Made by a program: the position numbers and the translations under genes. A stretch of 64,000 nucleotides of DNA from Candidatus Omnitrophota bacterium (lineage in GTDB: Bacteria > Omnitrophota > Gorgyraeia > Aquiviventales > Aquiviventaceae). The stretch lies in the NCBI GenBank assembly GCA_016209275.1, contig JACQWM010000053.1:11235-75234 (forward strand). Direction: 5' to 3'. The notes under the pieces were generated by a model, which saw only the letters and a list, made by a program, of their open reading frames with translations, was not told where the DNA came from and made no database searches. Of this stretch, positions 1-64,000 are shown piece by piece; within the stretch, counting starts at the first letter, position 1; each line of letters starts with the position of its first letter.

Positions 1-1249
1 TGCTGCGCCGTCCGCCGAAAATGATCGCCGAAATCGGCACGCCCTGGGGATCATTCCAGCGCGGATCCAGCTGGGGGTTGTGCGCCTGCGGCGCGGTGAA
101 CCGGCTGTTCGGGTGCGCGGCTTTCGTCCCTGAAGATGGCGTCCATGGTTTGCCCATCCAGTCGATGCACTGCGGCGGCACCGGGCCATCTTTGCCCTCC
201 CACCACGGGGTCCCGTCAGGCAGCAAGGCGGCGTTCGTAAACAGCGCGTCATGCGACAGGATCTCGACCGCGCTGGGATTGGTCTTCGTGCTCGTTCCCG
301 GGATGACGCCGAAGTAGCCGAACTCAGGATTCACGGCCCGCAGGCGGCCCTGCGCGTCGGCGCGCATCCATGCGATGTCATCGCCGACGGTGGTCACCCG
401 CCATCCCGCCTCGGCGAATCGCCGCGGCGGCCGCAGCATCGCCAAATTGGTTTTGCCGCAGGCACTGGGAAACGCCCCGGTAAAGTACGTGATCTGCCCG
501 TCCGGTGCTTGAAGGCCCGCAATCAGCATGTGCTCCGCCATCCAGCCTTCGCGTTGAGCCAGCGCGCTGCCGATGCGCAGGGCCAAGCATTTTTTTCCGA
601 GCAGCGCGTTGCCGCCGTAGCCGGAGCCATAGCTCCAGATCGTGTTGTCTTGGGGAAAGTGGCAGATGTAGCGGCGGTTCGGATCCAATGCTCCGACGCT
701 GTGGAGGCACTGGGTGAAGGTGGGGCGGTTGCCCAGCTCGCGCAGCGCCACCTCACCCATGCGCGTCATGATGCGCATGCTCAGCGCGACATAGATTGAA
801 TCGGTCAATTGAACGCCGACTTTCGCCAGGGACGATCCGGGGTGGCCCATCAAAAACGGCACCACGTACATCGCGCGCCCCTTCATGCAGCCCTCGAAGC
901 ACTGCCGCAGGGTGCGGTACGCTTCTTCCGGCGCCATCCAGTTGTTGGTCGGGCCGGCCTCATTCTTCGCGGGGGTGCAGATGAACGTGCAGTGCTCGGT
1001 GCGGGCCGTGTCGTTGGGGTGGCTGCGATGCAGGTAACCGCCGGGCAAGACGGTTTGGTTCAGTTCAATGAAGACGCCTCGAGCACAGGCCTCCTTCATC
1101 AGCGCGGCGCGCTCTGCCTCGCTGCCGTTGCACCAGAGGATCGCCTCGGGCTGGCAGAGGGCGGCGCACTCCTGCACCCACTGGTGGAGGGCGGCGTTCG
1201 TTGTTGGCACCTTGATGGCGGTTGGCATCTTCGCAGTCGCGGTACCCAT
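1..1249 (-). CDS. pckG: GTP-dependent phosphoenolpyruvate carboxykinase (N-terminal ~415 aa; C-terminus lies beyond window start)
   Basis: Reverse-complement translation from ATG at 1249 gives [15 protein letters not shown]...[17 protein letters not shown]...[18 protein letters not shown]... (PEPCK-GTP kinase-1a/P-loop motifs). Not in ORF track because the ORF runs off the window edge without a stop; alternative start 1228. Confidence 0.85.
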
Positions 1250-1443
1250 GGTACGATGCCGGCGGCTGTTCCACAAGTGTTTTGTCCATCGACGGCGACC
1301 CACATATTATTGGAATTTCCCTCGTCGGGATGATCACCGGTGCGCATGAGCTGCTGTTTTTGGTAAAATACGGGGCGATGAGCGCGGGAACGGTTCAAGG
1401 ACGGTCTTATCGCCGTGGGGATCGCGCCGCGCGGCACGGGCTC

Positions 1444-2052
1444 ATGGCGCTACTTCTCGCGGCCTGCGGGGTTGCCGGTGCCGCGCCTTCGGCGCTCGGA
1501 GCGCAGAACCAGCTGCGGCCCGCGAACTTGCCATGGCGGCAGGAGCGCGAGCAGGTGGCGGTGTCGGCGGAGATGCTGGACGCCGAGGCGTGCGAAGAGG
1601 TGTTCGGCGTGAATTTCATCGCGCGGAACATCCAGCCGGTGCTGCTGAAGATCGCGAACGACGGCAACAGCACCTACACGTTTTCCAAAGCCTCGGTCGA
1701 CGCGCAGTATCTGCCGGCTGGCACCGTCGCCAAATACGCCTATCCCAACCTGGTCGTCTCGGGGGCCAAGTGGACCGGCCATCTCGTGACCTTTGTTCCG
1801 CGCACGCTCTTTCGCCGCGGCAAGACCCCGGCGCGCCCGCTGACGCGCGGCGATGTGCGGCATGATTTCTCCGCGGAAGAAATCGCCGACGGGCCCATCG
1901 GCCCGAAGACCAGACGCGAGGGCTTTCTCTTCCTCCACGCACGTCCAGAGGGACTGTCCTTGAAGGTGGCGCTCACGAATGCGCAAACCAACACGCCGCT
2001 GACGTTCGACCTGGGAGCCGGCCCCACGCGGGCCGGAGCTCACGACGAATGA
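1444..2052 (+). CDS. hypothetical secreted/lipoprotein
   Basis: Internal start MALLLAACGVAGAAPSALGA (signal peptide) within ORF 1222..2052; stop overlaps next start (ATGA at 2049). Alternative start 1378. Confidence 0.4.
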   Translation: MALLLAACGVAGAAPSALGAQNQLRPANLPWRQEREQVAVSAEMLDAEACEEVFGVNFIARNIQPVLLKIANDGNSTYTFSKASVDAQYLPAGTVAKYAYPNLVVSGAKWTGHLVTFVPRTLFRRGKTPARPLTRGDVRHDFSAEEIADGPIGPKTRREGFLFLHARPEGLSLKVALTNAQTNTPLTFDLGAGPTRAGAHDE

Positions 2053-2720
2053 CGCCGGAATCGGTCTTGTTGTTGGCGACGGGGCTGGTGCTGGGGATGC
2101 GGCATGCCTTCGATCGCGATCATGTCGCGGCGGTGACGCATTTTATTTCGCTGGAGCCGGATCCCATCAAGAGTGCGTGGTTCGGTTTTCGCTGGGCGCT
2201 GGGCCACGCGGTGACCGTGCTCGCGCTCGGTTCGCTTATCTTGATTCTCCATCTGAAGTTTGATCCCCGGTTTGAGCGCTACGCCGAGCTGGCGGTTGGT
2301 GTGACGTTAATCGCGCTGGGGATTTGGCGGCTGGCGTTGTTGTGGCAGGAGCGGCGGCATACGCATCGCCACGCGCATCGCAACACAGAGCACACGCACC
2401 CCCACTCTCATGAGCCTGGGAGGGCGCATGTCCATCGGTTTGCGCCCACACTCGTCGGGATCGTGCATGGCGCTTCGGGCACGGCGGAAGTGTTCGTGCT
2501 GCTGCCGATTACGCTGATCGCGACGACCTGGCTGGCCTACCTCTATATCGGCCTCTTCAGCCTGGGCTGCGCGACGACGATGAGCGCGTACGGCTATGTC
2601 GTCGGCCGATTCTACCGACGGGCCAACGCCACCGGCCAACGCATCTATCGCGCGCTCGTCATCGCGACCTCCCTCTCAGGATTGCTGCTCGGCCTCATCT
2701 GGATTGTGAAGAATCTCTGA
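2049..2720 (+). CDS. NicO/RcnA-family nickel/cobalt transporter with His-rich loop
   Basis: Polytopic membrane protein; H-x4-DH motif (GMRHAFDRDHVAAV) in TM2 and His-rich loop HTHRHAHRNTEHTHPHSHEPGRAHVH typical of RcnA-like efflux proteins. Confidence 0.6.
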   Translation: MTPESVLLLATGLVLGMRHAFDRDHVAAVTHFISLEPDPIKSAWFGFRWALGHAVTVLALGSLILILHLKFDPRFERYAELAVGVTLIALGIWRLALLWQERRHTHRHAHRNTEHTHPHSHEPGRAHVHRFAPTLVGIVHGASGTAEVFVLLPITLIATTWLAYLYIGLFSLGCATTMSAYGYVVGRFYRRANATGQRIYRALVIATSLSGLLLGLIWIVKNL

Positions 2721-2734
2721 GGTACAATGGGCGA

Positions 2735-3436
2735 GTGCTCATGCCCCCCCCAACATTCCTGAGAAAAGCGCGGTTTGCGCTCGTCTATCCTTTGGTCATC
2801 GGCTTGCTGCTCTTCGCGCGCACGACCGAGGGGTCATGGGCATGGGGCATCGCCATCATTGCGCTGGGGGAAACCCTGCGGGTGTGGGCCAATGGCTATG
2901 TCGGCCATGTCAAAGCTGGTCGAGACATCGCCGCCGATCAGACGATTATTCCGAAGGGGCGGCTGATCACCGCAGGGCCGTATGCGTTTGTCCGTCATCC
3001 GTTGTATCTGGGCACGATGCTGCTGGGGTTGGGATTTTGCGTGATGGTGGGGAATGCGTGGCTGGCCCTCATCGCCCTCGTGTTCTTCCTGACGATGTAT
3101 CGCGGCAAGATGGCTGAGGAGGAAGCGCGCATCAAGGACGCGTATCCTGCGTACGCCGCATATGAGCGGGCCGTGCCGCGATGGATTCCCACGGGCCGGC
3201 GCTACCCGGATCGCGCCGGACGATGGACGTGGCAGGGCATTGCCGCCAGCAACGAATGGAAAACGGTCATTTGGGTGACAGTCCTGGTGATCGCCCTGTA
3301 CTTTCGTGAAGAAGTGTTTGAGGGGCGCGAATGGTTAGCGCGGGGCAAGGCGATTCAGCAGGTGTTGTTACTCGCCCTTGCCGCAGCCCTGATCCTCTAC
3401 GACATCGGATATGAATTGGTGAAACGCAGCAGATGA
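2735..3436 (+). CDS. isoprenylcysteine carboxyl methyltransferase (ICMT/PEMT) family membrane methyltransferase
   Basis: Multi-TM protein with ICMT-family signature GPYAFVRHPLYLG. Confidence 0.6.
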   Translation: MLMPPPTFLRKARFALVYPLVIGLLLFARTTEGSWAWGIAIIALGETLRVWANGYVGHVKAGRDIAADQTIIPKGRLITAGPYAFVRHPLYLGTMLLGLGFCVMVGNAWLALIALVFFLTMYRGKMAEEEARIKDAYPAYAAYERAVPRWIPTGRRYPDRAGRWTWQGIAASNEWKTVIWVTVLVIALYFREEVFEGREWLARGKAIQQVLLLALAAALILYDIGYELVKRSR

Positions 3437-3699
3437 GAGCGCCGCGCCTCACTCGACAACTGCTGTACGGTTTCCTTGGCGCGAGCCTCGTCATGCTGGC
3501 GGTGGGTGCGGCCGTTCCGCATCATCACGATGCCGCCGGTGTATGCAAGATTCACGGACACGTTCCAGCGACTCCGCCGCAGCCGGCGATTGAAACCGCT
3601 TCGCCCGCGCGCATCACGCCGATGGCATCTTCTCCCGCACAATGTCTGCGGGCCGTCGACGTCATCCGCGTCACCCTTCCTCGCGCGCCTCCGCTGTAA
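3433..3699 (+). CDS. small hypothetical membrane protein with His-rich motif
   Basis: ATGA overlap with ICMT stop (translational coupling); one TM (LLYGFLGASLVMLAVGAAV) followed by PHHHDAAGVCKIHGH. Confidence 0.25.
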   Translation: MRAPRLTRQLLYGFLGASLVMLAVGAAVPHHHDAAGVCKIHGHVPATPPQPAIETASPARITPMASSPAQCLRAVDVIRVTLPRAPPL

Positions 3700-3702
3700 C
3701 CC

Positions 3703-3750
3703 CAGGTTCCCGCAGAGTATTTCCGCAGATTCCCGCAGATCACTTGCGGT
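3703..3750. promoter_or_regulatory. three direct repeats of TTCC(C)GCAGA plus partial palindrome CCGCAGATCACTTGCGG upstream of the porin-like/znu operon
   Basis: TTCCCGCAGAgtatTTCCGCAGATTCCCGCAGAtcacttgcgg, 20-65 nt upstream of the RBS/ATG at 3767. Confidence 0.3.
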
Positions 3751-3766
3751 GTTATAGGAGGATCCG

Positions 3767-5050
3767 ATGAAACGATTATCCCTACTCATCATTGCTTGCG
3801 CGGCGTTCACTCCCCTGGCGGCTGCCGCCGAGGATGTGGCCACACTGCGTCAAGACGTGCAGCGGCTGGCCGCAGTAGTCCAAGAACTCTCCGCCACGGT
3901 GCAGGCCCAACAACGGCGCCTCACGCTCTTGGAAGGCGAGGCGGGCGGCCAAACCCCACAGCTTCCCATCGTGCCATTGCCGCCTGGCGTGATACCATCC
4001 GGTGGTGGGGCAAACCTCTCTGCCCTCAATCCGGAGATTGGGGTTGTCGCCGATATCGCCGGCCAGCTCTCCGAAAGTTCGGCCGATGGCGAGGGGAATG
4101 ACAAGTTGAGTGTGCGCGAGATTGAACTCATCTTTGGCCATCCCATCGATCCCTACTCGCGATTCGATGTGAATGTGACCTTCTCAGATTTCGAAGAAGC
4201 CGGGCTGGAAGAAGCGTACATCACCCACTGGGGGCTGCCGGGAGAGCTCGTTGCGCGCTTGGGACGTTTTCGGCAGCGAGTCGGCAAAGCGAGCGGGACC
4301 CATACAGAGTTGCTTGACACCGTTGATACACCTCTTGTGGTGACGAAGTATCTGGGTGCTGAGGGGTTGTTTCGAACTGGGGCAGAGATCACCGGGTTTC
4401 TGCCAGCGCCGTGGGATGCGGTGACGCATGAGGTGACCGCTGGCATCATGGAAGGCGGTGTCGGCGAAGGCGGAACGCTCTTCGGCGAGACTCGACGACG
4501 GCCATCGTACTACGCGCACCTGAAGAACTTCTGGGATGTCTCCGACTCGACGAACCTCGAAGTCGGAAGCACGTATCTGTTGGGTTCAAAAGACGCCGAT
4601 CGCCGCTACGAGGTCCATGCCTTTGGTGTGGATACCACGTTCATTCACTATGTCACGCCGACCAATAAGCTGAAATGGCAGAATGAGATGTACTTCCAGA
4701 GCCGGAAAGAATCCCTGTTGGTCGAAACAGCCGAGGGTACCGGCGAAGAGATCAGCGCGAAGCTGAACAAGCATCCCTGGGGATTCTATTCGCTGCTTGA
4801 TTACCGGCTCTCGCCTCGGTTCGGCCTCGGCGGACGGTTCGACTACGTCGAGCCGGTTGATCTGGATCCTAGGATCCGGGCGCGGGATGCGGACACCGCG
4901 TGGTCCGGTTACGCGACGTTCTATCAAAGCGAGTTTGCGCGCTGGCGGCTGCAGTTTAAGCACACGAACTTCGCGGCCGGCGGGGATGACAACAGCATCT
5001 TCGCGCAATGCACCGTGGCCATTGGGGTGCATAAGCATCAATTGCAATAA
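3767..5050 (+). CDS. secreted protein, putative outer-membrane porin (N-terminal coiled-coil + beta-rich domain, DcaP-like architecture)
   Basis: Signal peptide MKRLSLLIIACAAFTPLAAAA; coiled-coil LRQDVQRLAAVVQELSATVQAQQRRLTLLE; strong RBS TAGGAGG upstream; sits immediately upstream of metal ABC uptake genes. Confidence 0.45.
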   Translation: MKRLSLLIIACAAFTPLAAAAEDVATLRQDVQRLAAVVQELSATVQAQQRRLTLLEGEAGGQTPQLPIVPLPPGVIPSGGGANLSALNPEIGVVADIAGQLSESSADGEGNDKLSVREIELIFGHPIDPYSRFDVNVTFSDFEEAGLEEAYITHWGLPGELVARLGRFRQRVGKASGTHTELLDTVDTPLVVTKYLGAEGLFRTGAEITGFLPAPWDAVTHEVTAGIMEGGVGEGGTLFGETRRRPSYYAHLKNFWDVSDSTNLEVGSTYLLGSKDADRRYEVHAFGVDTTFIHYVTPTNKLKWQNEMYFQSRKESLLVETAEGTGEEISAKLNKHPWGFYSLLDYRLSPRFGLGGRFDYVEPVDLDPRIRARDADTAWSGYATFYQSEFARWRLQFKHTNFAAGGDDNSIFAQCTVAIGVHKHQLQ

Positions 5051-5100
5051 CAAGTGGCCAAGTGACCGAGTGGCTACGTGGCCAAGAAGAGGAGATCACG

Positions 5101-6024
5101 ATGAGATTTTTCAGGTGCGCGGCCGTAGTGCTGGGACTCTTGCTCATCGGACAGAGTTGGCCAAGTGAGGCGGCGCAGAAGCTGAAAGTCGTGGCGACGA
5201 TGTCGACGTTCGCGGATCTCGCCAAGACGATCGGCGGCGAACATGTGGACGTGTCGTATATTGCCTCACCGAAATTCAACCCGCACTTCATTGAGCCCAA
5301 GCCCAGTGACGTGGTCAAAGTGAAGCGGGCGGATCTGCTGATCCATGCGGGTCTCGATTTGGAGTTGTGGCGCGGGCCGCTCTTGGATGCGGCTGGCAAT
5401 CGGCGCGTGATGTCAGGCGGAGAGGGCGAATTAGATCTCTCGCGCGGGATCGCGCTGCTTGACGTGCCGGCTGCCGGGGCCACGCGCGCGCAAGGCGACA
5501 TCCATCTCTACGGCAATCCGCACTATTGGGTCGACCCCCAGAACGGGAAAATCATCGCGCGGGAAATTGCGGAAAAACTCAGCGCGATAGATTCGTCTCA
5601 TGCCAACGATTACGAACAGCGCCTGCAAGAGTTGGTGTCGCGCCTCGATCAATCCATCCAGCAATGGCAACAGCGGTTAACCCCGTTTCACGGCCAGGCG
5701 TTGGTGGGCTATCACAACGAATGGCCGTACCTGATGCGGTTTGCCGGCTTGCGGATGGAGCAATTCCTTGAGCCGAAACCCGGGATTCCTCCCACGCCGC
5801 GGCAACTGGAGTTTCTGCGGCAGGAGATGGTGAGCCATCAGGTCCGCGGCATCGTGCAGTCGTCGTACTTTCCGAGGGAAGCGGCCGCATCGTTGGCGAA
5901 ACGCACCGGGGCCACAGTGATCCTGCTGTGCCAAAATGTCGGCGAAGTCTCCCAGGCCTCAGACTATATCGCCATGCTGGAGTATAATGTGAATCAACTG
6001 GTGAGGGCACTGCAGACGAAGTGA
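5101..6024 (+). CDS. metal (Zn/Mn) ABC transporter periplasmic substrate-binding protein, ZnuA/TroA-like (cluster 9)
   Basis: Signal peptide MRFFRCAAVVLGLLLIG; TroA-like fold motifs (KVVATMSTFADLAKTIGGEHVDV, HLYGNPHYW, GYHNEWPYL); followed by ABC-3 permease. Confidence 0.75.
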   Translation: MRFFRCAAVVLGLLLIGQSWPSEAAQKLKVVATMSTFADLAKTIGGEHVDVSYIASPKFNPHFIEPKPSDVVKVKRADLLIHAGLDLELWRGPLLDAAGNRRVMSGGEGELDLSRGIALLDVPAAGATRAQGDIHLYGNPHYWVDPQNGKIIAREIAEKLSAIDSSHANDYEQRLQELVSRLDQSIQQWQQRLTPFHGQALVGYHNEWPYLMRFAGLRMEQFLEPKPGIPPTPRQLEFLRQEMVSHQVRGIVQSSYFPREAAASLAKRTGATVILLCQNVGEVSQASDYIAMLEYNVNQLVRALQTK

Positions 6025-6028
6025 GTAA

Positions 6029-6859
6029 GTGAGTAAGGGAATGATAGATTTTCTCTCGCTGATGGTTCGGCCGTTTGCGGCCTGTCTGATTCTGACCGGG
6101 ATCCACGCGTATCTGGGGCTGCATGTCATTGAGCGAGAGGTGATTTTCGTCGATCTGGCCCTGGCACAGATCGCTGCCTTTGGCGCAACCCTGGGTTTCC
6201 TGTGGGGATTTGGGTTGCACTCCTTTGAAGGATATCTCATCGCCCTGGCGTTTACGCTCATTGGAGCGGCGCTCTTCGCCGCCACCCGATTGCGCAAGCC
6301 GGTGGTGCCGCAAGAAGCGCTCATCGGTGTCGTGTATGCGGTGGCCGCGGCGGCGGCGATTTTGGTCCTAAGCCGCGCTCCAGAGGGCGGAGAGGAGCTC
6401 AAGGCCTTGATGGTCGGCCACCTCTTGTTCGTTGATTGGCCGGAGATCGCCAAGCTCTTCGTGCTGTATAGCCTCATCGGGATCATCCATTGGCGTGTGC
6501 GCCAGCCGTTGCTGGCGATTTCGCAGGATCCGGAGCGCGCGTTTGCCCAGGGGCTGCGGGTGCGCTGGTGGGATTTTTTATTTTACGCGACGTTCGGATT
6601 TGTGGTGACGAGCTCGGTGGAAATCGCCGGTGTGCTGCTGGTGTTTTCGTTCCTCATCGTGCCGGCCTTGTGCGGCGTGTTGCTCGCTCAGACGATTCCC
6701 CAGCGGCTGCTGGTGGGATGGGTGGCTGGGGTCGTCACCACGATGGGAGGGATCAGCGCCTCGTACGTGTGGGATCTGCCGACGGGTGCCACGGTGGTGT
6801 GCGCCTTCGGGGCCTGTCTGGGGATGTGCGCGATGTTATGGAGGATGCGAGAGGCATGA
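6029..6859 (+). CDS. metal ABC transporter permease (ABC-3/ZnuB-like)
   Basis: 8-TM ABC-3 family permease similarity; adjacent to ZnuA-like SBP. No ATPase gene adjacent. Confidence 0.75.
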   Translation: MSKGMIDFLSLMVRPFAACLILTGIHAYLGLHVIEREVIFVDLALAQIAAFGATLGFLWGFGLHSFEGYLIALAFTLIGAALFAATRLRKPVVPQEALIGVVYAVAAAAAILVLSRAPEGGEELKALMVGHLLFVDWPEIAKLFVLYSLIGIIHWRVRQPLLAISQDPERAFAQGLRVRWWDFLFYATFGFVVTSSVEIAGVLLVFSFLIVPALCGVLLAQTIPQRLLVGWVAGVVTTMGGISASYVWDLPTGATVVCAFGACLGMCAMLWRMREA

Positions 6860-7422
6860 GCAGGACGCGGAGCGCGGGTCTGGTCGCGGGGCTCTTGGGT
6901 GGAGTGTGCGCGATGACCGGCCGAGCCGTCATCGCTAGCGCAGAGGAGGCAGCGATGCCACTGACACTGACAAGCGAGGCGTTTGCGGAGGGGGCTCCGA
7001 TTCCGTCCGCCTGCACCTGCGATGGGAAGAATGCGTCGCCGGCGCTCGCCTGGACCGAACCGCCGCCAGGCACGAGAAGTTTTGCGTTGATCGCCGATGA
7101 TCCGGATGCGCCGGGCAACACCTGGGTCCACTGGGTGGTGTACAACATCCCGATCGCGGCGCGGGAGCTGCCGGACGGGCTGCAGAAAACCGCGGAACGC
7201 CCCGACGGCACGCGGCAAGGGCTGAACGATTTTGGGAAGGTCGGCTATGGCGGCCCATGCCCTCCCAGCGGCACGCACCGCTACTACTTCAAGCTGTACG
7301 CGCTCGATACCGAGCTGAACTTCACGACCACCGTCACGAAGGCGAAACTCGAGCAGGCCATGCGCGGGCATATCCTGGGCCAGGCGCAACTGATGGGGAC
7401 CTATCAGCGCCAAGCGCAATGA
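6856..7422 (+). CDS. YbhB/YbcL-family PEBP (Raf kinase inhibitor-like) protein, secreted
   Basis: ATGA overlap with permease stop; signal peptide; PEBP signature ADDPDAPGNTWVHWVVYNIP and GYGGPCPPSGTHRYYFKLYALD. Confidence 0.7.
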   Translation: MSRTRSAGLVAGLLGGVCAMTGRAVIASAEEAAMPLTLTSEAFAEGAPIPSACTCDGKNASPALAWTEPPPGTRSFALIADDPDAPGNTWVHWVVYNIPIAARELPDGLQKTAERPDGTRQGLNDFGKVGYGGPCPPSGTHRYYFKLYALDTELNFTTTVTKAKLEQAMRGHILGQAQLMGTYQRQAQ

Positions 7423-8069
7423 CCGTCCGCATCCGCCGGTATGAGCCGCGCGACCGCGAGGCGATCCGGCAGCTGGCCTGTGATACCGCGGATCGGGGCG
7501 CGCCCGTCGAACGGTTTTTTCCGGACCGCGGAGTGATTGCCGACCTCTTGACGGCGTACTACACCGACTATGAGCCTGACGCGACGTGGGTGGCAGACAC
7601 CGATGGGGTGGTGATTGGCTATGTGACCGGGTGCGTGGATACGCGCCGCTGCCAGCGCATCAGCGCATGCCGCATCATCCCCGGCAGCATCTGGCGGGGG
7701 GTTCAGCGAGGCGCGCTGAGTCGCCGCGAGACATGGCAGATTCTCCGCATGGGATGGCGCACGTTCTGGCGAGGCGGCTACAACCGCACGGTATCTCTCG
7801 CGGAGTATCCCGCGCATCTGCATCTGAATATCCGCGAAGGGTTCCGGGGGCAGGGCATCGCGTCCCAGCTCATGGCGCGGTTTCTCGAGCAGGCTCGTCA
7901 AGCGCGTCGGCGCGGCGTGCATGCGTCAGTGCGCGGCGACAATGCGCCGGCCTGCCGGTTTTTCGAGCGCATGGGATTTTCCGCGATCGGCCGCTATCCG
8001 CTGGTGTTGCCTGAAGATCCCGATGATCGGCCGCATGAGACGGTCATCTATGGCAAGTCCCTCAGCTAG
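7419..8069 (+). CDS. GNAT family N-acetyltransferase
   Basis: ATGA overlap with PEBP stop; acetyltransferase fold motifs (RGQGIASQLMARFLEQAR, FFERMGF). Confidence 0.6.
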   Translation: MTVRIRRYEPRDREAIRQLACDTADRGAPVERFFPDRGVIADLLTAYYTDYEPDATWVADTDGVVIGYVTGCVDTRRCQRISACRIIPGSIWRGVQRGALSRRETWQILRMGWRTFWRGGYNRTVSLAEYPAHLHLNIREGFRGQGIASQLMARFLEQARQARRRGVHASVRGDNAPACRFFERMGFSAIGRYPLVLPEDPDDRPHETVIYGKSLS

Positions 8070-9471
8070 TAGACGATTGATATCAGATATCGCGGCTCGA
8101 CCGCGATATCTGGTATCGCTTGTCTTTATCGTCATCCTTCAGGGATGCCGACCGCCTCAAGGTGTTGATGAGCGCCAATGGCCGCAGGTTGTGCTCGAGC
8201 CTACTGATCGGATTCTGATCCTTGCCCCCCACCCCGATGATGAGGTGATTGGTTGCGGCGGCATCATTCAGGAGGCCGTCGCCAAGCACCTGCCGCTGCG
8301 CATCGTGTTTCTGACTTATGGCGATAACAATCAGTGGTCCTTTCTCCTCTATCGATGGCACCCGGTCATCCTGCCCAAGGCGATTCGCAAGATGGGCCTG
8401 GTGCGGTATCACGAAGCGTTGGCAGCGAGCGTTGTGCTCGGAGTGCCCACAGAGCAATTAACCTTTCTCGGGTATCCGGATTTCGGCACGCTGCAGATCT
8501 GGACCTCGCACTGGGGCGACCGGAATCCCTTCCGCAGCTTGCTGACGCGGGTCACGGCGGTTCCCTACGACAACGCCCTGCGGTTCGGAGCGCCCTATAA
8601 AGGCGAAGAGGTCCTGCGGGATCTGACCACGGTCATCCGCGAATTCCGTCCCACGAAAATCTTCGTGTCCCATCCGGCGGACCACATGCCGGATCATCGA
8701 GCGCTCTATCTGTTTACTCGCGTTGCCCTGTGGGATGTGGAGAAGGAGATGCGCCCAACGCTGTATCCGTATCTTGTGCATTTCGTGCGCTGGCCAACGC
8801 CGCGCGGCTATCAACCCGCCGATTGGCTTGTTCCTCCATCGACGTTATTGTCGCAATGGCCATGGATCGTCCATTGGCTGACCCCGTCACAAGTCCAACG
8901 GAACTATCAAGCCATCAAAGCGCATCGGAGCCAATATCGGTATAGCGCGGCGTACCTGCTGTCCTTCATTCGGCCGAACGAGTTATTCGGTGACGCTCCG
9001 CCGATTACGTTTTCGTCAACGGCGTCCACGGCCTTAGAGCGCAAAGGGTTGATCAACCAGGCTCCGGAAGAGCTCACCGAGGAGGAACGAGCCACGTTCA
9101 TTGGCGTTGAAGTTCGCTCGGTGCAATTGGAGGACCGCGAACTCATCTATTCTATTGAGTGTTCCCGGCCGCTTGCCAAAGCCGTCGAGGCCTCGGTCTA
9201 TCTGTTCGGGTATCGCGCCGACCGGCCATTTGCGCAGATGCCGAAGTTGCATGTGAAAATCGGCGCCCTCTCCCACGAGGTGTTTGACCAAGATCGTTTG
9301 TTGCCGAATAAGGCGGTGACGCTGAGCCGCGGCCTGCGCCAGATCACCCTGCGCGTTTCGCTTGAGACTTTGGGCGAACCTCAGCGGATCTTGACCAGCG
9401 CGCGGACGTATCTGGGTGAGCTGCCGCTGGACTGGGTTTCCTGGCGCGTGCTTGAACTTCCTTCGCCGTAA
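8050..9471 (+). CDS. PIG-L/LmbE-family N-acetylglucosaminyl deacetylase lipoprotein with ~250-aa C-terminal extension
   Basis: Lipobox VILQGC; classic LmbE motif ILILAPHPDDEVIGCGG and HPADHMPDH. Start is ambiguous: ATG 8050 overlaps the GNAT gene, or TTG 8077 lies inside a palindromic repeat. Confidence 0.6.
   Translation: MASPSASRRLISDIAARPRYLVSLVFIVILQGCRPPQGVDERQWPQVVLEPTDRILILAPHPDDEVIGCGGIIQEAVAKHLPLRIVFLTYGDNNQWSFLLYRWHPVILPKAIRKMGLVRYHEALAASVVLGVPTEQLTFLGYPDFGTLQIWTSHWGDRNPFRSLLTRVTAVPYDNALRFGAPYKGEEVLRDLTTVIREFRPTKIFVSHPADHMPDHRALYLFTRVALWDVEKEMRPTLYPYLVHFVRWPTPRGYQPADWLVPPSTLLSQWPWIVHWLTPSQVQRNYQAIKAHRSQYRYSAAYLLSFIRPNELFGDAPPITFSSTASTALERKGLINQAPEELTEEERATFIGVEVRSVQLEDRELIYSIECSRPLAKAVEASVYLFGYRADRPFAQMPKLHVKIGALSHEVFDQDRLLPNKAVTLSRGLRQITLRVSLETLGEPQRILTSARTYLGELPLDWVSWRVLELPSP
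8075..8119. repeat. GATATC-unit palindromic element (locus A)
   Basis: GATATCAGATATCGCGG-ctcga-CCGCGATATCTGgTATC: a 17-bp inverted repeat with 5-nt loop and one mismatch. Confidence 0.8.
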
Positions 9472-9556
9472 CTGCGGCTCATGACCCACGACGCATGACA
9501 CAGGACACATGACCACAGCAGGGCCATCGGCTCGAAGCCGTCGTGAGTCATGGGTC

Positions 9557-10747
9557 ATGAGTCATGGGTCGCCCTTTCGTGGAATTACGGGGCCAGTCCT
9601 GACGTTGGGGTTCGTCAGCTTCTTGACGGATGTCTCCAGCGAAATGATCTATCCGTTGCTGCCCATCTTTCTGACGACCGTGCTCGGAGCCGGCCCGGCG
9701 GCGCTCGGGATGATCGAGGGAGCCGCAGAATCCATGGCGGCGATCGTGAAGCTGCTCTCCGGCGTATGGTCGGATCGCGTGCGCAACCGGTCCCGTTTGG
9801 TGTTCTTGGGCTACAGCCTCTCCTCGTGCTCTCGGCCGCTCGTGGCCGCGGCGACCAGCGCCTCCCACATCCTGTGCATCCGCTTGACCGATCGCGCGGG
9901 CAAGGGGGTTCGCACGTCGCCGCGCGATGCGATGATCGCCGACGCTGTCGCACCCTCAGTGCGAGGCAAAGCGTTCGGCTTCCACCGGTCGATGGATCAT
10001 GCCGGCGCGGTCATCGGCCCGCTCCTCGCGACCGCCCTCCTGACGTGGTGGGTTCATGATCTTCGCGTGGTGTTTTGGCTGGCCAGCCTCCCCGGGCTGT
10101 TGGCGGTGGGACTCATTGCCTGGAAGGTGCGCGAGCCTGCTCCCGAGCGCCGCGCGCTAGCGACGCCGCCAGCGCTCTCGTGGGCATGGCCCAGCGGCGC
10201 CTTGCGCCGCTATCTGCTCATCCTCTTCATCTTCACGCTGGGCAACTCCACGGACGCCTTCCTCTTATTGCGCGCCGCCGGGCTCGGCGTGCCGACCGCG
10301 CAGCTGCCGCTGCTCTGGGTCGTCTTCCACATCGTGAAAATGGTATCCTCGATGCCGCTGGGCGCGCAGTCAGACCGTTTTGGCAGGAGACGTGTGATTC
10401 TCGCCGGGTGGGGCGTCTACGCGCTCGTGTATCTCGGGTTTGCCGCGGCCACGCAGCCGTGGCACGTCTGGGCGTTGTTCGCGCTCTACGGCGTGTTTTA
10501 TGGCTGCACCGAAGGCACGGAGCGAGCACTCCTGGCGGATCTTTCAACGCCGTCGATGCGCGGGGCGGCCTTTGGATGGTATCATGGCATCACCGGCATC
10601 GGGCTGCTGCCTGCGAGCCTGCTCTTCGGCGCGCTCTGGCAGCATGCGGGGCCGCAGGCGGCCTTCAGCGTTGGAGCCGTCTTGGCAGCGGTAGCCGCCG
10701 CCGGGCTGATGCTGTGTCTTGATGTTTCGTCGCGCCTTCACTCGTAA
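9557..10747 (+). CDS. MFS transporter
   Basis: 12-TM major facilitator similarity (GWGVYALVYLGFA, DRFGRRRV motif). Alternative start 9509. Confidence 0.65.
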   Translation: MSHGSPFRGITGPVLTLGFVSFLTDVSSEMIYPLLPIFLTTVLGAGPAALGMIEGAAESMAAIVKLLSGVWSDRVRNRSRLVFLGYSLSSCSRPLVAAATSASHILCIRLTDRAGKGVRTSPRDAMIADAVAPSVRGKAFGFHRSMDHAGAVIGPLLATALLTWWVHDLRVVFWLASLPGLLAVGLIAWKVREPAPERRALATPPALSWAWPSGALRRYLLILFIFTLGNSTDAFLLLRAAGLGVPTAQLPLLWVVFHIVKMVSSMPLGAQSDRFGRRRVILAGWGVYALVYLGFAAATQPWHVWALFALYGVFYGCTEGTERALLADLSTPSMRGAAFGWYHGITGIGLLPASLLFGALWQHAGPQAAFSVGAVLAAVAAAGLMLCLDVSSRLHS

Positions 10748-10786
10748 GAGGTAGGCACGGGGCGCATCGCCCAAGGAGTCCACACG

Positions 10787-12112
10787 TTGGTTCGTGTGCT
10801 TGTGCTCGTGGCTGTGCTGTTGATGCGGCCGTTCGGGCTTGCCGCGGAAGAGCCGGTGACGCCAACCATGCTGACGCTCGCCGATGCCGTCCGGCTCGCG
10901 ACCACACGCTACGCCGAGGTGTTAGCCGCGAATGAGCGAACGCTCCAAGCGCTGGCTCGCCTCGGGCAAGCGCGCGCCACCTTGTGGCCTCACCTCGACG
11001 CCTCGGCGTCGCAATTCCGCCAGACGAGGAACCTTGAAGCCTCGGGCATTCCAATTGCCTTGAGCCATCCGGTCATCGGCCCGTTTAATTCGTTTGATGC
11101 GCGCATTGGGCTGACCCAAACGTTGTTTGATGTCAGCGCCTTCGAACGGTTCCTTACGGCCCGCGCCGGCCGGCAATTGTCCTTAGCGCAGTACGAAAAA
11201 GCCAAGCAAGATGCCATGGCGCTCGTGGCGGCGCTCTTTCTCGAGGCGGTGCGGGCCGCGCAGGCGATTGAGCCGGCGCATGCCCTGTTGACGCGCGATC
11301 AGCGACGGCTCGAGATTGCGTCGACCCAGCACGCCCTCGGCCTTGGATCCGATGTGGACGTGCAGCAGGCCCAGGCCGATGTCGAGGAGAGCCATGCGCG
11401 GTGGCAATCGTCGCTCACGTCCGCGTATGAACGCCAGCTCGATGTGATTGCCGCCTTGCATCTGCCCATGGATCAGCCGCTGATCTTGGTCGATGAGGAA
11501 GATCTCCTCGTGTCCGTACCACGGACCGCTGCCGAAACACAGGCCGCGGCGCAGAGCCATCCGGATGTTGTGGTGGCCCAGCGCGCGCTCACACAGCGCA
11601 CCGCAGAGCAAGCGGCTGAGCGCACCAGCGTCCTTCCCACCATCAAACTCTCCGCGGATTATGGCGCGAGCGGCAAGACCATCAGCGAGAGCGCAGGGAC
11701 CTACACCGTGGGAGCCAGCGTCGCGCTTCCCATCTTCGCCGGTGGCCAGCGCCTCGCGAGAATCCGCGAGGCCGAGAGCCGCGTGCGCGAGGGACACACC
11801 CTATTGGATGACGTTCGTCAGCAGGCAGAGGTGAAGGCGCTGCGCGCCGTCGAAACGCTGCGGCAATCCGCCGTGGTGGTGAAAGCGCAGACGGCCCTGC
11901 TGCAACTGGCCACCACGCACCTCATGGTGGCCCAGCGGCGTCTGCGCAGCGGCCTGGGCAGCGAGCTCGATGTGGTCGATGCGCAGACGAATGCTATGGT
12001 CGCGAAAGACCATCGTGCGGATGCGATAGCGACCTATCGGATGGCGCAAGTGACGCTGGCCCATGCCATGGGCCACGTGGAGTCTTTGGCACGAACACAA
12101 TTCCATGACTAG
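10787..12112 (+). CDS. TolC-family outer membrane efflux protein
   Basis: TTG start; signal peptide; two OEP repeats with coiled-coil/beta pattern; first gene of the efflux operon. Confidence 0.7.
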   Translation: MVRVLVLVAVLLMRPFGLAAEEPVTPTMLTLADAVRLATTRYAEVLAANERTLQALARLGQARATLWPHLDASASQFRQTRNLEASGIPIALSHPVIGPFNSFDARIGLTQTLFDVSAFERFLTARAGRQLSLAQYEKAKQDAMALVAALFLEAVRAAQAIEPAHALLTRDQRRLEIASTQHALGLGSDVDVQQAQADVEESHARWQSSLTSAYERQLDVIAALHLPMDQPLILVDEEDLLVSVPRTAAETQAAAQSHPDVVVAQRALTQRTAEQAAERTSVLPTIKLSADYGASGKTISESAGTYTVGASVALPIFAGGQRLARIREAESRVREGHTLLDDVRQQAEVKALRAVETLRQSAVVVKAQTALLQLATTHLMVAQRRLRSGLGSELDVVDAQTNAMVAKDHRADAIATYRMAQVTLAHAMGHVESLARTQFHD

Positions 12113-12836
12113 CACACAGCAGTTAGCGCACAGCACACAGAGGAACGGTGCTCCCTGTGTGCTGTTTGCTGTGTGCTGTCTGCTCATCTCAGGATGCGAT
12201 CGGTTGATGCGCAACGGGGATTTGCAGTTGACCGGCACGCTGGAGTTGACCGAGCACGCGGTGGGCGCCCGCGTGCCGGGTCGTGTGGCCACGCTGCTGG
12301 TGCAAGACGGTGATGAGGTAAGCGCGGGACAGGTCCTAGCCACCCTGGATCGCTTCGACCAAGCCACGCGGGATGCCGATCGCATCCAGGCGCTCTTCAA
12401 GGCCGGCGGGGCCACGCAACAAGCCGTCGAGCAAGCCGGGTTATCGCTCGAGGACCAACAGGTCGTCTCGCCGGTGACCGGGGTGGTCTTGGTCAAAGTG
12501 CATGAGGCGGGGGAAGTGGTGGGAGCCGGCGCGCCGATTGTCATCATCGGGGACCGATCCTCCCTGTGGGTCCGGGTGTTTGTGCCGGAGGGAAAAGTCA
12601 ATCAGGTGTATTTGCAGCAGCCGGCGACGCTGCGATTTGACGGCCTGGCTCGCACGTACGGCGGCCACATCAGCTTCATCGCGCCGAAGGCGGAGTTTAC
12701 GCCTCGCAATGTGCAAACCGTCGAAGAGCGGATTACGCAAACATTCGCCGTAAAGGTGACCGTGGACCAGCCGGATCCCTCCTTGCGCCCTGGTGTAGCC
12801 GCCGATGTCATCATCCATCTCAAGGGCGACCGATGA
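12105..12836 (+). CDS. HlyD-family periplasmic adaptor (membrane fusion protein) lipoprotein
   Basis: Start overlaps TolC stop; lipobox LLISGC; biotinyl/lipoyl-like and beta-barrel MFP motifs (VLATLD, VSPVTGVV). Confidence 0.65.
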   Translation: MTSTQQLAHSTQRNGAPCVLFAVCCLLISGCDRLMRNGDLQLTGTLELTEHAVGARVPGRVATLLVQDGDEVSAGQVLATLDRFDQATRDADRIQALFKAGGATQQAVEQAGLSLEDQQVVSPVTGVVLVKVHEAGEVVGAGAPIVIIGDRSSLWVRVFVPEGKVNQVYLQQPATLRFDGLARTYGGHISFIAPKAEFTPRNVQTVEERITQTFAVKVTVDQPDPSLRPGVAADVIIHLKGDR

Positions 12837-13765
12837 GCGAGACGATTGCGATTGAGGCGAGAGAGTTGACGCGGCGCTTCGGGACGCTGGTCGCCGTCGA
12901 TCATGTGAGCTTCTCGATTCGCTACGGCGAGATCTTCGGCTTTCTCGGCCCCAACGGCTCGGGCAAGAGCACCACCATCCGGATGCTCTGCGGCATCCTG
13001 GCTCCCACGAGCGGGGCCGCCACGGTCGCGGGCTTCGACGTCAACACGGATCCTGAGCGCGTCAAAACCGCCATCGGCTACATGTCCCAGCGTTTCAGTC
13101 TCTACCACGATCTCACCGTGGAAGAGAACCTGGAGTTTTACGGCCGGATCTACGGCCTGAGCGACGCGGCGCTGCGCGAGCGCAAACAGGAGGTCCTGCA
13201 GCTCACCGGGTTGGATCAGTGGCGCGGCCGCCTGGCTGGGGAGCTCTCCGGCGGATCTAAACAGCGGCTCGCACTGGCCAATGCGGTGTTGCATCAGCCG
13301 CGCCTGCTCTTTCTCGATGAGCCCACGGCGGGCATTGATCCGGTTTCGCGCCGCGCGCTCTGGGAGCTGCTCTATCAGCTGGCCGAAGGCGGCATCGCGC
13401 TGTTTGTGACGACCCACTATATGGAGGAGGCCGAGCGATGCAATCAGATTGCCTTCATCAGCCAGGGACGGCTGCTGAGCATCGGCCCGCCCAACGCGCT
13501 GAAAGCCCGCGTGGGCGGCCAGCTCCTCGAAGTCGAATGCGCGCCGCTGATGAAAGCCTCCCGGGTGTTTCGCCGGCTGCCCGGGGTGACGAACATCACC
13601 GCCTTCGGCACGACGCTGCATCTGAATCTCTCCGTCGATCCGGCCGTGGCGACGCAGGCGATTCGTGATTGCGCCTCCACAGAAGCGATCGAGATCCGGT
13701 CGATTCAGCCCATCGCCGCGACCCTAGAGGATGTGTTCGCCACGATGACCGAGGGAGTGGGATGA
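12833..13765 (+). CDS. ABC transporter ATP-binding protein
   Basis: Walker A GPNGSGKST, signature LSGGSKQRL, Walker B LLFLDEPTAGID; ATGA coupling with MFP. Confidence 0.85.
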   Translation: MSETIAIEARELTRRFGTLVAVDHVSFSIRYGEIFGFLGPNGSGKSTTIRMLCGILAPTSGAATVAGFDVNTDPERVKTAIGYMSQRFSLYHDLTVEENLEFYGRIYGLSDAALRERKQEVLQLTGLDQWRGRLAGELSGGSKQRLALANAVLHQPRLLFLDEPTAGIDPVSRRALWELLYQLAEGGIALFVTTHYMEEAERCNQIAFISQGRLLSIGPPNALKARVGGQLLEVECAPLMKASRVFRRLPGVTNITAFGTTLHLNLSVDPAVATQAIRDCASTEAIEIRSIQPIAATLEDVFATMTEGVG

Positions 13766-14865
13766 CCCGTATCCGGGCGGTGGCGCGCAAAGAGTTTCTC
13801 CAGATTTTCCGCGACCGCCGGACGCTGATTCTCATCACCCTGATGCCGTTCATCCAATTGACGATTTACGGCTATGCGATCAACACGGACGTCAAGCATC
13901 TGGCCACCGCGCTCTACGACGAAGATCAGACGCCGATGAGCCGGCGCCTCGTCGCGACGTTTGAGCAGTCGGCCTACTTCGATGTGACGCTGCGCGTCCA
14001 GTCGCCGCGAGCACTTCGGCGGGCCCTCGATCTGGGGCGGGTCAAGGCCGGCCTGCACATCCCCACGCATTTTGCGCAGGATCTCACCGCCGGCCGCGGA
14101 GCGCCGCTGCAGCTCTTGATCGACGGCACCGATTCCAATCCGGCCAATGCGGCTCTCAACACCGGCCAGGCGATCATCGCGAATTTCGTGCAGCAGGAAG
14201 GCTTCGTCACCGTCAGCGGCCGGCCCATCGATTATCGGCCGCGCATGTGGTACAACCCGGATTTGAAAAGCGCTTTTTTCATGGTCCCGGGCCTGGTGGG
14301 CTTGCTGCTGCAGCTGTTGATCCCCATGATCACCGCGACGGCCGTCGTGCGCGAGAAAGAGCGCGGCAACATCGAGCAGCTGCTGGTGACGCCGATCAAG
14401 CCGTATGAGCTCATCATCGGCAAGCTGCTCCCGTATATGGCGATCGGGATGGTGATCGCCACCCTCGTCGTGGGCGCGGCGTGGCTCTTGTTTCATGTGC
14501 CGGTGCGGGGCAATCCGATCACGCTCTTGGGGCTGACCCTGCTGTTTCTGACGGTGTGCTTGGGGTTGGGATTGTTTGCGTCCACCGTCGCGGAGAACCA
14601 GCAGCAGGCCGCGCAGATCATCATGCTCTTCGCCGCTCCGTCCATTCTGTTGTCCGGCTTTATCTTTCCGCGCGAGGCCATGCCGCTGCCGATTTTCTAC
14701 CTCGGCAACCTCATTCCGCTGACCTATTTTCTGAAGATCGTGCGCGGCGTCATCCTCAAGGGCTTAGGGGTGATGGATTTGTGGCCCCAGATTCTTCCCT
14801 TGGGCCTGATGGCCATCGGCATCCTCACGGTGAGCATTCTGAAATTCCACAAGCGCCTGGCCTAA
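13762..14865 (+). CDS. ABC-2 family transporter permease
   Basis: ATGA coupling with the ATPase; 6-TM ABC-2 permease similarity. Confidence 0.75.
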   Translation: MTRIRAVARKEFLQIFRDRRTLILITLMPFIQLTIYGYAINTDVKHLATALYDEDQTPMSRRLVATFEQSAYFDVTLRVQSPRALRRALDLGRVKAGLHIPTHFAQDLTAGRGAPLQLLIDGTDSNPANAALNTGQAIIANFVQQEGFVTVSGRPIDYRPRMWYNPDLKSAFFMVPGLVGLLLQLLIPMITATAVVREKERGNIEQLLVTPIKPYELIIGKLLPYMAIGMVIATLVVGAAWLLFHVPVRGNPITLLGLTLLFLTVCLGLGLFASTVAENQQQAAQIIMLFAAPSILLSGFIFPREAMPLPIFYLGNLIPLTYFLKIVRGVILKGLGVMDLWPQILPLGLMAIGILTVSILKFHKRLA

Positions 14866-14892
14866 GCATGGGAACCGCCGGAGCCTCAACCG

Positions 14893-15690
14893 ATGCCACT
14901 TGAGCTGTTTGATACGCACTGCCACCTGGATCTGGTGTCGAAGGCCGAGCGGCCCGGCGTCTTATCCCGCGCCCGCGCCGCCAACGTGGTCGGCTGTGTC
15001 AGCATCGGCACGAGCCTGGAGGCGAGCCGAGAGAATGTCGCCATGGCCCGCGCCGAGGGTGCTCTGGTGCGGGCGTCGGTGGGCATCCACCCCCATGACG
15101 CGCACCTTGTAACCGAGCAACAGCTTCGAGATATCGACGCCCTCTCCGCCGATCCCGCGGTCGTCGCCATCGGCGAAGTGGGGCTCGATTTTTTTCGCCA
15201 GACCGGAGATCCTGACGTGCAGCGCCGCATCTTCAGCGCGTTTCTGGCGATGGCCCAGCGGCGGAAGCGGCCGATCCTGATCCATTGCCGCAACGCGTAT
15301 GACGCGCTGCTGGAGCTGCTGCGGGCGGAGGCGACGCTACCGCTGGCCGGCCTGATCCATTGCGCGTCAGGTCCTCCCGAGTTTATCCAAGGCGCGCTGG
15401 CCCTCGGGTTGCATATTTCCTTCGCCGGCAATGTGACGTTTCCCAATGCGCAAGCGTTGCGCGAACTCATCAACGTGGTGCCGGATGATCGGGTATTGAT
15501 CGAAACCGATGCGCCCTTCCTCGCGCCCCAGCCGGTCCGCGGCAAAAAAAACGAGCCCGCGCACCTCGCCTATACCGCCGCGTATATCGCCCAGTGGCGC
15601 GGCAGCAGCCTTGAGCATCTCGCCGCCGTGACCACCCGCAACGCCCGGCGGCTGTTTGGCTTGGCGGATAAATCTGCTACAATCAGCTGA
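14893..15690 (+). CDS. TatD-family metal-dependent DNase/hydrolase
   Basis: N-terminal LFDTHCHLD and conserved His/Asp pattern of the TatD family. Confidence 0.8.
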   Translation: MPLELFDTHCHLDLVSKAERPGVLSRARAANVVGCVSIGTSLEASRENVAMARAEGALVRASVGIHPHDAHLVTEQQLRDIDALSADPAVVAIGEVGLDFFRQTGDPDVQRRIFSAFLAMAQRRKRPILIHCRNAYDALLELLRAEATLPLAGLIHCASGPPEFIQGALALGLHISFAGNVTFPNAQALRELINVVPDDRVLIETDAPFLAPQPVRGKKNEPAHLAYTAAYIAQWRGSSLEHLAAVTTRNARRLFGLADKSATIS

Positions 15691-16685
15691 TGCGCCAGGC
15701 ACCGCACGACCTTCCCGTCATGGCCCCGACGCGCGGCACCCTCACGCGCGAGCGCCAGATCGACGTGAAGGATCTCATGTCGCGGTTTAATTTCGCCTTC
15801 AGCCTCATGAGCGTCATCCCCCTGCTGACATGCGCGTATTTGATCACCGTGCGGTTTTTCTCCGTCCAGGTCCTCTTTACCTCCAACGGCGCCTATTTCT
15901 TTATCGCGCTCGTCATCGCTTTGCTCGGCTTGCTGGCCGGCCACGAGCTGATCCGCGACATGATCCGCCGCTTGGTGGAGGCGAACGCGAAGCTGCAGAA
16001 GCTCAATGAGCAGCAGGCGAGTTTCGTCAGCAACGTGGCGCACGAATTTCGCGCACCCCTCGGGGTGTTCAAGGGCGCGCTCGATAATCTTGGCGATGGG
16101 CTCCACGGCCCGGTCACGGCCGAGCAGATGGAGCCGATTGCGATGTGCCAGAAGGAAGTGAACCGGCTCTCCCGGCTCGTGCGCGACTTGCTGGAGCTCG
16201 CCCGCATGGAGGCGGGCAAAGTCCAGCTGGCCGCTGAGCGCGTGAAACTTCAAGACATCATCGCCGCCGCTACCGAGCTCTTTCGCCTTCCCGCGAAAGA
16301 GCGCAAGCTGACCCTGATCATGGAGGTGGCTGAGGAGCCGGTCTACGTGACCGGGGATACGGATCGGCTCCAGCAAGTGTTCATCAACCTCCTCGGCAAC
16401 GCGGTCAAATACACGGATGTCGGCAGCATTCGCGTGCGGATGGTCGCCGATGCGCGCGAGGCCCAGGTGGAGATCATCGACAGCGGCCAGGGCATCGAGC
16501 AGCAGGATCTGGACAGGATTTTCGATAAATTTGAGCGCGTCGGCAGCCAGACCGAGGAAGGCTCCGGGTTGGGGCTGCCGATTGCGCGCGATATCGTGGA
16601 GCTGCACCATGGGCGGCTGTGGGCCGAAAGCCAATCCGGCCAGGGCAGCCGGTTCATCGTGCAATTGCCTCTCGCGAAGGGGTGA
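15690..16685 (+). CDS. sensor histidine kinase (2 TM, HisKA + HATPase_c)
   Basis: H-box SNVAHEFRAPL, N-box LLGNAVKYT, G-boxes DSGQGI / GSGLGLPIA; start overlaps tatD stop. Confidence 0.75.
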   Translation: MRQAPHDLPVMAPTRGTLTRERQIDVKDLMSRFNFAFSLMSVIPLLTCAYLITVRFFSVQVLFTSNGAYFFIALVIALLGLLAGHELIRDMIRRLVEANAKLQKLNEQQASFVSNVAHEFRAPLGVFKGALDNLGDGLHGPVTAEQMEPIAMCQKEVNRLSRLVRDLLELARMEAGKVQLAAERVKLQDIIAAATELFRLPAKERKLTLIMEVAEEPVYVTGDTDRLQQVFINLLGNAVKYTDVGSIRVRMVADAREAQVEIIDSGQGIEQQDLDRIFDKFERVGSQTEEGSGLGLPIARDIVELHHGRLWAESQSGQGSRFIVQLPLAKG

Positions 16686-16692
16686 GACGTCC

Positions 16693-17292
16693 ATGGGGAA
16701 ATCGCTCTGGGTCTTGGCCAGCCTGCTGGTTGTCGCACCGACGACGGCTGTGGCTTCCGCCGAGGCGGGAACGCCGGCACCCGATGTTCGCCTGATGGAT
16801 TCGCGCGGCACCGCCCGAAGCCTCTCGGAGTTCCACGGCAAGATCGTGGTGCTCGAATGGTGGAATCCGGACTGCCCCTTTGTCAAACGGCATTACGGTG
16901 GGGCGATGCAGCGACTGCAGGACACCTACACCGCGCGGGGCGTCATCTGGCTGATGATCAATTCCTCGGCTCCAGGCAAACAAGGCCGCCTCGCGCCGGA
17001 GGCGGCCAACACCTATGCGGCGACCCATGGGGTGAAGGCGACGGCCATGCTCTTGGACCCTGACGGCGCGGCCGGCCGGTTGTACGGCGCAAAGACGACC
17101 CCGCACATGTTCATCATCGATCCTCAAGGGACGCTCGCCTATGCCGGCGCCATCGACGATCATCCGGCCGTCGATCCGTCGGATCCTCCGCCGGCGTCCA
17201 ATTATGTGACGCAATCCCTTGAGGCGCTGCTTGCTGGCCGGCCGATTCCAGTGAGGACGACCACCTCGTATGGCTGTTCGGTCAAATACTAA
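16693..17292 (+). CDS. thioredoxin-fold redoxin family protein, secreted
   Basis: Signal peptide MGKSLWVLASLLVVAPTTAVASA; redoxin-like core LEWWNPDCPFV. Confidence 0.55.
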   Translation: MGKSLWVLASLLVVAPTTAVASAEAGTPAPDVRLMDSRGTARSLSEFHGKIVVLEWWNPDCPFVKRHYGGAMQRLQDTYTARGVIWLMINSSAPGKQGRLAPEAANTYAATHGVKATAMLLDPDGAAGRLYGAKTTPHMFIIDPQGTLAYAGAIDDHPAVDPSDPPPASNYVTQSLEALLAGRPIPVRTTTSYGCSVKY

Positions 17293-17308
17293 CGACTCGG
17301 AGGTCACG

Positions 17309-18142
17309 ATGCTCGACACGACGCTGGCATTATCAGGGCAGCTGAAGGAAACACTGGAAGCCATCGCGCGGAAGACGGCGTTCCGTCCGCAGATTGGGCT
17401 CGTGCTAGGATCCGGCCTCGGCGGACTGACGAAGTCGGTTCGCGTCGAGACGGAGATCCCGTACGAAGACCTGCCGCACATGCCCAAGGCGACCGCGCCC
17501 GGCCATGAGGGCAAACTCGTGCTGGGCACGATCAGCCAGCAGCGCGTGGCCGTGCTCGCCGGACGGTTTCATCATTATGAAGGCTATCCCATGTCCCAGG
17601 TCGTGTATCCGGTGCAGCTCGTGCGCGCGCTGGGAGCTGAGACGCTAATGCTGACGAGCATCGTCGGCGGCATGAATCCCGCCATGCTGCCCGGCTCGCT
17701 CGTGATGCTTGATGATCACATCAATTTCATGGGGGCGAATCCGCTCTTAGGGCCGAATGATGAGACGATCGGCCCGCGGTTTCCCGATATGTCGCAGCCG
17801 TATGATCCGGCCCTCCAGCAGTTGGCCCGCCAGGTGGCGGCCGAGCAGAAGATTCCGCTGACAGACGGCGTGTATGCGGCGGTGGCCGGGCCGAATCTTG
17901 AGACGCGCGCTGAATACCGCATGCTGCGCGGGATGGGGGCGGATGTGGTGGGGATGTCGATGGTGCCCGAAGTGCTGGCCGCCCGGCATGGCGGCTTGCG
18001 TGTGCTGGCTGTGGTGGTCGTTTCCGACGCGTGCGATCCGGATCACCTGAAGCCCGCCAACATCGAGGAGCTGCTTCGCATCGCTGCGGCCACCGAACCC
18101 AAGCTCACCAAGCTCTTGCAGGGCGTCATCTCCCGACTTTAA
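17309..18142 (+). CDS. mtnP: purine nucleoside phosphorylase family; S-methyl-5'-thioadenosine phosphorylase by context
   Basis: PNP/MTAP family motifs (GSGLGGL, VGMSMVPEV); immediately upstream of mtnA. Confidence 0.65.
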   Translation: MLDTTLALSGQLKETLEAIARKTAFRPQIGLVLGSGLGGLTKSVRVETEIPYEDLPHMPKATAPGHEGKLVLGTISQQRVAVLAGRFHHYEGYPMSQVVYPVQLVRALGAETLMLTSIVGGMNPAMLPGSLVMLDDHINFMGANPLLGPNDETIGPRFPDMSQPYDPALQQLARQVAAEQKIPLTDGVYAAVAGPNLETRAEYRMLRGMGADVVGMSMVPEVLAARHGGLRVLAVVVVSDACDPDHLKPANIEELLRIAAATEPKLTKLLQGVISRL

Positions 18143-18197
18143 CTGCACAGGCGATATCAGATATCGATTTCGATATCTGATATCGCTCTTGCAGTTG
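18141..18197. repeat. GATATC-unit palindromic element (locus B)
   Basis: aaCTGCAcagGCGATATCAGATATCG-attt-CGATATCTGATATCGCtctTGCAGtt: perfect 16-bp arms with an extended outer stem. Confidence 0.85.
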
Positions 18198-18203
18198 ACC
18201 TGA

Positions 18204-19280
18204 ATGCGAGTCAACGGTATCCCTTATCGCACTGTTTGGCTGGAAGGCTCGACGGTGCATCTGATCGATCAGCGCCGTCTGCCGGCGCGGTTTGAGATTC
18301 TTGAGCTGCCCACAGTCCAGCAGACGGCGGAGGCGATTCGCACTATGACCGTGCGAGGCGCTGGGGCCATTGGCGTCGCGGCCGGTTTTGCGATGGCGCA
18401 GGCGGCACTCCTGGCTCCGGCATCCGGCGTGCGCGAAGCGCTCGAGCAGGCGGCGGCGATCATCCGCGCCACGCGGCCCACCGCGCAGAACCTGTTTTAT
18501 GCGGTGCAGCGTATCGTCGACGGCACGCGGTCGGCCCATTCCGTCGACGAGATTCGACGGCGAGCCGTGGTGATAGCTCAACGCATGGCCGATGAAGACG
18601 CCGCCTCCGGCGAGCGCATTGGAATCGTGGGGGCTTCGCTCATCCGCGATGGGGCGTCCGTGATGACGCACTGCAACGCCGGGTGGCTGGCGTTTGCCGA
18701 TTGGGGCACGGCCTTGGCACCCATCTATGTCGCCCATCGAGCCGGCAAACGCGTGTCGGTGATCGTGAATGAGACGCGGCCGCGCGGGCAGGGGGCGAAG
18801 CTCACCGCCTGGGAACTCGGGCAAGAAGGTGTTTCGCATACGCTGATTCCCGATACCGCTGCTGGCTACGCGATGGCGCAAAAACTTGTGGATCTCATCA
18901 TCGTGGGCGCGGATCGCATCGCGGCCAACGGCGATGTGGCGAATAAAATTGGGACGTATGCGTTGGCCGTGTTAGCGCAGGCCCATCAGATTCCGTTCTA
19001 CGTTGCGGCTCCGACCACCACGATCGATGCCGCATGTCCTGAAGGCTCGAAGATTCCTATTGAAGAACGATCCGCTGATGAGGTCGTCTGGACATCAGGT
19101 GTGACCGATGATGGCGCAGAAACCCGCGTGCGCACCGCCCCGGAGCACACCCCAGCGCGCAACTGGGCGTTCGACGTGACACCGGCAGCGCTGATTCGCG
19201 GCCTGATCACCGATCGGGGGATGATTCGCCCTGAGCCTCAGGCGATCGCTGAGGTGATGACCGCGGCGGCGACTCGATGA
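18204..19280 (+). CDS. mtnA: S-methyl-5-thioribose-1-phosphate isomerase
   Basis: eIF-2B alpha/beta/delta-like MtnA family similarity across the full length. Confidence 0.8.
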   Translation: MRVNGIPYRTVWLEGSTVHLIDQRRLPARFEILELPTVQQTAEAIRTMTVRGAGAIGVAAGFAMAQAALLAPASGVREALEQAAAIIRATRPTAQNLFYAVQRIVDGTRSAHSVDEIRRRAVVIAQRMADEDAASGERIGIVGASLIRDGASVMTHCNAGWLAFADWGTALAPIYVAHRAGKRVSVIVNETRPRGQGAKLTAWELGQEGVSHTLIPDTAAGYAMAQKLVDLIIVGADRIAANGDVANKIGTYALAVLAQAHQIPFYVAAPTTTIDAACPEGSKIPIEERSADEVVWTSGVTDDGAETRVRTAPEHTPARNWAFDVTPAALIRGLITDRGMIRPEPQAIAEVMTAAATR

Positions 19281-21268
19281 CTCCTCTTGAGGCGCTCGTC
19301 GCCCGATCTCGACGCATTGGAGCGCAGGAGCGGTTGGGGCTCTTCGGCGGAGGCAACACCTCGATCAAATGCGCGCAGCCGGATCTCTTCGGCCGGCCGC
19401 AGGAGGTGCTGTGGGTCAAAGGCAGCGGCGCAGATTTGAACAATTGTTCCGCGCGGCATTTCGCTCCGCTGGCCCTCGCCCCGCTGCAGCGGATGGCTGC
19501 GCGCGCCGATATGAGCGATGAGGAGATGGTGCGCTTTCTTGAGCGCTGTCTGCTGGATCCGAAAGCGCCGCGCCCGTCGGTGGAAACGCTGCTCCACGCG
19601 TTTATTCCGCAGGCCTCGGTGGATCACACCCATGCCGATGCGATCCTCGCACTCGCCAATACCCGCCGCGGGCGGCACCTCACCCGACGGATTCTTGGTC
19701 CTGAGCTGTTATGGATCCCGTACATCCAGCCTGGCTTTCGGCTCTCGCGCTACGTCTGGGAGGCCTACCGCGATCAGCCACAAGCGCACGGGGCGGTGCT
19801 GGAGAAACACGGCCTCATCACCTGGGGCCCGGATGGGCGCACGAGCCTCAAGCGCACGATCGACGCGGTGTCCCGCGCCGAGCGCTTCATTCATGCCCGG
19901 CGGCGGAAACGATCATGGTCGTCCGTGGGATGCGCCGCACTCAGCCCGAACGAGCGCTCGGCCTGGTTGCGCCGGCGGTTGCCGGTGCTGCGGCGGGTGA
20001 TCAGCCAGCACCGGCGCATGAGCCTGACCGTGTGGGATTCGCCGGACATCCTGGAGTTTGTGAACGCCCGGCGGATGCCGCGAGTCGCCCGCATCGGTCC
20101 GGCGACGCCGGATCACATGCTGCGCACCAAACGCTTGCCGCTGATTGCCCGCGCATCCGACGACATGGCACGGCGGCTTCATCAGTATGCCGACGCGCAC
20201 CGACGCTATTTTCTCACGTATCGCCGCACAGGTCAGGCCATGCAAGACCCCTTCCCGCGCGTCATGCTCATTCCCGGCGTCGGCATGATCACGACAGGGA
20301 AGGATGCTGCCGAGACCGCGCGGGTGGCCATGATCTATCGGCACGCGATGGCCATCATGCGCGATGCCTCAACCGTCGGCGCCTATACGTCGGTGTCGGC
20401 GCGCGAGGCGTTCGGTGTAGAGTATTGGCCGCTGGAGTTGTATAAACTGACCCTCGCCCCGCCGGAGCCGGAATTCGCCCGGCAGATCGGCTTGATCACG
20501 GGAGCTGCCGGGGGCATCGGCCGCGCCATCGCGCACTGTCTGGCCAGCCGTGGGGCTTCGGTCATCGTGACCGATCTTCACGCCGCCGCCGTTGAGCAGC
20601 TCGCGGAGGCGATCAATCGGCGCGTGGGTCGTCGGTGTGCGCTCGGCTTAGGGATGGACGTGACCAGCGAACGCAGCGTGGACGCAGCGCTCGATCGCGT
20701 GCTCCGACAGTTCGGCGGCCTCGACTTTCTCGTGTCCAATGCCGGGATCGCGCACGTCGCGGCCGTGGATCGATTGGAGCTCTCGCAATGGGAACGCAGT
20801 CTGGCTGTCAATGCCACGGGCCATTTCTTGGTGTCGCGAGCCGTCGTGCGTTTGCTCAAGGCGCAGGGCCTGGGGGGTGCGCTCGTGTTTATTGCGTCAA
20901 AAAACGTCTTAGCCCCAGGCAAAGATTTCGGCGCCTATAGCGCGGCTAAAGCGGCGCAAACCCAGCTGGCCCGCATCCTGGCGATTGAAAACGGCGAACA
21001 TCAGATTCGGGTGAATCTGGTGAACCCCGATGGCGTCTTCGAGGGCTCGGGCTTGTGGAACACGATCAAGGCCTCTCGGGCGAAGTCCTATGGCATCACG
21101 CCCAAGGCGCTCGAATCGTATTATCAGGGCCGCAATCTCTTACAGGCGCGCGTGCTGCCGGAAGACGTGGCCGAAGCCGTCGCGTTTTTCATCTCGGCGA
21201 AATCGGCGAAAACCACCGGCTGCATCCTCACCGTCGATGGCGGAGTACGCGAGGCATTTCCGCGATGA
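19277..21268 (+). CDS. bifunctional class II aldolase / short-chain dehydrogenase (RhaEW-like fusion)
   Basis: N-terminal class II aldolase/adducin motif GGGNTS; C-terminal SDR with TGAAGGIGRAIA NAD(P)-binding motif, NAG and YSAAKAA catalytic motifs; ATGA coupling with mtnA and with the next gene. Confidence 0.75.
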   Translation: MTPLEALVARSRRIGAQERLGLFGGGNTSIKCAQPDLFGRPQEVLWVKGSGADLNNCSARHFAPLALAPLQRMAARADMSDEEMVRFLERCLLDPKAPRPSVETLLHAFIPQASVDHTHADAILALANTRRGRHLTRRILGPELLWIPYIQPGFRLSRYVWEAYRDQPQAHGAVLEKHGLITWGPDGRTSLKRTIDAVSRAERFIHARRRKRSWSSVGCAALSPNERSAWLRRRLPVLRRVISQHRRMSLTVWDSPDILEFVNARRMPRVARIGPATPDHMLRTKRLPLIARASDDMARRLHQYADAHRRYFLTYRRTGQAMQDPFPRVMLIPGVGMITTGKDAAETARVAMIYRHAMAIMRDASTVGAYTSVSAREAFGVEYWPLELYKLTLAPPEPEFARQIGLITGAAGGIGRAIAHCLASRGASVIVTDLHAAAVEQLAEAINRRVGRRCALGLGMDVTSERSVDAALDRVLRQFGGLDFLVSNAGIAHVAAVDRLELSQWERSLAVNATGHFLVSRAVVRLLKAQGLGGALVFIASKNVLAPGKDFGAYSAAKAAQTQLARILAIENGEHQIRVNLVNPDGVFEGSGLWNTIKASRAKSYGITPKALESYYQGRNLLQARVLPEDVAEAVAFFISAKSAKTTGCILTVDGGVREAFPR

Positions 21269-22080
21269 CGGCGGTGCCAGGTCCAATCCACGCCGTCATC
21301 CTCGGTGCAGTTGAGGGCTTGACGGAATTTTTGCCGGTGTCTTCCACGGGGCACTTGATTCTCGTCTCCCGCGTGCTGCGGCTGCAGGGCGCCGCCGTAG
21401 ACACGTTTGATGTCGTGATTCAAGCCGGGGCGTTGGTTGCCGTCGTGGGATTGTACCGCCGCCATGTCATGGCCATGGGGCGAGGTCTGCTTGGCCGAGA
21501 TGCCGAAGGCCAGGCGCTGCTCATCAAGGTGCTGATCAGTTTTCTGCCGGCGGCGATGGCCGGAGCAGCGCTGCATCATGCGATCAAGGCGCACCTGTTT
21601 CATCCCGGGGCCGTCATCGCCGCGATGGCGCTCGGCGGGTTGCTCATGATCGCGGTGGATCGCTGGTGCCGCCCTCAGCGCATCGCGTCGCCGCGCACCA
21701 TGATGTCCCTGACGAGGCATCAGGCGCTGATCATCGGCATCGCCCAGTGCGCGGCCCTGTGGCCTGGCACTTCGCGCTCGATGGCGACGATCCTGGCCGG
21801 TATAATGGTAGGGCTGCCGCTGGCTGCGGCCGCGGAGTACAGTTTTTTGCTCGCCCTGCCGACGTTGGGCGCCGCGACGCTGTTTGATGCCGTCAAGGGC
21901 GGTGCTACGCTGTGGCAGCAGATCGGCGGTCTCTCGATCCTCGTAGGATTTGTCAGCGCGGCGATCGTCGCTGCGGTTGCGGTTCGTGGCTTTGTCCAGT
22001 ATGTCAGCCGCCACGGCCTCGCACTGTTTGGATGGTACCGCGTGTTTGTGGCCGCCGTGGTGTGGGTCTATGGACGATAG
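21265..22080 (+). CDS. uppP: undecaprenyl-diphosphatase
   Basis: BacA/UppP signature EGLTEFLPVSSTGHLIL; 8 TM. Confidence 0.85.
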   Translation: MTAVPGPIHAVILGAVEGLTEFLPVSSTGHLILVSRVLRLQGAAVDTFDVVIQAGALVAVVGLYRRHVMAMGRGLLGRDAEGQALLIKVLISFLPAAMAGAALHHAIKAHLFHPGAVIAAMALGGLLMIAVDRWCRPQRIASPRTMMSLTRHQALIIGIAQCAALWPGTSRSMATILAGIMVGLPLAAAAEYSFLLALPTLGAATLFDAVKGGATLWQQIGGLSILVGFVSAAIVAAVAVRGFVQYVSRHGLALFGWYRVFVAAVVWVYGR

Positions 22081-22093
22081 GAGAAAACCATCC

Positions 22094-22654
22094 ATGAAAA
22101 CATCAACCCCTCGGCAACGCGCGATCTCTGCGAGGGATCCTTTGGGCTTCAAACGATACATCCGGAACATTCCGGATTTTCCAAAACCCGGCATCTTATT
22201 TCGCGATATCACGACGCTGCTCCGCAACGGGCCGGCGTTCCACAAGGCGATTCATGCGCTGGCTCAGCGCCATCACGGAACCAAGCCGGATGCGGTGGTG
22301 GCGATTGAGTCGCGCGGCTTGATCGTAGGCTCGGCCCTCGCCTATGAGCTTGGAGTCGGCGTCATCCCCGTCAGAAAGAAGGGCAAGCTGCCCCATAAGA
22401 CATTTCGCGCCAGCTACGAGCTGGAATACGGCACCGACACGCTGGAGATTCACCAGGATGGATTTTCGAGGGGCTCGCGCGTCCTCTTAGTGGATGACCT
22501 GCTGGCCACCGGCGGCACCATGGGGGCGACCATCGACCTCATTGAGCAATGCGGCGGAAACATTATCGAGCTCGCGTTCTTGATCGAGCTGACCGCGCTG
22601 GGCGGGCGCGAGCGCTTAGCACCCTATCCGGTGATTTCCTTGGTGCGGTATTAA
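22094..22654 (+). CDS. apt: adenine phosphoribosyltransferase
   Basis: PRTase motif VLLVDDLLATGGT; full-length APRT similarity; RBS AGGAG upstream. Confidence 0.85.
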   Translation: MKTSTPRQRAISARDPLGFKRYIRNIPDFPKPGILFRDITTLLRNGPAFHKAIHALAQRHHGTKPDAVVAIESRGLIVGSALAYELGVGVIPVRKKGKLPHKTFRASYELEYGTDTLEIHQDGFSRGSRVLLVDDLLATGGTMGATIDLIEQCGGNIIELAFLIELTALGGRERLAPYPVISLVRY

Positions 22655-22671
22655 CACAGGAGGGACGCGCG

Positions 22672-22782
22672 ATGGCGACACGACGGAAAACCGCAAAGCG
22701 GCCAGCCGCCCGGCGCAGCACGGCGCGCAAGCCGGCCGCGAAGCGCAAGTCGATGGGCAGCTGTTCCTGCTGCACGTGTTAA
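22672..22782 (+). CDS. 36-aa highly basic peptide with C-terminal CxCC motif
   Basis: Perfect SD AGGAGGGA 8 nt upstream of ATG; MATRRKTAKRPAARRSTARKPAAKRKSMGSCSCCTC. Confidence 0.35.
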   Translation: MATRRKTAKRPAARRSTARKPAAKRKSMGSCSCCTC

Positions 22783-22788
22783 CCAAAA

Positions 22789-22831
22789 GGCGATATCAGA
22801 TATCGAGCATTCGCTCGATATCTGATATCGC
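22789..22831. repeat. GATATC-unit palindromic element (locus C)
   Basis: GCGATATCAGATATCGAGC-attc-GCTCGATATCTGATATCGC: perfect 19-bp arms. Confidence 0.85.
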
Positions 22832-22837
22832 TCTTGC

Positions 22838-23788
22838 TTGATGGCTGAAAAACTTGTCATTATCGGTTCCGGTCCGGCAGGCCACACGGCGGCGATCTAC
22901 ACCGCCCGCGCCGCCTTATCCCCGGTGATGTTTGAGGGCTTCTCGGCCGGCGGCATCCCCGGCGGCCAGCTCATGACCACGACCGAGGTCGAAAATTATC
23001 CAGGATTTCCCGACGGGGTTGATGGGCAGGAGCTCATGGCCCACATGCGCAAGCAGTCGCTGCGGTTTGGCACGCGCATCTTCACGGAAGACGCCACACG
23101 TGTTGATCTCTCCTCTCGGCCGTTTACCGTGGCCTCCTCCGCGCATGAGGTGAAGGCCGAATCGATCATCGTGGCGGCCGGGGCGACGGCAAAGCGGTTG
23201 AACCTGCCGGGTGAGGCGAGATTATGGAATCATGGCATGTCCGCCTGCGCGGTCTGCGACGGGGCGCTGCCGGTGTTCCGCAACAAGCCGCTCGTCGTGA
23301 TCGGCGGCGGCGACTCGGCCTGCGAGGAATCGCACTTTTTGACGAAGTTCGCCTCGAGGGTGTACCTGGTGCATCGACGCGGCGAGTTGCGCGCCTCGAA
23401 GATCATGCAGGAACGGGTCTTGAAGGATCCGAAGATCGAGGTCATCTGGAACAGCGTGGTCGAGGATGTGCTGGGCAAGACCGCGGTCGAAGCGGTCCGG
23501 CTGCGCCACGCGCAAACGAATCAGACGCGCGAGCTGCCCTGCGGCGGCGTCTTTTACGCCATCGGCTTTACGCCGAATACGGCCATGCTTGCCGGCCAAG
23601 TCGAAACAGATAAGGACGGCTACATCATCACCAAACCGGGCTCAACGCAAACCTCGGTGCCCGGTGTCTTTGCCTGCGGCGATGTCCAAGATAAAAAATA
23701 CCGCCAGGCGATTACCGCCGCCGGCTCCGGCTGCATGGCCGCCATCGACTGCGAACGCTTCCTCGCTGAATCGGATCAGGCAGTTTGA
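22838..23788 (+). CDS. trxB: thioredoxin-disulfide reductase
   Basis: FAD/NAD(P) motifs [10 protein letters not shown] and GGGDSACEE; redox-active CAVCDG. Confidence 0.85.
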
Positions 23789-23987
23789 AGTGTTAGGAAA
23801 ATCGTAAAAGTATCCATGGCTGAAGATCGTTCACAATTCCATGAGATCTGGGTGGAATCAGAAGACGGTCAAACAGGATTTCTCATGTATCTACGTTACG
23901 ATCCGGGATCCAATGGCACAACCATGCCGCTGCTGGAGACTGACCAGAAGCCATCCCTGTAAAAAGACGACAACGGACATCTCGCTT

Positions 23988-24227
23988 ATGAAGAGAGTCA
24001 AAAAAAGGAAACGAGGGCGGCCCATATTTTCCGATCCCAAGCTCAATAAGCGCGTGTTGGAATTGGAGCGTAATGCCCAAGATGGGGAGGATAAGAGTTG
24101 GGTGCACCAGCTGCAGTTGGCCTGGATACGGCATTATCAAGGTACAGGAAAGCGTTCCAAGCGAATCGCCGGCCGCCCCAAAGACCGCCAGTTTTTGCAA
24201 CAGTATCGGTCGCTGCTGGATGCGTAA
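23988..24227 (+). CDS. small basic hypothetical protein (RGRP AT-hook-like motifs) in a low-GC islet
   Basis: MKRVKKRKRGRPIFSD...AGRPKDRQF; overlaps the dedA start by 8 nt. Confidence 0.3.
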   Translation: MKRVKKRKRGRPIFSDPKLNKRVLELERNAQDGEDKSWVHQLQLAWIRHYQGTGKRSKRIAGRPKDRQFLQQYRSLLDA

Positions 24228-24888
24228 GACACGATTGGCGTGGTGGGGGAAATGGAGCCTCGTCGCGTGCGTGGCGGCCGGCGCGTGGATCGGATTGCGC
24301 GCCGCCGGATTCGATATCGGCACCTTCTCGCCGGAGCGGATTCGGACCTATATTCTTTCCTTCGGCATCTGGGCGCCGGCGATGTATCTGGCGGTCTACG
24401 GCCAGCCCCTGATTCCGCTGCCCGCCACGGTGGCGATGGGCCTGGCGGGTGCGGCGTTCGGCCATACGTGGGGAGCGTTCTACGCCATGGCCGGGGCGCT
24501 GCTGCGCGCCGTCAGCCAATTTTTTGTCGCCCGATGGCTGGGGCGCGACGCGGTCGAACATCTGCTGAGGGGGCATGTGGCCGCCGTCGATCAGCAACTC
24601 GGTGAGAACGGTTTCAAAGCGGTGTTCTTCATTCGCCTGATCCCCAATGTCCCGTTCGATTTCCAAAACTACGGCCTGGGATTTTCCAAAGTCCGCCCCA
24701 TGCCGTATATGCTGGGCAGTGTTCTCGGCATCCTGCCGGGGTGCTTGGCGTATGTGTGGCTCGGGGAGTCGGTGATCAACCCGCGGCAGATCTGGAAATT
24801 GGCCCTCGTGCTGGTGGCGGTCACCAGCCTGTCGATGGCGGCCTCTGCGTGGCGGAAGCGGAAATCCGCCGCAGGAGCCGCGCCGTAG
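24220..24888 (+). CDS. DedA/TVP38/TMEM64 family membrane protein
   Basis: Conserved DedA core FIRLIPNVPFDFQNYGLG. Confidence 0.7.
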   Translation: MRKTRLAWWGKWSLVACVAAGAWIGLRAAGFDIGTFSPERIRTYILSFGIWAPAMYLAVYGQPLIPLPATVAMGLAGAAFGHTWGAFYAMAGALLRAVSQFFVARWLGRDAVEHLLRGHVAAVDQQLGENGFKAVFFIRLIPNVPFDFQNYGLGFSKVRPMPYMLGSVLGILPGCLAYVWLGESVINPRQIWKLALVLVAVTSLSMAASAWRKRKSAAGAAP

Positions 24889-24957
24889 CCTCACGCGAGG
24901 GCTGATTGCATCGCTGGATAGAGTGTGGTAGGCTAGCGAACACCACAGGAGGACACC

Positions 24958-25509
24958 ATGCATCGGAGCACGCGGTTGGGCGCTGGAGTGCTGGCGGCGT
25001 TGTTGATGGGCGGATGCTACGGCCCGTTTAATTTGACGCGGACCCTGTATCACTGGAACGGGAATCTTCAAGACAAGTGGGTGCGCGAGTTTGCCTTCAT
25101 CGTGATGGTGTGGGCTCCGGTCTATGGGTTGGCGACGCTGGGCGACGCGGTAATTTTCAACTCGATCGAATTCTGGGGAGGGAAGAACCCTGTCGAGCCG
25201 CCGAAGGGAGCCAGCCTGCCCGCCACCAAGCACATTGTCCGCGGCGATGCCGAGGCCTGGTTGACGTACCGCAACACCGCGGAAGGCCGCGAGCTCCTCG
25301 TGGAGCAATTCCAGCGCGGCCGTCCGGCCGCAACACTCCGGGTGACTGAGCGCCATGGCATGACGGTTGGCGAGGATGCCGACGGCCACGTGCTCTTGAC
25401 GGCCCAATCATTGGCTGATGGCCGGGTCGTCGTCAATAATGGGGAAGGGCAAACGGTGGCTTCCCATCCTGCGACCGAAGGGCCGCATCTCGCCTCCGTG
25501 CGCCGATAA
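24958..25509 (+). CDS. DUF3332-like lipoprotein
   Basis: Lipobox LLMGGC; FNLTRTLYHWN...IFNSIEFW pattern. Confidence 0.5.
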   Translation: MHRSTRLGAGVLAALLMGGCYGPFNLTRTLYHWNGNLQDKWVREFAFIVMVWAPVYGLATLGDAVIFNSIEFWGGKNPVEPPKGASLPATKHIVRGDAEAWLTYRNTAEGRELLVEQFQRGRPAATLRVTERHGMTVGEDADGHVLLTAQSLADGRVVVNNGEGQTVASHPATEGPHLASVRR

Positions 25510-25511
25510 CG

Positions 25512-25547
25512 ACGATATCAGATATCGAATTCGATATCTGATATCGC
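25512..25547. repeat. GATATC-unit palindromic element (locus D)
   Basis: CGATATCAGATATCGAATTCGATATCTGATATCG: a perfect 34-bp palindrome. Confidence 0.85.
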
Positions 25548-25554
25548 TCTGCGC

Positions 25555-26154
25555 ATGTCGAGGATGAGTTACGCTCACACTGTGTCTTCAGACCTTCAAA
25601 CCGCCACCGGCATTCCCAACGGCAAATTGGGCATGTGGCTGTTTCTCGCGTCTGAGGTGATGTTTTTCACCGGGCTCATCGCCGCGTACATCGTCCTGCG
25701 CATGAGCCATGCGCACTGGCCCGGGCCGGCAGGGCAGCTGAGTGTCGTCTGGGGGACGGTCAACACGCTCGTGCTGATTTGCAGCAGCACGACGGTAGTG
25801 CTGGCTCTCGCCGCGGCTCAGCGGGGTGCGATGGGCCCGCTGCGCCTGTGGCTGCTCGTGACGGTCGCCTTAGGCGCGGCGTTCCTGGGCATTAAGGGGC
25901 ACGAGTACGCTGTCAAGTTCCACCACGGCATCGGGCCGTCGACGAACGTCTTCTGGTCGTGCTATTTTGCGCTGACCGGATTTCACGCGCTGCACGTGCT
26001 CGGGGGGATCGGGTTCAACCTGTATATCTTGGCCTTGACGCGCACGGAAGCGCTCTGGCAGGATGCGGGCCGCCGGCTGGAGTACGCCGGGCTCTACTGG
26101 CATTTCGTCGATATCGTCTGGATATTTCTGTTTCCACTGCTGTATCTGCTGTGA
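25555..26154 (+). CDS. heme-copper oxidase subunit III family protein
   Basis: 5-TM COX3-like similarity (LGMWLFLASEVMFF, HVLGG). Confidence 0.65.
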   Translation: MSRMSYAHTVSSDLQTATGIPNGKLGMWLFLASEVMFFTGLIAAYIVLRMSHAHWPGPAGQLSVVWGTVNTLVLICSSTTVVLALAAAQRGAMGPLRLWLLVTVALGAAFLGIKGHEYAVKFHHGIGPSTNVFWSCYFALTGFHALHVLGGIGFNLYILALTRTEALWQDAGRRLEYAGLYWHFVDIVWIFLFPLLYLL

Positions 26155-26157
26155 GCG

Positions 26158-26442
26158 ATGCGCGATTCGCCTGAGTCCACCATCAGAACCTACTTGGCGA
26201 TTTGGGGATGGTTGGCGGGATTGATGCTCATCGGGGTGCTCTTGTCTGAGCTGCGCATCCCGAAGCAAACGATTGTGCTGTTGGTGCTGCTGTTCTCGTC
26301 GATCAAGGCCACGCTGGTGGCCCTCTACTACATGCACCTCAAAATGGATCGGCGCCTGCTCACCCTCGTGCTGCTCGCTCCGCTGACGATTATCGCCCTT
26401 GCCCTCGGTGTTGTCTTCTCCAGCCGCCTCGTCCGCCTCTAA
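26158..26442 (+). CDS. prokaryotic cytochrome c oxidase subunit IV-like small membrane protein
   Basis: 3-TM 94-aa protein immediately after the subunit III gene (4-nt gap). Confidence 0.5.
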   Translation: MRDSPESTIRTYLAIWGWLAGLMLIGVLLSELRIPKQTIVLLVLLFSSIKATLVALYYMHLKMDRRLLTLVLLAPLTIIALALGVVFSSRLVRL

Positions 26443-26451
26443 GAACGCAGA

Positions 26452-26487
26452 GCGATATCAGATATCGAATTCGATATCTGATATCGT
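26452..26487. repeat. GATATC-unit palindromic element (locus E)
   Basis: GCGATATCAGATATCGAATTCGATATCTGATATCG: identical to locus D; sits between convergent genes. Confidence 0.85.
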
Positions 26488-26489
26488 CG

Positions 26490-27359
26490 TTAGATCGAGA
26501 GGCTTGGAACCGGAAGACGGATCTTGCGCAGCGCCTCGACAGGATCCATCGCCGGCAGCTTCGCCGGGTTGCCTTGCGGCAACCGGATCCGCTTGGCCAG
26601 TCCCAACCAGGACAGGAGACGGATCGTCGCGTACGTCATGTCGAACTCCCACCAGCGCAAGCCATGCGCGGCCGAATGCAGATACGCATGGTGGTTGTTA
26701 TGCCAGCCCTCGCCGTACGACAGCAACGCGACCCACCAGTTGTTCGTGGAGCCCTCATTCGTGTCGAAGGTTTTGTAGCCCCACAGGTGCGAGGCGGAGT
26801 TCACCAGCCAGGTGGAATGCCAGACCACCGCGGTGCGGAGAAACACGCCCCAGATCACCCACGGCCATCCCCCCAGCGCTAGCAGGATGAGCCCGAGCAG
26901 CACCGTGTAGAGCACGTGGGTGCGTTCGATGAATTGGTGCACCCGATTGCGGGCCAGATCCGGCACATAGCGCTCATACTTGCTGGGATTGTCCAATACC
27001 TCATCGTATGGGAACAGCCACAGCATGTGCGCCCACCAGAACCCCTTATTCGGGCTGTGGGGGTCTTGCGGCCGGTCAGAAAACGCGTGGTGCACCCGGT
27101 GCGTCGCGACCCACTTCACCGGTCCCCCTTGAACCGACAAGGAGCCGATGACGGTGAGCGCATACTCGAGCCACCGCGGAACATGAAAGCTGCGGTGGGC
27201 CAGCAGCCGGTGGTAGCAGAGGGTGACGCCTAACCCGGTGAGCAGCTGGAGCCAGAAGAAGATCCAGAACCCTGTCCAGGTGAATGTCCAAGGTGCTAGC
27301 ACCGCGCCCGCGTGGATCAGCACCACCCCGAACACAATCGACCACTTCATCTTCGCCAT
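26490..27359 (-). CDS. acyl-CoA/acyl-lipid delta-9 fatty acid desaturase
   Basis: Three His boxes HRLLAH, HRVHH and HNNHH in a 4-TM scaffold. Confidence 0.8.
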   Translation of the reverse strand: MAKMKWSIVFGVVLIHAGAVLAPWTFTWTGFWIFFWLQLLTGLGVTLCYHRLLAHRSFHVPRWLEYALTVIGSLSVQGGPVKWVATHRVHHAFSDRPQDPHSPNKGFWWAHMLWLFPYDEVLDNPSKYERYVPDLARNRVHQFIERTHVLYTVLLGLILLALGGWPWVIWGVFLRTAVVWHSTWLVNSASHLWGYKTFDTNEGSTNNWWVALLSYGEGWHNNHHAYLHSAAHGLRWWEFDMTYATIRLLSWLGLAKRIRLPQGNPAKLPAMDPVEALRKIRLPVPSLSI

Positions 27360-27392
27360 ACGCTGTCCTCCTCAATCACATCCGACCGACGA

Positions 27393-28208
27393 CTAATACC
27401 GCTCAATCTGCCGCAATAAACAATAGACAAGGCGATGGTGGATCAGGAGCATGGTCAGCCCCTGGCGCAGAGCGGCGAGGCAGTCCTCGGCCGAGACCGC
27501 GAGGGCCTCGGCGGATGCGTGCTCAGTGAAAAAGTTGAGAAAATAGGCGTCGATGGCTCGCTGCGGCCGCTGCGGCAGCGTCTTGACCGTGGTGTAGACC
27601 AGATCCTGGTGGTAGTCGTTGAGGAATTCGTAGGGCGCGCACCGCAGATAGCTATACGGTGTCAGATTGCGCTGGCGCGGATCCGCCGGCTGCTCCAATG
27701 TCCGGTAGGCCTCAAGGATCAACGGCCAAAAACGCTGCCGCAGCCACTGCGCGAGCGACGGGGCGACGGGGGTCTGGGCGAACTCCAGGACGCAGACGCG
27801 GAAGACGCTGTGCACGATCCGCGAGTAATCCTTGTCGGTGACCGCGCGATAATCGCCCCGGATACCGGCTTTGTGCTTCTGGTCCCGCGGCAGAAACCGG
27901 CACCCCTCAGTGGAGAGCAGATAGTCCCAGCAGGCGGTGCTCCAGGCGAACAGCGGCGCAAATTCCAGCACGAGTTCCTGGTAGTCCGGCCCCAGGGCCG
28001 CCTCGGGCTCCTGCTGCTGGCGCCGGAAAATGTGCGCCACCAGCGCTTCGACGTTGGCGAGCTTGCCGCGCTGCAGGGTCATGAGTTCGGGCTGCTCGAA
28101 GACCTGCGGCAGCGCGATGTCCAGGGCCGGCTCATCCTGGACATAGACCAGATTCCCGTCGGAGATTGGCTCAAGATTGAGGTCAAGCATCGCACGCCAT
28201 TGTAGCAT
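27393..28208 (-). CDS. hypothetical protein
   Basis: Long ORF with no recognisable motifs; start chosen at MLQWRAMLDLN; divergent from a response regulator gene. Confidence 0.35.
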   Translation of the reverse strand: MLQWRAMLDLNLEPISDGNLVYVQDEPALDIALPQVFEQPELMTLQRGKLANVEALVAHIFRRQQQEPEAALGPDYQELVLEFAPLFAWSTACWDYLLSTEGCRFLPRDQKHKAGIRGDYRAVTDKDYSRIVHSVFRVCVLEFAQTPVAPSLAQWLRQRFWPLILEAYRTLEQPADPRQRNLTPYSYLRCAPYEFLNDYHQDLVYTTVKTLPQRPQRAIDAYFLNFFTEHASAEALAVSAEDCLAALRQGLTMLLIHHRLVYCLLRQIERY

Positions 28209-28304
28209 AGATGCCGTGGCGTTCCTATCGGGATCGTCCCTTGACAAGGCGGCGCACCACCAGCCATAGTCTAGACAGCAGGTTTCTGCGAAGAGGCGCT
28301 GCGC

Positions 28305-28703
28305 ATGACCATGATGACCCATCAGCCCCGCATCCTCGTGGTGGAGGATGACCCAGATGTGGCTTCAATGCTCGCGATCCGGCTGGTCGCGGCGCGCTAC
28401 GAGGCCCAAATTGTCCGCACCGGCGCGGTCGCGCTGGGCCGGCTCATGACCGAACGGCCGGATCTCGTGCTCCTGGACATTCAGCTGCCAGATATCAGCG
28501 GCTACACGGTCTGCGAAGAGCTGCGCCATCGGTATGAGCGGGGCACGCTGCCCGTCGTCATGTTCACCGTCTTGGATCGGCCGAGCGAGCAGCAGCGCGG
28601 GCTGGCGGCCGGGGCGGATGCGTACTTAAGCAAGCACGATAATATCGCCACCCTCCTGAAGACCATCGCCTTCCTCTTGTCCTCGCGGCCCGCCCCTGCC
28701 TGA
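28305..28703 (+). CDS. single-domain response regulator (CheY-like receiver)
   Basis: ILVVEDD...LVLLDIQLPDISG...AGADAYLSK receiver motifs. Confidence 0.75.
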   Translation: MTMMTHQPRILVVEDDPDVASMLAIRLVAARYEAQIVRTGAVALGRLMTERPDLVLLDIQLPDISGYTVCEELRHRYERGTLPVVMFTVLDRPSEQQRGLAAGADAYLSKHDNIATLLKTIAFLLSSRPAPA

Positions 28704-28745
28704 TTGGAGCTTGGCATTTAGCGGTTTTTTGCTAGACTCATCCTG

Positions 28746-30380
28746 ATGGATTCCCCATCGGCTCGTCGCATCGCGTGGTGGCTGCCGCCCATCCTCCTCT
28801 CGCTGGCCACCGCCTGGGCCTATCACAACAGCCTGCACGGGCCTTTTATTCTCGACGACACGCGGTGGATCATCGACAACCCCCAGGTGCGCAGCCTCTG
28901 GCGCATCGCGGATCCTCACGTGGCGGCGCCACTCGCCAAAAGCGTCGCCGGCCGGCCGCTGCTGACCCTTTCGCTGGCGCTCAATTACGCCCTCGGCGGC
29001 ACGAGCGTCGTGGGATATCACTTCGTCAATGTCCTCGCCCATCTCGCGGCTGGGCTGCTGCTGTTTGGGATCATCCGACGCACGCTCCGCAGCGCTGCGA
29101 TCGCCCTGGCAGCCGCACTCCTATGGCTGCTCCATCCGCTGCAGACGAGCAGTGTCACCTACGTCATCCAGCGGGCCGAAGTCCTCATGGGTCTGTGTTA
29201 CTTGGCGACGCTGTATGGCGTGATCCGAAGCGCGGCCTCGCCGCGCCCCAAGCGATGGTATGCCGTGTCCATCGCGGCCTGCGCGGCCGGCATGGCCGTG
29301 AAGGCCGTGATGGTGACCGCGCCGCTGATGATCTTGCTCTACGATGGTGTTTTTCTGTCAGGCTCGGTGCGCGAGGCCTGGCGTCGACGACGACCGGTGT
29401 ATCTGGGTTTGGGCGCGACCTGGATCTGGCTTGCCGCGCTCGTTATTACCGCGCAACACGGGGTGACGACTCCGACGGTGGCTTCGGCCCAGCAAGCGAG
29501 CCCGTTCGCCTACGGCGCCACACAGCTTGGCGTCATCCTGCATTATCTTCGGCTGGCCATCTGGCCCGCCGGCCTCTGTATCGATTACGACTGGCCGATG
29601 GCCGCGACGGCTGCCGACATCATCCCGCCGCTGGCGATGGTCGCAGTCCTTCTGGCGGCGACCGTGTGGGCGCTCATGTATCATCCTCGGATGGGGTATC
29701 TCGGGGCCTGGTGGTTTGTGATCCTCGCCCCCACATCCAGTATCATTCCGCTGGCGGATCTGGTCTTTGAGCATCGCCTGTATCTGCCGCTAGCCGCGGT
29801 CGTGCTGCTCATCGTGCTCGGGGCGGATGCCATTATGCGTCGCATGATTCCTGTTGTTGGCGCGCGCCGAGCGCTGGCCGTGCTGCTGGTGGGAAGTGCT
29901 GCCCTCGGGTTGGGGATCGCGACCCTCCATCGCAATGCGGTCTATCAGACCGAAGAGTCCATCTGGCGCGACGCCGTCGCCAAACAGCCCCGCAACGGCC
30001 GCGCGCACAATAACGTAGGCATTGCCCTCGGGAAGCAGGGCCGCTACGATGAGGCGGCGGAGCATTTTCTGATCGCCCTCTCGCGCGACCCCGCTAATAC
30101 GCAGCTCTACAACAACCTGGGCATTGTGCGGTCGCGCCAAGGCCGGAGTGATGAAGCGATCCGTTGGTATCAGAAAGCGCTGCAGCAGGACCCGGATGAT
30201 CCGAGCGTTCGCAATAATCTCGCGGTCCTGCTCGCCAAGCAGGGGAGATTTGACGACGCTCTCGCGCAGTATCGCGCAGCGCTGCGCGTCAATCCGGATG
30301 ATGTGGAGGCTCGCAAGAATTATGACGAGCTGACCCGCTGGCTGGCAGCGCAGAGGCCCTCAGGCCCAACGACGCCATGA
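28746..30380 (+). CDS. TMTC-like membrane protein: N-terminal polytopic DUF1736/PMT-like GT-C domain + C-terminal TPR repeats
   Basis: FILDDT..., AKSVAGRPLLTLSLALNYALGG..VGYHFVNVLAHL (matches the eukaryotic TMTC SYRPL...NY...GYH.VN motif); ~9 TM; TPR repeats at the C-terminus. Confidence 0.65.
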   Translation: MDSPSARRIAWWLPPILLSLATAWAYHNSLHGPFILDDTRWIIDNPQVRSLWRIADPHVAAPLAKSVAGRPLLTLSLALNYALGGTSVVGYHFVNVLAHLAAGLLLFGIIRRTLRSAAIALAAALLWLLHPLQTSSVTYVIQRAEVLMGLCYLATLYGVIRSAASPRPKRWYAVSIAACAAGMAVKAVMVTAPLMILLYDGVFLSGSVREAWRRRRPVYLGLGATWIWLAALVITAQHGVTTPTVASAQQASPFAYGATQLGVILHYLRLAIWPAGLCIDYDWPMAATAADIIPPLAMVAVLLAATVWALMYHPRMGYLGAWWFVILAPTSSIIPLADLVFEHRLYLPLAAVVLLIVLGADAIMRRMIPVVGARRALAVLLVGSAALGLGIATLHRNAVYQTEESIWRDAVAKQPRNGRAHNNVGIALGKQGRYDEAAEHFLIALSRDPANTQLYNNLGIVRSRQGRSDEAIRWYQKALQQDPDDPSVRNNLAVLLAKQGRFDDALAQYRAALRVNPDDVEARKNYDELTRWLAAQRPSGPTTP

Positions 30381-32224
30381 GCGCTCAGGTGATCCTGATC
30401 CTGCTCGCAGGCCTTGCGGCGTATGCGAACAGTTGTTCCGTGCCGTTTCTCTTCGATGATTTCAGCTCCATCGTCCACAATCCGCACCTGGCCCATCCGT
30501 GGTCGCCGGCGTTGTGGCTGACCGGGGGGCGGCCGATGACCGCGCTGTCATTCGCCATCAACTATGCCCTCGGAGGTTTTCAGGTGTGGGGGTATCATGC
30601 GGTCAATCTCGCCTTGCATCTTGCGGCTGCCCTCACCCTCTATGGCGTGATCCGGCGAACGTTGCAGACATCGCTGCTGCGCCCTCGATGGAAGCAGGAA
30701 GCCGCAGGCACCGCCTTCGCCGTGTCGCTGTTGTGGACCGTGCATCCGTTGCAGACCGAAAGCGTCACGTATATCGTTCAGCGGGGCGAATCGCTCATGG
30801 GCTTCTTCTACCTGGCGACCCTCTACGCGTTCATTCGGGGTGCAGCGACCCGTCGTTCGGCGTGGCGCAACATTTCGGTCATCGCCTGCGCGTTGGGGAT
30901 GCTCTCCAAACCGGTGATGATGACCGCCCCCGTGGCCGTGTGGCTCTATGACGCATTGTTGCTCTCACCCGGCTGGCTGGCGGCGTTGCGCCAGCGTCGA
31001 GGCTACTACCTCAGCCTCGCGGCCACATGGCTGCTCGGTCTTTTCTGCCTCTGGTTGGCGAGAGAGCAAGAGCTCGCCCGGCCTCATTCACAACTCGGCT
31101 CCATGCCGCTGGCGGCCACCCCGTTGGCGTATGCCGCGACACAACCCGGCGTCATTCTCCAGTATCTTCGGCTTGCCGTCTGGCCGCACCCGTTGGTGCT
31201 CGATTACCTCTGGCCGCTCGCGACCACGACGGCAGCCATCGTGTGGCCCAGCGCGGCGATCGGCATCTTCGTGATGGTGACAATCGTGGCGTTGATCCAG
31301 CGTCGGCCGATCGGGATGCTCGGCGCGTGGATCATCCTCACCCTGGCTCCCAGCTCCAGCGTCATCCCCATCAGAGATCTCGCGGCGGAGCACCGGATGT
31401 ATCTGCCGCTGGCCGCGGTGATTGCCTTCGCGGTGTTCACGGCATGGTGGCTCATCGGCCGGACTGTCAAGGGGCCGGCCGAACAACGCCGGCTCGCCAT
31501 CGGTCTCGTGATCGGCATCGCGGCGATCTTCACCGGCCTGACCATGCGGCGCAATGCGGATTATCGCAGCGAGTTGAGCATGTGGCAGGACATCATCGCG
31601 AAGCGGCCCCAGAATTTCCGAGCCCAGAACACGCTTGGCTCAGAGCTGCTACATCTTGGCCGGCGCGCAGAGGCGGTGAGCCATTTTGAGGCGGCGATTC
31701 GGCTGAAGCCCGACTATGTCGAGGCCTACTATAATCTCGGCTTAGCCCGGATGCTGCTCGGGCAGGCGGAGGCGGCCAAGGCGGCATTCCATCGCGCGCT
31801 TGAGCTGAAACCGGATTTGCCTGATGCGTATCATAATCTGGGTGTCGCACTGGCTGGCGAGGGTGATTTGGCTGGGGCAGAGGCCAATTACCGCGAAGCG
31901 CTGCGGTTGTTACAACAGGAGAAAGAAGCGCCCCCGGTGGCTGGTGTACGCTGGGTGTCTCGCGGGGACGAGCTGATGACGCATCTCGCCCTCGGCGCCG
32001 TCCTGGCTCGGCAGGGTCGATTCGAGGAAGCCGCGGCCGAGCTGCAAGCCGTGGTGCGGATCGCGCCCAATGACCCGAATGCCCACTACAATCTCGGCAA
32101 CGTGTATGTTGAGCAGGGGCGGCTGGAGGACGCCATCGCCGAGTACCGCGCGACTCTTCGCCTCGATCCGCAGCATCCCCAGGCGAAAGCGAACCTTGAC
32201 CTCGCCCTCGCCCGCGTGCCATGA
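30377..32224 (+). CDS. TMTC-like membrane protein paralog (DUF1736/PMT-like + TPR)
   Basis: Tandem paralog of the previous gene (AINYALGGFQVWGYHAVNLALHL); ATGA coupling; longer TPR region. Confidence 0.65.
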   Translation: MSAQVILILLAGLAAYANSCSVPFLFDDFSSIVHNPHLAHPWSPALWLTGGRPMTALSFAINYALGGFQVWGYHAVNLALHLAAALTLYGVIRRTLQTSLLRPRWKQEAAGTAFAVSLLWTVHPLQTESVTYIVQRGESLMGFFYLATLYAFIRGAATRRSAWRNISVIACALGMLSKPVMMTAPVAVWLYDALLLSPGWLAALRQRRGYYLSLAATWLLGLFCLWLAREQELARPHSQLGSMPLAATPLAYAATQPGVILQYLRLAVWPHPLVLDYLWPLATTTAAIVWPSAAIGIFVMVTIVALIQRRPIGMLGAWIILTLAPSSSVIPIRDLAAEHRMYLPLAAVIAFAVFTAWWLIGRTVKGPAEQRRLAIGLVIGIAAIFTGLTMRRNADYRSELSMWQDIIAKRPQNFRAQNTLGSELLHLGRRAEAVSHFEAAIRLKPDYVEAYYNLGLARMLLGQAEAAKAAFHRALELKPDLPDAYHNLGVALAGEGDLAGAEANYREALRLLQQEKEAPPVAGVRWVSRGDELMTHLALGAVLARQGRFEEAAAELQAVVRIAPNDPNAHYNLGNVYVEQGRLEDAIAEYRATLRLDPQHPQAKANLDLALARVP

Positions 32225-32236
32225 TGAACTGCGTCG

Positions 32237-33664
32237 ATGTCTTTTAACACGCTAGAATTCGCCGTCTTTTTTATCGTGGTGTACGGGCTGTACTGTGGCT
32301 TAGGCCACCGGTGGCAAAACCTCATGCTGCTCGTGGCCAGTTATGTTTTTTACGGCGCCTGGGATTGGCGATTTCTCGGCTTGCTCTTGATTTCAACCGT
32401 CTTGGATTTTTTCTGTGGCCTGGGCATCCATGGAGCCCACTCGGCGCGGATCAAGCGCATGGTGTTGGGTCTGAGCGTGGCTGGGAACCTCGCCATCCTG
32501 GGGTTCTTCAAGTATTTCAATTTCTTCGCGGGGTCATTCGAGAGCCTCCTCGCATCCGTCGGATGGACGGTGCATCCTCACACGCTGCAGATCATCTTAC
32601 CGGTTGGCATTTCGTTCTATACGTTCCAGACGATGAGTTACACCATCGACGTCTACCGGGGTCAGCTTCAGCCCACGCGCCGATTTCTTGATTTTGCGCT
32701 GTTCGTGACGTTCTTTCCACAGCTCGTCGCCGGTCCCATTGAGCGGGCGAAAAACCTCCTCCCGCAGGTGCTTGCGCCGCGCACGCTGAGTCTGGAACGT
32801 TTTGAGGAAGGGTGTTTCCTCATCCTGTGGGGCTATCTGCAGAAGGTTCTGGTGGCCGACTCGCTGGCCCAATTCGTCGATCCGGTGTTCACCGCGGGCT
32901 CGCCTGCGAGCGGACCGGTCGTGCTCATCGCCGCGTACGCGTTCGCCTTTCAGATTTACTGCGATTTCGCGGGGTATTCGAACATCGCCCGCGGGCTCGG
33001 CAAATGCATGGGCTTCGAGTTGATGGCGAATTTCAATTTGCCGTATCTCGCCACCAATCCGAGGGAGTTCTGGAACCGGTGGCACATCAGCCTCTCGACA
33101 TGGCTGAGGGACTATCTCTACATCCCGCTGGGAGGCGGCCGTGGGCACGCGCTGACGATATTCAGAAACCTGGCGGTGACCATGCTCCTCGGCGGATTAT
33201 GGCACGGCGCTTCGTGGACCTTTGTGGTCTGGGGGGCGTATCATGGCGGCCTGCTGATTGCGCACCGGCTGGTAGAACCCGCCAGGCAAGCACTCTCAAC
33301 CGACAAGAGGTCGTTTCCTGGCATGGTGTGGCAGGTGGTGAACATGGTGGTGTTCTTCCATTTGGTCTGCATCGGGTGGGTGATCTTCCGGGCGCCGTCA
33401 ATCAGCGCGGCTTGGGAGTTGCTCACTCGAATGGCATTGCAGGTGAACGCGCGGGATCTCTGGCAGGCTATGATGGCGCAGCGCTGGTTGGGGTGGCTCG
33501 CGCTCTTTGCTGTGGTGGAGTACAGCCAGTTCAGGCGCGGGGACCGTCCGGCGATCCTGGCACGGCATCCACTGCTCCGAACAGCCGGCTATATGCTCGT
33601 CTTCTATGTGACCATGTTCTTCGGCGCGACCGCGGGGAAGCCGTTCATCTATTTTCAATTTTAA
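32237..33664 (+). CDS. MBOAT family membrane-bound O-acyltransferase (AlgI/DltB-like)
   Basis: MBOAT conserved region WHISLSTWLRDYLYIPLGG and catalytic-region His (WHGASW). Confidence 0.8.
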   Translation: MSFNTLEFAVFFIVVYGLYCGLGHRWQNLMLLVASYVFYGAWDWRFLGLLLISTVLDFFCGLGIHGAHSARIKRMVLGLSVAGNLAILGFFKYFNFFAGSFESLLASVGWTVHPHTLQIILPVGISFYTFQTMSYTIDVYRGQLQPTRRFLDFALFVTFFPQLVAGPIERAKNLLPQVLAPRTLSLERFEEGCFLILWGYLQKVLVADSLAQFVDPVFTAGSPASGPVVLIAAYAFAFQIYCDFAGYSNIARGLGKCMGFELMANFNLPYLATNPREFWNRWHISLSTWLRDYLYIPLGGGRGHALTIFRNLAVTMLLGGLWHGASWTFVVWGAYHGGLLIAHRLVEPARQALSTDKRSFPGMVWQVVNMVVFFHLVCIGWVIFRAPSISAAWELLTRMALQVNARDLWQAMMAQRWLGWLALFAVVEYSQFRRGDRPAILARHPLLRTAGYMLVFYVTMFFGATAGKPFIYFQF

Positions 33665-33781
33665 CCGGGGCAGGAGAAGTCCATTTCCGAAGAGCGCACG
33701 TCGTTAACGCCAGAGCACATCGCGTTTATCCAGGCCAACTGGAAGACGGCCAGCTGCCGCCAAATCGCGAAGCACCTCAAC

Positions 33782-34954
33782 GTGCCGCGCTCCGACGTGG
33801 CGGAGGCCATCCAGGCTTTGCAGCGCGTCCAGCGCGCTCGATGGCGCGGGGCGAGCGGCTCGCAACTGGCCATCACGCTCTTCTTGAGCCTGACGGTCGT
33901 GCCGGCACTCATCGGGAAACTCGTGATTCCGCTGGAGTGGTACGCCTTTCGATGCTGGGAAGTGATGGTGGATCAGCGGCCCGCTGGGGCCAGACCGGGA
34001 TGGTGGTATCCCAACCAGGTGCTGCAGAAGCTGGAGCACGACGATTTGGTGCCACGCACGCGGTATTCGAAGCCGCGGAATGTGGTGTGGTACACGGATG
34101 CGTACGGCTACCGGAATCGTCCGCGGCCGGGGAACGAGCCCATCGACATCGTGGTGATCGGTGATTCAGAAATCGTCGGCTCATCGATGACGCAGGACGA
34201 CATCCTTTCAGAGGTGTTGGAGCGCATGACCGGCCGCCCGGTGTACGCATATGCCCCGGCGTACTTCGGCAAATTCGTGGAGGATCCGCGGTTTCAACAG
34301 CGCCCGCCAAAGGTCGTCGTGTTTTCCTTCATGGAACGGTCCGTGGCTTGGCGGTTGGTACCCCTCGGCGTCCCATATCCTGGTCGCGTGCGGGTTGGCG
34401 GCCCACCGAACCCGTACAGGCTACTTCCGGCACGCGCGCAGATCGCGTGGGACAAGATTCGGAAGAAACCGTTTCTCGTTTCGCATCTGATCCGTCGAAT
34501 CACCGGGCGTCATCCTCTAGGGCTCTCGGTGATCAAGAGCAACCAGTCTGATATGTTTTTCTTCCGCGATGATCTTGCGGCGATCGGCTACCACCAGCAG
34601 CATCCAGAGGACATCGACAGGACCGTGCGGGTGATTCGCCAGTATCATCACGCCATGGCGATGCGGGGCGTACAGTTTCTCTTCGTGGGAAATCCGAGCA
34701 AGGAGATCGTCTATTGGGATTTGGTCCCGCCGGAATATCGGCGAGGCCTTCGCCCCCCGGATTTTTTCACGCAGCTGCTCCCCAAACTGGAAGCGGCTGG
34801 CGTGCCCACACTGGATTTGCGCCAGGTGTATCGCGAGGCTGGCGTGCCTCAGGGCGAACTCGTCTTTCACCTGGGGAATACACATTGGAATCCGCACGGC
34901 GTGCGCCTGGCGGCGAAGGCGATTGCGGAACGTCTTACCCCCTGGCTGGAATAG
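33782..34954 (+). CDS. membrane-anchored SGNH/GDSL-like partner of MBOAT (AlgX/AlgJ/DltD-like)
   Basis: Signal-anchor TM then IDIVVIGDSE (GDS block); adjacency to MBOAT. GTG start; the in-frame upstream region 33665-33781 has no stop but no canonical start. Confidence 0.45.
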   Translation: MPRSDVAEAIQALQRVQRARWRGASGSQLAITLFLSLTVVPALIGKLVIPLEWYAFRCWEVMVDQRPAGARPGWWYPNQVLQKLEHDDLVPRTRYSKPRNVVWYTDAYGYRNRPRPGNEPIDIVVIGDSEIVGSSMTQDDILSEVLERMTGRPVYAYAPAYFGKFVEDPRFQQRPPKVVVFSFMERSVAWRLVPLGVPYPGRVRVGGPPNPYRLLPARAQIAWDKIRKKPFLVSHLIRRITGRHPLGLSVIKSNQSDMFFFRDDLAAIGYHQQHPEDIDRTVRVIRQYHHAMAMRGVQFLFVGNPSKEIVYWDLVPPEYRRGLRPPDFFTQLLPKLEAAGVPTLDLRQVYREAGVPQGELVFHLGNTHWNPHGVRLAAKAIAERLTPWLE

Positions 34955-35016
34955 GACAGCCCCGGTGAGTGAGCGTCACCGACGCGATCGCCGCATCCGC
35001 CGATCCTGCCGCGCGG

Positions 35017-35409
35017 CTACGCCAGCGTCACTTCTCCGAGCAGGAGCGTGACCGTTTTCAGCAGCTCCATCGGCTCAAACGGCTTGGTCATGTAGGCATC
35101 GGCCCCGAAGGCATAGCCGCGCAATTGGTCGATGGGCTTATCCATGGCTGTCAACATCAGAATCGGCACTTCCCACGGATGGCACAGCTTCCGCAGCTGC
35201 TTGCACACTTCATACCCGGTGATATCGGGCAGCCGCAAATCCAAAATCACCAGGTCTGGCCGATGCTCCGCCACATAGCTCAGCGCCGGCTTGCCGGCGT
35301 GCTCGGCATGGACCTCGAACCCGGAAGATTCCAAGTGCCATTTCACCAAGCTCGCGAGCGACGTTTCATCCTCCACAATCAAAATCTGTTTGCGATGGGC
35401 CATCATCAC
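35017..35409 (-). CDS. single-domain response regulator (CheY-like receiver)
   Basis: ILIVEDE...LVILDLRLPDITG...FGADAYMTKP. Confidence 0.75.
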   Translation of the reverse strand: MMMAHRKQILIVEDETSLASLVKWHLESSGFEVHAEHAGKPALSYVAEHRPDLVILDLRLPDITGYEVCKQLRKLCHPWEVPILMLTAMDKPIDQLRGYAFGADAYMTKPFEPMELLKTVTLLLGEVTLA

Positions 35410-35801
35410 CGATGCGCCTCCTTCCCTTGAGAGAGCTTCGCCTCCACACTGCTCAAGAGCTCCTCCATGCTGACAGGCTTCGCCAGAAAGAAATTTCCCC
35501 CGATATAGCCGCCGGTGTCTCGCGCCTCCTCTTTCGAGACGACGGCGGTCAGAAAGACGATCGGGATGGCGTTCAGCGTGGCATGTTCCCGGAGCTGCGC
35601 GCCGATTGCCGCGCCATCCGCATCGGGCATGATGATATCCAGCAGGATCAGGTCCGGGTGAAACGCCTCGGCCTCGGCGAGCGCCCGCGCTCCCTCGTTG
35701 ACCTCTCGGACCTCATACCGGCCCGCTTGCTCCAGGTTCAACCGGAGCAGCCGCGTGAAACTTGGTTCGTCATCGATGATCAGGATCCGTTCTTTGCCCA
35801 T
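35406..35801 (-). CDS. single-domain response regulator (CheY-like receiver)
   Basis: ILIIDDE...LILLDIIMPDADG; overlaps the neighbouring gene. Confidence 0.75.
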   Translation of the reverse strand: MGKERILIIDDEPSFTRLLRLNLEQAGRYEVREVNEGARALAEAEAFHPDLILLDIIMPDADGAAIGAQLREHATLNAIPIVFLTAVVSKEEARDTGGYIGGNFFLAKPVSMEELLSSVEAKLSQGKEAHR

Positions 35802-38113
35802 CGGCCATCACCTCCTTCGTCATGATCGGCTTTCAGCACAATCGTTGCGCGCGCCCCGCCTTCCGGCCGGTTCTTCACCGTGATCATTCCGCCGTGCAAC
35901 CGGATGATCGTTTTGGTCACCGCCAGGCCCAGCCCGGTGCCCTTGCCGGTGGGCTTCGTCGTGAAAAAAGGATCGAAGAGCTTCAGCAGGTGGACATCGG
36001 GGATCCCCACCCCCGTGTCATCGACTTCGACCATGACTACGGCATCTCCCGCGGCAAACACGCCGGTGTCGCGATGCCCCACACCGTCGGAGGCCTCGGG
36101 CAACGTTGTCTGATACGTGCGGATGGACAGCGTGCCTCCCTCAGGCATCGCATCGATGCTATTCATGAAGAGGTTGACGAAGACTTGCTCGAGTTTGGTC
36201 TGATCGCGCCTCACCATCGGCAGGCGCGGCTCAAAAGAGGTCGCCACGCGGACATGCTGCTTGTCCAGCGCATGCCGGACCAGGAGCAGGGCCTGTTCAA
36301 TAGTGGCATTGAGGTCGCCGGCCTCCAGGTTTACCTCAGTCGGCGCGGAGAAATCCAGCAATCCTTTAATGACCCGATCCGCCCGCCAGGCGGCTTGGTT
36401 CAAATCCTGCAGGACGACGCCGACATGCGGCCCGTTGCCCTGCACGTGTCGTGAGAGATAGTCGATGCCCATCACCATAATCGCGAGCGGATTTTTCACC
36501 TCATGCGCCACGCCGGCGGCCAGGCGGCCGACGGATTCGAACTTCGCCGCTTGAATCAATCGCAACTGGGCTTCTTGCAGCTCCTGGTTCGCTCGCCGAT
36601 ACTTGGCCAGCGTTTGCAATAATTCCTCCTGCTGCTCCTTGAGCAATGTGTTGGTTTGCTCCAGCTGGATGGCCGCGCGCTTGCGTTCCGTGATATCGCG
36701 GATAATGGCGGTGACGAATCGTCCTTCCTGGGTCATCCAGCTCGCCAGGGATAATTCCAGCGGAAATTCCATCCCATTCTTTCGTTGGCCGGCCAGCTCG
36801 ATGGTTCTCCCCATGACCCGGGCTTCCCCCGTCTTCAGAAACCGGTTGAAGCCTTGTTGATGCGCCTCATGGAATCGCTGCGGCATCAGCAGGGTCAGCG
36901 GCTGGCCCAGCGCCTCCTGCGGCGCATACCCAAACATCGCTTCAGCGCCCTTGTTCCATGCGATCATGTTCCCCGCGTGATCGGCAGAAATGATGGCATC
37001 TTGCGCGGATTCCACGACCGCCCGCAACCGTTCTTCGCTGGTGCGCAGCGCATGCTGGATGAGCTTGCGTTCGGTGATATCGAGGAGGACGTAGACCGTT
37101 CCGGCCCGAGTCCCCCGCGGATCCATGATGGTGGCGGCCGAGACGCTCACGTCGACTGGTTCCCCAGGCTTGGTTCGGCAGACCATCTCGCGATCCCGAA
37201 TGATGGCTTGCTCGGTGAGATGCGCCATGGGCATGGCGCGTTCAAGCGACGTTTCAAACAGCCTGGTAATCGGCTGGCCGATGAGTTCAGCAGGCGAGTA
37301 GCCCAGCAGTTCACTGACGGCGCGATTGGCGACGCGGACGTCGCCCTCCATATCGACGACGAGGACGCCTCCGTTCATCGTCTCCAAAATTTGGCTCGTT
37401 GCAAACTGCGGTGTCAGATCGACGAGCCGGTACCGCCAAATCGCCCGCGCGACCAGGCCGAGGAAGATCAGCACTGGCACATACCCGAACGGGTAGGCTG
37501 GGAGCCCAAATTTGGCCAGATAATCCCAGGTGCCGAGATAGAGAATGCCGAACGCGCCCAAAAATGTCCGGCTGCGTTGCCACCGCGCCGTGCCTGGTCG
37601 CGCCTGGCGGTATTCCACCCAATACAACCGCAGGCTCATGACGAGCATGCCGAAGAAAAAGGTCAAGTAGGAGACGCTGAGCCATCCATACCGCGGGTAA
37701 TAGCCCCACCGGTACTGATAGAGCCCGCCAATCAGGGCATCGGTGCTGACGATGGCTGAGGCAAACGACACCGCGAGGAACCAACCGAGCCAAAGGATCA
37801 CCCGGTTTTCTCGATACATCCCCAACGAGACGGCGGCAAAATGGCTGACGGCGACCGGGATGAGCGGAATGGTGAGATACGCAGTTTTCGCCCACCACAA
37901 GGCCATGTCGACATCAGCCGCGCCATACATGTGGGAAAACGCGAAGAGCCACCAGCCGATCGTCGCGCTCATCAGCAGAAACAGCAGGCTGACGACGGAG
38001 GCGCGTTCGCGAATGACGACCGCCAACGCCAACCCGAAGGCGGCGAACGCGGTCAGGCTTGTGGCAGCAGCCAGAGGTTGATCCATAGTGTCAGCCAACA
38101 AAAGACCCTTCAC
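35780..38113 (-). CDS. hybrid-architecture sensor histidine kinase: N-terminal multi-TM sensor + 3 PAS + HisKA + HATPase_c
   Basis: ~8 TM N-terminal; PAS repeats; H-box AHEVKNPL; G-box GTGLGLAV. Confidence 0.8.
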   Translation of the reverse strand: MKGLLLADTMDQPLAAATSLTAFAAFGLALAVVIRERASVVSLLFLLMSATIGWWLFAFSHMYGAADVDMALWWAKTAYLTIPLIPVAVSHFAAVSLGMYRENRVILWLGWFLAVSFASAIVSTDALIGGLYQYRWGYYPRYGWLSVSYLTFFFGMLVMSLRLYWVEYRQARPGTARWQRSRTFLGAFGILYLGTWDYLAKFGLPAYPFGYVPVLIFLGLVARAIWRYRLVDLTPQFATSQILETMNGGVLVVDMEGDVRVANRAVSELLGYSPAELIGQPITRLFETSLERAMPMAHLTEQAIIRDREMVCRTKPGEPVDVSVSAATIMDPRGTRAGTVYVLLDITERKLIQHALRTSEERLRAVVESAQDAIISADHAGNMIAWNKGAEAMFGYAPQEALGQPLTLLMPQRFHEAHQQGFNRFLKTGEARVMGRTIELAGQRKNGMEFPLELSLASWMTQEGRFVTAIIRDITERKRAAIQLEQTNTLLKEQQEELLQTLAKYRRANQELQEAQLRLIQAAKFESVGRLAAGVAHEVKNPLAIMVMGIDYLSRHVQGNGPHVGVVLQDLNQAAWRADRVIKGLLDFSAPTEVNLEAGDLNATIEQALLLVRHALDKQHVRVATSFEPRLPMVRRDQTKLEQVFVNLFMNSIDAMPEGGTLSIRTYQTTLPEASDGVGHRDTGVFAAGDAVVMVEVDDTGVGIPDVHLLKLFDPFFTTKPTGKGTGLGLAVTKTIIRLHGGMITVKNRPEGGARATIVLKADHDEGGDGRWAKNGS

Positions 38114-38303
38114 CTCAATGAAGCGAAGGGCATCGCCGACGCTGTCTTCGGCAACCCAGCTGCCCTGTCGCTTCTTGAAGTGCGGGCCTATGGTTTTGCG
38201 TCCCCGGTTTTCGCGGGGTTTGCTCGTTCGGACAGGTCGTGCACGATAACTACATGTTCTATATCATATTTTTTGCCTTCGTTTCAAGGTATACTCTAGA
38301 TTT

Positions 38304-41300
38304 ATGCCCACAGCATACTGTTCAGCGTTTTCGGTAGACCATCCCCGGTTGGTCATTGGCCTGACCGCTGTGATCACGCTGCTCTTCGGCGCGCAGTTTT
38401 CGAAGATCACCGTCGACACGGACCCCAAGCACATGCTCCCCGCGACCTCACCGGTGCGGCAGTACAACGACCAGGTCGAGCGGGAGTTTGTCCTGCATCC
38501 GGATGTCATCGTGCTGGGCATCGTCACCCCACCACCTGCAGCAGCGCCAGGCGTGATCAATCCGCGCACGCTCAAGACGGTCGCGGAGCTGACCCGCGCT
38601 ATTCAGCGGATTCCTGGGGTCATCTCGCGTGACGTGGACAGCCTGACCAGCGTGGACAACGTGACTTCAGTGAATGGCGAGCTCGTCGTCAAACCCGCCG
38701 TGGGAGACATTCCGCAATCTGAGCGAGAGCTGCTCCAACTTCGGGAGTCATTGCTTGGCAATCCCCTGTTAGTCAACCGTCTGATATCGGCTGATGCCAC
38801 CGCTACGGCGATCTTCATCCCCATTGAACCCACGGCGAATGGCAAGGTGGTGGCGGACAAGATCCGCGCCCTGCTTCCGAAAGCGCCAGACGGTGAGCAG
38901 TTTTACCTTGCCGGCGATCCGGTGGCCCGCGACACCTTCGGCGCCGAGATGTTTCGGCAGATGGCCCTCTTTTCGCCGATCGCCGGGATGGTCATGTGCG
39001 TGGCCCTCTGGCTGATGTTCCGCAGCGGGACGGTGATTTTGGCGAACATGAGTGTGGCGATGATCAGCATCATCTGGAGCCTGGGCGGCTTGATCGGGTT
39101 AGGGTATCCCGTGCACATCATGAGCTCCATGAGCCCGGTCTTTCTGATGGCGATCGCCACGGATGCGGTCCACATCTTTAACGAGTTTGCTTTTCAAGTT
39201 CGAGAGATCAAGGACAAGCGCCGAGCCGTCTTGGAAACGATGGCGGTGGTCGGGGGGCCGGTGTTCTACTCCGATGTCACGACGGCGGTGGGCTTCGCCG
39301 CGCTGGCTAGCGGCGCCATTATTCCAGTCAAGATCTTCGGCCTCGTCGTGGGCTTCGGCACCATGGTCATTCTGCTCATGAGCTACACCCTCGTACCGGC
39401 GCTCCTCATGCTGATGTCGAATGAACGCATGACGAAGATGACGCGGCCACAGACGGCAACGAGCCGTTCGTCGTTTCAGTGGCTATCACGCCTGGGCGAG
39501 TTCTGCGTGCGCAGGACGAAGGCGATTCTCTTGGCAGGCCTGGGATTGTTCGTCGTGGCCGCAATCGGTCTGGCGCGCATTCATGTCAACAACAACATGG
39601 TGCACTGGTTCAAGTTCCACAGCGTCGTGAGGACGGCCGACCGGGTGCTGAATGAGCGCTTAGGAGGCACGTCAACCGCCTATCTGGTCGTGCAAGCACG
39701 CACAGAGGGAGCGATGGGAGAGCCGGCGATGCTGCGCCAGATTGAGGGCCTCCAACGGGAGCTGGAGCGCGATCCCTTGGTTGGCAACACCCTCTCCGTC
39801 GCCGATTACCTCAAGCGGGTCAATCGAGTGCTGCACGATGACGATGCGGCCTTCGAGCGCATCGCGGCGTCCGCCCGCGAGGCCGGCCAATACCTGTTCC
39901 TCTTGCAGTCCGCCGCCAAACCGCGCCACCTTGATAACGTCGTCGATTTCTCGCTCCAGCAGGCGAACATCCTCCTCCAACTGAAAAGCTGGGATGCCGG
40001 GGTGATGGAACAGGTGATGGCTCGCACACAGGCGTACCTGGCTCAGCATCCCCTCCCTGATGAGGCCATCGTGAAACCCGCCGGCATCGCCTACTTCAAC
40101 ATGGTCTGGAACCATGAAGTGCTCTGGGGGATGCTCATGAGCTTCCTCTGGGGGCTCGCACTGGTCTTTATCCTCTTGATGATTGAAACCCGGTCGTTCT
40201 TCTGGGGGATCGTGAGCTTCCTGCCGCTGTTATTCACGATCGCCGTGATCTACGGGGTCGTCGGGTTCATCGGCAAGGATTTCGACATGCCGGTGGCGGT
40301 CCTCTCCACGCTCTCCCTCGGCATGGCCATTGATTTCGCGATCCACTTTGTCGGCCGCTTCCAGCAACGGTACCGGGAGCAGCCGGATCTTTCGGCGGCG
40401 CTCGTCTGGACCGTGACTCGACCGGGGAAGGGCATTTTTCTCAATGCGATCCTGTTTGCGCTGGGGTTTGCCGTGATGGCCTTCGCGGACCTCACCCCGT
40501 ACATCACCGTGGGCGTCTTCATGGCGGCGATCATGGTTCTCTCTTCGGTCATGAGCGTCATCTACCTGCCGGCGTTGATCCAGCTGTTGAAGCGCGTGTT
40601 GCTCAAAGGGGGTGGGATGAAACCTGTCACGTCGATGCTGCTGGTGCTGTTGCTGTCTGCTGGCGTGTGGAGGCCTCGCGCGGCTCAGGCCGCCGAACCC
40701 CCTAGCGGTCGCTCCATCATGGAGCAGACGCTCCTCGCCTACTACTACTCAGGCAAGGATGCCAAGGAAGAGGTGCTCATGCGGATCGTGAACCGCCAGG
40801 GTCAGGCACGGAAACGCCGCCTGACGCTGTTGCGCAGGGATCAGACCGACGGGGGCGAGCAGTCCTATTACCTTTACTTTCATGAGCCCGCCGATGTGGA
40901 GGGGATGAGCTTCCTCGTCGAAAAGCACCCAGGGCGGGATGATGACCGCTGGCTCTATCTGCCGGCTATTGATTTGGTCAAACGGATCGCCACGTCTGAC
41001 AAGCGCACCAGCTTCGCCGGCTCCGATTTCACCTACGAGGATGTGTCCGGCCGGGATCTTGACGAGGATGCGCATGAGGTCGTGGGCGAGGAAGCGCTCG
41101 GCGAGCATGCCGCGTTCGTGGTCAAGAGCACGCCAAAACGTCCAGAGGGGGTGGAGTTTAGCTACCGCAAATTTTGGATCGACAAGGCCACGCACCTGCC
41201 GCTGAAGGTGGAGCATTACGATCTTCAGGGCGCGCTGTACAAGGTCTACGAGACGCAGGAGATCCAGACGATCCAAGGCACGCCCACGATCACGAAGGCG

Positions 41301-41432
41301 GTGATGAAGGATCTGGGAAACGCGCGGTTCACGGAGATGGCGCTGCACGCGGTGTCCTACGACATGGGACTCTCAGCCGATGTCTTTCAAGAACGCAGCC
41401 TGCGCAGGCCGCCGGCGCAGTGGATCCGCTAG
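38304..41432 (+). CDS. MMPL/RND-superfamily exporter fused in-frame to a C-terminal LolA-like (outer-membrane lipoprotein-sorting-like) periplasmic domain
   Basis: 12-TM MMPL topology with two large periplasmic loops (~780 aa); then a signal-peptide-like hydrophobic segment MKPVTSMLLVLLLSAGVWRPRAAQA and a ~250-aa soluble domain resembling LolA-like proteins; single uninterrupted ORF. Confidence 0.65.
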   Translation: MPTAYCSAFSVDHPRLVIGLTAVITLLFGAQFSKITVDTDPKHMLPATSPVRQYNDQVEREFVLHPDVIVLGIVTPPPAAAPGVINPRTLKTVAELTRAIQRIPGVISRDVDSLTSVDNVTSVNGELVVKPAVGDIPQSERELLQLRESLLGNPLLVNRLISADATATAIFIPIEPTANGKVVADKIRALLPKAPDGEQFYLAGDPVARDTFGAEMFRQMALFSPIAGMVMCVALWLMFRSGTVILANMSVAMISIIWSLGGLIGLGYPVHIMSSMSPVFLMAIATDAVHIFNEFAFQVREIKDKRRAVLETMAVVGGPVFYSDVTTAVGFAALASGAIIPVKIFGLVVGFGTMVILLMSYTLVPALLMLMSNERMTKMTRPQTATSRSSFQWLSRLGEFCVRRTKAILLAGLGLFVVAAIGLARIHVNNNMVHWFKFHSVVRTADRVLNERLGGTSTAYLVVQARTEGAMGEPAMLRQIEGLQRELERDPLVGNTLSVADYLKRVNRVLHDDDAAFERIAASAREAGQYLFLLQSAAKPRHLDNVVDFSLQQANILLQLKSWDAGVMEQVMARTQAYLAQHPLPDEAIVKPAGIAYFNMVWNHEVLWGMLMSFLWGLALVFILLMIETRSFFWGIVSFLPLLFTIAVIYGVVGFIGKDFDMPVAVLSTLSLGMAIDFAIHFVGRFQQRYREQPDLSAALVWTVTRPGKGIFLNAILFALGFAVMAFADLTPYITVGVFMAAIMVLSSVMSVIYLPALIQLLKRVLLKGGGMKPVTSMLLVLLLSAGVWRPRAAQAAEPPSGRSIMEQTLLAYYYSGKDAKEEVLMRIVNRQGQARKRRLTLLRRDQTDGGEQSYYLYFHEPADVEGMSFLVEKHPGRDDDRWLYLPAIDLVKRIATSDKRTSFAGSDFTYEDVSGRDLDEDAHEVVGEEALGEHAAFVVKSTPKRPEGVEFSYRKFWIDKATHLPLKVEHYDLQGALYKVYETQEIQTIQGTPTITKAVMKDLGNARFTEMALHAVSYDMGLSADVFQERSLRRPPAQWIR

Positions 41433-42726
41433 GAGGTCCATCGTCGTCGGCGCTGGCCTCGCCGCTGTTGGGCTCTGGCTGTTCCCAGCACGCGTGCGGG
41501 CCGGCGGACAGCTCCCAGATCTCCACGGGTTTGTCGAAGCGGTCTATGGCCCGAAGTTCCTCGGGGATGAGCGCACGCAGAAGGACGAGTTCAACGTCTT
41601 GGAGCAGCGCTTTCAATTAAAAGCCGCCTGGCGGCCGCCCCGCTCAGCACCGTTGGCCTCGTGGAACCCTGAAGTTTTCTACAAAGGGGATCTGGTCGTT
41701 GATGAGTACGACGAAGCCCTCCGCTACAAGATCCGTGAGGCGCATGTCTCGGCCAGCCCCTTGGCTTGGCTGGATGTCAAGCTGGGCCGGCAGATTCTCA
41801 CCTGGGGAACCGGCGATCTGCTCTTCATCAACGATGTCTTTCCGAAAGATTTTGTCTCCTTCTTTATCGGCAGGGATGATGAATATCTCAAGATGCCTTC
41901 TGATGCGGCGAAGCTCTCTTTCTTTAGTCCCTGGGCTTCGCTCGATCTGATCCTCATCCCCTTCTTTACGCCTGACACCCCCATCACCGGCAACGGCTTA
42001 AGCTTCTTTGACAGCCTCCTTGGCCGTCTGGCCGGGAAGGAGTCGAATCGCCTGTTAACGGAGCCATCGTTCCAGCCGAAGAACACCGAGATCGCCGGTC
42101 GGGTCAGCCGAATCATTGGCGGCTATGAAGTCGCCGGGTATGCGTTCCGAGGATTCTTCAAGCAAGCCATGGGCATCAAGAACCAGGATGCCCGGGAGCT
42201 GTTCTATCCGGAGCTTGCGGTCTACGGGGCGAGCCTCCGGGGCCCTGTTCCAGCGATTGGCGGCATCACCTATGGCGAGATCGGCTACGACGACTCGCTG
42301 GAGGATCGCAGCGGCAAGAACCGCCTGATTGAAAATGCCTTGATGAAATACCTCGCAGGCTATGAGCGCGATTTTCCAAACGATCTTCGCATTGGGCTCC
42401 AATATTACGTCGAGCAGATGCTGGACTTCGATCAGTTCACGGCCGGCTTCCTGCCCGGGGATGTGCCGCGTGATCAGTTCCGAGAACTTGTGACGTGTCG
42501 GATCACCAAGCTGTTCTGGATGCAGACGCTTGAGGCCTCTTTCTTCGTCTTGTACTCACCGACCGACGAGGACGCGCACCTGCGCCCCCGGCTGACGTGG
42601 CAGGTCAATGATCAGTGGAAGGCCACCATCGGGGCCAACGTCTTCTTCGGCACGCATGACTGGACCGAGTTCGGGCAGCTTGAAGATAACGATAATCTGT
42701 ATGTGAGAGTGCGGTACAGTTTCTGA
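41380..42726 (+). CDS. DUF1302-like putative outer-membrane beta-barrel protein
   Basis: Signal peptide; beta-rich; C-terminal ...YVRVRYSF (terminal Phe typical of OMPs); partner of the RND/LolA-like gene. Confidence 0.5.
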   Translation: MSFKNAACAGRRRSGSARRSIVVGAGLAAVGLWLFPARVRAGGQLPDLHGFVEAVYGPKFLGDERTQKDEFNVLEQRFQLKAAWRPPRSAPLASWNPEVFYKGDLVVDEYDEALRYKIREAHVSASPLAWLDVKLGRQILTWGTGDLLFINDVFPKDFVSFFIGRDDEYLKMPSDAAKLSFFSPWASLDLILIPFFTPDTPITGNGLSFFDSLLGRLAGKESNRLLTEPSFQPKNTEIAGRVSRIIGGYEVAGYAFRGFFKQAMGIKNQDARELFYPELAVYGASLRGPVPAIGGITYGEIGYDDSLEDRSGKNRLIENALMKYLAGYERDFPNDLRIGLQYYVEQMLDFDQFTAGFLPGDVPRDQFRELVTCRITKLFWMQTLEASFFVLYSPTDEDAHLRPRLTWQVNDQWKATIGANVFFGTHDWTEFGQLEDNDNLYVRVRYSF

Positions 42727-42751
42727 CGCCAATGAAGAAGGTTGTGGCGTT

Positions 42752-43252
42752 TTGACCATGAGGCAAAAGGTTGTTCTTCAGCCAATCGGCAGGGTGCGCG
42801 GCAACGCACTTCAGATTCACAAACGCTGGGCGCAAGGGCTCGAAGGCATCGAGCAGTTCTCCCACGTCGTTGTTCTGTTCTGGCTGCATCAGGCGAAGAA
42901 GCCTGAGCTGAAGATTCATCCCAAGGGCTTCAAGGAACTACCGAGGATTGGATTCCTGGCTACGAGGACGCCGCACCGGCCTAACCCGATTGGCTTGACG
43001 GTGGTGAGGCTGTTAAAACGACGAGGCTCACGGCTTTGGGTAGAAGGTTTGGATGCATGGAATGGCACCCCCATCTTGGACATCAAACCGTACACGAAGA
43101 AAGAATCCGTCAGGCAGTTCAGAATTCCTGCGTGGGTGCGTCAGTTGGACAAGCTTGAGACGGATCCCAATTGCGTGGGGGGGTGCTTGGGCGATGTGGA
43201 CCAGTGCATGGTGGATCGACGCGTGTTGAGCAAGCAGGGGATCCGGCGCTGA
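42752..43252 (+). CDS. trmO: tRNA (adenine37-N6)-methyltransferase TrmO (YaeB/TsaA family)
   Basis: RPNPIGLTVVRL...GTPILDIKPY family signature. Confidence 0.75.
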   Translation: MTMRQKVVLQPIGRVRGNALQIHKRWAQGLEGIEQFSHVVVLFWLHQAKKPELKIHPKGFKELPRIGFLATRTPHRPNPIGLTVVRLLKRRGSRLWVEGLDAWNGTPILDIKPYTKKESVRQFRIPAWVRQLDKLETDPNCVGGCLGDVDQCMVDRRVLSKQGIRR

Positions 43253-43270
43253 TTTTTTGTCACCTGCGAT

Positions 43271-43286
43271 ATCCGCATAGGCGGAT
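43271..43286. promoter_or_regulatory. perfect 6-4-6 palindrome ATCCGC-ATAG-GCGGAT just upstream of acr3 start (candidate ArsR/SmtB-type operator)
   Basis: Seen directly in the sequence 16-31 nt upstream of the ATG. Confidence 0.35.
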
Positions 43287-43301
43287 GAGAGGGTGGGACT
43301 G

Positions 43302-44342
<1,041 letters not shown>

Positions 44343-44364
44343 GGTAAGGGTAGGTAGTAAGTAA

Positions 44365-44390
44365 GGTGACAGTCACTTTTGGGGACAGGC
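44365..44390. repeat. REP-like palindrome GGTGACAGTCAC + GGGGAC flanking the RAYT 3' end
   Basis: GGTGAC-A-GTCAC perfect palindrome followed by GGGGACAGGC. Confidence 0.6.
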
Positions 44391-44990
44391 ATTTTTGGCT
44401 GGGCGGCGCTGGAACAAATAGGCCGGTCCTCCGATGGCCGTGGCGGCGCTGAAGATGAACCTCGCGGTCTCGGAGGAATAGTCGATGGCAGACAGCGAGG
44501 GCGGGAGTGCTGGCGGCAGATAGGGATCGAGCAGCTCGTCGGGAACCCCAAGATGGTAATGCCGGTAGCTACTGTGCGGGTAAGCCGCCGGTTCCTTGCA
44601 GAGGCCTGCCCGAATAGGGTTGAACTCCACGTACGTTCCGCACGCGGTAAGATACTCCTCACTTTCGATCGGCAAACTTTTGTATCGTTCCCTCCAGAGC
44701 GGGCCTTTCCATCCATATTTCCTACGCATCCAAATCGTGTACCTCCACTTGAGCTGGGCCAGGTGCGCTGAGAGGGCGTGTTGGGTTGTCGCCTGAAGGA
44801 CGAAGTGGAAGTGCGTGTGCATGATCACGTAGTGAAACAGGCGGAGGGGAAAGTCGCGTTTCGCCTGCTGCTGCAGCTTGCGGAAGCGGGAGAAGTCTTC
44901 AGGGTCCCTGAAGATATGGGTTTGATTGATGGAACGAGAGATGACGTGGTAGTACCCGTTGTCCTGAATGAATCGGGCAGTTCGTGGCAT
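44373..44990 (-). CDS. REP-associated tyrosine transposase (RAYT; IS200/IS605-like HUH Y1 transposase)
   Basis: YHVISRS..., HUH motif HTHFHFVL, catalytic Tyr region; flanked by palindromic REP-like sequences. Confidence 0.75.
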   Translation of the reverse strand: MPRTARFIQDNGYYHVISRSINQTHIFRDPEDFSRFRKLQQQAKRDFPLRLFHYVIMHTHFHFVLQATTQHALSAHLAQLKWRYTIWMRRKYGWKGPLWRERYKSLPIESEEYLTACGTYVEFNPIRAGLCKEPAAYPHSSYRHYHLGVPDELLDPYLPPALPPSLSAIDYSSETARFIFSAATAIGGPAYLFQRRPAKNACPQK

Positions 44991-45010
44991 CCGGTCCTCA
45001 ACTCGATGTC

Positions 45011-45047
45011 TGTCCCCGGCGGTGACTGTCACCAGTGGGGACGGCCG
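45011..45047. repeat. REP-like palindrome GTCCCCggcGGTGACTGTCACCagtGGGGAC flanking the RAYT 5' end
   Basis: GGTGAC-T-GTCACC core with CCCC/GGGG outer arms. Confidence 0.6.
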
Positions 45048-45052
45048 TTTCC

Positions 45053-46576
45053 TTACCAAAGTTGACGATCGAGGCTGCGATACTGGATCGCTTCGGCCAG
45101 ATGCTCAGGGAGAATCTCCTCCGACGCGGCCAGATCCGCGATCGTCCGGGCGATTTTAAGGAGCTTGCCGTAGGAGCGGGCCGAGACCCCCAGCTCCTGC
45201 AGCGCGGATTTCAGCAGCGCGGCAGCCTGCAGGCTGAGCGGGCAGGCGTTCGCCAAGTCGCGGTGGCGCAGCTGCGCGTTGCAGGCCACGCCAAGCGGTC
45301 TCAAGCGCTTCCGGGCTCGCCGCCTCGCGGCCACCACGCGCGCCTTGATCGCTTGCGATGATTCTCCGTCGGCCGGATGCGTGAGCGTCTCAAACCGCAC
45401 CGCCGGCACTTCCACGTGCAGGTCGATGCGATCCAGCAGCGGGCCGGAAATCTTCGCCAGGTACTGCGCCACTTTGTGGGACGGGCAGCGGCACCGCCGC
45501 CTGGGATCGGTGAGGTAGCCGCACGGACACGGATTCATCGCGGCCACGAGCAGAAACCGCGCGGGAAAGGTGACTGAGCGTTTCGCGCGCGCGACGCTGA
45601 TCACGCCGTCCTCGAGCGGCTGCCGCAAACTCTCCAAGGCGTCTCGATGGAACTCCGGCAGCTCATCCAGAAACAAGACTCCATGGTGCGCGAGCGACAC
45701 TTCGCCGGGCTTGGGGGTCGCCCCGCCGCCGACCAGGGCCACGGCCGAGGTGGTATGATGCGGCGCGCGGAACGGCCGCTGCGCGATGAGCGGCGCCTCA
45801 TGCAGCAACCCCGCCACGCTGTGAATCGCGGTGGCTTCCAACGCCTCATCCAGCGAGAGGTCCGGCTCGATGGTGGCCATGCGCTGGGCGAGCATGGTCT
45901 TGCCGGAGCCGGGCGGGCCGATCAGCAGCGCATGATGGCCGCCGGCCACGGCGACTTCCAACGCGCGCTTGACGTGCGCCTGGCCGCGGACATCGGCGAA
46001 ATCGACCGGATAGCGTGCGGGCGCGCGGAGCGCTCGGCGTGACGCTGAAGGCGCTGGGGCAGCGGCACTCGGCGCGGAGAGCCAGGCGACCGCCTCGGTC
46101 AGCGACGCCACCGGCACGACGTGAAGGCCGCCGATGAGGCGGGCTTCTTGGGCATTGGCCCTCGGCACCATCAACGGCCGTCGGTTGTGGCGCAGTGCCA
46201 GCGCAATCGGCAAGACTCCGGGCACGGCGCGCACGCTGCCATCCAACGCGAGCTCTCCCATCGCCATCAGCGAGGCCACCCGATGAGGATCGGCTTGCCC
46301 TGTGGCCGCAAGCATCCCTAAGGCCATCGCCAAATCAAAAATGCCGCCCTCCTTTTTGACATCCGCCGGGGCGAGGTTGATGGTGAGCCTTGAAGAGGGC
46401 AGCTGATATTGGCTATTGAGGATGGCCGCGCGGATGCGCTCTTTGGCTTCTTTCACCGCCTGATCCGGCAAACCGATGATGGAGAAAGTGGGCAGCCCGC
46501 GCGCGGCATCGACCTCCACGTCGACCGCAACGGCGTGCAAGCCCAGTGTCGTATACGATGTGGTGCGCGCGAGCAT
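45053..46576 (-). CDS. comM: YifB/ComM-family Mg-chelatase-like AAA+ ATPase
   Basis: N-terminal Lon-like domain; Walker A GPPGSGKT; Zn-ribbon-like CPCGY...CRC. Confidence 0.85.
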   Translation of the reverse strand: MLARTTSYTTLGLHAVAVDVEVDAARGLPTFSIIGLPDQAVKEAKERIRAAILNSQYQLPSSRLTINLAPADVKKEGGIFDLAMALGMLAATGQADPHRVASLMAMGELALDGSVRAVPGVLPIALALRHNRRPLMVPRANAQEARLIGGLHVVPVASLTEAVAWLSAPSAAAPAPSASRRALRAPARYPVDFADVRGQAHVKRALEVAVAGGHHALLIGPPGSGKTMLAQRMATIEPDLSLDEALEATAIHSVAGLLHEAPLIAQRPFRAPHHTTSAVALVGGGATPKPGEVSLAHHGVLFLDELPEFHRDALESLRQPLEDGVISVARAKRSVTFPARFLLVAAMNPCPCGYLTDPRRRCRCPSHKVAQYLAKISGPLLDRIDLHVEVPAVRFETLTHPADGESSQAIKARVVAARRRARKRLRPLGVACNAQLRHRDLANACPLSLQAAALLKSALQELGVSARSYGKLLKIARTIADLAASEEILPEHLAEAIQYRSLDRQLW

Positions 46577-46728
46577 GATGCCTCCATGGGGTTCAATGGT
46601 CCGGTGAATGCGAGGAAGGGCGGAGCTGGAAGCGGCGCGGCGAGGTTGAAAAAGCGCTTGTCTTTTGCGACGTCCGGAGTATACTAAACGCTAACACAAT
46701 TGCCTTCCGACGGTCAAGGAGATTCCCC

Positions 46729-47337
46729 ATGACATCTACGGCAAGTCGTCTATTGGTCATCGGATTAGCGCTGCTCGCCCTCAGCAGTTTATGGCACGCC
46801 TGGTCTGTTGAAGGCGACCGGCGGCGCCTGGCCAAGGCGAATCAGGAGATTGCGAAACAGCTACAGGAGCTGGAAGCCGAACGCGCGCAGCTCAACGAGG
46901 CGTTGACCAAGGCCGCGCAGACGATTGAAGGGCAAGCCGGCGATCTCGCCGGCTACCGTCATGAGCTGGAACTGGCACAGCAGCGCCTCACACGCGCCGC
47001 TGTGGAATTGGCGTCCCTCAAACAGGAGCAGGATGCGCTGCTCTCAAAGAACGTCGCCCTCACGAACGACCTGAATGCCGTCAGCGCGCAAAAGCAGCAG
47101 TTGGAAGCGAAGCTCTCCGATCTCCGAGCGCTTCGGCTGGCCATCCGCGACGTCAAGCACAAGATCTGGGAGCAGCGGTTTGCGGCTTGGCGGATGCGCA
47201 TGCAAGCCGAGCGAGAAGCCGACCGGCAGCGGCTGGCCATAGGCAATCGCGGCTACCTCGTGCGGGATGGCGCCTCGACGATGATTGGAGACACTCCGCG
47301 ACGGCATGTGCACGTGCTGGAGCCGCAAGCGCAGTAA
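46729..47337 (+). CDS. hypothetical membrane-anchored coiled-coil protein
   Basis: N-terminal TM LLVIGLALLALSSLW followed by ~150 aa of coiled-coil heptads. Confidence 0.4.
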   Translation: MTSTASRLLVIGLALLALSSLWHAWSVEGDRRRLAKANQEIAKQLQELEAERAQLNEALTKAAQTIEGQAGDLAGYRHELELAQQRLTRAAVELASLKQEQDALLSKNVALTNDLNAVSAQKQQLEAKLSDLRALRLAIRDVKHKIWEQRFAAWRMRMQAEREADRQRLAIGNRGYLVRDGASTMIGDTPRRHVHVLEPQAQ

Positions 47338-47346
47338 CGCGTTCGC

Positions 47347-47793
47347 ATGCTGGCCATCTTGAACGCCTGGGGGGCGAATCAGGCGTTTTGCTCGTGGCTG
47401 CTCGCGTGCGTGATTTCGCAAGCGATCAAGATGGCGCTCGGAGTCATTCGCCTGAAGCGGTTTGATTTTCGCTGGCTCATCGGCACCGGGGGCATGCCCA
47501 GCACCCATGCCGCCGGGGTATGCGCGCTGTCCACCTCCATCGGGTTCCTCCAAGGATTTGATTCCCCCCTCTTCGCGGCTGCGGCGGCCTTCACGGTCAT
47601 TACGCTCTTCGATGCCCAAGGGGTTCGCCGGTGGAGTGGACGGCAAGCCCAAGTCCTGAATAAGATGATGGAAGATATGTATTTTAAGCGGCGGATTCAG
47701 GAACAACGGTTGAAGGAGCTGCTCGGCCATACGCCCCTCGAAGTCTTGGCCGGGGCGGGGCTGGGCATTGCGACCGCGATGGTCTTGCGGTGA
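47347..47793 (+). CDS. divergent PAP2 (DUF212/YuiD) family membrane protein
   Basis: Signature GGMPSTHAA. Confidence 0.6.
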   Translation: MLAILNAWGANQAFCSWLLACVISQAIKMALGVIRLKRFDFRWLIGTGGMPSTHAAGVCALSTSIGFLQGFDSPLFAAAAAFTVITLFDAQGVRRWSGRQAQVLNKMMEDMYFKRRIQEQRLKELLGHTPLEVLAGAGLGIATAMVLR

Positions 47794-47811
47794 TCGGAGA
47801 GGGAGCTAAGG

Positions 47812-48723
47812 ATGATGCGTCGTCGAATCGTGGTGGCGGTTGTCGCAGCGGGAGTCGCTCTGGCAGTGATCGGGCTGCTCATGGTCGCCGGCCAGCAGGG
47901 ATGGTTTGGCGGCAAGCCCAAGCGCCTTTTAGCGCGGGGCCTGCACGCGCAGCAAGCCGGGCAGTGGCCTGAGGCGCAGAAAAATTTCGAGGAGCTCATT
48001 GCCACCTACCCCGATGCGCCGTGGACGGATCAAGCCCTGCTGGGATTGGGGCAGGTGTACGAAGCCCAGCAGCAATGGGTGGAAGCCCGCGCGACCTACC
48101 AGCGGCTGGTGGAGCAATTTCCGAATTCGCGCCTGATGTCGGCGACCCAGAGCCGCTTGGGCCATGTGAATGTTTCGCTGCTGTTTTCTCCCACCCTGAC
48201 CGATTTGGATCGGGAGTATGAGGTGCAGCCCGGCGACTCGCTCGGAAAAATCGCCGCCGCGAACAGCACGACGGTGGAATTGTTGCGCAAGGCGAATAAT
48301 CTCAAGAGCGATGTGATCCGCCCGCGGCAGAAATTGAAAGTGCCGAAAGGCAAATTCAGCATTGTCGTCGACAAATCCCAGAATGAGCTGCTGCTGACAG
48401 AAGAGGACCGCTTCGTCAAGAGCTATGTGATCGCCACCGGCAAGGACAACTCCACACCGGTGGGCGCGTTTAAGATCGTGACAAAGATTCCGAATCCCGT
48501 CTGGTATAAGCAGGGGGCGGTGGTGCCCCCGGAGAGCCCGGAAAATATCCTTGGCACGCGGTGGCTGGGGCTGAATAAGCAAGGCTACGGCATCCACGGC
48601 TCGGTCGATCCGGCGGCGCTGGGCAAGCAGGTGACCGCCGGCTGCGTGCGGATGGCCAATCATGACGTCGAGGAGCTCTTCGGGATCGTGCCGGTTGGCA
48701 CCGATGTGACGATTGTCGATTGA
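47812..48723 (+). CDS. L,D-transpeptidase with LysM and TPR-like N-terminal region
   Basis: LysM (YEVQPGDSLGKIAA); YkuD catalytic GYGIHGS...TAGCVRM. Confidence 0.75.
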   Translation: MMRRRIVVAVVAAGVALAVIGLLMVAGQQGWFGGKPKRLLARGLHAQQAGQWPEAQKNFEELIATYPDAPWTDQALLGLGQVYEAQQQWVEARATYQRLVEQFPNSRLMSATQSRLGHVNVSLLFSPTLTDLDREYEVQPGDSLGKIAAANSTTVELLRKANNLKSDVIRPRQKLKVPKGKFSIVVDKSQNELLLTEEDRFVKSYVIATGKDNSTPVGAFKIVTKIPNPVWYKQGAVVPPESPENILGTRWLGLNKQGYGIHGSVDPAALGKQVTAGCVRMANHDVEELFGIVPVGTDVTIVD

Positions 48724-48729
48724 GCGGGG

Positions 48730-49797
48730 ATGGCCACCACGCCTTCGGAACGCGCCTCTGAACGACGATCCGCCCCCAAGCGATCGTCTCCGCTCCCCAA
48801 GCGGGCGGCAGCGACCAGCGGCGGGTTGAACGGCTATCGGTACGATTTCGAAAAGCCTATCGCCGAGCTAGAGCGCCGCCTCAGCGAGCTCCAATCAGCG
48901 CCGGATCGCGAGCGAAACGCCGAGCTCGCGGCGTCTCTCCAAGCGCAGCTTGAGCAGCTCAAGCGCGCCGTCTACGCCAATCTCACCCCCTGGCAGCGCG
49001 TGCAGTTGGCCCGGCATCCCCAGCGGCCCTACACCCTGGATTATCTGCCGCTGCTGCTGACGGACTTCGTGCAGCTGCACGGCGATCGGCTCTTCAGCGA
49101 TGATCGCGCCATGGTCGGCGGCGTGGGAACATTTGACGGGCGCTCCTGCGTGGTCATCGGCCATCAAAAAGGCCGGGACACGAAGGAAAATTTGATGCGC
49201 AATTTCGGCTCGGCCCATCCGGAAGGCTACCGCAAGGCGCTGCGCCTGATGCGGCTCGGGGAGAAATTCCACTGGCCGGTGTTCATCTTCATTGATACGC
49301 CGGGGGCTTATCCAGGGATCGGAGCGGAGGAGCGCGGCCAGGCCCACTCCATCGCCTTCAACATGCGCGAGATGGCCGGCTTAAAGATTCCGATGTACAT
49401 CTGCGTCATCGGCGAGGGCGGCTCAGGCGGCGCGCTTGGCATCGGCGTGGGGGATTGGATGGCCATGCTGCAGCACGCGTACTACTCGGTGATCTCGCCG
49501 GAGGGGTGCGCGGCCATTTTGTGGCGGGATCGCGCGCGGGCACCTGAGGCCGCCGCCGCCCTCAAGCTCACCTCGGATGATTTATTGCGCGTGGGGATTG
49601 CTGATGAAGTGCTTGACGAGCCGCTCGGCGGCGCCCATCAAGATCCCGCGGCGGTGGCGCGCCAGATCAAGACGTCGATACAGCGATTCTTGCGCCTGAC
49701 GGATGGGCTGCCGGTGGCCGCGCTGCTCGCGCGCCGCTACGAGCGCTTTCGACGGATCGGCGTCTTCTCCGCCCAACCGCTGCCGCACGCTTCTTAA
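48730..49797 (+). CDS. accA: acetyl-CoA carboxylase carboxyltransferase subunit alpha
   Basis: LDFEKPIAELE...; FIDTPGAYPGIGAEERGQ; full-length AccA similarity. Alternative TTG start 48826. Confidence 0.85.
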   Translation: MATTPSERASERRSAPKRSSPLPKRAAATSGGLNGYRYDFEKPIAELERRLSELQSAPDRERNAELAASLQAQLEQLKRAVYANLTPWQRVQLARHPQRPYTLDYLPLLLTDFVQLHGDRLFSDDRAMVGGVGTFDGRSCVVIGHQKGRDTKENLMRNFGSAHPEGYRKALRLMRLGEKFHWPVFIFIDTPGAYPGIGAEERGQAHSIAFNMREMAGLKIPMYICVIGEGGSGGALGIGVGDWMAMLQHAYYSVISPEGCAAILWRDRARAPEAAAALKLTSDDLLRVGIADEVLDEPLGGAHQDPAAVARQIKTSIQRFLRLTDGLPVAALLARRYERFRRIGVFSAQPLPHAS

Positions 49798-50171
49798 CCC
49801 GCCGTCCCCAGCGCTTCCTCGACCCGCCGCAAGAGCATCACGTGCGTTCCGGGTTTTCCCATGATGTGGCCTCGCGGATCATCCGGCGCGATCGGCTGCC
49901 AATGCTCCGGCGGAAAATCCGCGGTGAAGATGATGATGGGGACCGTGGCGGTGCTCGGCCGCGACCGAAGCGCGGCATAGACCTCGGTGCCTTTCTGATC
50001 CGGCATCCGCTGGTCGATGAGGATCAAATCATGAGACTGCGCCTCCGCCAAGCGCAGCCCCTCGCCTCCGGAGCCGGCCACAGCCACGTCAAAGCCATGG
50101 TTTTTGAGCCGGACCGCAAACGCCAGCCGGTTATCCGCGTTATCGTCGATCAACAACAGCCGCTTTGGCAT
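49794..50171 (-). CDS. single-domain response regulator (CheY-like receiver)
   Basis: LLLIDDNADNR...LILIDQRMPDQKG. Confidence 0.7.
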   Translation of the reverse strand: MPKRLLLIDDNADNRLAFAVRLKNHGFDVAVAGSGGEGLRLAEAQSHDLILIDQRMPDQKGTEVYAALRSRPSTATVPIIIFTADFPPEHWQPIAPDDPRGHIMGKPGTHVMLLRRVEEALGTAG

Positions 50172-50192
50172 CTGTTCCAGGCGATATCAGAG

Positions 50193-50276
50193 TGCCGGAG
50201 GAGGGAGTCGAACCCTCATGGCCTTGCGACCACGGGTTTTTGAGACCCGCGTGTATACCAGTTCCACCACCCCGGC
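50193..50276 (-). tRNA. tRNA-Leu (anticodon CAA)
   Basis: Minus-strand sequence GCCGGGGTGGTGGAACTGGTATACACGCGGGTCTCAAAAACCCGTGGTCGCAAGGCCATGAGGGTTCGACTCCCTCCTCCGGCA: 7-bp acceptor stem, anticodon loop CUCAAAA, long variable arm, GGTTCGA T-loop; CCA not encoded. Confidence 0.8.
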
Positions 50277-50280
50277 CTGA

Positions 50281-50376
50281 AGTTCGATATCAGATATGAA
50301 ATAGCCATTTCATATCTGATATGAAACAGGCAATCCATATCAGATATCAAAACGCCATTTCATATCTGATATCGCC
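50281..50376. repeat. cluster of GATATC-unit palindromic elements (locus F) adjacent to the tRNA-Leu 5' end; an additional half-site at 50181-50191 abuts the tRNA 3' end
   Basis: TTCGATATCAGATATGAAAT-agcc-ATTTCATATCTGATATG ... CATATCAGATATCAAAAcgccATTTCATATCTGATATCGCC: two tandem degenerate hairpins. Confidence 0.8.
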
Positions 50377-50384
50377 TTGTCGGT

Positions 50385-51137
50385 TCACTTCTTTTCGAGG
50401 AAGGGCTTGATCAGATCAATCGGAATCGGAAAGATCGTCGTGGAGTTTTTGTCCGACGTGGCGATTTCGGCCAGTGTTTGCAGGTAGCGCATCTGCAGCG
50501 ACATGGGCTGCTCGCTCATTAAGGCCGCGGCATCCACCAGCTTCTGGGCCGCCTGAAATTCCGCGTCCGCCCCGATGATCTTCGCCCGCCGCACCCGCTC
50601 GGCCTCGGCCTGCCTGGCCATCGCGCGCCGGATCTCTTCCGGCAGGTCGACCTGTTTGGTTTCGACGGCTGACACTTTAACCCCCCACGGGTCGGTGTGC
50701 CGATCGATGAGCGCTTGGAGCTGCTGGTTGAGTTTGTCGCGCTGGGCGAGCAGTTCATCCAATTCAACTTGTCCCAGCACGCTGCGCAGGGTGGTCTGGG
50801 CCATCTGGGAGGTGGCGAAGAGGTAGTCTTCCACTTCCACAATGGCCTTGTTCGGATCGATCACGCGGAAGTAGATCACCGCGTTGACCTTAATCGACAC
50901 GTTATCTTTCGTGATCACATCTTGCGGCGGCACATCCAGGGTGACCGTGCGCAAGCTGATGCGCACCATCCGGTCGATCGGAAACAGAATGAAAATCAGC
51001 CCCGGTCCGAGCGGTTGCGAGAGCATGCGTCCCAAGCGAAACACGACGCCGCGCTCGTATTCATTCAAGATTTTGATGCAGTTCATCACCCAGAAGACCA
51101 GTAAGATGACGACTGGAAACAGCCCATAGCCCACCAT
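50385..51137 (-). CDS. SPFH/band-7 (stomatin/prohibitin-like) protein
   Basis: N-terminal TM then SPFH domain ([10 protein letters not shown]...); classic NfeD partner. Confidence 0.8.
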
Positions 51138-52528
51138 TATGCCCCTCCTGGCTTGGCCCCGCCGTTGACGGCGTGAACCGGCTCAACGAACAATTGAAGC
51201 CCTTCGATCTTCTTGATCCGCACGCGCGCGCCTTCAGGCACCGTCTTGCTGCTCACAGCGCTCCACAGCTCTCCGTGGACAAACACGGTGCCGTCAGGTT
51301 TTAGCGCCGTCCTCGCCACCCCGATGGATCCGATCAGTCCCTGGACGCCTGTCGTGACGCGCCGGCGCTGGGCGCTGAGTGCGCGTGTCACGACGAAGAG
51401 GATGATGCCGGCTAGCGTGGCGACCGTCGGCACAATGACGTTCCAGGACACGCGCAGCGTCGGGTCCGGAGATTCAAAGAGCATGAGGCTGCCCAGGGTC
51501 AGCGCGATGATGCCTCCGACGGCCAGCAGGCCATGGCTGATGATTTTGATTTCGGCGATCAAGAGTCCGACGCCCAGCAGAATCAGGGCGACGGCGGCAT
51601 AATTGATCGGCAGCGCTTGAAACGCATAAAGCGCTAACAGCAGACAGATCAATCCGGCAATGCCGGGAAAACCAACGCCAGGATGCGTGAACTCCACGAA
51701 CAAGCCAAGCAGGCCGGCGAGCATGAGCAGATAGGCGATGTTGGGATTGGTGATGACGGCCAAAAATTCCTGGCGCTTGGACATCGGCACCGTCACCACA
51801 TCGGCCGGCACCGTATGCAGCTCAACCGGGGTACCGGCGAGCTCAATTTTTCGTCCTTCGATTTTTTTCAGCAACTCCGGGACATCGATCGCAATCAGAT
51901 CGATGACGTGTTCCTTGAGCGCCTCAGTTTCCGTGATCGAAAAGCTGTGCGTCACGGCTTTTTTGGCCCACTCCTCGTTGCGTCCGCGAGTCTTCGCGAT
52001 GGTGGTGACCCAGGCTACCGTGTCGTTGATGATTTTCTCGGTCATGGGATCGGTCTCGGTTTCTTCCACTTCTTCTTTTTCTTTCTCTTTTTCGCCAGTG
52101 GCTCGCTTCACTAATCGTTTAATCGGTCCGCCCTCGCCCATGACCACCGGATGGGCCGCGCCAATGTTCGTCGAGGGCGCCATCGCCGCCACGTGCGCGG
52201 CGAGCGTGATGAAGACACCGGCCGAACCGGCCCGGGAGCCTGAGGGGGCCACGTAAACCGCAATCGGCACTTTGGCGTTCATCATGCGCTTGACGATCGC
52301 GCGGGTCGATTCCAGCAAGCCGCCCGGCGTATCGAGCTTGATCACGAGGCAGACCGCGCCGTCAGACTCGGAGCGCTCAATCGCATCGACAATATATTGC
52401 TGTGTGACCGGGCTGATGATCTGATTATCCAGCTCGATGACATTGACGTGGGCGGCTTCGCTGGCGGCGCTGCGTAGCCCAGTTAACCCACAGATTCCGA
52501 TGATCAGCAAATATCGAAAAAGTTTCAT
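51137..52528 (-). CDS. NfeD-family membrane-bound serine protease (ClpP-class) with C-terminal OB domain
   Basis: Signal peptide; ClpP-like region; multi-TM; C-terminal NfeD beta-barrel; start chosen at MKLFRYLL. Confidence 0.7.
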
Positions 52529-52549
52529 AGTGTTATCGCGAGAAATGCG

Positions 52550-52622
52550 TGGAGCAGACGGGGATCGAACCCGTGACCTCCACAATGCCATTGTGGCGCT
52601 CTCCCAGCTGAGCTACTGCCCC
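52550..52622 (-). tRNA. tRNA-Ala (anticodon GGC)
   Basis: Minus-strand GGGGCAGTAGCTCAGCTGGGAGAGCGCCACAATGGCATTGTGGAGGTCACGGGTTCGATCCCCGTCTGCTCCA: G3:U70 Ala identity pair, anticodon loop AUGGCAU; followed at 52625-52635 by GTGACGGTCAC palindrome. Confidence 0.8.
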
Positions 52623-52706
52623 GCGTGACGGTCACTATACCGTAGCTTACTCGACGGTGTCAATCTCATCGCGTTGTCCCGGCTCAGTATGGTATCATCA
52701 GAAACT

Positions 52707-53585
52707 ATGCGGCTAGGGGTGCACGTGCCGATTGCAGGGGGGCTCCACAAGGCGCTGGCGTGGGCCGGGACGACCGGCTGCACTACGATCCAAATCTTCA
52801 GCCGCAGCCCGCGCGGCGGCAAGGCCCCGCCGATTCTTCCCCAGGTCGCCGCAGACTTTACCCGCCAGCGGCTCGCCTTAGGGATCGAGCCGCTCGCCAT
52901 CCACGCGCCCTACATTATTAATTTGGCCTCGCCTGAGCCGGCTAAGTGGACATGGTTTGTCGAACATTACGGTCAAGAGTACGCGCGAGCGGTCGCGCTT
53001 GGCGCGACGTACTTGGTGACCCATGTCGGTAGCCATCGAGGAGAAGGGGAAACCGAAGGCATCGCGCGCGTTGCCGCGGCCATCAACAAGACGCTGGCAT
53101 CGTCCGATGGAAAGGTCATCATTTTACTCGAGAACACCGCCGGCTCAGGCCAAGGGCTCGGCTACACCGTTGAGCAGTTGGCGGCGATCCGCGCCGGCGT
53201 GAAGGAGCAAGCGCGTGTGGGCATTTGCCTTGATACCGCCCATCTGTTTGCATCCGGCTATGCGATTCATACGCCCGAAGGGCTGGAAGACACGATCGCA
53301 GCCTTTCAACGCGCCGTCGGGATGGAACATCTCAAGCTGATTCATCTCAATGACTCGAAGGTGCCGTTCGGCTCGCGGGTGGATCGCCATTGGCACATCG
53401 GCAAAGGCCATATCGGCCTGCCAGCCTTCCGCCGCATTGTCAATCATCCAAGACTTCAGGACGTCCCCTTCATCCTTGAAACACCAAAAGCCACTGCAGC
53501 AGATGATATCAAGAATCTTACAACCGTCAGACGGCTCGCTAGATCCCTCGGCCCCTCGGCCCCTCGGCCACGTGGTCGCGCATGA
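52707..53585 (+). CDS. nfo: deoxyribonuclease IV (AP endonuclease family 2)
   Basis: TIM-barrel Nfo motifs (LGVHVPIAGG, THVGSH, LENTAG, CLDTAHLFASGY, HLNDSK). Confidence 0.8.
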   Translation: MRLGVHVPIAGGLHKALAWAGTTGCTTIQIFSRSPRGGKAPPILPQVAADFTRQRLALGIEPLAIHAPYIINLASPEPAKWTWFVEHYGQEYARAVALGATYLVTHVGSHRGEGETEGIARVAAAINKTLASSDGKVIILLENTAGSGQGLGYTVEQLAAIRAGVKEQARVGICLDTAHLFASGYAIHTPEGLEDTIAAFQRAVGMEHLKLIHLNDSKVPFGSRVDRHWHIGKGHIGLPAFRRIVNHPRLQDVPFILETPKATAADDIKNLTTVRRLARSLGPSAPRPRGRA

Positions 53586-54289
53586 GGCATGTTCACCCGT
53601 TTGCGCTGTGGGGGGCGGATCATCTCACGGCGCTCGGCCTCGTCCTGGCAGCCATCGCCGCCCTCATCATCGTAGCACCGTCGCTGCGCAGGCAGCAGGA
53701 TCTGCCGCTGCGCCGCGCGTGCGCGCTGCTGCTCTTGGCGAATGAGGCCGGAAGCCTAGCGTGGGCGGCGGCCCACGGGCACGTGCGCGTGCCGCTGCAA
53801 CTGTGCGACTTGGCCGCTTTCCTGACGATTTGGTCCCTGTGGAGCGTGCAGCCATGGGCGTGCGAGCTGGCCTACTTTTGGGGATTGGCCGGCAGCACGC
53901 AAGCGCTGCTCACACCGGATCTGCCATGGGGCTTTCCCGATTATTGGTGGATCAAATTTTTCGCCACCCACGGCGGCGTCGTCATCGGCGTCGTGTATCT
54001 GGCGGCGAGCGGCCGCGTCGCGCCCAGCGGCGGATCGGTCTGGCGAGTATGGCTCATCACCAATGGCTATGTCGCGCTCGCGGGGATCGTCAACTGGCTC
54101 TGGGGCACGAACTACGGATATCTTTCGCATAAGCCGATGCATCCGAGCCTGTTGGACGCTTTCGGCCCATGGCCCTGGTACATCCTCGCCATGGATTTGG
54201 CAGCCCTCGGGCTGTTCCTCTTGTGCTATACTCCTTTCATTAACCACAAGGAGGGCAGATGGCAGCGCGCATCGGCACGTCGGTCGTGA
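53582..54289 (+). CDS. YwaF/TIGR02206-like integral membrane protein
   Basis: ATGA coupling with nfo; 6-7 TM with WGFPDYWWIKFFATHGG. Confidence 0.4.
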   Translation: MRHVHPFALWGADHLTALGLVLAAIAALIIVAPSLRRQQDLPLRRACALLLLANEAGSLAWAAAHGHVRVPLQLCDLAAFLTIWSLWSVQPWACELAYFWGLAGSTQALLTPDLPWGFPDYWWIKFFATHGGVVIGVVYLAASGRVAPSGGSVWRVWLITNGYVALAGIVNWLWGTNYGYLSHKPMHPSLLDAFGPWPWYILAMDLAALGLFLLCYTPFINHKEGRWQRASARRS

Positions 54290-55167
54290 CGGGCTTTCGC
54301 TCGGCGAACCGCAGTTGGCTAGGCATCGGCCTGTATGCGGCCGGCTGGCTCGTGATCGGGGTCATCAGCCTTGCCAGCCTGCTGGTGACCAGTCCACCGC
54401 AGGCGCTCTTTGAGGACGCCGACACTCCGGCACCCGCGGTGACCGCGCAGGCTGACGCGCAGATGGTCGAAGCGCGCAACACTGAGCGCGAGCGCATCAT
54501 CAACGCCTGGTTTTTCCGCGCGTGGCCCGTGCTGCTGGGGCTCGCCATCGTGTATGTCCTGGCGACGACCTGGCTGACCGGCGGGCAGCTCGGCTACGCG
54601 GCCCAACTCGTCAGAACGCCGCATGCGCATCTTCGGGACTTTCGCGCGGCAGGCTCACGGCACTTCGGCCCCCTCTTGGGCGCGCTGGGATTGGGGCTTG
54701 CGGTCAGCGTCATCGCCTTTGCCGCGGTCATCGCGTTGGTGATGGTGAGCGCGGCCGCCGGCCGGGGCGTGCTCGTCGCACTCAGCGTGGCGGCACTGCT
54801 CGTGGCGAGCGTTGCGCTGGTGTGGCTGGGGGTCCGCCTGGTGTTTTGGTGGATCGCGATCGTCGGCGACGGGCTCGGCCCGATCGCGGCGCTGAAGGCG
54901 AGCTTCCGCGCAACGCGCAAGCGCTGGTGGAGAACCATGGGATTAGTCGCGCTGCTGGGAGTGATCAATGCGGGTGCCAGCATTGTCTGCCGCGCCATCG
55001 TGATTTTTGGCGGCGTGCTGGGCGGTGTCGGCGGCGTGCTGCTGATCCTCGCGGGGGTGCTGCCCTTGATCATCTGGAGTTTGTACTTTACCTTCGTCTT
55101 TACGGCCGCCTCCATCCGGTTTTATGACGATGCGACCAAATCCGCGCCCTCGGCGTCAGTCGCGTAA
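54259..55167 (+). CDS. hypothetical polytopic membrane protein
   Basis: Long hydrophobic ORF overlapping its neighbours; no recognised motif. Confidence 0.35.
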   Translation: MAARIGTSVVTGFRSANRSWLGIGLYAAGWLVIGVISLASLLVTSPPQALFEDADTPAPAVTAQADAQMVEARNTERERIINAWFFRAWPVLLGLAIVYVLATTWLTGGQLGYAAQLVRTPHAHLRDFRAAGSRHFGPLLGALGLGLAVSVIAFAAVIALVMVSAAAGRGVLVALSVAALLVASVALVWLGVRLVFWWIAIVGDGLGPIAALKASFRATRKRWWRTMGLVALLGVINAGASIVCRAIVIFGGVLGGVGGVLLILAGVLPLIIWSLYFTFVFTAASIRFYDDATKSAPSASVA

Positions 55168-56347
55168 CCAGCGCATCGCCGTCAGCCTGCTGCTCCTTGG
55201 CCTGACCGGCTGCGGAGGGATCAAGGCGTACGTGCGCAGCGGATTCCTGGAGCATCCGCCGCGGCGCGTGGCCATCCTGCCCATGGTGATCACGTATCCG
55301 TACGACCTGGCCGTCGGGCAACCCATCCCGGCGGAGCATCTGCTGGGGCGCGATCTGTTCCGCCAGCGGTTGTACAACGCCTTCGCCCCCTACGGCTATG
55401 AGGATATGCCGCCGGCCGACGTGGATGCGAAACTGGCGGCAGCGTTCGGGCCCCTCGATGAGGGGGTGTGGCGCGCCGCCACACCGCAAGCGCTCGGCGA
55501 TGCCTTGGGCGTTGATGCCGTGGTGCACGGCGAGATCAGCCACATTGCGCACATCGCCTCGCCTGTGTATACCGAAACCAGCCTTGCGGCTTCCTTACGC
55601 ATGGTGGAGACTGCCTCAGGCGATGTGCTGTGGCGCACGCGGGTTCAGGAGGCTGATCGAGGCGGGGCGCTGATGCAGAAAGGCCAGGTGGTGGACTTTG
55701 TGCAAGATCAAATCAGAAGCCGGCGCGCCGACGTCAAATTTCTCCGCGTGGCGGCTGAGGCGGCGCGCGTCGCGTTGAAGGGTCTTCCGAATCCTCCGAT
55801 GGCGGCGGCGCCCCGTGCTCGCGCCTCCACCGCCCCGCGCATCGCGGTGCTGCCGCTGGCAGCCGCGAAACCGTCATTCGGCAAGGGAGCGAAGACGTTG
55901 CGCTATGATCTGGCGGTCAATCTGCAGGACGGGGTATTCGAGGCTGTGGAATTGCAGCACGTTGACGCCGCACTCGCCGCCCACGACGGCATCTCGCTGG
56001 CCGACTTGAGGCAAGCCCTTGGGGCTGACGCCGTGCTGCGGGGCGCCGTGACCGAATGGGGCAAGCATTACCTGCTGCTCCAATCCTGGGTGGCGGCAGG
56101 GCTTGAGCTTGAGCTCGTGGATGCGGCCACCGGCACCGTCCTGTGGAGAGGAAAAAAGACGAGCAGCCGTCAGGCGGGATTGTCGAAAGGGCCCACCGGC
56201 TATAAATCGGTGGTGATGGCGCCCATCACCGGCTTGAAGACCAGGTATTTGGAGCGCGTGGCGGACGGCCTCGCCCGCGACATGGTGGAAGAGCTTGCGG
56301 CCTCGCCTGAGGTCGTGAACTACGTTCAGACCCACCGGTCCCCGTAA
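55124..56347 (+). CDS. hypothetical lipoprotein with two internal ~180-aa repeats
   Basis: Lipobox LLGLTGC; repeats RVAILPMV...GDVLWRTRV and RIAVLPLA...GTVLWRGKK. Confidence 0.45.
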   Translation: MTMRPNPRPRRQSRNQRIAVSLLLLGLTGCGGIKAYVRSGFLEHPPRRVAILPMVITYPYDLAVGQPIPAEHLLGRDLFRQRLYNAFAPYGYEDMPPADVDAKLAAAFGPLDEGVWRAATPQALGDALGVDAVVHGEISHIAHIASPVYTETSLAASLRMVETASGDVLWRTRVQEADRGGALMQKGQVVDFVQDQIRSRRADVKFLRVAAEAARVALKGLPNPPMAAAPRARASTAPRIAVLPLAAAKPSFGKGAKTLRYDLAVNLQDGVFEAVELQHVDAALAAHDGISLADLRQALGADAVLRGAVTEWGKHYLLLQSWVAAGLELELVDAATGTVLWRGKKTSSRQAGLSKGPTGYKSVVMAPITGLKTRYLERVADGLARDMVEELAASPEVVNYVQTHRSP

Positions 56348-56359
56348 CCGAGTGCGTTC

Positions 56360-56722
56360 ATGGCGATTGATCCGCGCGCGTTTGCCCGAACGCTGGTGCG
56401 ATTGAACGTCGTCTATACGGCGATCAAGGCCAAAACCACATCGCGCGCGCTCACCCGCGATGTCGGAGGCGAAGGTTTAAGCTTCTTGGCCGATGCGCCC
56501 CTTGAGTTGGGAGAGCAGGTGAAGGCCGAACTCTCCTTGCCGGATCGCGCCGAAGCGATTTCCTTTACCGGGGAAGTCACGCGGTGCACGGCGGCCCCCG
56601 AAACGACTGGAAGCGAAACCGCTGCGCATCTGATTGTGGTGAAATTCGTCATGATCGATCCCAAGCAGTTGTCCATGATTCAGCAATACGTCCGGCTCAA
56701 CGCGCTGCCGCTTGAAGGGTGA
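56360..56722 (+). CDS. PilZ-like domain protein
   Basis: RxxxR-like N-terminus (RAFARTLVR) and RDVGGEGLSF block; the paralog downstream has the same layout. Confidence 0.45.
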   Translation: MAIDPRAFARTLVRLNVVYTAIKAKTTSRALTRDVGGEGLSFLADAPLELGEQVKAELSLPDRAEAISFTGEVTRCTAAPETTGSETAAHLIVVKFVMIDPKQLSMIQQYVRLNALPLEG

Positions 56723-57096
56723 TGACGACCGAGCGCTGGCAATTGGTGCGGATCCGATCGCGGCTGAATGCGATCGTGCGGTTTTCGAGCCGCGAAGAGA
56801 TCATCCGAGCGCTCACCCGTGATATCGGCGTCTCAGGCATCCGGCTCCTGACGGAAGGGCCGCTGGCCAGCGGAGAGCTCATCGGGGTGGAGCTCGCCTT
56901 GCCGGATCGCGCGCAGCCCATCGTCTTTACCGGCGAAGTCGTCTGGAGCAAGTCCATCGATGGCGCGGTGGTGGGCGAAGATGAATCCGCGATTGAAAAC
57001 GGCATTAAATTCGTGACGATCGATCCGAAGGACCGCGAAGCCCTCATGCAGTGGGTCGCCCTCAACGCGCTGCATCCTAACCTTGGCGACCGCTAA
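56719..57096 (+). CDS. PilZ-like domain protein (tandem paralog)
   Basis: RIRSRLNAIVR...RDIGVSGIRLL; ATGA-type overlap with the previous gene. Confidence 0.45.
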   Translation: MMTTERWQLVRIRSRLNAIVRFSSREEIIRALTRDIGVSGIRLLTEGPLASGELIGVELALPDRAQPIVFTGEVVWSKSIDGAVVGEDESAIENGIKFVTIDPKDREALMQWVALNALHPNLGDR

Positions 57097-57145
57097 AAGG
57101 GGTCAGACCCCATTTCAAAAAGGGGTCTGACCTCTTTTCACAGAC

Positions 57146-59722
57146 ATGGCTGAGAAATATCCGTTCCACGAGATTGAGCCAAAATGGCAGCGCGTCTGGG
57201 AAGACCAGAAGACCTTCCGCGTGACCGAGGGAGGCACCAAGCCGAAATACTACGTGCTCGATATGTTTCCCTATCCCTCAGGGGCCGGCTTGCACGTGGG
57301 GCACCCCGAAGGCTACACGGCGACGGATATCGTCGCTCGCTACAAACGGATGCGCGGCTTCAACGTGCTGCACCCGATGGGCTGGGATGCGTTCGGCCTG
57401 CCTGCCGAGCAATACGCGATCGAAACCGGGACCCATCCGGCGGAGACCACTCGCAAGAACATCGCGACCTTCAAAGCGCAAATCACGCGGCTGGGATTTT
57501 CCTACGATTGGGATCGCGAGATCAATACCACCGATCCTGGCTATGTGAGATGGACCCAGTGGATCTTTCTGAAATTGTACGAGCGCGGCTTGGCCTACAT
57601 GGCGGAGGCTCCGGTGTGGTGGTGTCCATCCTGCGGCACGGTGCTCGCCAATGAAGAAGTCGTCGACGGCACGTGCGAGCGCAAGGGCCACCCCGTCGAG
57701 CGCAAGCCGATGCGCCAGTGGATGCTCAAAATCACCGCGTATGCCGAGCGGCTGCTCGCCGACTTAGACGCGTTGGATTGGCCGGAGCATATCAAAGATC
57801 AGCAGCGCTATTGGATCGGCAAGAGTATCGGCGCTGAGGTCTGGTTTGCGTTAGACACCAAGGGGCCACCCATTCCAGACGCGTTGATGGATGGAACGCG
57901 GCTGCGGCGGCGCCACGGCGCCGTCGAGTGCAAGATTTACACGACGCGTCCAGATACGCTCTTTGGCGCCACCTACCTCGTGCTCTCACCGGAGCACCCT
58001 GCGGTCTTGGCCATCACGGCGGAGAACCGTCGTGTCACGGTTGAGCAATATCGACTGGAAGCGTCGCGCAAAAGCGAACTGGAACGCTCCGAACTGGCCA
58101 AAGAGAAAACCGGGGTGTTCACCGGCGCGTATGCCGTTAATCCGGTCAATCAAGAACACATTCCCATCTGGATCGCGGATTACGTGCTGGCCAGCTACGG
58201 CACCGGAGCCATCATGGCCGTGCCGGCCCATGATCAGCGCGATTTGGAGTTTGCGCTCACACACGGCTTGGATGTCCGCATCGTGATCATGCCGGAGGAT
58301 CATGCGCTTGAGCTTGTCGGCTTGACCCAGGCGTACACCGAGCCGGGCCGCATGCATGACTCCGGGCCATTTACCGGATTGCCGAGCGAAGACGCCAAGG
58401 GAAAAATTACTGACTGGCTCAAGGCTCAAGGCTCGGGGCTGAAGGCGACAAACTACAAACTGCGCGACTGGCTGTTTTCTCGACAGCGGTACTGGGGTGA
58501 GCCGATCCCGATCGTGCACTGCCCGAAGGATGGCACGGTGGCTCTGCCGGAGTCGGCGCTGCCGCTGACGTTGCCCCCGATCGATGATTTCAAACCGACG
58601 GGGACTGGGGAACCGCCGCTGGCGAAAACCAAGGCGTGGGTGACCACCACGTGCCCTACCTGTCGCGGCCCGGCTCAGCGCGAAACCAACACGATGCCGC
58701 AGTGGGCCGGCTCATGCTGGTACTACCTGCGTTACCTGGATCCGCGCAACGCTCAACGCGCGTGGGATCCATCGAAGGAGCAGTCTTGGATGCCGGTGGA
58801 TCTCTACATCGGGGGGGCCGAGCATGCGGTGCTGCATTTGCTCTACGCGCGGTTTTGGCACAAGGCGCTGTACGATCTCGCACTCGTTTCCACGTCGGAG
58901 CCGTTTCAGCGGTTGGTGAATCAGGGATTGATCCTCGGCGAGGACAACGAGAAAATGTCCAAATCGCGCGGCAATGTCGTCAACCCCGATGAGGTCATTG
59001 CCGCCCACGGGGCGGATGCGTTTCGGCTCTACGAGATGTTCCTGGGGCCGCTGGAAGCGGTCAAGCCCTGGAGCACGCGCAGCATCGAGGGCATTGACCG
59101 GTTCCTGAATCGTGTGTGGCGCCTCGGCGACATGATTGCTCAGGGCTCAGGGCTCAGGGCTCAGGGTGAACGCCCATCCACGCAGGATAAAGAATTTGAG
59201 CGAAAACGCCACGAGACGATCAAACACGTCACAGAGGATATCGAGCAGTTGCGGTTCAATACCGCGATTTCGTCCATGATGGTTTTTTCAAACCTCATTG
59301 CTGACGCGCTCGAGCGGCCCCGAGCCCCGAGCCCCGAACCCCGAGCCATCCGTCAGGCATTTGAGACGCTGGTCTTGTTGCTCTCACCCTTTGCCCCGCA
59401 TCTATGCGAGGAGCTCTGGCAGCGACTCGGCGAAAGCCGAGGAGTCCCGAGCGCAGTCGAGGGACGGCTGGGCCATGCGAAGAGCCTGGCGTATGAACCG
59501 TGGCCATCGTTTAATGCGGCCGCCCTGCAGACGGCCGAAGTCACGCTGGTCGTGCAGGTCAACGGCAAGGTGCGCGGGCGCATCACGGTCGCCTCCGATG
59601 CCAGCGAGGAGGCCGTGAAGGCCGCGGCCCTGGCCAATGACCAGGTCAAAAAATTCGTCGACGGCCAACCCGTGAAGCAATTCATCATCATCCCGAAACG
59701 CTTGGTGAATATTGTCCTCTGA
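57146..59722 (+). CDS. leuS: leucine--tRNA ligase
   Basis: HMGH-type (HVGHPEGY) and KMSKS motifs; full-length class I LeuS similarity including the editing domain. Confidence 0.9.
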
Positions 59723-60071
59723 ACGGGTCTCCTTCACGCTGGGTGTGGTCGGTCTTGCGGCCACCGCATGGCTGAGCCTGGTCGCGTGGCTGAGGATAGC
59801 GCCTCCCGCGCGGCCGGGCGCTGCGATGGCGCCTGTGCCGGCGGCGTCATGGGACCTTGCGCTTTCGCGCGCACGGCGGATTGACATCAATGCGGCGAGT
59901 GGTGCAGAATTAGAGCGGTTGCCTGGTGTCGGGCCTGCGCTGGCCTCGCGCATCATCGCGTACCGCCAATCGGCCGGGCCGTTTGCAACGGCGGAGGGGT
60001 TGCGCGAGGTGCCAGGGATCGGCCCGAAAACGTTTGAGGCGCTTCGCGACTACGTGAGCGTTGATGGGTAA
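59712..60071 (+). CDS. comEA: ComEA-family helix-hairpin-helix DNA-binding protein
   Basis: N-terminal TM then [29 protein letters not shown]...GIGPKTFE (tandem HhH). TTG start is uncertain. Confidence 0.65.
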
Positions 60072-60222
60072 TTTGGGATTATCTGAGCTGCTCGTGATTT
60101 TTGCGATCGCGCTGCTCGTCATCGGCCCGAAGCGGCTGCCCGAGGTGGCCCGGGGGTTGGGCAAGGCGGTGCGGGCGTTTCAAGAGGCGCTCAAAGGCCC
60201 CTCGAGCGGTTCAAAGGATTGA
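60064..60222 (+). CDS. tatA: Sec-independent protein translocase TatA/E
   Basis: [45 protein letters not shown]; too short to appear in the ORF track; start overlaps the comEA stop. Confidence 0.7.
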   Translation: MGNLGLSELLVIFAIALLVIGPKRLPEVARGLGKAVRAFQEALKGPSSGSKD

Positions 60223-60248
60223 CAGCGCGCCCGCTCATCAGGTAAGGT

Positions 60249-60542
60249 TTGTTCGAAGCCATGAACCCAGAACTTCGCAGCCGTCTCGCGTCGGCCGCGA
60301 ACGATGCACAAACGCGCGAGGTCATCACGTTTTTCTTCCGCGACCATCCGCAGGGAGCGTCCTTCGATGGGCTCAAGGAGATGCTCTTTCTTCATGACGC
60401 CTTCGAAGAAACGCAGATGACCGAGCTCGTTGACCAAGGCATTCTCATCTTCGACGGCAAACGCTACAAACTCGCACCCACCGCCCGCCAAATTCTCGAC
60501 CGCGACGCGACCATCCTCATGGATGAGTTCCTCCGTGAGTGA
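60249..60542 (+). CDS. hypothetical small protein
   Basis: ORF only; no recognisable motifs. Confidence 0.3.
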   Translation: MFEAMNPELRSRLASAANDAQTREVITFFFRDHPQGASFDGLKEMLFLHDAFEETQMTELVDQGILIFDGKRYKLAPTARQILDRDATILMDEFLRE

Positions 60543-60631
60543 GTAAACCTCCTCCACCGCGCTAACATCCATTGACGGTTGAACCGTTATATGATAGATT
60601 TTCTAGTAGATAGAAATACAGGAGATAGGCC

Positions 60632-60910
60632 ATGGCGCGGGCGATTGTGAAGGTCCAGAAGAATAAGAATATTACACTGCCGATGTGGCTGATCAGCCGG
60701 TTTCACGTCCAGATCGGCGATTTTGTTCGCTTGGAAGAGACGAAGGACGGCGTGCTCATGAAACCGGCCAAATTGATCGATCCCTCCCAAGCGTACTTTT
60801 GGTCGAAGGAGTGGCAGGCGGGCGAGCGAGAAGCCGAGGAGGACGTCCGCAAAGGCCGCGTGAAAGGTTTTAAGAGCGTCAAGGACCTCATGACTGATCT
60901 GCATCGGTGA
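60632..60910 (+). CDS. AbrB/MazE/SpoVT-type antitoxin
   Basis: Swapped-hairpin antitoxin pattern (KNKNITLPMWLISRFHVQIGDFVRLEE); overlaps the downstream toxin gene by 4 nt; lower-GC islet. Confidence 0.55.
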   Translation: MARAIVKVQKNKNITLPMWLISRFHVQIGDFVRLEETKDGVLMKPAKLIDPSQAYFWSKEWQAGEREAEEDVRKGRVKGFKSVKDLMTDLHR

Positions 60911-61167
60911 TGCAGGTCTTTCGCACGGAACGCTTCAAGAAAGATTTCAAACGCCTTCCACGCGAGATTCAAGCACGACTCCCCGATGTCCTCGAACGCT
61001 TCGTCGACAATCCGCGTCATCCATCGCTCCAGACGAAGAAAATGGAAGGGGTTCGTGATATCTGGGAACTCCGTGTGACACAAAGCTATCGCATCACGTT
61101 TCAATTCGTTCTCGAGGGCGTCCTTTTGCGTCGCGTGGGCACACACGATGTGCTACGTCAGCCATGA
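60907..61167 (+). CDS. RelE/ParE-family type II toxin
   Basis: ~86 aa; FKKDFKRL...IWELRVTQSYRITFQ pattern typical of RelE/ParE mRNA interferases. Confidence 0.55.
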   Translation: MMQVFRTERFKKDFKRLPREIQARLPDVLERFVDNPRHPSLQTKKMEGVRDIWELRVTQSYRITFQFVLEGVLLRRVGTHDVLRQP

Positions 61168-61186
61168 GTGAGACGTCTCGCTACTG

Positions 61187-63217
61187 ATGACGCGGACCTT
61201 CACGATTTCTTCTTCAGCGAGCCTCAAGTTTCACCTCGACTTGGAGCAGGATCTCAACAACGCCCAGCGCGCCGCGGTGACCTGCGGCGAGGGGCCGAAG
61301 CTCGTCATCGCGGGCGCCGGCTCGGGCAAGACCCGCACGATCACCTATCGGGTGGCCTTCCTCATCGCCAAGGGAATCCACCCCAGCCAGATCCTCTTGG
61401 CCACCTTTACCAATAAGGCCGCGCGGGAAATGCTCAGCCGCGTCGAACAATTGACCGGCGGCGACGCCAGCGGCCTGTGGGGTGGGACATTCCACGCCAT
61501 CGGCAATCGGCTGCTGCGCCAGCACGGGACGCTGGTGGGGCTGCAGCCGAACTATTCCATTCTGGATGAGGAAGATCAGCGGGACTTGATCAAAGTCTGC
61601 ATCACCGAGGCCAAGGTGAAGGTTGAAGAGAAACGGTTTCCAGCGCCGTCGCTCATCGGGGATCTGATCAGCATGGCGTTCAACCTGCAGAAACCTCTGG
61701 CGGCTGTCATCGAGGCCCGCGCGCCGCATTTTGGCCTGTGGGCGCCGGAGCTTGAGCAGGTGGCCGCGCGCTATGAGGCGAAGAAGCGGTCGACGAATGC
61801 GCTGGATTACGACGATCTGCTAAAGTTTTGGCTGAAGCTGCTGGAGACCAAGCCTGAGATGGCGGAGCGGCTGAGTCGGCAGTTTCGCCACATCCTCGTC
61901 GATGAGTATCAAGATACGAATGTGGTCCAAGCGCAGATCGTCGAACGTCTGGCCCAGCGCAATGGCCGCAATCTCATGGTCGTCGGAGACGATGCGCAGA
62001 GTATTTACCAGTTCCGCGGGGCCAACTATGACAACATCCTCAAGTTTCCCGAACGCAACCCCGGCACGGAGATCTTCAAGCTGGAAACCAACTACCGCTC
62101 CACCCCGGAAATCCTCGAGTTCACCAACGCGAGCATCCTGCATAACCAGCACCAGCACCGCAAGACCTTGGTCGCGCAGCGCGACCGGGGCCGCCTGCCG
62201 GTCGTGGTCCCCGCGAACGACATGTATCAGGAAGCGGCGTTTGTCGCCGAGCGGATTTTACAATTGCGCGACGACGGCATTCCCTTGGAGGAGATGGCCG
62301 TGCTCTACCGGGCGCACGCGCACTCCTCGATGCTGCAGGCCGAGCTGATCAAGCGCAACATCCCCTACGACGTGCGCTCCGGGGTGCGGTTTTTCGAGCA
62401 AGCGCACATTAAAGATGTGGTGGCGTATCTGAAGGTGCTCGACAATCCGCATGATGAGATCGCCTGGCGGCGGCTGTGGCTCATGCTGCCGAGAGTCGGC
62501 CATGTGACGGCCGCACGGCTCTGGGAGGCGATTGCCAGCGCCGTGAATCCATTCGATGCCGCGCTGACCGAGGCGGTGGCTCGCACGCTGCCGCCGGCCG
62601 CCCAGGCCTACTACAAACGATTTCAGCACGACCTGCGACGGCTCTCGGCGTCCCGCGAGGATGTCTCGCCGCAGGAGCTGATCCGGGCGGTCATGGAGAG
62701 CGGCTATGCGGATTATCTGCGCGCGAAGTACGACGCGTTTCAATCAAGGCTGGAAGATCTGCAGCAGCTTGCGGTCTTTGCGCGGCCGTATCGCAGCCTG
62801 CGCAGCCTGCTCTCGGAGCTGGTGTTGCTCGGCGAGCTGTACGGCCAAGAGGTTGGTCCGGGTTCGGCCGAGACCGAACGGCTCATCCTCAGCTCGGTGC
62901 ATCAAGCCAAAGGATTGGAGTGGCGCGTGGTCTTCGTCATCCGGATGTGCGAGGGCAGCTTTCCGTCGGAGATGGCGTTGCGCGAAGAGCGCGGGGAAGA
63001 GGAAGAGCGGCGGATTTTTTACGTGGCCACGACCCGTGCCAAAGATGAGCTGTACATCACGCATCCGCTCATCGATCTCTCCCCGCGCGGCAACAGCCAG
63101 CTCCTGCTGCAACCCTCGCGCTTCCTGCGCGAGATCCGCTTTACCCTCTATGAGCAAGGCCAGATTGATCAGACGGTTGATATCAGATATCATCAGTCTG
63201 ACGCCGATGATATCTGA
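61187..63217 (+). CDS. UvrD/PcrA/Rep-family ATP-dependent DNA helicase
   Basis: Walker A GAGSGKT, motif II VDEYQDTN, later helicase motifs; the 3' end reads into a palindromic repeat (locus G). Confidence 0.85.
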   Translation: MTRTFTISSSASLKFHLDLEQDLNNAQRAAVTCGEGPKLVIAGAGSGKTRTITYRVAFLIAKGIHPSQILLATFTNKAAREMLSRVEQLTGGDASGLWGGTFHAIGNRLLRQHGTLVGLQPNYSILDEEDQRDLIKVCITEAKVKVEEKRFPAPSLIGDLISMAFNLQKPLAAVIEARAPHFGLWAPELEQVAARYEAKKRSTNALDYDDLLKFWLKLLETKPEMAERLSRQFRHILVDEYQDTNVVQAQIVERLAQRNGRNLMVVGDDAQSIYQFRGANYDNILKFPERNPGTEIFKLETNYRSTPEILEFTNASILHNQHQHRKTLVAQRDRGRLPVVVPANDMYQEAAFVAERILQLRDDGIPLEEMAVLYRAHAHSSMLQAELIKRNIPYDVRSGVRFFEQAHIKDVVAYLKVLDNPHDEIAWRRLWLMLPRVGHVTAARLWEAIASAVNPFDAALTEAVARTLPPAAQAYYKRFQHDLRRLSASREDVSPQELIRAVMESGYADYLRAKYDAFQSRLEDLQQLAVFARPYRSLRSLLSELVLLGELYGQEVGPGSAETERLILSSVHQAKGLEWRVVFVIRMCEGSFPSEMALREERGEEEERRIFYVATTRAKDELYITHPLIDLSPRGNSQLLLQPSRFLREIRFTLYEQGQIDQTVDIRYHQSDADDI

Positions 63218-63226
63218 TATCGCCTT
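63178..63226. repeat. GATATC-unit palindromic element (locus G)
   Basis: GATATCAGATATCATC-agtctgacgcc-GATGATATCTGATATC: perfect 16-bp arms; overlaps the uvrD-like stop codon. Confidence 0.8.
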
Positions 63227-63236
63227 GAGGTAAGCC

Positions 63237-63599
63237 ATGCAAGAGCGGCGGAAGTTTGTCCGGTTGGATACGCGGCTGGAGATCAGCGTCACCGAGGTGC
63301 CCGGCGCGCCGGCCCGCAAAGCGGTGTCGAAAAATCTCAGCGGCGGCGGCCTCTGCCTGGTGACGGAGAAAGAAGCCCCACCGGGGACCCAGTTGCAGGT
63401 GGCCATGAAATTACCCGAGCAGGAGCAGCCGGTGACGTTTACCGCCCAGGTCGTGTGGTGCGAGCCCTACGAGATCATCGGCAAGGGCCATCGCCATCGC
63501 GGCGTTGAGATGGGGGCGCGTTTCGTAGATATCTCGCCGAAAGATTACCAAGCGATTTTGCAGCACGTCATTCTGAGTCTCAAGACTCCGCGTCAGTAA
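63237..63599 (+). CDS. PilZ domain protein
   Basis: RRKFVR (RxxxR) and NLSGGG (DxSxxG-type) c-di-GMP-binding motifs. Confidence 0.65.
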   Translation: MQERRKFVRLDTRLEISVTEVPGAPARKAVSKNLSGGGLCLVTEKEAPPGTQLQVAMKLPEQEQPVTFTAQVVWCEPYEIIGKGHRHRGVEMGARFVDISPKDYQAILQHVILSLKTPRQ

Positions 63600-63628
63600 C
63601 TCCCTGCACTTCTGGACACTCCAACACG

Positions 63629-64000
63629 ATGAGCGCCCCGCTTGTTCCTGTCACCATCGTCTTCATCCTTGGCATTGCGCTTCAGCTCTTCCGCCCCTGT
63701 CCTCTCGGTCTTGTTGCGGTTGTCGGATTGCTGGCCGGATCTTTCGTGTTGCTGAATCGCCGGTCATGGGTCATGCGCCATGGATCGCTCTTGGTCTTAT
63801 GGTTGTGTCTCGGGATGCTCCGCATGGCCGTGTGGCAAGCCCATCCGGACCACCGGTTGTCATCGAGGCTCCCTGAGGCGCCGACCGCGGTGCGAGCGCA
63901 TGGCGTGGTCATCAGCGATCCGGTGGAGCGCTGGGGTTGGCAGGATCGTCTGGAGCAGCGCTGCGTGCTGCGGCTTCTGCCGATGGCGGGGCGCGTGCAG
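63629..64000 (+). CDS. comEC: DNA internalization competence protein ComEC/Rec2, N-terminal part (continues beyond window)
   Basis: N-terminal TM helices then ComEC N-terminal OB-like region (VRAHGVVISDPVER); the ORF runs off the window end. Confidence 0.6.
   Translation, partial: MSAPLVPVTIVFILGIALQLFRPCPLGLVAVVGLLAGSFVLLNRRSWVMRHGSLLVLWLCLGMLRMAVWQAHPDHRLSSRLPEAPTAVRAHGVVISDPVERWGWQDRLEQRCVLRLLPMAGRVQ

Follow-up and report, generated by a model that had tools for sequence, protein, structure and literature searches.

Seven loci in a 64,000-nt stretch of DNA from a MAG of an uncultivated Omnitrophota bacterium (the window, meaning the whole of the stretch that was analyzed) carry a dispersed family of hairpin-forming palindromes assembled from GATATC hexamers. 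We propose with moderate confidence that these elements are lineage-specific, miniature REP/REPIN-like repeats of heptanucleotide units, which have been copied into the spacers at the 3' ends of genes and act there as transcribed stem-loops.

The GATATC unit and its arrangement in doublets

The basic unit of the family is a 15-bp palindrome, CGATATC-W-GATATCG, comprising two GATATC hexamers at a 7-nt spacing, and 15-16 such units are distributed across the seven loci against an expectation of about one in 64 kb. Searches of the window with the 15-mer CGATATCAGATATCG (up to 2 mismatches) gave 26 strand-hits where 0.08 were expected, and with CGATATCWGATATCG (up to 3 mismatches) 15 matches against 0.93 expected, every one of them within the seven loci. 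The hexamer itself occurs 49 times in the window against 11 expected, with 27 of the 49 inside elements. An earlier note had claimed a family far above chance at these seven loci; all seven are present where it placed them, the 15-mer and hexamer counts confirm the excess, and the recurrent ISDIA and RYQIS peptides that it described do appear when the elements are translated. The individual features are as follows:

8071-8125, no strand assigned: element 1, with units at 8078-8092 (TGATATCAGATATCG) and 8104-8118 (CGATATCTGGTATCG), inner stem CGG/CCG and loop ctcga; fold -36 kcal/mol, z -7.8
18141-18196, no strand assigned: element 2, a 56-nt extended palindrome with core 18152-18185 (15-mer, ATTT, 15-mer) and outer arms AACTGCACAGG/CTCTTGCAGTT; fold -39.7 kcal/mol, z -10.5
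22787-22834, no strand assigned: element 3, with 19-nt perfect arms GCGATATCAGATATCGAGC and GCTCGATATCTGATATCGC and loop attc; fold -35.9 kcal/mol
25507-25553, plus strand: element 4, a 47-nt unit TAACGA...GCTCTGCG that contains a perfect palindrome of 34 nt (25513-25546)
26446-26492, minus strand: element 5, the 47-nt unit of element 4 in inverted orientation
50181-50192, no strand assigned: half-site GCGATATCAGAG, 12 nt, abutting the 3' end of the tRNA-Leu(caa) gene
50192-50276, minus strand: tRNA-Leu(caa), a gene missed in the earlier note
50285-50374, no strand assigned: element 6, tandem hairpins at 50285-50323 and 50336-50374 (tandem period 25 x3.4); fold -44.6 kcal/mol
63178-63222, no strand assigned: element 7, TGATATCAGATATCATC, an 11-nt loop and GATGATATCTGATATCG; fold -27.6 kcal/mol

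All eight hairpins at these loci are inverted doublets of the unit, and in all eight the central base is A in the left unit and T in the right. The doublets are 34-56 nt long, with the units 0-17 nt apart (13-mer to 13-mer spacers of 6-17 nt; centre-to-centre distances of 19, 25, 26 and 30 bp) and the ends of the separating stretch mutually complementary. Their arms read GATATCA-GATATCG, called by TRF as arrays of period 6-7, and the copy number per element is constant in the window at 2+2 heptamer units, as against 4-8 units in other phyla. The stems are AT-rich in a host genome of 62% GC. Elements 4 and 5 are identical over 47 nt, flanks included, and the two hairpins of element 6 are inverted copies of one another (39-nt arms, 90% complementary); across the family, loops and inner stems diverge beyond what simple recent copying predicts. 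The perfect arms of 16-19 bp previously described hold for element 3 (19 nt) and for elements 2 and 7 (16 nt) but not for element 1, which has two T.G positions, and an arm-loop-arm layout does not describe elements 4 and 5, each of which is a palindrome without a loop. Similarly, the locus at 50181-50376, formerly taken as one copy, is a composite of the half-site, the tRNA-Leu(caa) gene and two tandem hairpins.

Solitary units are absent outside the seven loci at up to 3 mismatches across the window, including about 58 kb of coding sequence, and this speaks against the elements being DNA uptake sequences set as inverted pairs in terminator positions, comparable to the Neisseria DUS or Haemophilus USS. 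Such a function would fit the conserved core with variable loops, the pairing behind genes and the presence of competence-type genes (comM/yifB, a ComEA-like HHH_3 ORF at 59712-60071, and dprA in a relative); we nevertheless regard it as very improbable. To our knowledge, the cores of known uptake sequences are not palindromic, unlike the GATATC core.

Hairpin folding and position relative to genes

The doublets in the window have stems of 16-39 bp and predicted folds of -23.7 to -44.6 kcal/mol (z -4.6 to -10.5). In a set of 34 unique elements, drawn from the window together with the fetched loci, 59-76% of the pairs are Watson-Crick at the three positions adjoining the 13-mer core on its inner side, with GC, CG, AT and TA all in use, whereas shuffling of partners yields 28-35% pairing at these inner positions and none of 2000 shuffles reached the observed value at positions 2-3. 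Since the bases adjoining the conserved core co-vary in this manner, the hairpin symmetry itself is maintained. Changes within the core are likewise compensated in element 6 (GATATG...CATATC) and in element 7, where a G-to-A at the inner core end is matched by C-to-T. Non-Watson-Crick stem positions among 36 orientable elements are more often of the G.U type than of the A.C type (22 versus 10, p about 0.03-0.05), and the window's three core mismatches, namely both in element 1 and the outer one in element 7, are all T.G on the sense strand. This bias is compatible with pairing in RNA, although folding of a single DNA strand would also fit.

Copies in the window lie 2-15 nt behind stop codons, a tight spacing that recurs at the relatives' loci, and occupy five co-directional or convergent gaps with two further overlaps of ORF ends. 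The original description of the elements as intergenic or at gene ends holds in that they fall outside ORFs or at their extreme ends, with the qualification that element 1 is probably within the 5' end of the ORF that follows it. This element begins 9 nt past the TAG that ends a GNAT acetyltransferase gene (7257-8069), and its translation probably yields the N-terminus of a PIG-L-like lipoprotein ORF (8077-9471; start TTG 8077 or ATG 8050, followed by MISDIAARPRYLVSLVFIVILQGC with a lipobox), in which the element probably lies within the signal-peptide coding region. Element 2 occupies the 61-nt spacer between an MTA-phosphorylase-like gene (17270-18142) and mtnA (18204-19280), while element 3 is neighbored by a small Cys-rich ORF (22549-22782) and trxB (22841-23788). 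The TAA of the 47-nt unit is, in element 4, the stop of a DUF3332 gene (24958-25509), with the start of a cox3-like gene 8-17 nt beyond the element, and in element 5 (26490-26492, minus strand) that of a fatty-acid desaturase gene (26490-27359), the element taking up the entire 47-nt gap between this gene and the convergent caa3 subunit IV gene (26158-26442). Element 6 separates the 5' end of tRNA-Leu from the stop of a Band_7/HflK-like gene (50385-51137, minus strand), and CGATATCAGA of the half-site recurs as a direct repeat at 50285-50294, on the opposite side of the tRNA gene. The right arm of element 7 contains the TGA stop (63215-63217) of a UvrD-like ORF (61187-63217), and a PilZ gene starts after it at 63237.

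This placement invites comparison with Rho-independent terminators and intercistronic stabilizer hairpins, as the elements lie directly 3' of stop codons and one copy takes the place of a canonical bidirectional terminator of relatives. They differ from such terminators in their perfect stems, in the reuse of one sequence across loci and in that one copy (element 2) lies within a likely operon, a setting in which strong termination would do harm. Neither a U-tract nor a T-richer sense flank was seen at the elements, nor were the GC-rich stem and U-tract of an intrinsic terminator found, both of which are represented in the window by a canonical example at 57095-57138; a terminator was flagged only at element 3 among the elements, and there on the antisense strand. 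As the stems are AT-rich and without a clear U-tract, the elements are not classical intrinsic terminators.

The same placement bears on the suggestion of the earlier note that the elements are operators of one regulator, and on the broader notion that they are sites in duplex DNA for a dimeric or heptad-reading protein, such as a global regulator, a nucleoid-associated protein or an omega/ParG-type RHH protein, with one 15-bp palindrome per site. In length, a perfect palindrome of 15 bp matches the sites of dimeric HTH or RHH proteins, and its 7-bp half-site spacing recalls heptad operators. Moreover, a promoter with TTGACA, beside a MerR-type gene of Pseudoclavibacter, lies between two 13-mers, and doublets with A..A and T..A arrangements are present in relatives (L029, L066, L004). 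However, none of the three divergent promoter gaps in the window holds an element, one element lies in a convergent gap and most leave too little space for a promoter; the unit spacing of 19-30 bp shows no helical phasing, single sites are lacking, and Pfam and NCBIfam scans covering about half of the window's ORFs revealed no common theme among the neighboring genes. Thus, neither the promoter-region sites nor the coherent regulon of an operator set was found, and the complementarity runs into the variable inner bases, which would be needless for a duplex-binding protein. We therefore do not uphold the operator suggestion and judge duplex sites in general to be improbable.

Orthologous junctions and known repeat classes

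The genes flanking the elements are syntenic housekeeping genes, and the orthologous junctions were compared in relatives, of which the closest compared at the DNA level is about 75% identical in protein (an 82% relative was left out). At two junctions the relatives have spacers of only 5 nt: the mtnP-mtnA spacer holding element 2 is 61 nt here versus 5 nt in L070, a value equal to 61 less the 56 nt of the element, and the DUF3332-cox3 spacer holding element 4 is 45 nt here versus 5 nt in L099. Three further junctions bear different hairpins, mostly of 7-nt units, in the relatives, with other heptad-built palindromes in L072 and L098 at that of element 3, ordinary GC-rich terminator hairpins with T-runs in L098 and L100 at the convergent junction of element 5, and an inverted heptad array, (GGCTNNA)n, in L090 at that of element 6. 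The orthologous-locus comparison proposed in the earlier note as an indicator of mobility accordingly gives insertion-like differences at two junctions, with other hairpins instead at three.

Elements of this type also occur in other MAGs and in metagenome contigs from JGI, ENA and NCBI assemblies. An assembly, vector or chimera artefact, which the earlier note had named as a refutation and for which nothing but the restriction-site look of the motif can be cited, is rejected because independent MAGs and metagenome contigs carry the same element type; the gene context of the copies is, moreover, intact and syntenic at the seven loci, and we take the chance of such an artefact to be negligible.

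Beyond these relatives, arrays of 4-8 GATATC hexamers with a variable seventh base lie 5-15 nt behind gene ends in MAGs of Bacteroidota, Bdellovibrionota, Ignavibacteriota and Planctomycetia. Other period-7 arrays are found in the window (9480-9570, 12111-12184) and in relatives (L072 16820-16898, L098 123-201, L090 4103-4172, L099 7056-7085), several of them as inverted pairs. Heptameric SSRs are over-represented in bacteria and occupy the same intergenic sites across related species with changes in sequence and length, sometimes as inverted pairs (PMC4692102). The cyanobacterial STRRs and the GGGAATC and GGGGAYT repeats of Xanthomonas and Nostoc resemble our family in their 7-nt unit at many intergenic loci, in the stem-loop potential of some inverted pairs and in the altered sequence or length of the same sites in related genomes (PMC4692102), and tandem 7-nt units with one heptamer at many intergenic loci were indeed found here. 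It is therefore possible, though on our assessment unlikely, that the elements are simply heptanucleotide SSRs of this type, whose turnover by slippage, symmetry by template switching (quasi-palindrome correction) and homogenization by gene conversion would involve no dedicated enzyme; as the GATATC hexamer is self-complementary, any array of it folds back on itself. The two 7-nt units per arm, the arrays in the four other groups, the further period-7 arrays and the published precedent are all in keeping with this. On the other hand, slippage cannot put one 13-15-mer at seven unrelated loci, the unit number shows no length variation in the window, the identity of elements 4 and 5 extends into non-repeat flanks, the A..T arrangement of all doublets points to copying of, or selection on, the doublet, and under strict criteria the excess of period-7 arrays in the window is modest (2 versus 0.1 expected). 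The GATATC elements also depart from the known heptameric SSRs in having two units fixed per arm, a defined loop and a self-complementary unit, in being neither G-rich nor quadruplex-forming and in lying tight behind stop codons.

A closer likeness is to the REP sequences of Enterobacteria, Pseudomonas and others, which are dispersed palindromes with stem-loops of 20-40 bp behind ORFs, between unidirectional or convergent genes, occurring as inverted doublets and sometimes contributing stop codons (PMC3733652; for REPINs, PMC3116915). The REP-like character asserted in the earlier note stands: the elements are repeated, dispersed extragenic stem-loops downstream of ORFs, some supplying stops and some lying within ORFs, and as in REPINs the inverted doublet, the replicative form, makes one larger hairpin; lineage-specific families are common to both. 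They differ from REP/REPINs in size (a unit of 15 bp and a doublet of 34-56 nt versus roughly 100 nt for a REPIN), in a unit that joins two hexamers resembling restriction sites into a perfect 6-1-6 palindrome, in their AT-rich stems within a GC-rich genome, and in their tags. Of the unpaired tags that mark one stem end in REPs, GTAG or CGTC (TGTC/CCTC), GTAG is absent from all seven loci, while a CGTC-like tag (GACG, which is CGTC on the other strand) is inconsistent, being present on one flank, at 0-2 nt to the left of the stem, in four of the seven copies (elements 1, 4, 5 and 7) and absent from elements 2, 3 and 6; the right flank reads CTCT(T)G or CCTTG.

The further suggestion of MITEs, for which 70-300 bp, terminal inverted repeats of 15-30 bp around a non-coding core, a target-site duplication and a cognate IS would be expected, is not supported: the elements are 34-56 nt long, their arms enclose only a 0-17 nt loop with no internal segment, and neither a target-site duplication nor direct repeats were seen at their borders. 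Relatives do bear true MITE-like elements of 90-165 nt, which belong to a different family. Integron attC or tyrosine-recombinase core sites were considered and are not supported in view of the syntenic housekeeping flanks, where attC sites would follow mobile cassettes, and of 13-mer spacers that range over 6-17 nt in place of a fixed 6-8 bp; no integrase was found among the ORFs scanned against Pfam or NCBIfam, about half of those in the window.

The Y1/RAYT-like gene and a proposed role for the elements

The earlier note had nominated a RAYT as a binding partner of the elements, and the gene in question is a genuine Y1/RAYT-like one:

44363-45042, minus strand: Y1/RAYT-like gene locus, ATG 44990 to TGA 44373, directly downstream of yifB/comM

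Its product matches PF01797 (1.8e-12) and scores 70.7 bits with NF047646, below the cutoff of 80. The gene is single-copy and the order yifB to Y1 is syntenic across Omnitrophota, as expected of domesticated RAYTs (PMC5581495), and the core of its flanking repeat, GGTGA-CWG-TCACC, shares a 6-1-6 layout and a CWG centre with GATAT-CWG-ATATC. These features could be taken to mean that the GATATC elements are REPs mobilized by this transposase, but we consider that distinctly improbable. REPINs nearly always flank their RAYT (PMC5581495), and the repeats bracketing the Y1 gene are not GATATC units but GTCCCCA-N3-GTGAC[A/T]GTCACC at 45021-45042 and 44365-44386, together with GGGGACAG at 45010-45017, which is a "TIRYT"-type arrangement (PMC3733652). 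The likeness to TIRYTs and TIRtrons, that is, a single-copy gene, self-complementary flanking repeats and a GGGGWSAS-type motif (GGGGACAG), concerns the Y1 gene and not the GATATC family, and the repeat that flanks the gene is no dispersed one, GGTGAC-W-GTCACC having been found nowhere else in the window. The closest GATATC element is 5 kb away. A search of the window and of about 750 kb of fetched loci turned up no transposase, RAYT or IS with GATATC units on its flanks, and within those 750 kb none of the GATATC elements has a Y1 homologue close by. Conversely, the Y1 orthologues in three other Omnitrophota contigs (L089, L090, L091) are all bracketed by GGTGAC[A/T]GTCACC, in contigs where the GATATC hexamer occurs 0-9 times and the GATATC elements are missing.

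The neighboring Y1 transposase is hence not the obvious spreading agent for the miniature REP/REPIN-like repeats that we favor. New copies of these may have been added to very short spacers by a copy-and-insert or conversion process, and once there would be co-transcribed with the flanking genes. The stem-loops that would then form in the RNA, whether intercistronic or at the 3' end of a gene, may serve as a terminator-like barrier, as a block to 3'-exonucleases or as RNase III sites. Judging from the orthologous junctions, the elements would stand in for other hairpins, often heptanucleotide-built, of sister genomes, such that element 5 might be a functional substitute for the terminator hairpins of L098 and L100, and elements 3 and 6 for other inverted heptad arrays.

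Doublet hairpins at gene 3' ends

The family lies at exactly the seven loci that the earlier note had named, with 26 strand-hits for CGATATCAGATATCG (at most two mismatches) against 0.08 expected. In the window GATATCWGATATC (at most two mismatches) yields 16 hits against 0.55 expected and CGATATCWGATATCG (at most three) 15 against 0.93; because all 15 of the latter fall inside the seven loci, the window scan, ~58 kb of coding sequence included, returns no solitary or degenerate copy of the unit elsewhere. As read from the raw sequence and an inverted-repeat scan, every arm forms an odd-centred 15-bp palindrome in its own right (CGATATC-W-GATATCG, the unit), and two inverted units form a doublet whose central base is A in the 5' unit and T in the 3' unit in 8/8 hairpins. 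The description as seven palindromic loci holds for all of them, with the amendments that locus 50181-50376 is composite and that the arms of element 1 reach only 84%.

The seven GATATC elements of the window
Element 1: between a GNAT gene and a PIG-L-like ORF; arms of 25 nt, 84%
Element 2: between an MTA-phosphorylase-like gene and mtnA; perfect 16-nt core within 27-nt arms of 89% complementarity
Element 3: between a small Cys-rich ORF and trxB; perfect 19-nt arms
Element 4: between DUF3332 and cox3; perfect 34-nt palindrome
Element 5: between caa3 subunit IV and a convergent fatty-acid desaturase gene; perfect 34-nt palindrome
Element 6 (50285-50374): between a Band_7/HflK-like gene and tRNA-Leu; double hairpin
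Element 7: between a UvrD-like gene and PilZ; perfect 16-nt arms around an 11-nt loop

The composite locus 50181-50376 contains a 12-nt half-site, the tRNA-Leu(caa) gene (minus strand) and two tandem hairpins, each an inverted copy of the other. A 10-nt direct repeat, CGATATCAGA, at 50183-50192 and 50285-50294 brackets the tRNA gene plus 8 nt, which looks like the outcome of an element being split, or duplicated in part, around that gene. Elements 4 and 5 have a 47-nt unit in common, and at least this one pair was recently copied, flanks included. These identical copies stand in inverted orientation (25507-26492) on either side of a 0.9-kb stretch with the cox3-like gene and the gene for caa3 subunit IV, and are a possible substrate for inversion via homologous recombination.

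The window is 62% GC and gene-dense, with genes mostly on the plus strand. Five of its ~25 gaps of at least 25 nt are occupied by an element and two further elements overlap ORF ends, bearing out the placement “intergenic or at gene ends”; none lies in the three divergent (promoter) gaps. Element cores begin 2-15 nt past the stop codon, and the elements take up practically the whole of each spacer. The right arm of element 7 supplies the TGA stop of the UvrD-like ORF, the first three bases of the 47-nt unit (TAA) provide the stop codons of two genes on opposite strands, and element 1 probably encodes the n-region of a lipoprotein's signal peptide, because the reading frame offers no start codon from the element to the lipobox. 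The elements create spurious ORFs and shift gene starts and stops, which is relevant to the annotation of these MAGs.

Single-strand folds of the elements range from -23.7 to -44.6 kcal/mol (z-scores -4.6 to -10.5). The inner stems linking the two units vary among copies yet remain complementary (CGG/CCG, AGC/GCT, ATC/GAT, AAAT/ATTT), and elements 6 and 7 carry compensated changes within the core. When 34 unique elements from the window and from loci fetched from other genomes were pooled, the three positions just inside the 13-mer were Watson-Crick paired in 59-76% of cases with four pair types, against 28-35% in partner shuffles, of which 0/2000 reached the observed value at positions 2-3; pairing falls to background level more than 2 bases outside the core. 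Therefore, the maintained feature is hairpin symmetry, not merely a pair of protein-sized sites, and the reading as duplex-binding sites is disfavored. At non-Watson-Crick stem positions of 36 orientable elements, G.U-type outnumber A.C-type mismatches on the sense strand by 22 to 10, a modest bias that selection on the transcript could account for, as could selection on a single DNA strand. The elements constitute a non-random family at gene 3' ends, found as doublets only and hairpin-symmetric.

Orthologous junctions and heptad repeats

The most informative result comes from five orthologous junctions that could be compared with relatives.

Junctions in the window and in loci of related genomes (L0xx)
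mtnP-mtnA: window spacer 61 nt, 56 nt of it the extended palindrome (element 2); L070 (75% MtnA identity) 5 nt; L071-73 41 nt without palindrome
DUF3332-cox3: window spacer 45 nt (element 4); L099 5 nt
Subunit IV/convergent desaturase: window 47-nt gap filled by element 5; L098 and L100 ordinary GC-rich hairpins followed by T-runs
Small Cys-rich ORF-trxB: window element 3; L072 arms of AGTCCNT units; L098 arms of CAGTGGC/CACTCGA units (TRF period 7, x4.9)
Band_7 gene-tRNA-Leu: window element 6; L090 an inverted (GGCTNNA)n array

At the sites of GATATC elements the relatives have either almost no spacer or another hairpin, often likewise built of 7-nt units, and the spacer differences look like insertions. 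At the trxB junction three genomes present three unrelated heptad-built palindromes, (GATATCN)2, (AGTCCNT)3-4 and (CAGTGGC)5, each starting 4-8 nt past the stop codon. The elements take positions that in sister genomes belong to other hairpins. The compared relatives have only 0-3 GATATC hexamers per 7-21 kb, so the family is specific to the window's lineage. The GATATC family itself is something that a specialist would expect to exist somewhere; it is less expected that heptad-built hairpins are exchanged for one another at conserved junctions.

A different dispersed family was seen in the relatives, comprising MITE-like elements of 90-165 nt with the ends ATGATCCCCACACCTGC...GCAGGTGTGGGGATGA (L098 1145-1310, 3000-3165 and 3745-3870; L100 10592-10680; L072 2417-2487). 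The gene before such an element takes its TGA stop from it, and the gene behind it its ATG start. Elements of this kind occupy the whole spacer between cox3 and cox4, two genes that are just 3 nt apart in the window.

A strict test for period-7 excess found only two arrays in the window, and the main basis of the heptad theme is the TRF rows and inverted arrays rather than any large excess across the genome. Three arrays lie within leuS (57146-59722):

58416-58446: GGCTCAA x4.4
59138-59166: GCTCAGG x4.1 (100% matches)
59317-59347: GCCCCGA x4.4

The first and second are members of a single family, GGCTCAN, with AQGSGL(K/R)A as their common translation. In an alignment with Thermus thermophilus LeuRS these two entail no or a 1-aa length change, and at the third there is an insertion of 4 aa. 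GGCTCAN occurs twice within coding sequence here and as intergenic hairpins in relatives (L090 4103-4132, L099 7056-7085). Further heptads were noted at 9480-9570, where an inverted pair, (CATGACN)x5 and (NGTCATG)x4-5, occupies the gap ahead of an MFS-like ORF (9509-10747) and its surroundings, with GGTCATG x3 recurring within an ORF at 63762-63783. The palindrome at 12111-12184 (-45 kcal/mol), in which arms of four AGCACAC/CTGTGTG heptads enclose a loop of 14 nt, begins at the stop codon (12110-12112) of ORF 10787-12112.

The RAYT-like gene, known systems and wider distribution

The earlier note had proposed the Y1/RAYT-like gene at 44373-44990 (minus strand) as partner of the elements. Its product matches PF01797 (E = 1.8e-12) and, over its full length, the NCBIfam model REP_Tyr_transpos at 70.7 bits, under the cutoff of 80. 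The gene lies directly downstream of yifB/comM, and the same pair occurs in L089, L090 and L091 at 58-66% identity, in clusters that are essentially single-copy. GGTGAC[A/T]GTCACC, a motif restricted to Y1 loci, brackets the gene in 4/4 genomes, with the Y1 TGA stop inside the downstream copy and 2-3 tandem copies in L090 and L091. The window locus (44363-45042) additionally has, upstream of the gene, GGGGACAG, in agreement with the GGGGWSAS motif described for “TIRYT” loci (PMC3733652), and the conserved yifB/comM-Y1 pair across Omnitrophota is a TIRYT-type locus. REPINs, i.e. REP doublets, are expected at the flanks of their RAYT (PMC5581495), an expectation that fails for GATATC units at the window gene and in the flanks of its three orthologs; furthermore, tblastn with the Y1 protein found no homolog near any GATATC element in ~750 kb of fetched loci. 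Across these flanks and loci no association emerged, and the partnership is rejected. The sole point in its favor, a common 6-1-6 layout with a CWG centre, is weak: as a clue to Y1 recognition such centres are found in 9/38 non-family 6-1-6 palindromes versus ~12% expected.

The window also encodes a competence-type set comprising a ComEA-like HHH_3 protein, yifB/comM and a window-end membrane ORF that might be ComEC (59712-60071, 60907-61167, 45053-46576 and 63640-64000, which include a ParE-type ORF). The ParE-type toxin ORF has a small upstream partner.

Among known systems, the family comes closest in function and architecture to REP dimers/REPINs and to heptameric STRR-type repeats. It differs from the GTAG/CGTC-tagged REP superfamilies in its tag, from REPIN-RAYT systems in the flanking test, within 64 kb, and from MITEs in size and structure. 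Of the initial suggestion of a REP/MITE-like or operator family, the REP/REPIN-like layout stands; the MITE part fails on size and structure, and the operator part is not supported, given the absence of copies in divergent gaps and the maintained hairpin symmetry. Uptake-sequence, recombinase-site, attC and artefact readings are likewise disfavored, and parS/matS-like sites, tyrosine-recombinase sites (13-6-13) and integron attC sites are rejected on variable spacing, gene context and the lack of single units. Rfam at gathering thresholds matches no known RNA family at the elements, returning two tRNAs and a c-di-GMP-I riboswitch only (RF01051, 53.9 bits; 38147-38234, minus strand), the last upstream of a PAS/HisKA sensor kinase ORF (35780-38113, minus strand). 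The literature searched mentions neither the GATATCAGATATC motif nor REP sequences in connection with Omnitrophica.

With the A..T doublet as query, scanning a single genome for each species recovered 69 loci. Window-type hairpins occur in “Planctomycetales” and Omnitrophota MAGs of 61-68% GC, and tandem (GATATCN)4-8 arrays in Bacteroidota, Bdellovibrionota/Oligoflexia, Ignavibacteriota and some Planctomycetia. The arrays of these other phyla, too, lie chiefly between genes, 5-15 nt off gene 3' ends. The full 15-mer doublet is present in 15 metagenome contigs of 51-69% GC (most 58-69%), with the element as sole feature in common with the window. Control scans of viral contigs gave doublet hits for GTATAC (5) and GAATTC (1) and none for GATATC. 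Palindromes of nested hexamers are therefore not confined to GATATC but possible in general, and common descent need not be assumed for the hits in several phyla, which may have independent origins. Clustering of ORFs within 2.5 kb of the motif at 88 loci produced no common neighbor gene other than at one syntenic Pseudoclavibacter locus (L020, L033, L034, L044, L046, L047, L065). There, two GATATC[A/T]GATATC 13-mers 29 nt apart flank a TTGACA-containing stretch (promoter) with an adjoining MerR-type gene, and they probably form a genuine operator pair that has no relation to the dispersed family.

Possible origin and role

We propose that doublets could be copied into short spacers, where they would be tolerated because the hairpin brings the upstream stop close to the downstream start. 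Once transcribed, they may work as RNA stem-loops, perhaps as terminator-like barriers at convergent junctions and as stabilizers or processing sites within operons. Canonical intrinsic terminators are ruled out, the stems being AT-rich and a terminator scan and inspection having found no U-tract at the elements. Between ORF 56719-57096 and leuS, a nested palindrome at 57095-57138, AAAAGGGGTC-A-GACCCC...GGGGTC-T-GACCTCTTTT with A- and T-tracts, looks like a canonical bidirectional terminator; it has the 6-1-6 layout of the GATATC unit and a CAG/CTG centre.

The main rival is an origin as heptameric simple-sequence repeats without a transposase, symmetrized by template switch and conversion, which agrees with the heptad theme seen across the clade and with the literature (PMC4692102) but alone leaves unexplained both the same 13-15-mer at seven loci and the 47-nt identity of elements 4 and 5. 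A broader reading, which we regard as an unlikely one, is that the clade's gene-3' hairpins are written and rewritten from heptad units by a hitherto unrecognized templated process, that the GATATC variant recently swept the genome, and that position is conserved and functional with sequence being replaceable.

The family extends REP/REPIN-like elements to a miniature, heptad-built and untagged form without a visible cognate RAYT, which bears on how REP-like repeats arise and spread, and it joins two literatures that are usually separate, those on REPs and on heptameric SSR/STRR repeats. That the hairpin at a junction is kept and its sequence family swapped between genomes argues that the cell uses these structures, probably at the RNA level. 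If the heptad-rewriting reading were true, it would open a way to explain why heptameric repeats are in excess in bacteria, a long-standing puzzle.

Follow-up and report, generated by a model that had tools for sequence, protein, structure and literature searches.

The window, a stretch of 64,000 nt from Candidatus Omnitrophota bacterium (GCA_016209275.1, JACQWM010000053.1:11,235-75,234, forward strand), carries five + strand genes at positions 17309-22654, encoding a PNP-family phosphorylase, MtnA, an aldolase::SDR fusion, UppP and Apt. Model and Pfam matches agree with the preliminary description of this DNA on the identity and position of the last four. mtnA (18204-19280, +; 358 aa) encodes a 5-methylthioribose-1-P (or 5-deoxyribose-1-P) isomerase, which scored 377 bits with TIGR00512 (cut-off 279) and 399 bits with PRK05720, and 208 bits with the ribose-1,5-bisphosphate isomerase model, under its cut-off of 314. 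The gene for the 663-aa fusion of a class II aldolase and an SDR (19277-21268, +) is followed by uppP (21265-22080, +), encoding an undecaprenyl-diphosphatase that matched Pfam BacA at 232 bits and fell just short of the NCBIfam uppP models (258 versus 262 bits). The last gene, apt (22094-22654, +), encodes an adenine phosphoribosyltransferase (TIGR01090, 222 bits versus a cut-off of 186); its start at 22094 was chosen from the gene call at locus L088 and a GGAG 10 nt upstream.

The genes had been described as chained throughout by ATGA overlaps. Such 4-nt overlaps are found at two of the four junctions only, mtnA/fusion and fusion/uppP, while a 61-nt gap containing a 17-bp perfect hairpin separates the phosphorylase gene from mtnA and a 13-nt gap separates uppP from apt. 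Since the five genes lie within a ~15-kb co-directional run of unrelated genes, the limits of the operon are not defined. The order phosphorylase-mtnA-fusion-(uppP)-apt is repeated in L001, L002, L009 and L089, and its recurrence in related MAGs at 66-75% identity indicates that it is not due to chance. Apt is encoded 3' of the fusion in these four loci and in L032, and would recycle released adenine. In contrast, uppP is found in close Omnitrophota loci and is lacking in L032, where apt lies directly 3' of the fusion gene; it is probably a passenger gene.

The phosphorylase (17309-18142, +; 277 aa) had been called mtnP-like, a label that did not survive model comparison: it passed PRK08202, the purine-nucleoside phosphorylase model (339 bits, cut-off 218), and failed the MTAP model TIGR01694 (86.3 bits, cut-off 274.85), and is thus PunA-type instead. 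It shares the PNP fold and ligand residues with trimeric PNPs, including the human enzyme and its closest PDB chains (4lna, 4m1e and 6tk9), and the phosphate and ribose ligands S33, H64, R84, H86, Y88, M219 and S220 are all retained. Alignment to human PNP revealed the differences N243D, H257I/V, F200L, A116I and A117V in the window protein and three syntenic orthologues, and in the window protein itself the residues at 243 and 257 are Asp and Ile. His257 is the 5'-OH ligand of PNP, and Asp at the position equivalent to Asn243 is shared with MTAP. The three closest PDB chains likewise have Asp at position 243, and a human PNP E201Q:N243D variant acts on adenosine substrates (PMC2799393). In combination, Asp243 and Ile257 fit 5'-deoxy- or 5'-methylthio-adenosine as substrate, and we predict that the enzyme cleaves one or other of these nucleosides. 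The preliminary description had named MTA as the substrate of the cluster; MTA stays a candidate, with 5'-deoxyadenosine at least as likely.

The fusion protein comprises three parts. Residues 1-210 (19277-19906, +) form a RhaE-type, metal-dependent class II aldolase domain, with an Aldolase_II match at residues 7-196 and the motif GGGNTS at 24-29; the domain was assigned to the RhaE family and fell outside the FucA-like Ald2/DrdA family. Residues 211-395 (19907-20461, +) form a well-folded middle domain with an invariant PDH motif and the clade-specific residues T277 and H356. Residues 396-663 (20462-21268, +) form a classical SDR domain with matches to adh_short (406-587) and adh_short_C2, in which TGAAGGIG (408-415), SNAG (487-490), the tetrad N512/S541/Y554/K558 with its YSAAK motif (554-558), and D433 after beta2 are all present. 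By the SDR cofactor rule, an acidic residue after beta2 denotes NAD preference, and D433 would therefore mark an NAD-type rather than an NADPH-type site. The full-length protein scored 707.5 bits with the RhaEW model TIGR02632 (cut-off 567.75), and both NCBI and JGI name it as RhaEW.

We next compared the protein with homologues at 168 loci, collected as the best 80 matches per scan with two peptide patterns. In a neighbour-joining tree, computed for a set without actinobacterial, alphaproteobacterial and Bacteroidetes RhaEW or the characterised Chloroflexus enzyme, clade A contained Bacillus subtilis YuxG (L039) and clade B the window protein. Among the matches listed, ten near-fixed residue differences divide 96 clade A from 66 clade B sequences; these residues lie in both catalytic domains, and both clades retain the metal and catalytic residues. 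The window protein differs at all ten positions of the clade A signature (HTHP, AACPDH, YHR, VLxxGYF, AGK, HLAR). Seven clade-differing positions fall in the SDR domain, including position 512, which is Asn in clade B and Leu in 96 of 96 rha-clade sequences, and position 516, which is His in clade B and Tyr in RhaW. Within clade B, position 541 is Ser or Thr and D433 is invariant. Clade B sequences came from Omnitrophota, Gemmatimonadota, Chloroflexota, Thermoanaerobaculia and Nitrospirota (among the matches listed). Within the RhaEW family, clade B forms a distinct subfamily, to which the window protein belongs.

The two clades also differ in their gene neighbourhoods. RhaEW proteins, as defined for B. 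subtilis YuxG and Chloroflexus aurantiacus Caur_2283, are "always" encoded within rha loci, together with rhaA/rhaI, rhaB/rhaK, rhaM, a transporter and a regulator (Rodionova et al. 2013; PMC3870299). Of 65 well-flanked clade A loci, 59 have rhaB/rhaA beside the fusion. Recurrent neighbours in clade A, among the matches listed, are a kinase (69 loci), an isomerase (67 loci), a DeoR regulator and a mutarotase-sized gene, with mtnA beside none of the 97 clade A fusions. Conversely, neither rhaA/rhaB nor any other recurrent clade A neighbour, nor rhaM, a DeoR regulator or a transporter, adjoins the fusion in any of the 66 clade B loci listed, and the 64-kb window contains no rhaA or rhaB match. 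The only recurrent clade B neighbour is mtnA (median gap -39 nt), which lies directly upstream of the fusion in 12-13 of the listed loci and in 11 of the 48 with at least 1.5 kb of upstream sequence. The preliminary statement that the fusion sits with mtn rather than rha genes holds for its relatives as well, and orthologues beside rhaA/rhaB, the result it had named as contrary to its reading, occurred in no clade B locus, leaving that reading unrefuted. The mtnA-fusion pair persists down to 47-53% identity, among others in two Gemmatimonadota genomes (L015, L060) and on several metagenome contigs. At two clade B loci the place of the phosphorylase is taken by a true MTAP: L032 has the order MTAP (298 bits versus 275)-mtnA-fusion-apt, and in L119 MTAP and mtnA are divergent from the fusion. 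Roughly three in four clade B fusions have no adjoining mtnA, and the stand-alone genes lie amid housekeeping genes rather than in sugar operons.

To our knowledge, no route for disposal of MTA and 5'-deoxyadenosine is more widespread than the DHAP shunt, and many genomes have no recognisable Ald2/DrdA. From the observed gene identities, synteny, clade split and residue signatures, and with every catalytic step read from sequence and gene context, we infer that the cluster encodes a variant of this pathway. The PunA-type phosphorylase, with its adenine-type Asp and hydrophobic 5' pocket, would convert the nucleoside to adenine and 5-methylthio- or 5-deoxy-ribose-1-P; Apt would convert the adenine to AMP, and MtnA would isomerise the sugar phosphate to its ribulose-1-P form. 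The metal-dependent N-terminal aldolase of the fusion, in place of FucA-like Ald2/DrdA, would then yield DHAP and 2-(methylthio)acetaldehyde or acetaldehyde, and the fused NAD-type SDR of the same polypeptide would remove the aldehyde. We assign a probability of roughly 0.6 to this reading, a DHAP-shunt variant for MTA and/or 5'-deoxyadenosine with a RhaE-like aldolase for Ald2 and oxidation by the SDR favoured. The many clade B fusions with no mtnA beside them, the interleaved uppP, the long co-directional run and the passed curated RhaEW model count against it.

The scheme shares with the DHAP shunts of Rhodospirillum rubrum and Rhodopseudomonas palustris (MtnP-MtnA-Ald2), ExPEC Escherichia coli (MtnK-MtnA-Ald2) and B. 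thuringiensis (DrdK-DrdI-DrdA) a clustered phosphorylase, MtnA-type isomerase and class II aldolase-superfamily gene, and, for the predicted steps, adenine release, isomerisation and cleavage to DHAP plus aldehyde. It differs in that the aldolase is of the RhaE rather than the FucA-like Ald2/DrdA family and is fused to a putative aldehyde-handling SDR, in the window a PunA-type phosphorylase stands in for MtnP, and apt lies within the cluster. In the published MtnP/MtnA/Ald2 shunt, which yields DHAP and aldehyde, the aldehyde-handling enzyme is still unidentified according to a 2026 review (PMC13474568). No earlier description of an aldolase-SDR fusion with mtn genes was found in the literature searched, in line with the suggestion that the arrangement had not been reported. 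One change has to be assumed, namely in C4 stereopreference, since RhaE acts on a 3R,4S substrate and the MtnA products MTRu-1-P and 5-deoxyribulose-1-P have the D-erythro (3R,4R) configuration handled by FucA/DrdA (PMC6079011); the substrate implied for the window fusion thus has the opposite C4 configuration to that of RhaEW. The preliminary description made no mention of this mismatch.

The fate of the aldehyde depends on the direction in which the SDR works. Characterised RhaW oxidises lactaldehyde to lactate with NAD+, and no activity was seen with NADH (PMC3870299); these are the only assays in the family, and they leave the previously proposed reduction to 2-(methylthio)ethanol unsupported. 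By analogy, we moderately prefer 2-(methylthio)acetate or acetate, formed by oxidation, as the product ahead of the alcohol that reduction would give, and the NAD-type rather than NADPH-type site suggested by D433 points the same way. It is nevertheless possible, with a clearly smaller probability, that the fusion unites the aldolase and reductase of an R. rubrum/E. coli-type shunt and reduces its aldehyde product to the corresponding alcohol, 2-(methylthio)ethanol from 2-(methylthio)acetaldehyde or ethanol from acetaldehyde. Known DHAP shunts finish at 2-methylthioethanol via an unidentified alcohol dehydrogenase, the canonical N-S/T-Y-K tetrad of the clade B SDR is typical of carbonyl reductases, and the seven fixed differences from RhaW include N512 (Leu) and H516 (Tyr). 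Since the clade B tetrad has Asn where RhaW has Leu, the oxidative precedent may not transfer.

Three further explanations concern the substrate or the aldolase domain. A route for ordinary nucleosides, from adenosine via ribose-1-P and ribulose-1-P to DHAP and glycolaldehyde and on to glycolate, would be similar to the haloarchaeal pentose bisphosphate pathway in its ribulose-1-P aldolase branch, and would suit a phosphorylase of the general PNP family rather than MTAP, the faint match to the NCBIfam ribulose-1-phosphate aldolase family NF053831 (E = 0.027) and B. subtilis MtnK/MtnA, which are reportedly active on ribose. GlcD-like FAD oxidase and Ldh_2 genes, seen near some clade B fusions, would also suit it. 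We consider this route improbable: Ile/Val replaces the 5'-OH ligand His257 in four of four syntenic orthologues, in L032 and L119 true MTAPs stand at the equivalent place, the isomerase matches MtnA at equivalog level, and the cluster has no ribose-1-P kinase or sugar transporter. Less probable still is an N-terminal domain that works as an MtnB-like dehydratase or an epimerase on MTRu-1-P instead of as an aldolase, with the SDR acting on the resulting diketone in a new branch of methionine salvage. The only NCBIfam matches of the N-terminal domain outside its own family are indeed MtnB models, but these are marginal (E = 3e-4, ~35 residues covered), among characterised proteins its closest relatives (40-46% identity) are aldolases, and mtnC, mtnD and mtnW-like genes were not found in the cluster.

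An equally slight probability attaches to a genuine RhaEW, an L-rhamnulose-1-P aldolase/L-lactaldehyde dehydrogenase for which adjacency to mtnA would be incidental. The passed TIGR02632 cut-off and the database names agree with it, as do the common aldolase, middle and SDR architecture, the 40-46% identity to rha-linked clade A proteins including YuxG, and the shared metal and catalytic residues, NAD-type Asp and Y/K pair. Against it stand the ten near-fixed clade-specific residues, the absence of rha neighbours from all 66 clade B loci set against a definition that places RhaEW always in rha loci, and the occurrence of mtnA adjacency in two phyla, with differing phosphorylases and orientations. 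Since its branch is separate and never rhamnose-linked, and the cluster appears to recycle S-adenosylmethionine by-products, the fusion is probably a mis-named DHAP-shunt enzyme rather than a rhamnulose-1-P enzyme, and the RhaEW name an over-annotation.

If the DHAP-shunt reading is correct, a second, distantly related aldolase family with a fused aldehyde oxidoreductase would fill both the aldolase and the aldehyde-step gaps in Omnitrophota and Gemmatimonadota, and possibly in Dehalococcoidia, Thermoanaerobaculia and Nitrospirota, and a systematic mis-annotation that falsely implies rhamnose catabolism would be corrected. More tentatively, and with the odds against so broad a statement, all of clade B may be 5-deoxy-/5-methylthio-D-ribulose-1-P aldolases fused to an NAD+-dependent aldehyde dehydrogenase. 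The family would then occur in five or more bacterial phyla, and probably in Thermoplasma, and would constitute an oxidative DHAP shunt from the universal SAM by-products to DHAP, acetate/methylthioacetate and NADH; it would have arisen from RhaEW, or been its ancestor, via a switch in C4 stereospecificity, and thousands of "rhamnulose-1-phosphate aldolase/SDR" database names would be wrong. The sister clades and their ten signature residues would offer a natural pair for the study of the C4 stereochemistry switch in class II aldolases, and of the way in which an SDR changes from oxidising to reducing an aldehyde or the reverse. One structure, of an aldolase domain alone and with no assigned function, shows the HSHA motif typical of clade B.

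Profile searches confirmed the five genes of the preliminary description, with their 663-aa aldolase::SDR fusion, at 17309-22654, all on the forward strand and enclosed in a long co-directional run. The cluster opens with a phosphorylase of 277 aa (17309-18142), followed by mtnA (18204-19280; 377 bits to TIGR00512 against a cut-off of 279), the fusion (19277-21268), uppP (21265-22080) and apt (22094-22654). Within the fusion protein, Pfam Aldolase_II covers residues 7-196 and adh_short residues 406-587, with the motifs GGGNTS at 24-29, TGAAGGIG at 408-415 and YSAAK at 554-558. The genes had been described as chained throughout by ATGA start/stop overlaps; 4-nt overlaps are indeed present at mtnA/fusion and fusion/uppP, whereas the phosphorylase and mtnA are separated by 61 nt holding a perfect 17-bp hairpin, and uppP and apt by 13 nt. 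Upstream of the cluster lie genes for an HlyD-type protein, an ABC-2 exporter, TatD, a histidine kinase and a secreted AhpC/TSA-type redoxin, and downstream are genes for thioredoxin-reductase-like, DUF3332 and COX3 proteins. A promoter and terminator scan returned nothing marking the limits of an operon.

We surveyed the best 80 genome and best 80 metagenome matches to the window protein, plus further loci obtained by contig look-up; two peptide patterns served for both collection scans, in which matches were ranked by similarity to the window protein. Neighbouring genes were identified by tblastn, the queries being the PNP-like phosphorylase, MtnA, UppP and Apt of the window together with B. 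subtilis RhaA and RhaB from beside yuxG (locus L039), and were also grouped by unbiased all-ORF clustering. The related Omnitrophota contigs L001, L002, L009 and L089, with fusion identities of 66-75%, repeat the array phosphorylase-mtnA-fusion-(uppP)-apt, and this gene order is therefore more than chance. Apparent triple fusions of ~1000 aa in two loci (L060, L063) were dismissed after frame checks showed them to be mere upstream ORF extensions.

A midpoint-rooted neighbour-joining tree of 162 distinct fusion sequences among the matches listed, which leaves out the RhaEW proteins of Actinobacteria, Alphaproteobacteria and Bacteroidetes and the characterised Chloroflexus enzyme, divided cleanly into two clades, and ten fixed alignment positions back this split. 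Clade A (97 loci among the matches listed; 40-46% identity to the window protein) comprises Bacillales, including B. subtilis YuxG, Paenibacillus and soil metagenomes. Clade B (66 loci among the matches listed; 42-100% identity) contains the window fusion, with members from Omnitrophota, Gemmatimonadota/Longimicrobium, Dehalococcoidia and other Chloroflexota, Thermoanaerobaculia and Nitrospirota. Among the 65 clade A loci with 3 kb or more of flanking sequence on each side, rhaB or rhaA lay within 8 kb in 59 and mtnA in none. The recurrent clade A neighbours, namely a kinase (69 loci), an isomerase (67), a DeoR regulator, LutA-like genes, sugar ABC components and a mutarotase-sized gene, were absent beside clade B fusions when all ORFs of the loci among the matches listed were clustered.

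In clade B, the single most recurrent neighbour in the all-ORF clustering was mtnA. It lies immediately upstream of the fusion in 11 of the 48 loci having at least 1.5 kb of upstream sequence, and two further loci are linked to it, one truncated upstream (L094) and one in divergent orientation (L119), linkage being limited to about a quarter of the clade B loci. The remaining contexts are mixed and housekeeping-like, and include queA/tgt/secDF, a VIT1-family gene, an amidohydrolase, and an acyl-CoA dehydrogenase with a sulfite-reductase-like gene. NCBIfam searches of the Gemmatimonadota and metagenome neighbours named no further pathway genes beyond MTAP and an unrelated thiL. The preliminary description had proposed that rhaA or rhaB beside orthologues would speak against its salvage reading; none of the 66 clade B loci carries either gene, with no tblastn match to RhaA or RhaB even at E = 1e-6, and its core idea survives, the gene linkage being real and above chance.

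Two kinds of clade B neighbourhood have features of their own. In L171 (8152-9852) and L172 (8114-9811), a stand-alone fusion sits between acyl-CoA dehydrogenase and sulfite/nitrite-reductase-like (NIR_SIR) genes, a possible link to sulfur metabolism. In the Dehalococcoidia loci L025, L026 and L035, genes for Ldh_2, a GlcD-like FAD-linked oxidase, a TPP enzyme and an SBP_bac_5 transporter component lie within ~2-8 kb of the fusion, with LutA-like matches further out, a hint of further processing of a 2-hydroxy or short-chain acid product at these loci.

The phosphorylase had been labelled MtnP-like, but its profile scores assign it to the PunA type, as it passed PRK08202 (339 bits against 218) and failed the MTAP model (86 against 275). 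Together with three syntenic orthologues it retains the residues with which human PNP binds phosphate and ribose and differs from that enzyme by N243D, H257I/V, F200L, A116I and A117V. His257 of PNP is the ligand of the 5'-OH, so the Ile or Val found there would fit a 5'-deoxy or 5'-methylthio substituent. The linked apt matches adenine as the released base. The solved structures nearest to it, 4lna, 4m1e and 6tk9, also have Asp at position 243, and the E201Q:N243D double mutant of human PNP cleaves adenosine-based substrates, unlike the wild type (PMC2799393). The Omnitrophota locus L032, at 51% fusion identity, reads MTAP-mtnA-fusion-apt, with a phosphorylase that exceeds the TIGR01694 cut-off (298 bits against 275). 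In L119, mtnA is accompanied by an MTAP fragment (truncated match, 266 bits), and both are divergent from the fusion. The phosphorylase slot is thus a case of non-orthologous displacement, PNP-like in the window and MTAP in these two loci.

Comparison of 96 clade A with 66 clade B sequences identified ten positions that are essentially fixed and different between the clades (clade B residue first, window numbering). The aldolase domain contributes A120 versus P, adjoining the metal ligand H119, and the middle domain T277 versus C, within the invariant G-x-A-x-PDH motif, and H356 versus R. The other seven fall in the SDR domain: L500 versus T, N512 versus L, H516 versus Y, P547 versus A, F551 versus A, Q563 versus H and F588 versus L. 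N512 occupies the canonical Asn position of the SDR tetrad, which is Leu in the characterised RhaW clade. Since the invariants common to both clades include E103, H117, H119, H178, D279, H280, D433, Y554 and K558, both are expected to retain metal-dependent lyase activity joined to an NAD-type SDR, while differing in specificity. The residue signature is identical in mtnA-linked and unlinked clade B members, and whatever the function is, it is probably uniform throughout the clade.

We infer, with a probability of about 0.6, that the cluster encodes a variant of the DHAP shunt; this is the best-supported reading, and every functional step in it is predicted. The phosphorylase would free adenine for salvage by Apt, MtnA would produce the ribulose-1-P derivative, the RhaE-like aldolase domain would split this into DHAP and an aldehyde, and the fused SDR would remove the aldehyde. 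RhaD-type enzymes handle the 3R,4S isomer. The 3R,4R (D-erythro) isomer is made and cleaved by DrdA, as by FucA (PMC6079011). A changed C4 stereopreference relative to RhaE is accordingly required and is the main biochemical hurdle, a caveat to be attached to the cleavage of MTRu-1-P as originally put forward; a fold search did not discriminate between FucA-like and RhaD-like specificity. In known shunts, MtnP, or MtnN with MtnK, is followed by MtnA and a FucA-like Ald2/DrdA, and both MTA and 5'-deoxyadenosine are substrates (PMC13474568, PMC6079011, PMC10986504). Since known shunt enzymes take both, and housekeeping contexts suit a universal by-product, the cluster may act on MTA, 5'-deoxyadenosine or both. 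The present system differs in having a RhaE-like aldolase, fused to an SDR, in place of Ald2/DrdA. Reduction of the aldehyde by the SDR had been proposed, and the enzyme reducing 2-methylthioacetaldehyde was still called unknown in a 2026 review (PMC13474568). The study that defined RhaEW in 2013 found that the C. aurantiacus and B. subtilis proteins turn L-rhamnulose-1-P into DHAP and L-lactate with NAD+, that NADH gave no activity and that no DHAP formed without NAD+. By analogy with this in-family precedent, and given the NAD-type site, we somewhat favour oxidation to methylthioacetate or acetate and correct the proposal in that respect; reduction is nevertheless plausible in clade B, given its canonical tetrad Asn and the six other fixed positions at which it departs from RhaW.

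Other readings are less probable. Clade B proteins, including the window fusion and P0001-P0120, are named 'rhamnulose-1-phosphate aldolase/short-chain (or alcohol) dehydrogenase' by NCBI/JGI, and the source MAG calls the window fusion 'bifunctional rhamnulose-1-phosphate aldolase/short-chain dehydrogenase'; apart from marginal hits, the N-terminal 400 residues alone match only RhaEW-family NCBIfam models. That the protein is a genuine RhaEW whose neighbours are incidental is still very improbable: it falls in a sister clade with ten fixed residue differences and has mtnA, not rhaA/rhaB, as its neighbour, and the names are probably systematic over-annotation from TIGR02632, because rha genes are absent from all sampled clade B loci. 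The marginal hits were to MtnB (E = 3e-4) and ribulose-1-P aldolase (E = 0.027). MtnB-like or epimerase chemistry is just as improbable as a genuine RhaEW, while catabolism of the ribose moiety through ribulose-1-P and glycolaldehyde is unlikely, the pocket of the PNP-like enzyme fitting a 5'-modified substrate. The favoured DHAP-shunt variant would draw on a separate, probably mis-annotated subfamily of the known RhaEW family for a pathway that is itself known. A single-polypeptide form of the aldolase and reductase steps had been put forward as undescribed, and our literature search, of incomplete coverage, found no paper tying RhaEW-like fusions to mtn genes; a 2026 preprint, which is silent on the fusion, reports that 70-99% of the remainder of class Gorgyraeia (Omnitrophota) has MTA phosphorylase.

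The hairpin between the phosphorylase and mtnA (-39.7 kcal/mol, z = -9.4) is one copy of a REP-like dispersed palindrome, in which the unit GCGATATCAGATATCGA and its own reverse complement lie 2-8 nt apart and form perfect 17-bp hairpins. Copies occupy 8077-8119, 18151-18186, 22790-22831, 25512-25547, 26452-26487, 50284-50375 and 63207-63223, with 24 strand matches when up to 3 mismatches are allowed, where 0.16 would be expected, and sit between convergent or co-directional gene ends, including directly after apt. A riboswitch or attenuator role was rejected because the same sequence recurs as a dispersed intergenic repeat. The exact motif was absent from the other fetched loci except L088, a contig with the same cluster and a fusion protein 100% identical to that of the window. 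In the related Omnitrophota MAG locus L002 (6895-6938), a different palindromic pair, GGTATCTGATACC ... GGTATCTGATACC, occupies the phosphorylase/mtnA junction; the type and position of the element seem conserved there, with a drifted sequence.

Thiol and oxidative-stress genes flank the salvage cluster in several MAGs (window 16693-17292 and 22838-23788; L001 1-1462; L002 5451-6062 and 11802-16093), including those for secreted AhpC/TSA redoxin, thioredoxin-reductase-like Pyr_redox_2, MsrA/MsrB, DsbH-like thioredoxin and Cu/Zn SOD, and may represent a conserved methionine/sulfur redox neighbourhood or merely synteny. The phylum Omnitrophota is usually described as anaerobic; the window also encodes the O2-dependent functions cytochrome c oxidase subunit III (25555-26154, forward strand) and a fatty-acid desaturase (26490-27359, reverse strand).

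Follow-up and report, generated by a model that had tools for sequence, protein, structure and literature searches.

A conserved family of predicted polycationic, cysteine-tailed microproteins encoded by an unannotated small gene near apt and trxB in Omnitrophota

The window, by which we mean the whole 64-kb stretch of DNA that was analyzed, has a GC content of 62%. A small gene lies in it between apt and trxB, and the features of this locus are given below in window coordinates.

22094..22654, + strand: apt (adenine phosphoribosyltransferase), upstream gene; Pfam PF00156 (Pribosyltran)
22658..22665, + strand: Shine-Dalgarno site AGGAGGGA of the small gene, read in the sequence; a GGAGG-type site is present at homologous loci
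22672..22782, + strand: small protein-coding gene of 36 codons plus TAA; predicted product MATRRKTAKRPAARRSTARKPAAKRKSMGSCSCCTC; 24 distinct homologues
22672..22716, + strand: conserved polybasic N-terminal segment, codons 1-15, consensus MATKRKxAKRPKARR; pN/pS 0.28
22750..22779, + strand: C-terminal SMG-SCSCCTC thiol cluster, codons 27-36, last residue Cys; pN/pS 0.24
22790..22831, no strand assigned: REP-like palindrome, GCGATATCAGATATCGAGC / loop / complement; one of several copies scattered between genes, unconserved at homologues of the small gene
22841..23788, + strand: trxB (low-molecular-weight thioredoxin-disulfide reductase), downstream gene; identical to MBI4598214.1

The small ORF begins with the ATG at 22672 and ends with the TAA at 22780-22782. 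A first-pass annotation had placed an AGGAGG sequence 8 nt before this ATG and a 36-codon ORF between apt and trxB, and both descriptions were reproduced: the AGGAGG core ends 8 nt upstream of the start codon (the full octamer AGGAGGGA ends 6 nt upstream), the translation is exactly the listed peptide, and both neighboring genes were confirmed. Its count of four Cys residues also held, but the number of Lys and Arg residues is 12 rather than 13. The small gene follows apt after 17 nt in the same orientation, and the two are probably carried on one transcript. trxB starts 58 nt downstream of the small gene, and the identical protein MBI4598214.1 comes from a Candidatus Omnitrophica MAG. The surrounding block contains genes for TatD, a histidine kinase, an AhpC-like protein, MTA phosphorylase, mtnA, a class II aldolase/SDR fusion, uppP and apt, and continues through the small ORF (sORF) to trxB, a DedA/VTT protein, DUF3332 and a COX3-like gene; this block recurs in relatives.

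Strong ribosome binding of the ORF, as proposed in the first-pass annotation, is a prediction from the Shine-Dalgarno site. Note that AGGAGG occurs 38 times in the window on both strands, in nine cases upstream of an ORF of at least 100 amino acids, and that GGAGG is present at about a quarter of the window's long ORFs. Two other combinations of AGGAGG and a start codon in the window also open short ORFs. Because such combinations are not rare, a Shine-Dalgarno site followed by a 36-codon ORF is by itself weak evidence for a gene. By exact look-up, the window peptide was absent from both the MAG annotation and a collection of 15 billion proteins. The ORF rises above chance through comparative evidence and not through the window sequence alone.

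Homologous sORFs were collected in several ways. A six-frame scan of 80 trxB loci gave homologues in the three closest genomes only, where TrxB identity is 76-77%. These peptides are MATKRKTVKKSKVRRASPRKRTTARKGSMGGSCSCCTC (L001), MATKKKARRATKRSKASSRAKPASRRRPSPSMESCGSRCSCC (L002) and MATRRKSTKRPKARRASARKRTMARGKMGCSCC (L003). For profile searching, the 42-aa L002 homologue was put at the head of the alignment. With a word-indexed profile method, 5.8 billion proteins yielded four more members (P0002-P0005), and exhaustive hmmsearch against 1.84 billion representatives returned nine clusters at E ≤ 1e-3, all of 34-50 aa. Metagenome contigs were scanned with a degenerate DNA pattern; the 75 matches comprised 16 additional loci judged to be true members and three Lys-rich look-alikes, the rest being chance matches. 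The same pattern applied to viral contigs gave only out-of-frame chance matches and no members. The resulting family holds 24 distinct homologous peptides of 32-42 aa from Omnitrophota MAGs and metagenomes.

All 24 peptides start with MAT(K/R)(K/R)K. Lys and Arg make up 36% of family residues and Cys 10%, net charge runs from +11 to +14, and aromatic and large aliphatic residues are missing save for an occasional Val. The bodies carry S/A-P-[KR]-[KR] units (S-P-[KR]-[KR] in many members) as well as AKRPKARR units. Each peptide has two to four Cys residues, confined in 24 of 24 to the last nine residues, and the terminal residue is Cys in every one. The tail pattern is (G)SCSCC(T/S)C and the ends are CC or CxC. 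Consecutive Cys residues are present in the window peptide and most members, and L082 and P0004 (SCTC) have none. Every homologous locus has a GGAGG-type site 5-9 nt ahead of its ATG, the variants GGGGG or GGGAG standing there in L106 and L085.

Substitution patterns were compared by region using 21 loci. Codons 1-15 gave pS 0.69 and pN 0.19 (pN/pS 0.28); the corresponding ratio was 0.78 in the middle and 0.24 in the tail. Synonymous sites are near saturation (pS 0.65). Pairwise dN/dS by the Nei-Gojobori method was 0.13-0.47 outside L002, with dS of about 1 or saturated, and all indels in the family are in frame, in multiples of three. The first-pass annotation had named a lack of frame conservation in relatives as a refutation, and this outcome was clearly not seen: the frame, the Shine-Dalgarno-led start, the polybasic body and the Cys pattern are all kept across the 24 distinct sequences. 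Since these features are conserved under purifying selection, a functional micro-protein, one of the options the first-pass annotation had offered, is the best reading of the ORF.

In favor of a chance ORF in GC-rich DNA behind a Shine-Dalgarno-like sequence are the frequency of AGGAGG in the window, the two further pairs that open short ORFs and the lack of the peptide in annotation and protein collections. This explanation is refuted by the comparative data, and we give it almost no weight: 24 distinct homologues keep the start, the stop region and the frame, and pN/pS is far below 1 where synonymous sites are saturated. Other frames were also considered. A longer ORF of 77 aa from the ATG at 22549 overlaps apt out of frame, and its upstream part is unconserved because a different gene, designated here X_cc, occupies that place in relatives. 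Antisense ORFs across the region were rejected, the substitution pattern fitting the + frame. Judged from sequence comparison, the ORF is almost certainly a genuine, translated and previously unannotated gene, belonging to a lineage-restricted family of a GC-rich Omnitrophota clade.

Profile searches of Pfam, NCBIfam and the PDB with the window peptide or the family alignment gave no meaningful match; the sole library match was to a ValRS model, in its C-terminal region rich in K/A/P. AlphaFold2 predicted no fold (pLDDT 58.6, pTM 0.12). The product is an intrinsically disordered polycation with Cys at its extreme C terminus. No family member is named in public sources, and literature searches did not turn up a description of a polybasic, Cys-tailed bacterial microprotein.

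Several known classes resemble the peptide in composition. The protamines and other sperm nuclear basic proteins of eukaryotes are small, disordered polycations rich in Arg and Lys. Disulfides between molecules and zinc bridges, both made by their cysteines, fix protamines in the state bound to DNA. The peptide resembles them in size and charge density and in having Cys; it differs in that sequence homology is lacking, that it is bacterial, that its Cys residues lie only in the last 4-9 positions, and that its DNA binding and cross-linking are putative. The ribosomal proteins bS22 and bTHX are 25-35 aa long with more than 35% Lys and Arg, are disordered when free, are encoded outside ribosomal operons and are often missed by annotation. 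The peptide shares their size, charge, disorder and annotation gap, but these proteins have no Cys tail and are not homologous: NCBIfam gave no bS22/bTHX match for the window peptide, nor did Pfam or the PDB for the family alignment. The spacing of the cysteines (CSCC, CC, CxC) is that of metallothionein-type metal-thiolate clusters. The peptide is nonetheless not Cys-dominated, having two to four Cys and an otherwise polybasic remaining 80%, and no Pfam metallothionein model matched at E ≤ 10. With so few Cys per peptide, a metal-thiolate cluster would need oligomers.

Among H1-like bacterial proteins, DNA binding is reported for the lysine-rich Hc2 (PMC2848022) and for DdbA of Streptomyces (PMC3643593), and AlgP of Pseudomonas associates with polyphosphate granules (PMC9239181). 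The chlamydial proteins Hc1 and Hc2, AlgP and DdbA share with the peptide low-complexity A/P/K/R repeats of the SPKK or AKKPA type; unlike it, they are 120-350 aa long and lack a cluster of Cys at the C terminus, and by HMM they do not match the family. The peptide does have the Lys/Arg-rich low complexity, SPKK-type units and lack of a globular fold that characterize H1-like and protamine-like proteins. No sequence homology to those families was detected in Pfam, NCBIfam or the PDB, and hmmsearch returned only proteins of 34-50 aa. The likeness to protamines and H1 is one of composition, not homology.

Gene order around the sORF was compared across loci. apt lies directly upstream of the sORF in eight loci and upstream of an X_cc-sORF pair in most others. 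The X_cc product, some 115-150 aa long, has an N terminus resembling a signal peptide or lipobox, a coiled coil and the conserved core VVVKTEGxHRLLLPxDWPVEHKDGRIAPV..EEYLSMKFGQV; it has no Pfam domain, and its occurrence is limited to Omnitrophica. X_cc lies directly upstream of the sORF in 11 distinct loci, where its frame overlaps the sORF or stops at most 13 nt away, and the pair is kept through five different flanking contexts, including that of L152 (a CbiX-like gene upstream, MTAP downstream). X_cc, and not trxB, is the most persistent neighbor of the sORF. It is absent from the whole 64-kb window.

trxB lies immediately 3' of the sORF in 12 of the 19 loci with a readable downstream gene; the other genes found there are pdxH (which intervenes in two lineages), DedA, a TPM-like gene and MTAP. 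The adjacency is broken in at least six lineages. The first-pass annotation had taken the position beside trxB to suggest a redox function, and such a link is possible. The loci compared are related and collinear, and the adjacency may reflect inherited gene order among related genomes and not functional coupling. In relatives, the genes that come after trxB encode AhpC/Redoxin, Cu/Zn-SOD and a DsbH-like thioredoxin. In L002 the sORF is intact and stands alone, convergent with TatD and without a downstream gene; it has its own promoter-like site (TTGACA-N17-TAGAGT) and a hairpin past the stop codon.

The palindrome behind the stop codon in the window had been read in the first-pass annotation as a GATATC hairpin that could terminate the ORF. 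The hairpin itself stands, since the stem formed by 22790-22831 is perfect over 20 bp and folds at -37.9 kcal/mol (z = -8). A terminator or regulator dedicated to the small gene was rejected, as the element is a dispersed REP-like repeat and is unconserved in homologous loci. Pairs of GATATCNGATATC are present at 8079-8117, 18153-18184, 22792-22829, 25514-25545, 26454-26485, 50286-50373 and 63179-63221, and units of the form GATATCAGATATCGA-loop-TCGATATCTGATATC occur in at least seven copies in 64 kb. Half-sites of the palindrome number 15-17 in the window against an expected 0.07-0.12. Five aligned copies lie at or just past a stop codon and have flanking bases in common. At homologous loci, unrelated hairpins of the GGGGTCAGACCC type are found in L003 and L081 and none in L082, L084 and L087, which places the hairpin outside the conserved anatomy of the small gene. 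Like REP elements, the window palindromes are near-identical, 35-45 nt long, intergenic and located just past stop codons; unlike them, the GATATCAGATATCGA core is specific to this genome, with the GGGGTCAGACCC type in relatives. Multiple near-identical palindromes are thus dispersed between the genes of one genome, 22790-22831 among them, and the element is an ordinary REP-type repeat. At most it would tune how stable the mRNA is or how much read-through reaches trxB, and that in this genome alone.

The proposed function is a polyanion binder with a thiol switch, acting in trans. This mechanism is put forward tentatively and as somewhat short of an even chance. Several observations suggest that the product acts in trans: its N terminus is constrained at the peptide level as strongly as the Cys tail, the L002 copy stands alone, the downstream gene varies elsewhere, and predicted RNA folds show no conserved pairing of the Cys codons with the start that follows. 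Polyanion binding is proposed because of composition, namely 36% Lys and Arg with SPKK-type and AKRPKARR units. The terminal Cys cluster suggests, by analogy, metal-thiolate bridging or reversible disulfides between peptides. The gene would be expressed from within an apt-(X_cc)-sORF-trxB operon, and the peptide would therefore be made together with thioredoxin reductase. It would coat a polyanion in trans, most likely DNA or RNA/ribosomes and possibly polyphosphate, and its thiolate tail would connect peptides to one another, the link being either a common metal ion or a reversible disulfide between molecules. The redox or metal state would in that case govern binding or condensation, in a protamine-like manner, and thioredoxin reductase would keep the Cys tail as thiol or reset it to that state. 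Co-expression with trxB, and in relatives also with AhpC, SOD and DsbH-like genes, fits a role that depends on thiol state. Among the functions offered in the first-pass annotation, a nucleic-acid-binding peptide or a thiol/metal peptide fits best.

A more specific version would be a bacterial "switchable protamine", in which a 4-kDa SPKK-type polycation sits on DNA or RNA, oxidation or metal triggers cross-links through the CC/CxC ends, and thioredoxin reductase reverses them, giving redox-gated compaction or protection of the nucleoid or ribosomes. This version is built on analogy and we consider it doubtful.

A different kind of function would be that of a cis-acting leader, in which a shortage of Cys-tRNA would make ribosomes pause on the last Cys codons, with an effect on how the following gene (trxB or Met-salvage genes) is expressed. 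In most members (not in L082, which ends SCTC) the very end of the ORF does carry two or more Cys codons in a row. They also define the leaderless short polycysteine ORFs of mycobacteria, which act as attenuators of a Cys "ribulon" (criterion, ≥2 consecutive Cys codons; bioRxiv 10.1101/834739). Like the sORF, those ORFs are unannotated and short and have their run of Cys codons toward the 3' end; they lie upstream of thiol or sulfur genes, as the sORF does at part of its loci. For the sORF, trxB follows 27-155 nt downstream in 12 loci, mostly without a Shine-Dalgarno site of its own, and in L138 and L152 the sORF precedes MTAP-mtnA, another sulfur-amino-acid pathway. The family peptides, at 32-42 aa, are about as long as the ribosomal exit tunnel. 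However, the mycobacterial ORFs are leaderless, come first in the transcript and form an RNA duplex that covers the next gene's ribosome-binding site, a duplex that is disrupted when a ribosome pauses at the Cys codons. The sORF is led by a strong Shine-Dalgarno site, lies inside a probable operon (17 nt past apt, or overlapping or abutting X_cc), is conserved throughout at the peptide level and has no conserved duplex in the predicted folds. Purifying selection is equally strong on the N terminus, which lacks Cys; the downstream gene varies and is missing in L002; and minimum free energy folds of seven loci shared no pairing between Cys codons and the next start, hairpins past the stop codon being unrelated or absent. 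We regard a leader function as unlikely.

The tail also invites comparison with precursors of modified peptides, since (G)SCSCC(T/S)C resembles azole-, lanthionine- or methanobactin-type cores. The peptide would then be a RiPP or metallophore precursor with a polybasic leader and, as its core, the Ser/Thr/Cys-rich last 4-9 residues, a reading that we hold to be improbable. The modifications of such a core would be heterocycles, thioether bridges, loss of the carboxyl group from the terminal Cys or changes of the methanobactin or bufferin kind, and this too seems improbable. The precursor is indeed short, its C-terminal core is rich in Cys, Ser and Thr, and every member (24 of 24) ends in Cys; in one lineage (L163-L166, P0003 contig) the genes for BufA1, an MbnB-like protein and HvfC_N form a bufferin cluster 3-6 kb downstream. 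That link was rejected, as the cluster has its own BufA1 precursor, is confined to that lineage and does not occur anywhere in the window. Against the reading, clustering with maturase genes was not found: YcaO, Lan, radical-SAM, DUF692 and HFCD genes are adjacent in none of about 20 loci, RiPP maturase genes are missing within 12.8-35 kb of the window, and the neighbors are housekeeping genes. A leader with a charge of +12 and no hydrophobic recognition motif is also atypical of RiPPs. The first-pass annotation had further raised a lipidation substrate; neither a maturase nor a lipidation enzyme lies within about 10 kb of the gene in the window or beside it at about 20 loci, and this suggestion, like the RiPP one, found no support. 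A partnership with X_cc at the membrane or envelope, in which the polybasic part and a modified or metal-bound terminal Cys tether the peptide to anionic lipids, is very improbable, even though the frames overlap or lie within 13 nt in 11 distinct loci, the X_cc-sORF pair enters new contexts as one unit, both families are confined to the same clade, and a polybasic stretch with a terminal CC or CxC is the pattern of eukaryotic membrane anchors. Adjacent X_cc is lacking at the window locus and seven other loci, and in the window any X_cc is lacking over 64 kb; the peptide has neither a signal peptide nor a hydrophobic segment, and to our knowledge S-acylation or prenylation of cytoplasmic proteins is not established in bacteria.

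Some features lie outside the proposed polyanion-binding mechanism. A cytoplasmic role at the nucleoid or ribosome leaves unaccounted for the pairing with X_cc, an exported or lipoprotein-like partner, and the mechanism does not account for the absolute requirement for a C-terminal Cys. An invariant terminal Cys, within a CC or CxC end, would equally be expected if it served for modification or lipidation.

What appears modestly novel here, as judged from comparison of sequences, is a family of polycationic, Cys-tailed microproteins that is conserved and had escaped annotation. Genes of such shortness are skipped by annotation, yet purifying selection on this one is clear across a clade of an uncultured and poorly understood phylum. 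Should the product bind polyanions and its tail respond to redox state or metal, bacteria would have a minimal equivalent of the way protamines lock chromatin, and the thioredoxin system a new class of substrate. In the switchable-protamine version, ultra-small Omnitrophota cells would gain redox-gated compaction or protection of the nucleoid or ribosomes. If it is instead a Cys-sensing leader, control of the "ribulon" type would extend beyond Actinobacteria. The peptide is a synthesizable 36-mer, which makes its function testable.

Lys-rich look-alikes with CCSCC or CCCC ends were also seen (L134, L149, L155, P0048 and P0049), on unrelated low-GC and archaeal-looking contigs. Polybasic, Cys-tailed micropeptides may form a wider, overlooked class, the look-alikes being grouped by resemblance and not by established homology. 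The L149 look-alike ends in KKGCCCC and lies in DNA of 31% GC. That of L155/P0048, MATKKKVAKKPAKKVAKKPVKKHSRGCCCCS, is followed by a hairpin and a T-run resembling an intrinsic terminator. L134, an archaeal-looking contig, carries two tandem sORFs behind duplicated TTTATAATG boxes, one ending in CCSCC and the other without Cys, and P0049 is a variant.

In about 60% of the loci, the small gene and X_cc, an exported or lipoprotein-like coiled-coil protein encoded directly upstream of it, form a tight gene pair. X_cc was located at the following positions:

L001, 2518-2865
L081, 655-1098
L082, 5262-5717
L084, 5003-5443
L085, 2012-2365
L087, 164-526
L152, 3549-3908, minus strand

X_cc is a hypothetical protein restricted to Omnitrophica (36 relatives in the database). 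Its N-terminus resembles a signal peptide or a lipobox, and it has a coiled coil and the conserved core VVVKTEGxHRLLLPxDWPVEHKDGRIAPV. It was assigned to no Pfam family and was not found in the 64 kb window. Upstream of the small gene, the gene order of the following block is collinear in all relatives:

17270-22654, methionine-salvage-like block, then uppP and apt

The methionine-salvage-like block contains MTA phosphorylase and mtnA (IF-2B family), as well as a protein of 663 aa in which a class II aldolase domain is joined to a short-chain dehydrogenase.

On the other side, no Shine-Dalgarno site can be recognised for trxB, whose ATG at 22841 stands 9 nt past the end of the REP stem. Most homologous trxB starts in the relatives also lack a recognisable site; in L082, only 27 nt separate the small-gene stop from the trxB ATG. 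Of the long ORFs in the window, only about one in four is preceded by GGAGG. A longer series of genes starts with trxB in some relatives:

L163, 8204-15743 (likewise in L164-L166 and on the P0003 contig), oxidative/copper-stress island headed by trxB

Genes following trxB in some relatives encode AhpC/Redoxin, Cu/Zn-SOD, a DsbH-like thioredoxin, LMW phosphatase, YceI and a bufferin cluster (BufA1, MbnB-like and HvfC_N), and DUF3332 comes after the island. The window counterpart consists only of trxB, DedA and DUF3332.

REP-like palindromes sharing a GATATCAGATATCGA core were found in the window at:

8079-8117
18153-18184
22792-22829
25514-25545
26454-26485
50286-50373
63179-63221

These are near-identical to each other and constitute a family specific to this genome; palindromes in relatives are of another kind, the GGGGTCAGACCC type. 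The copies examined are intergenic, at or just past a stop codon. One copy adjoins a tRNA gene.

Tiny ORFs, most of them Cys-tailed, were also found in other contigs:

L134, 4667-4913, minus strand, pair of tiny ORFs in tandem, preceded by duplicated TTTATAATG boxes
L155, 1799-1894, minus strand, stand-alone Lys-rich micro-ORF
L149, 632-727, plus strand, stand-alone Lys-rich micro-ORF

The L134 contig is archaeal-looking (55% GC), and its tandem ORFs encode MATKKKTAKKKVVKKKAAKKHVHKCCSCC and MATKKKGKKKVAKKKGRK, the latter without Cys; the protein database contains a variant (P0049). The Lys-rich products, from unrelated contigs of 53% (L155) and 31% GC (L149), end in CCCCS or GCCCC and may be analogues of the Omnitrophota Cys-tailed microprotein family. 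Just downstream of the L155 micro-ORF, a hairpin with a T-run resembles an intrinsic terminator.

Elsewhere in the window, a riboswitch aptamer scored 53.9 bits with the Rfam model RF01051, whose gathering score is 35:

38147-38234, minus strand, c-di-GMP-I riboswitch aptamer
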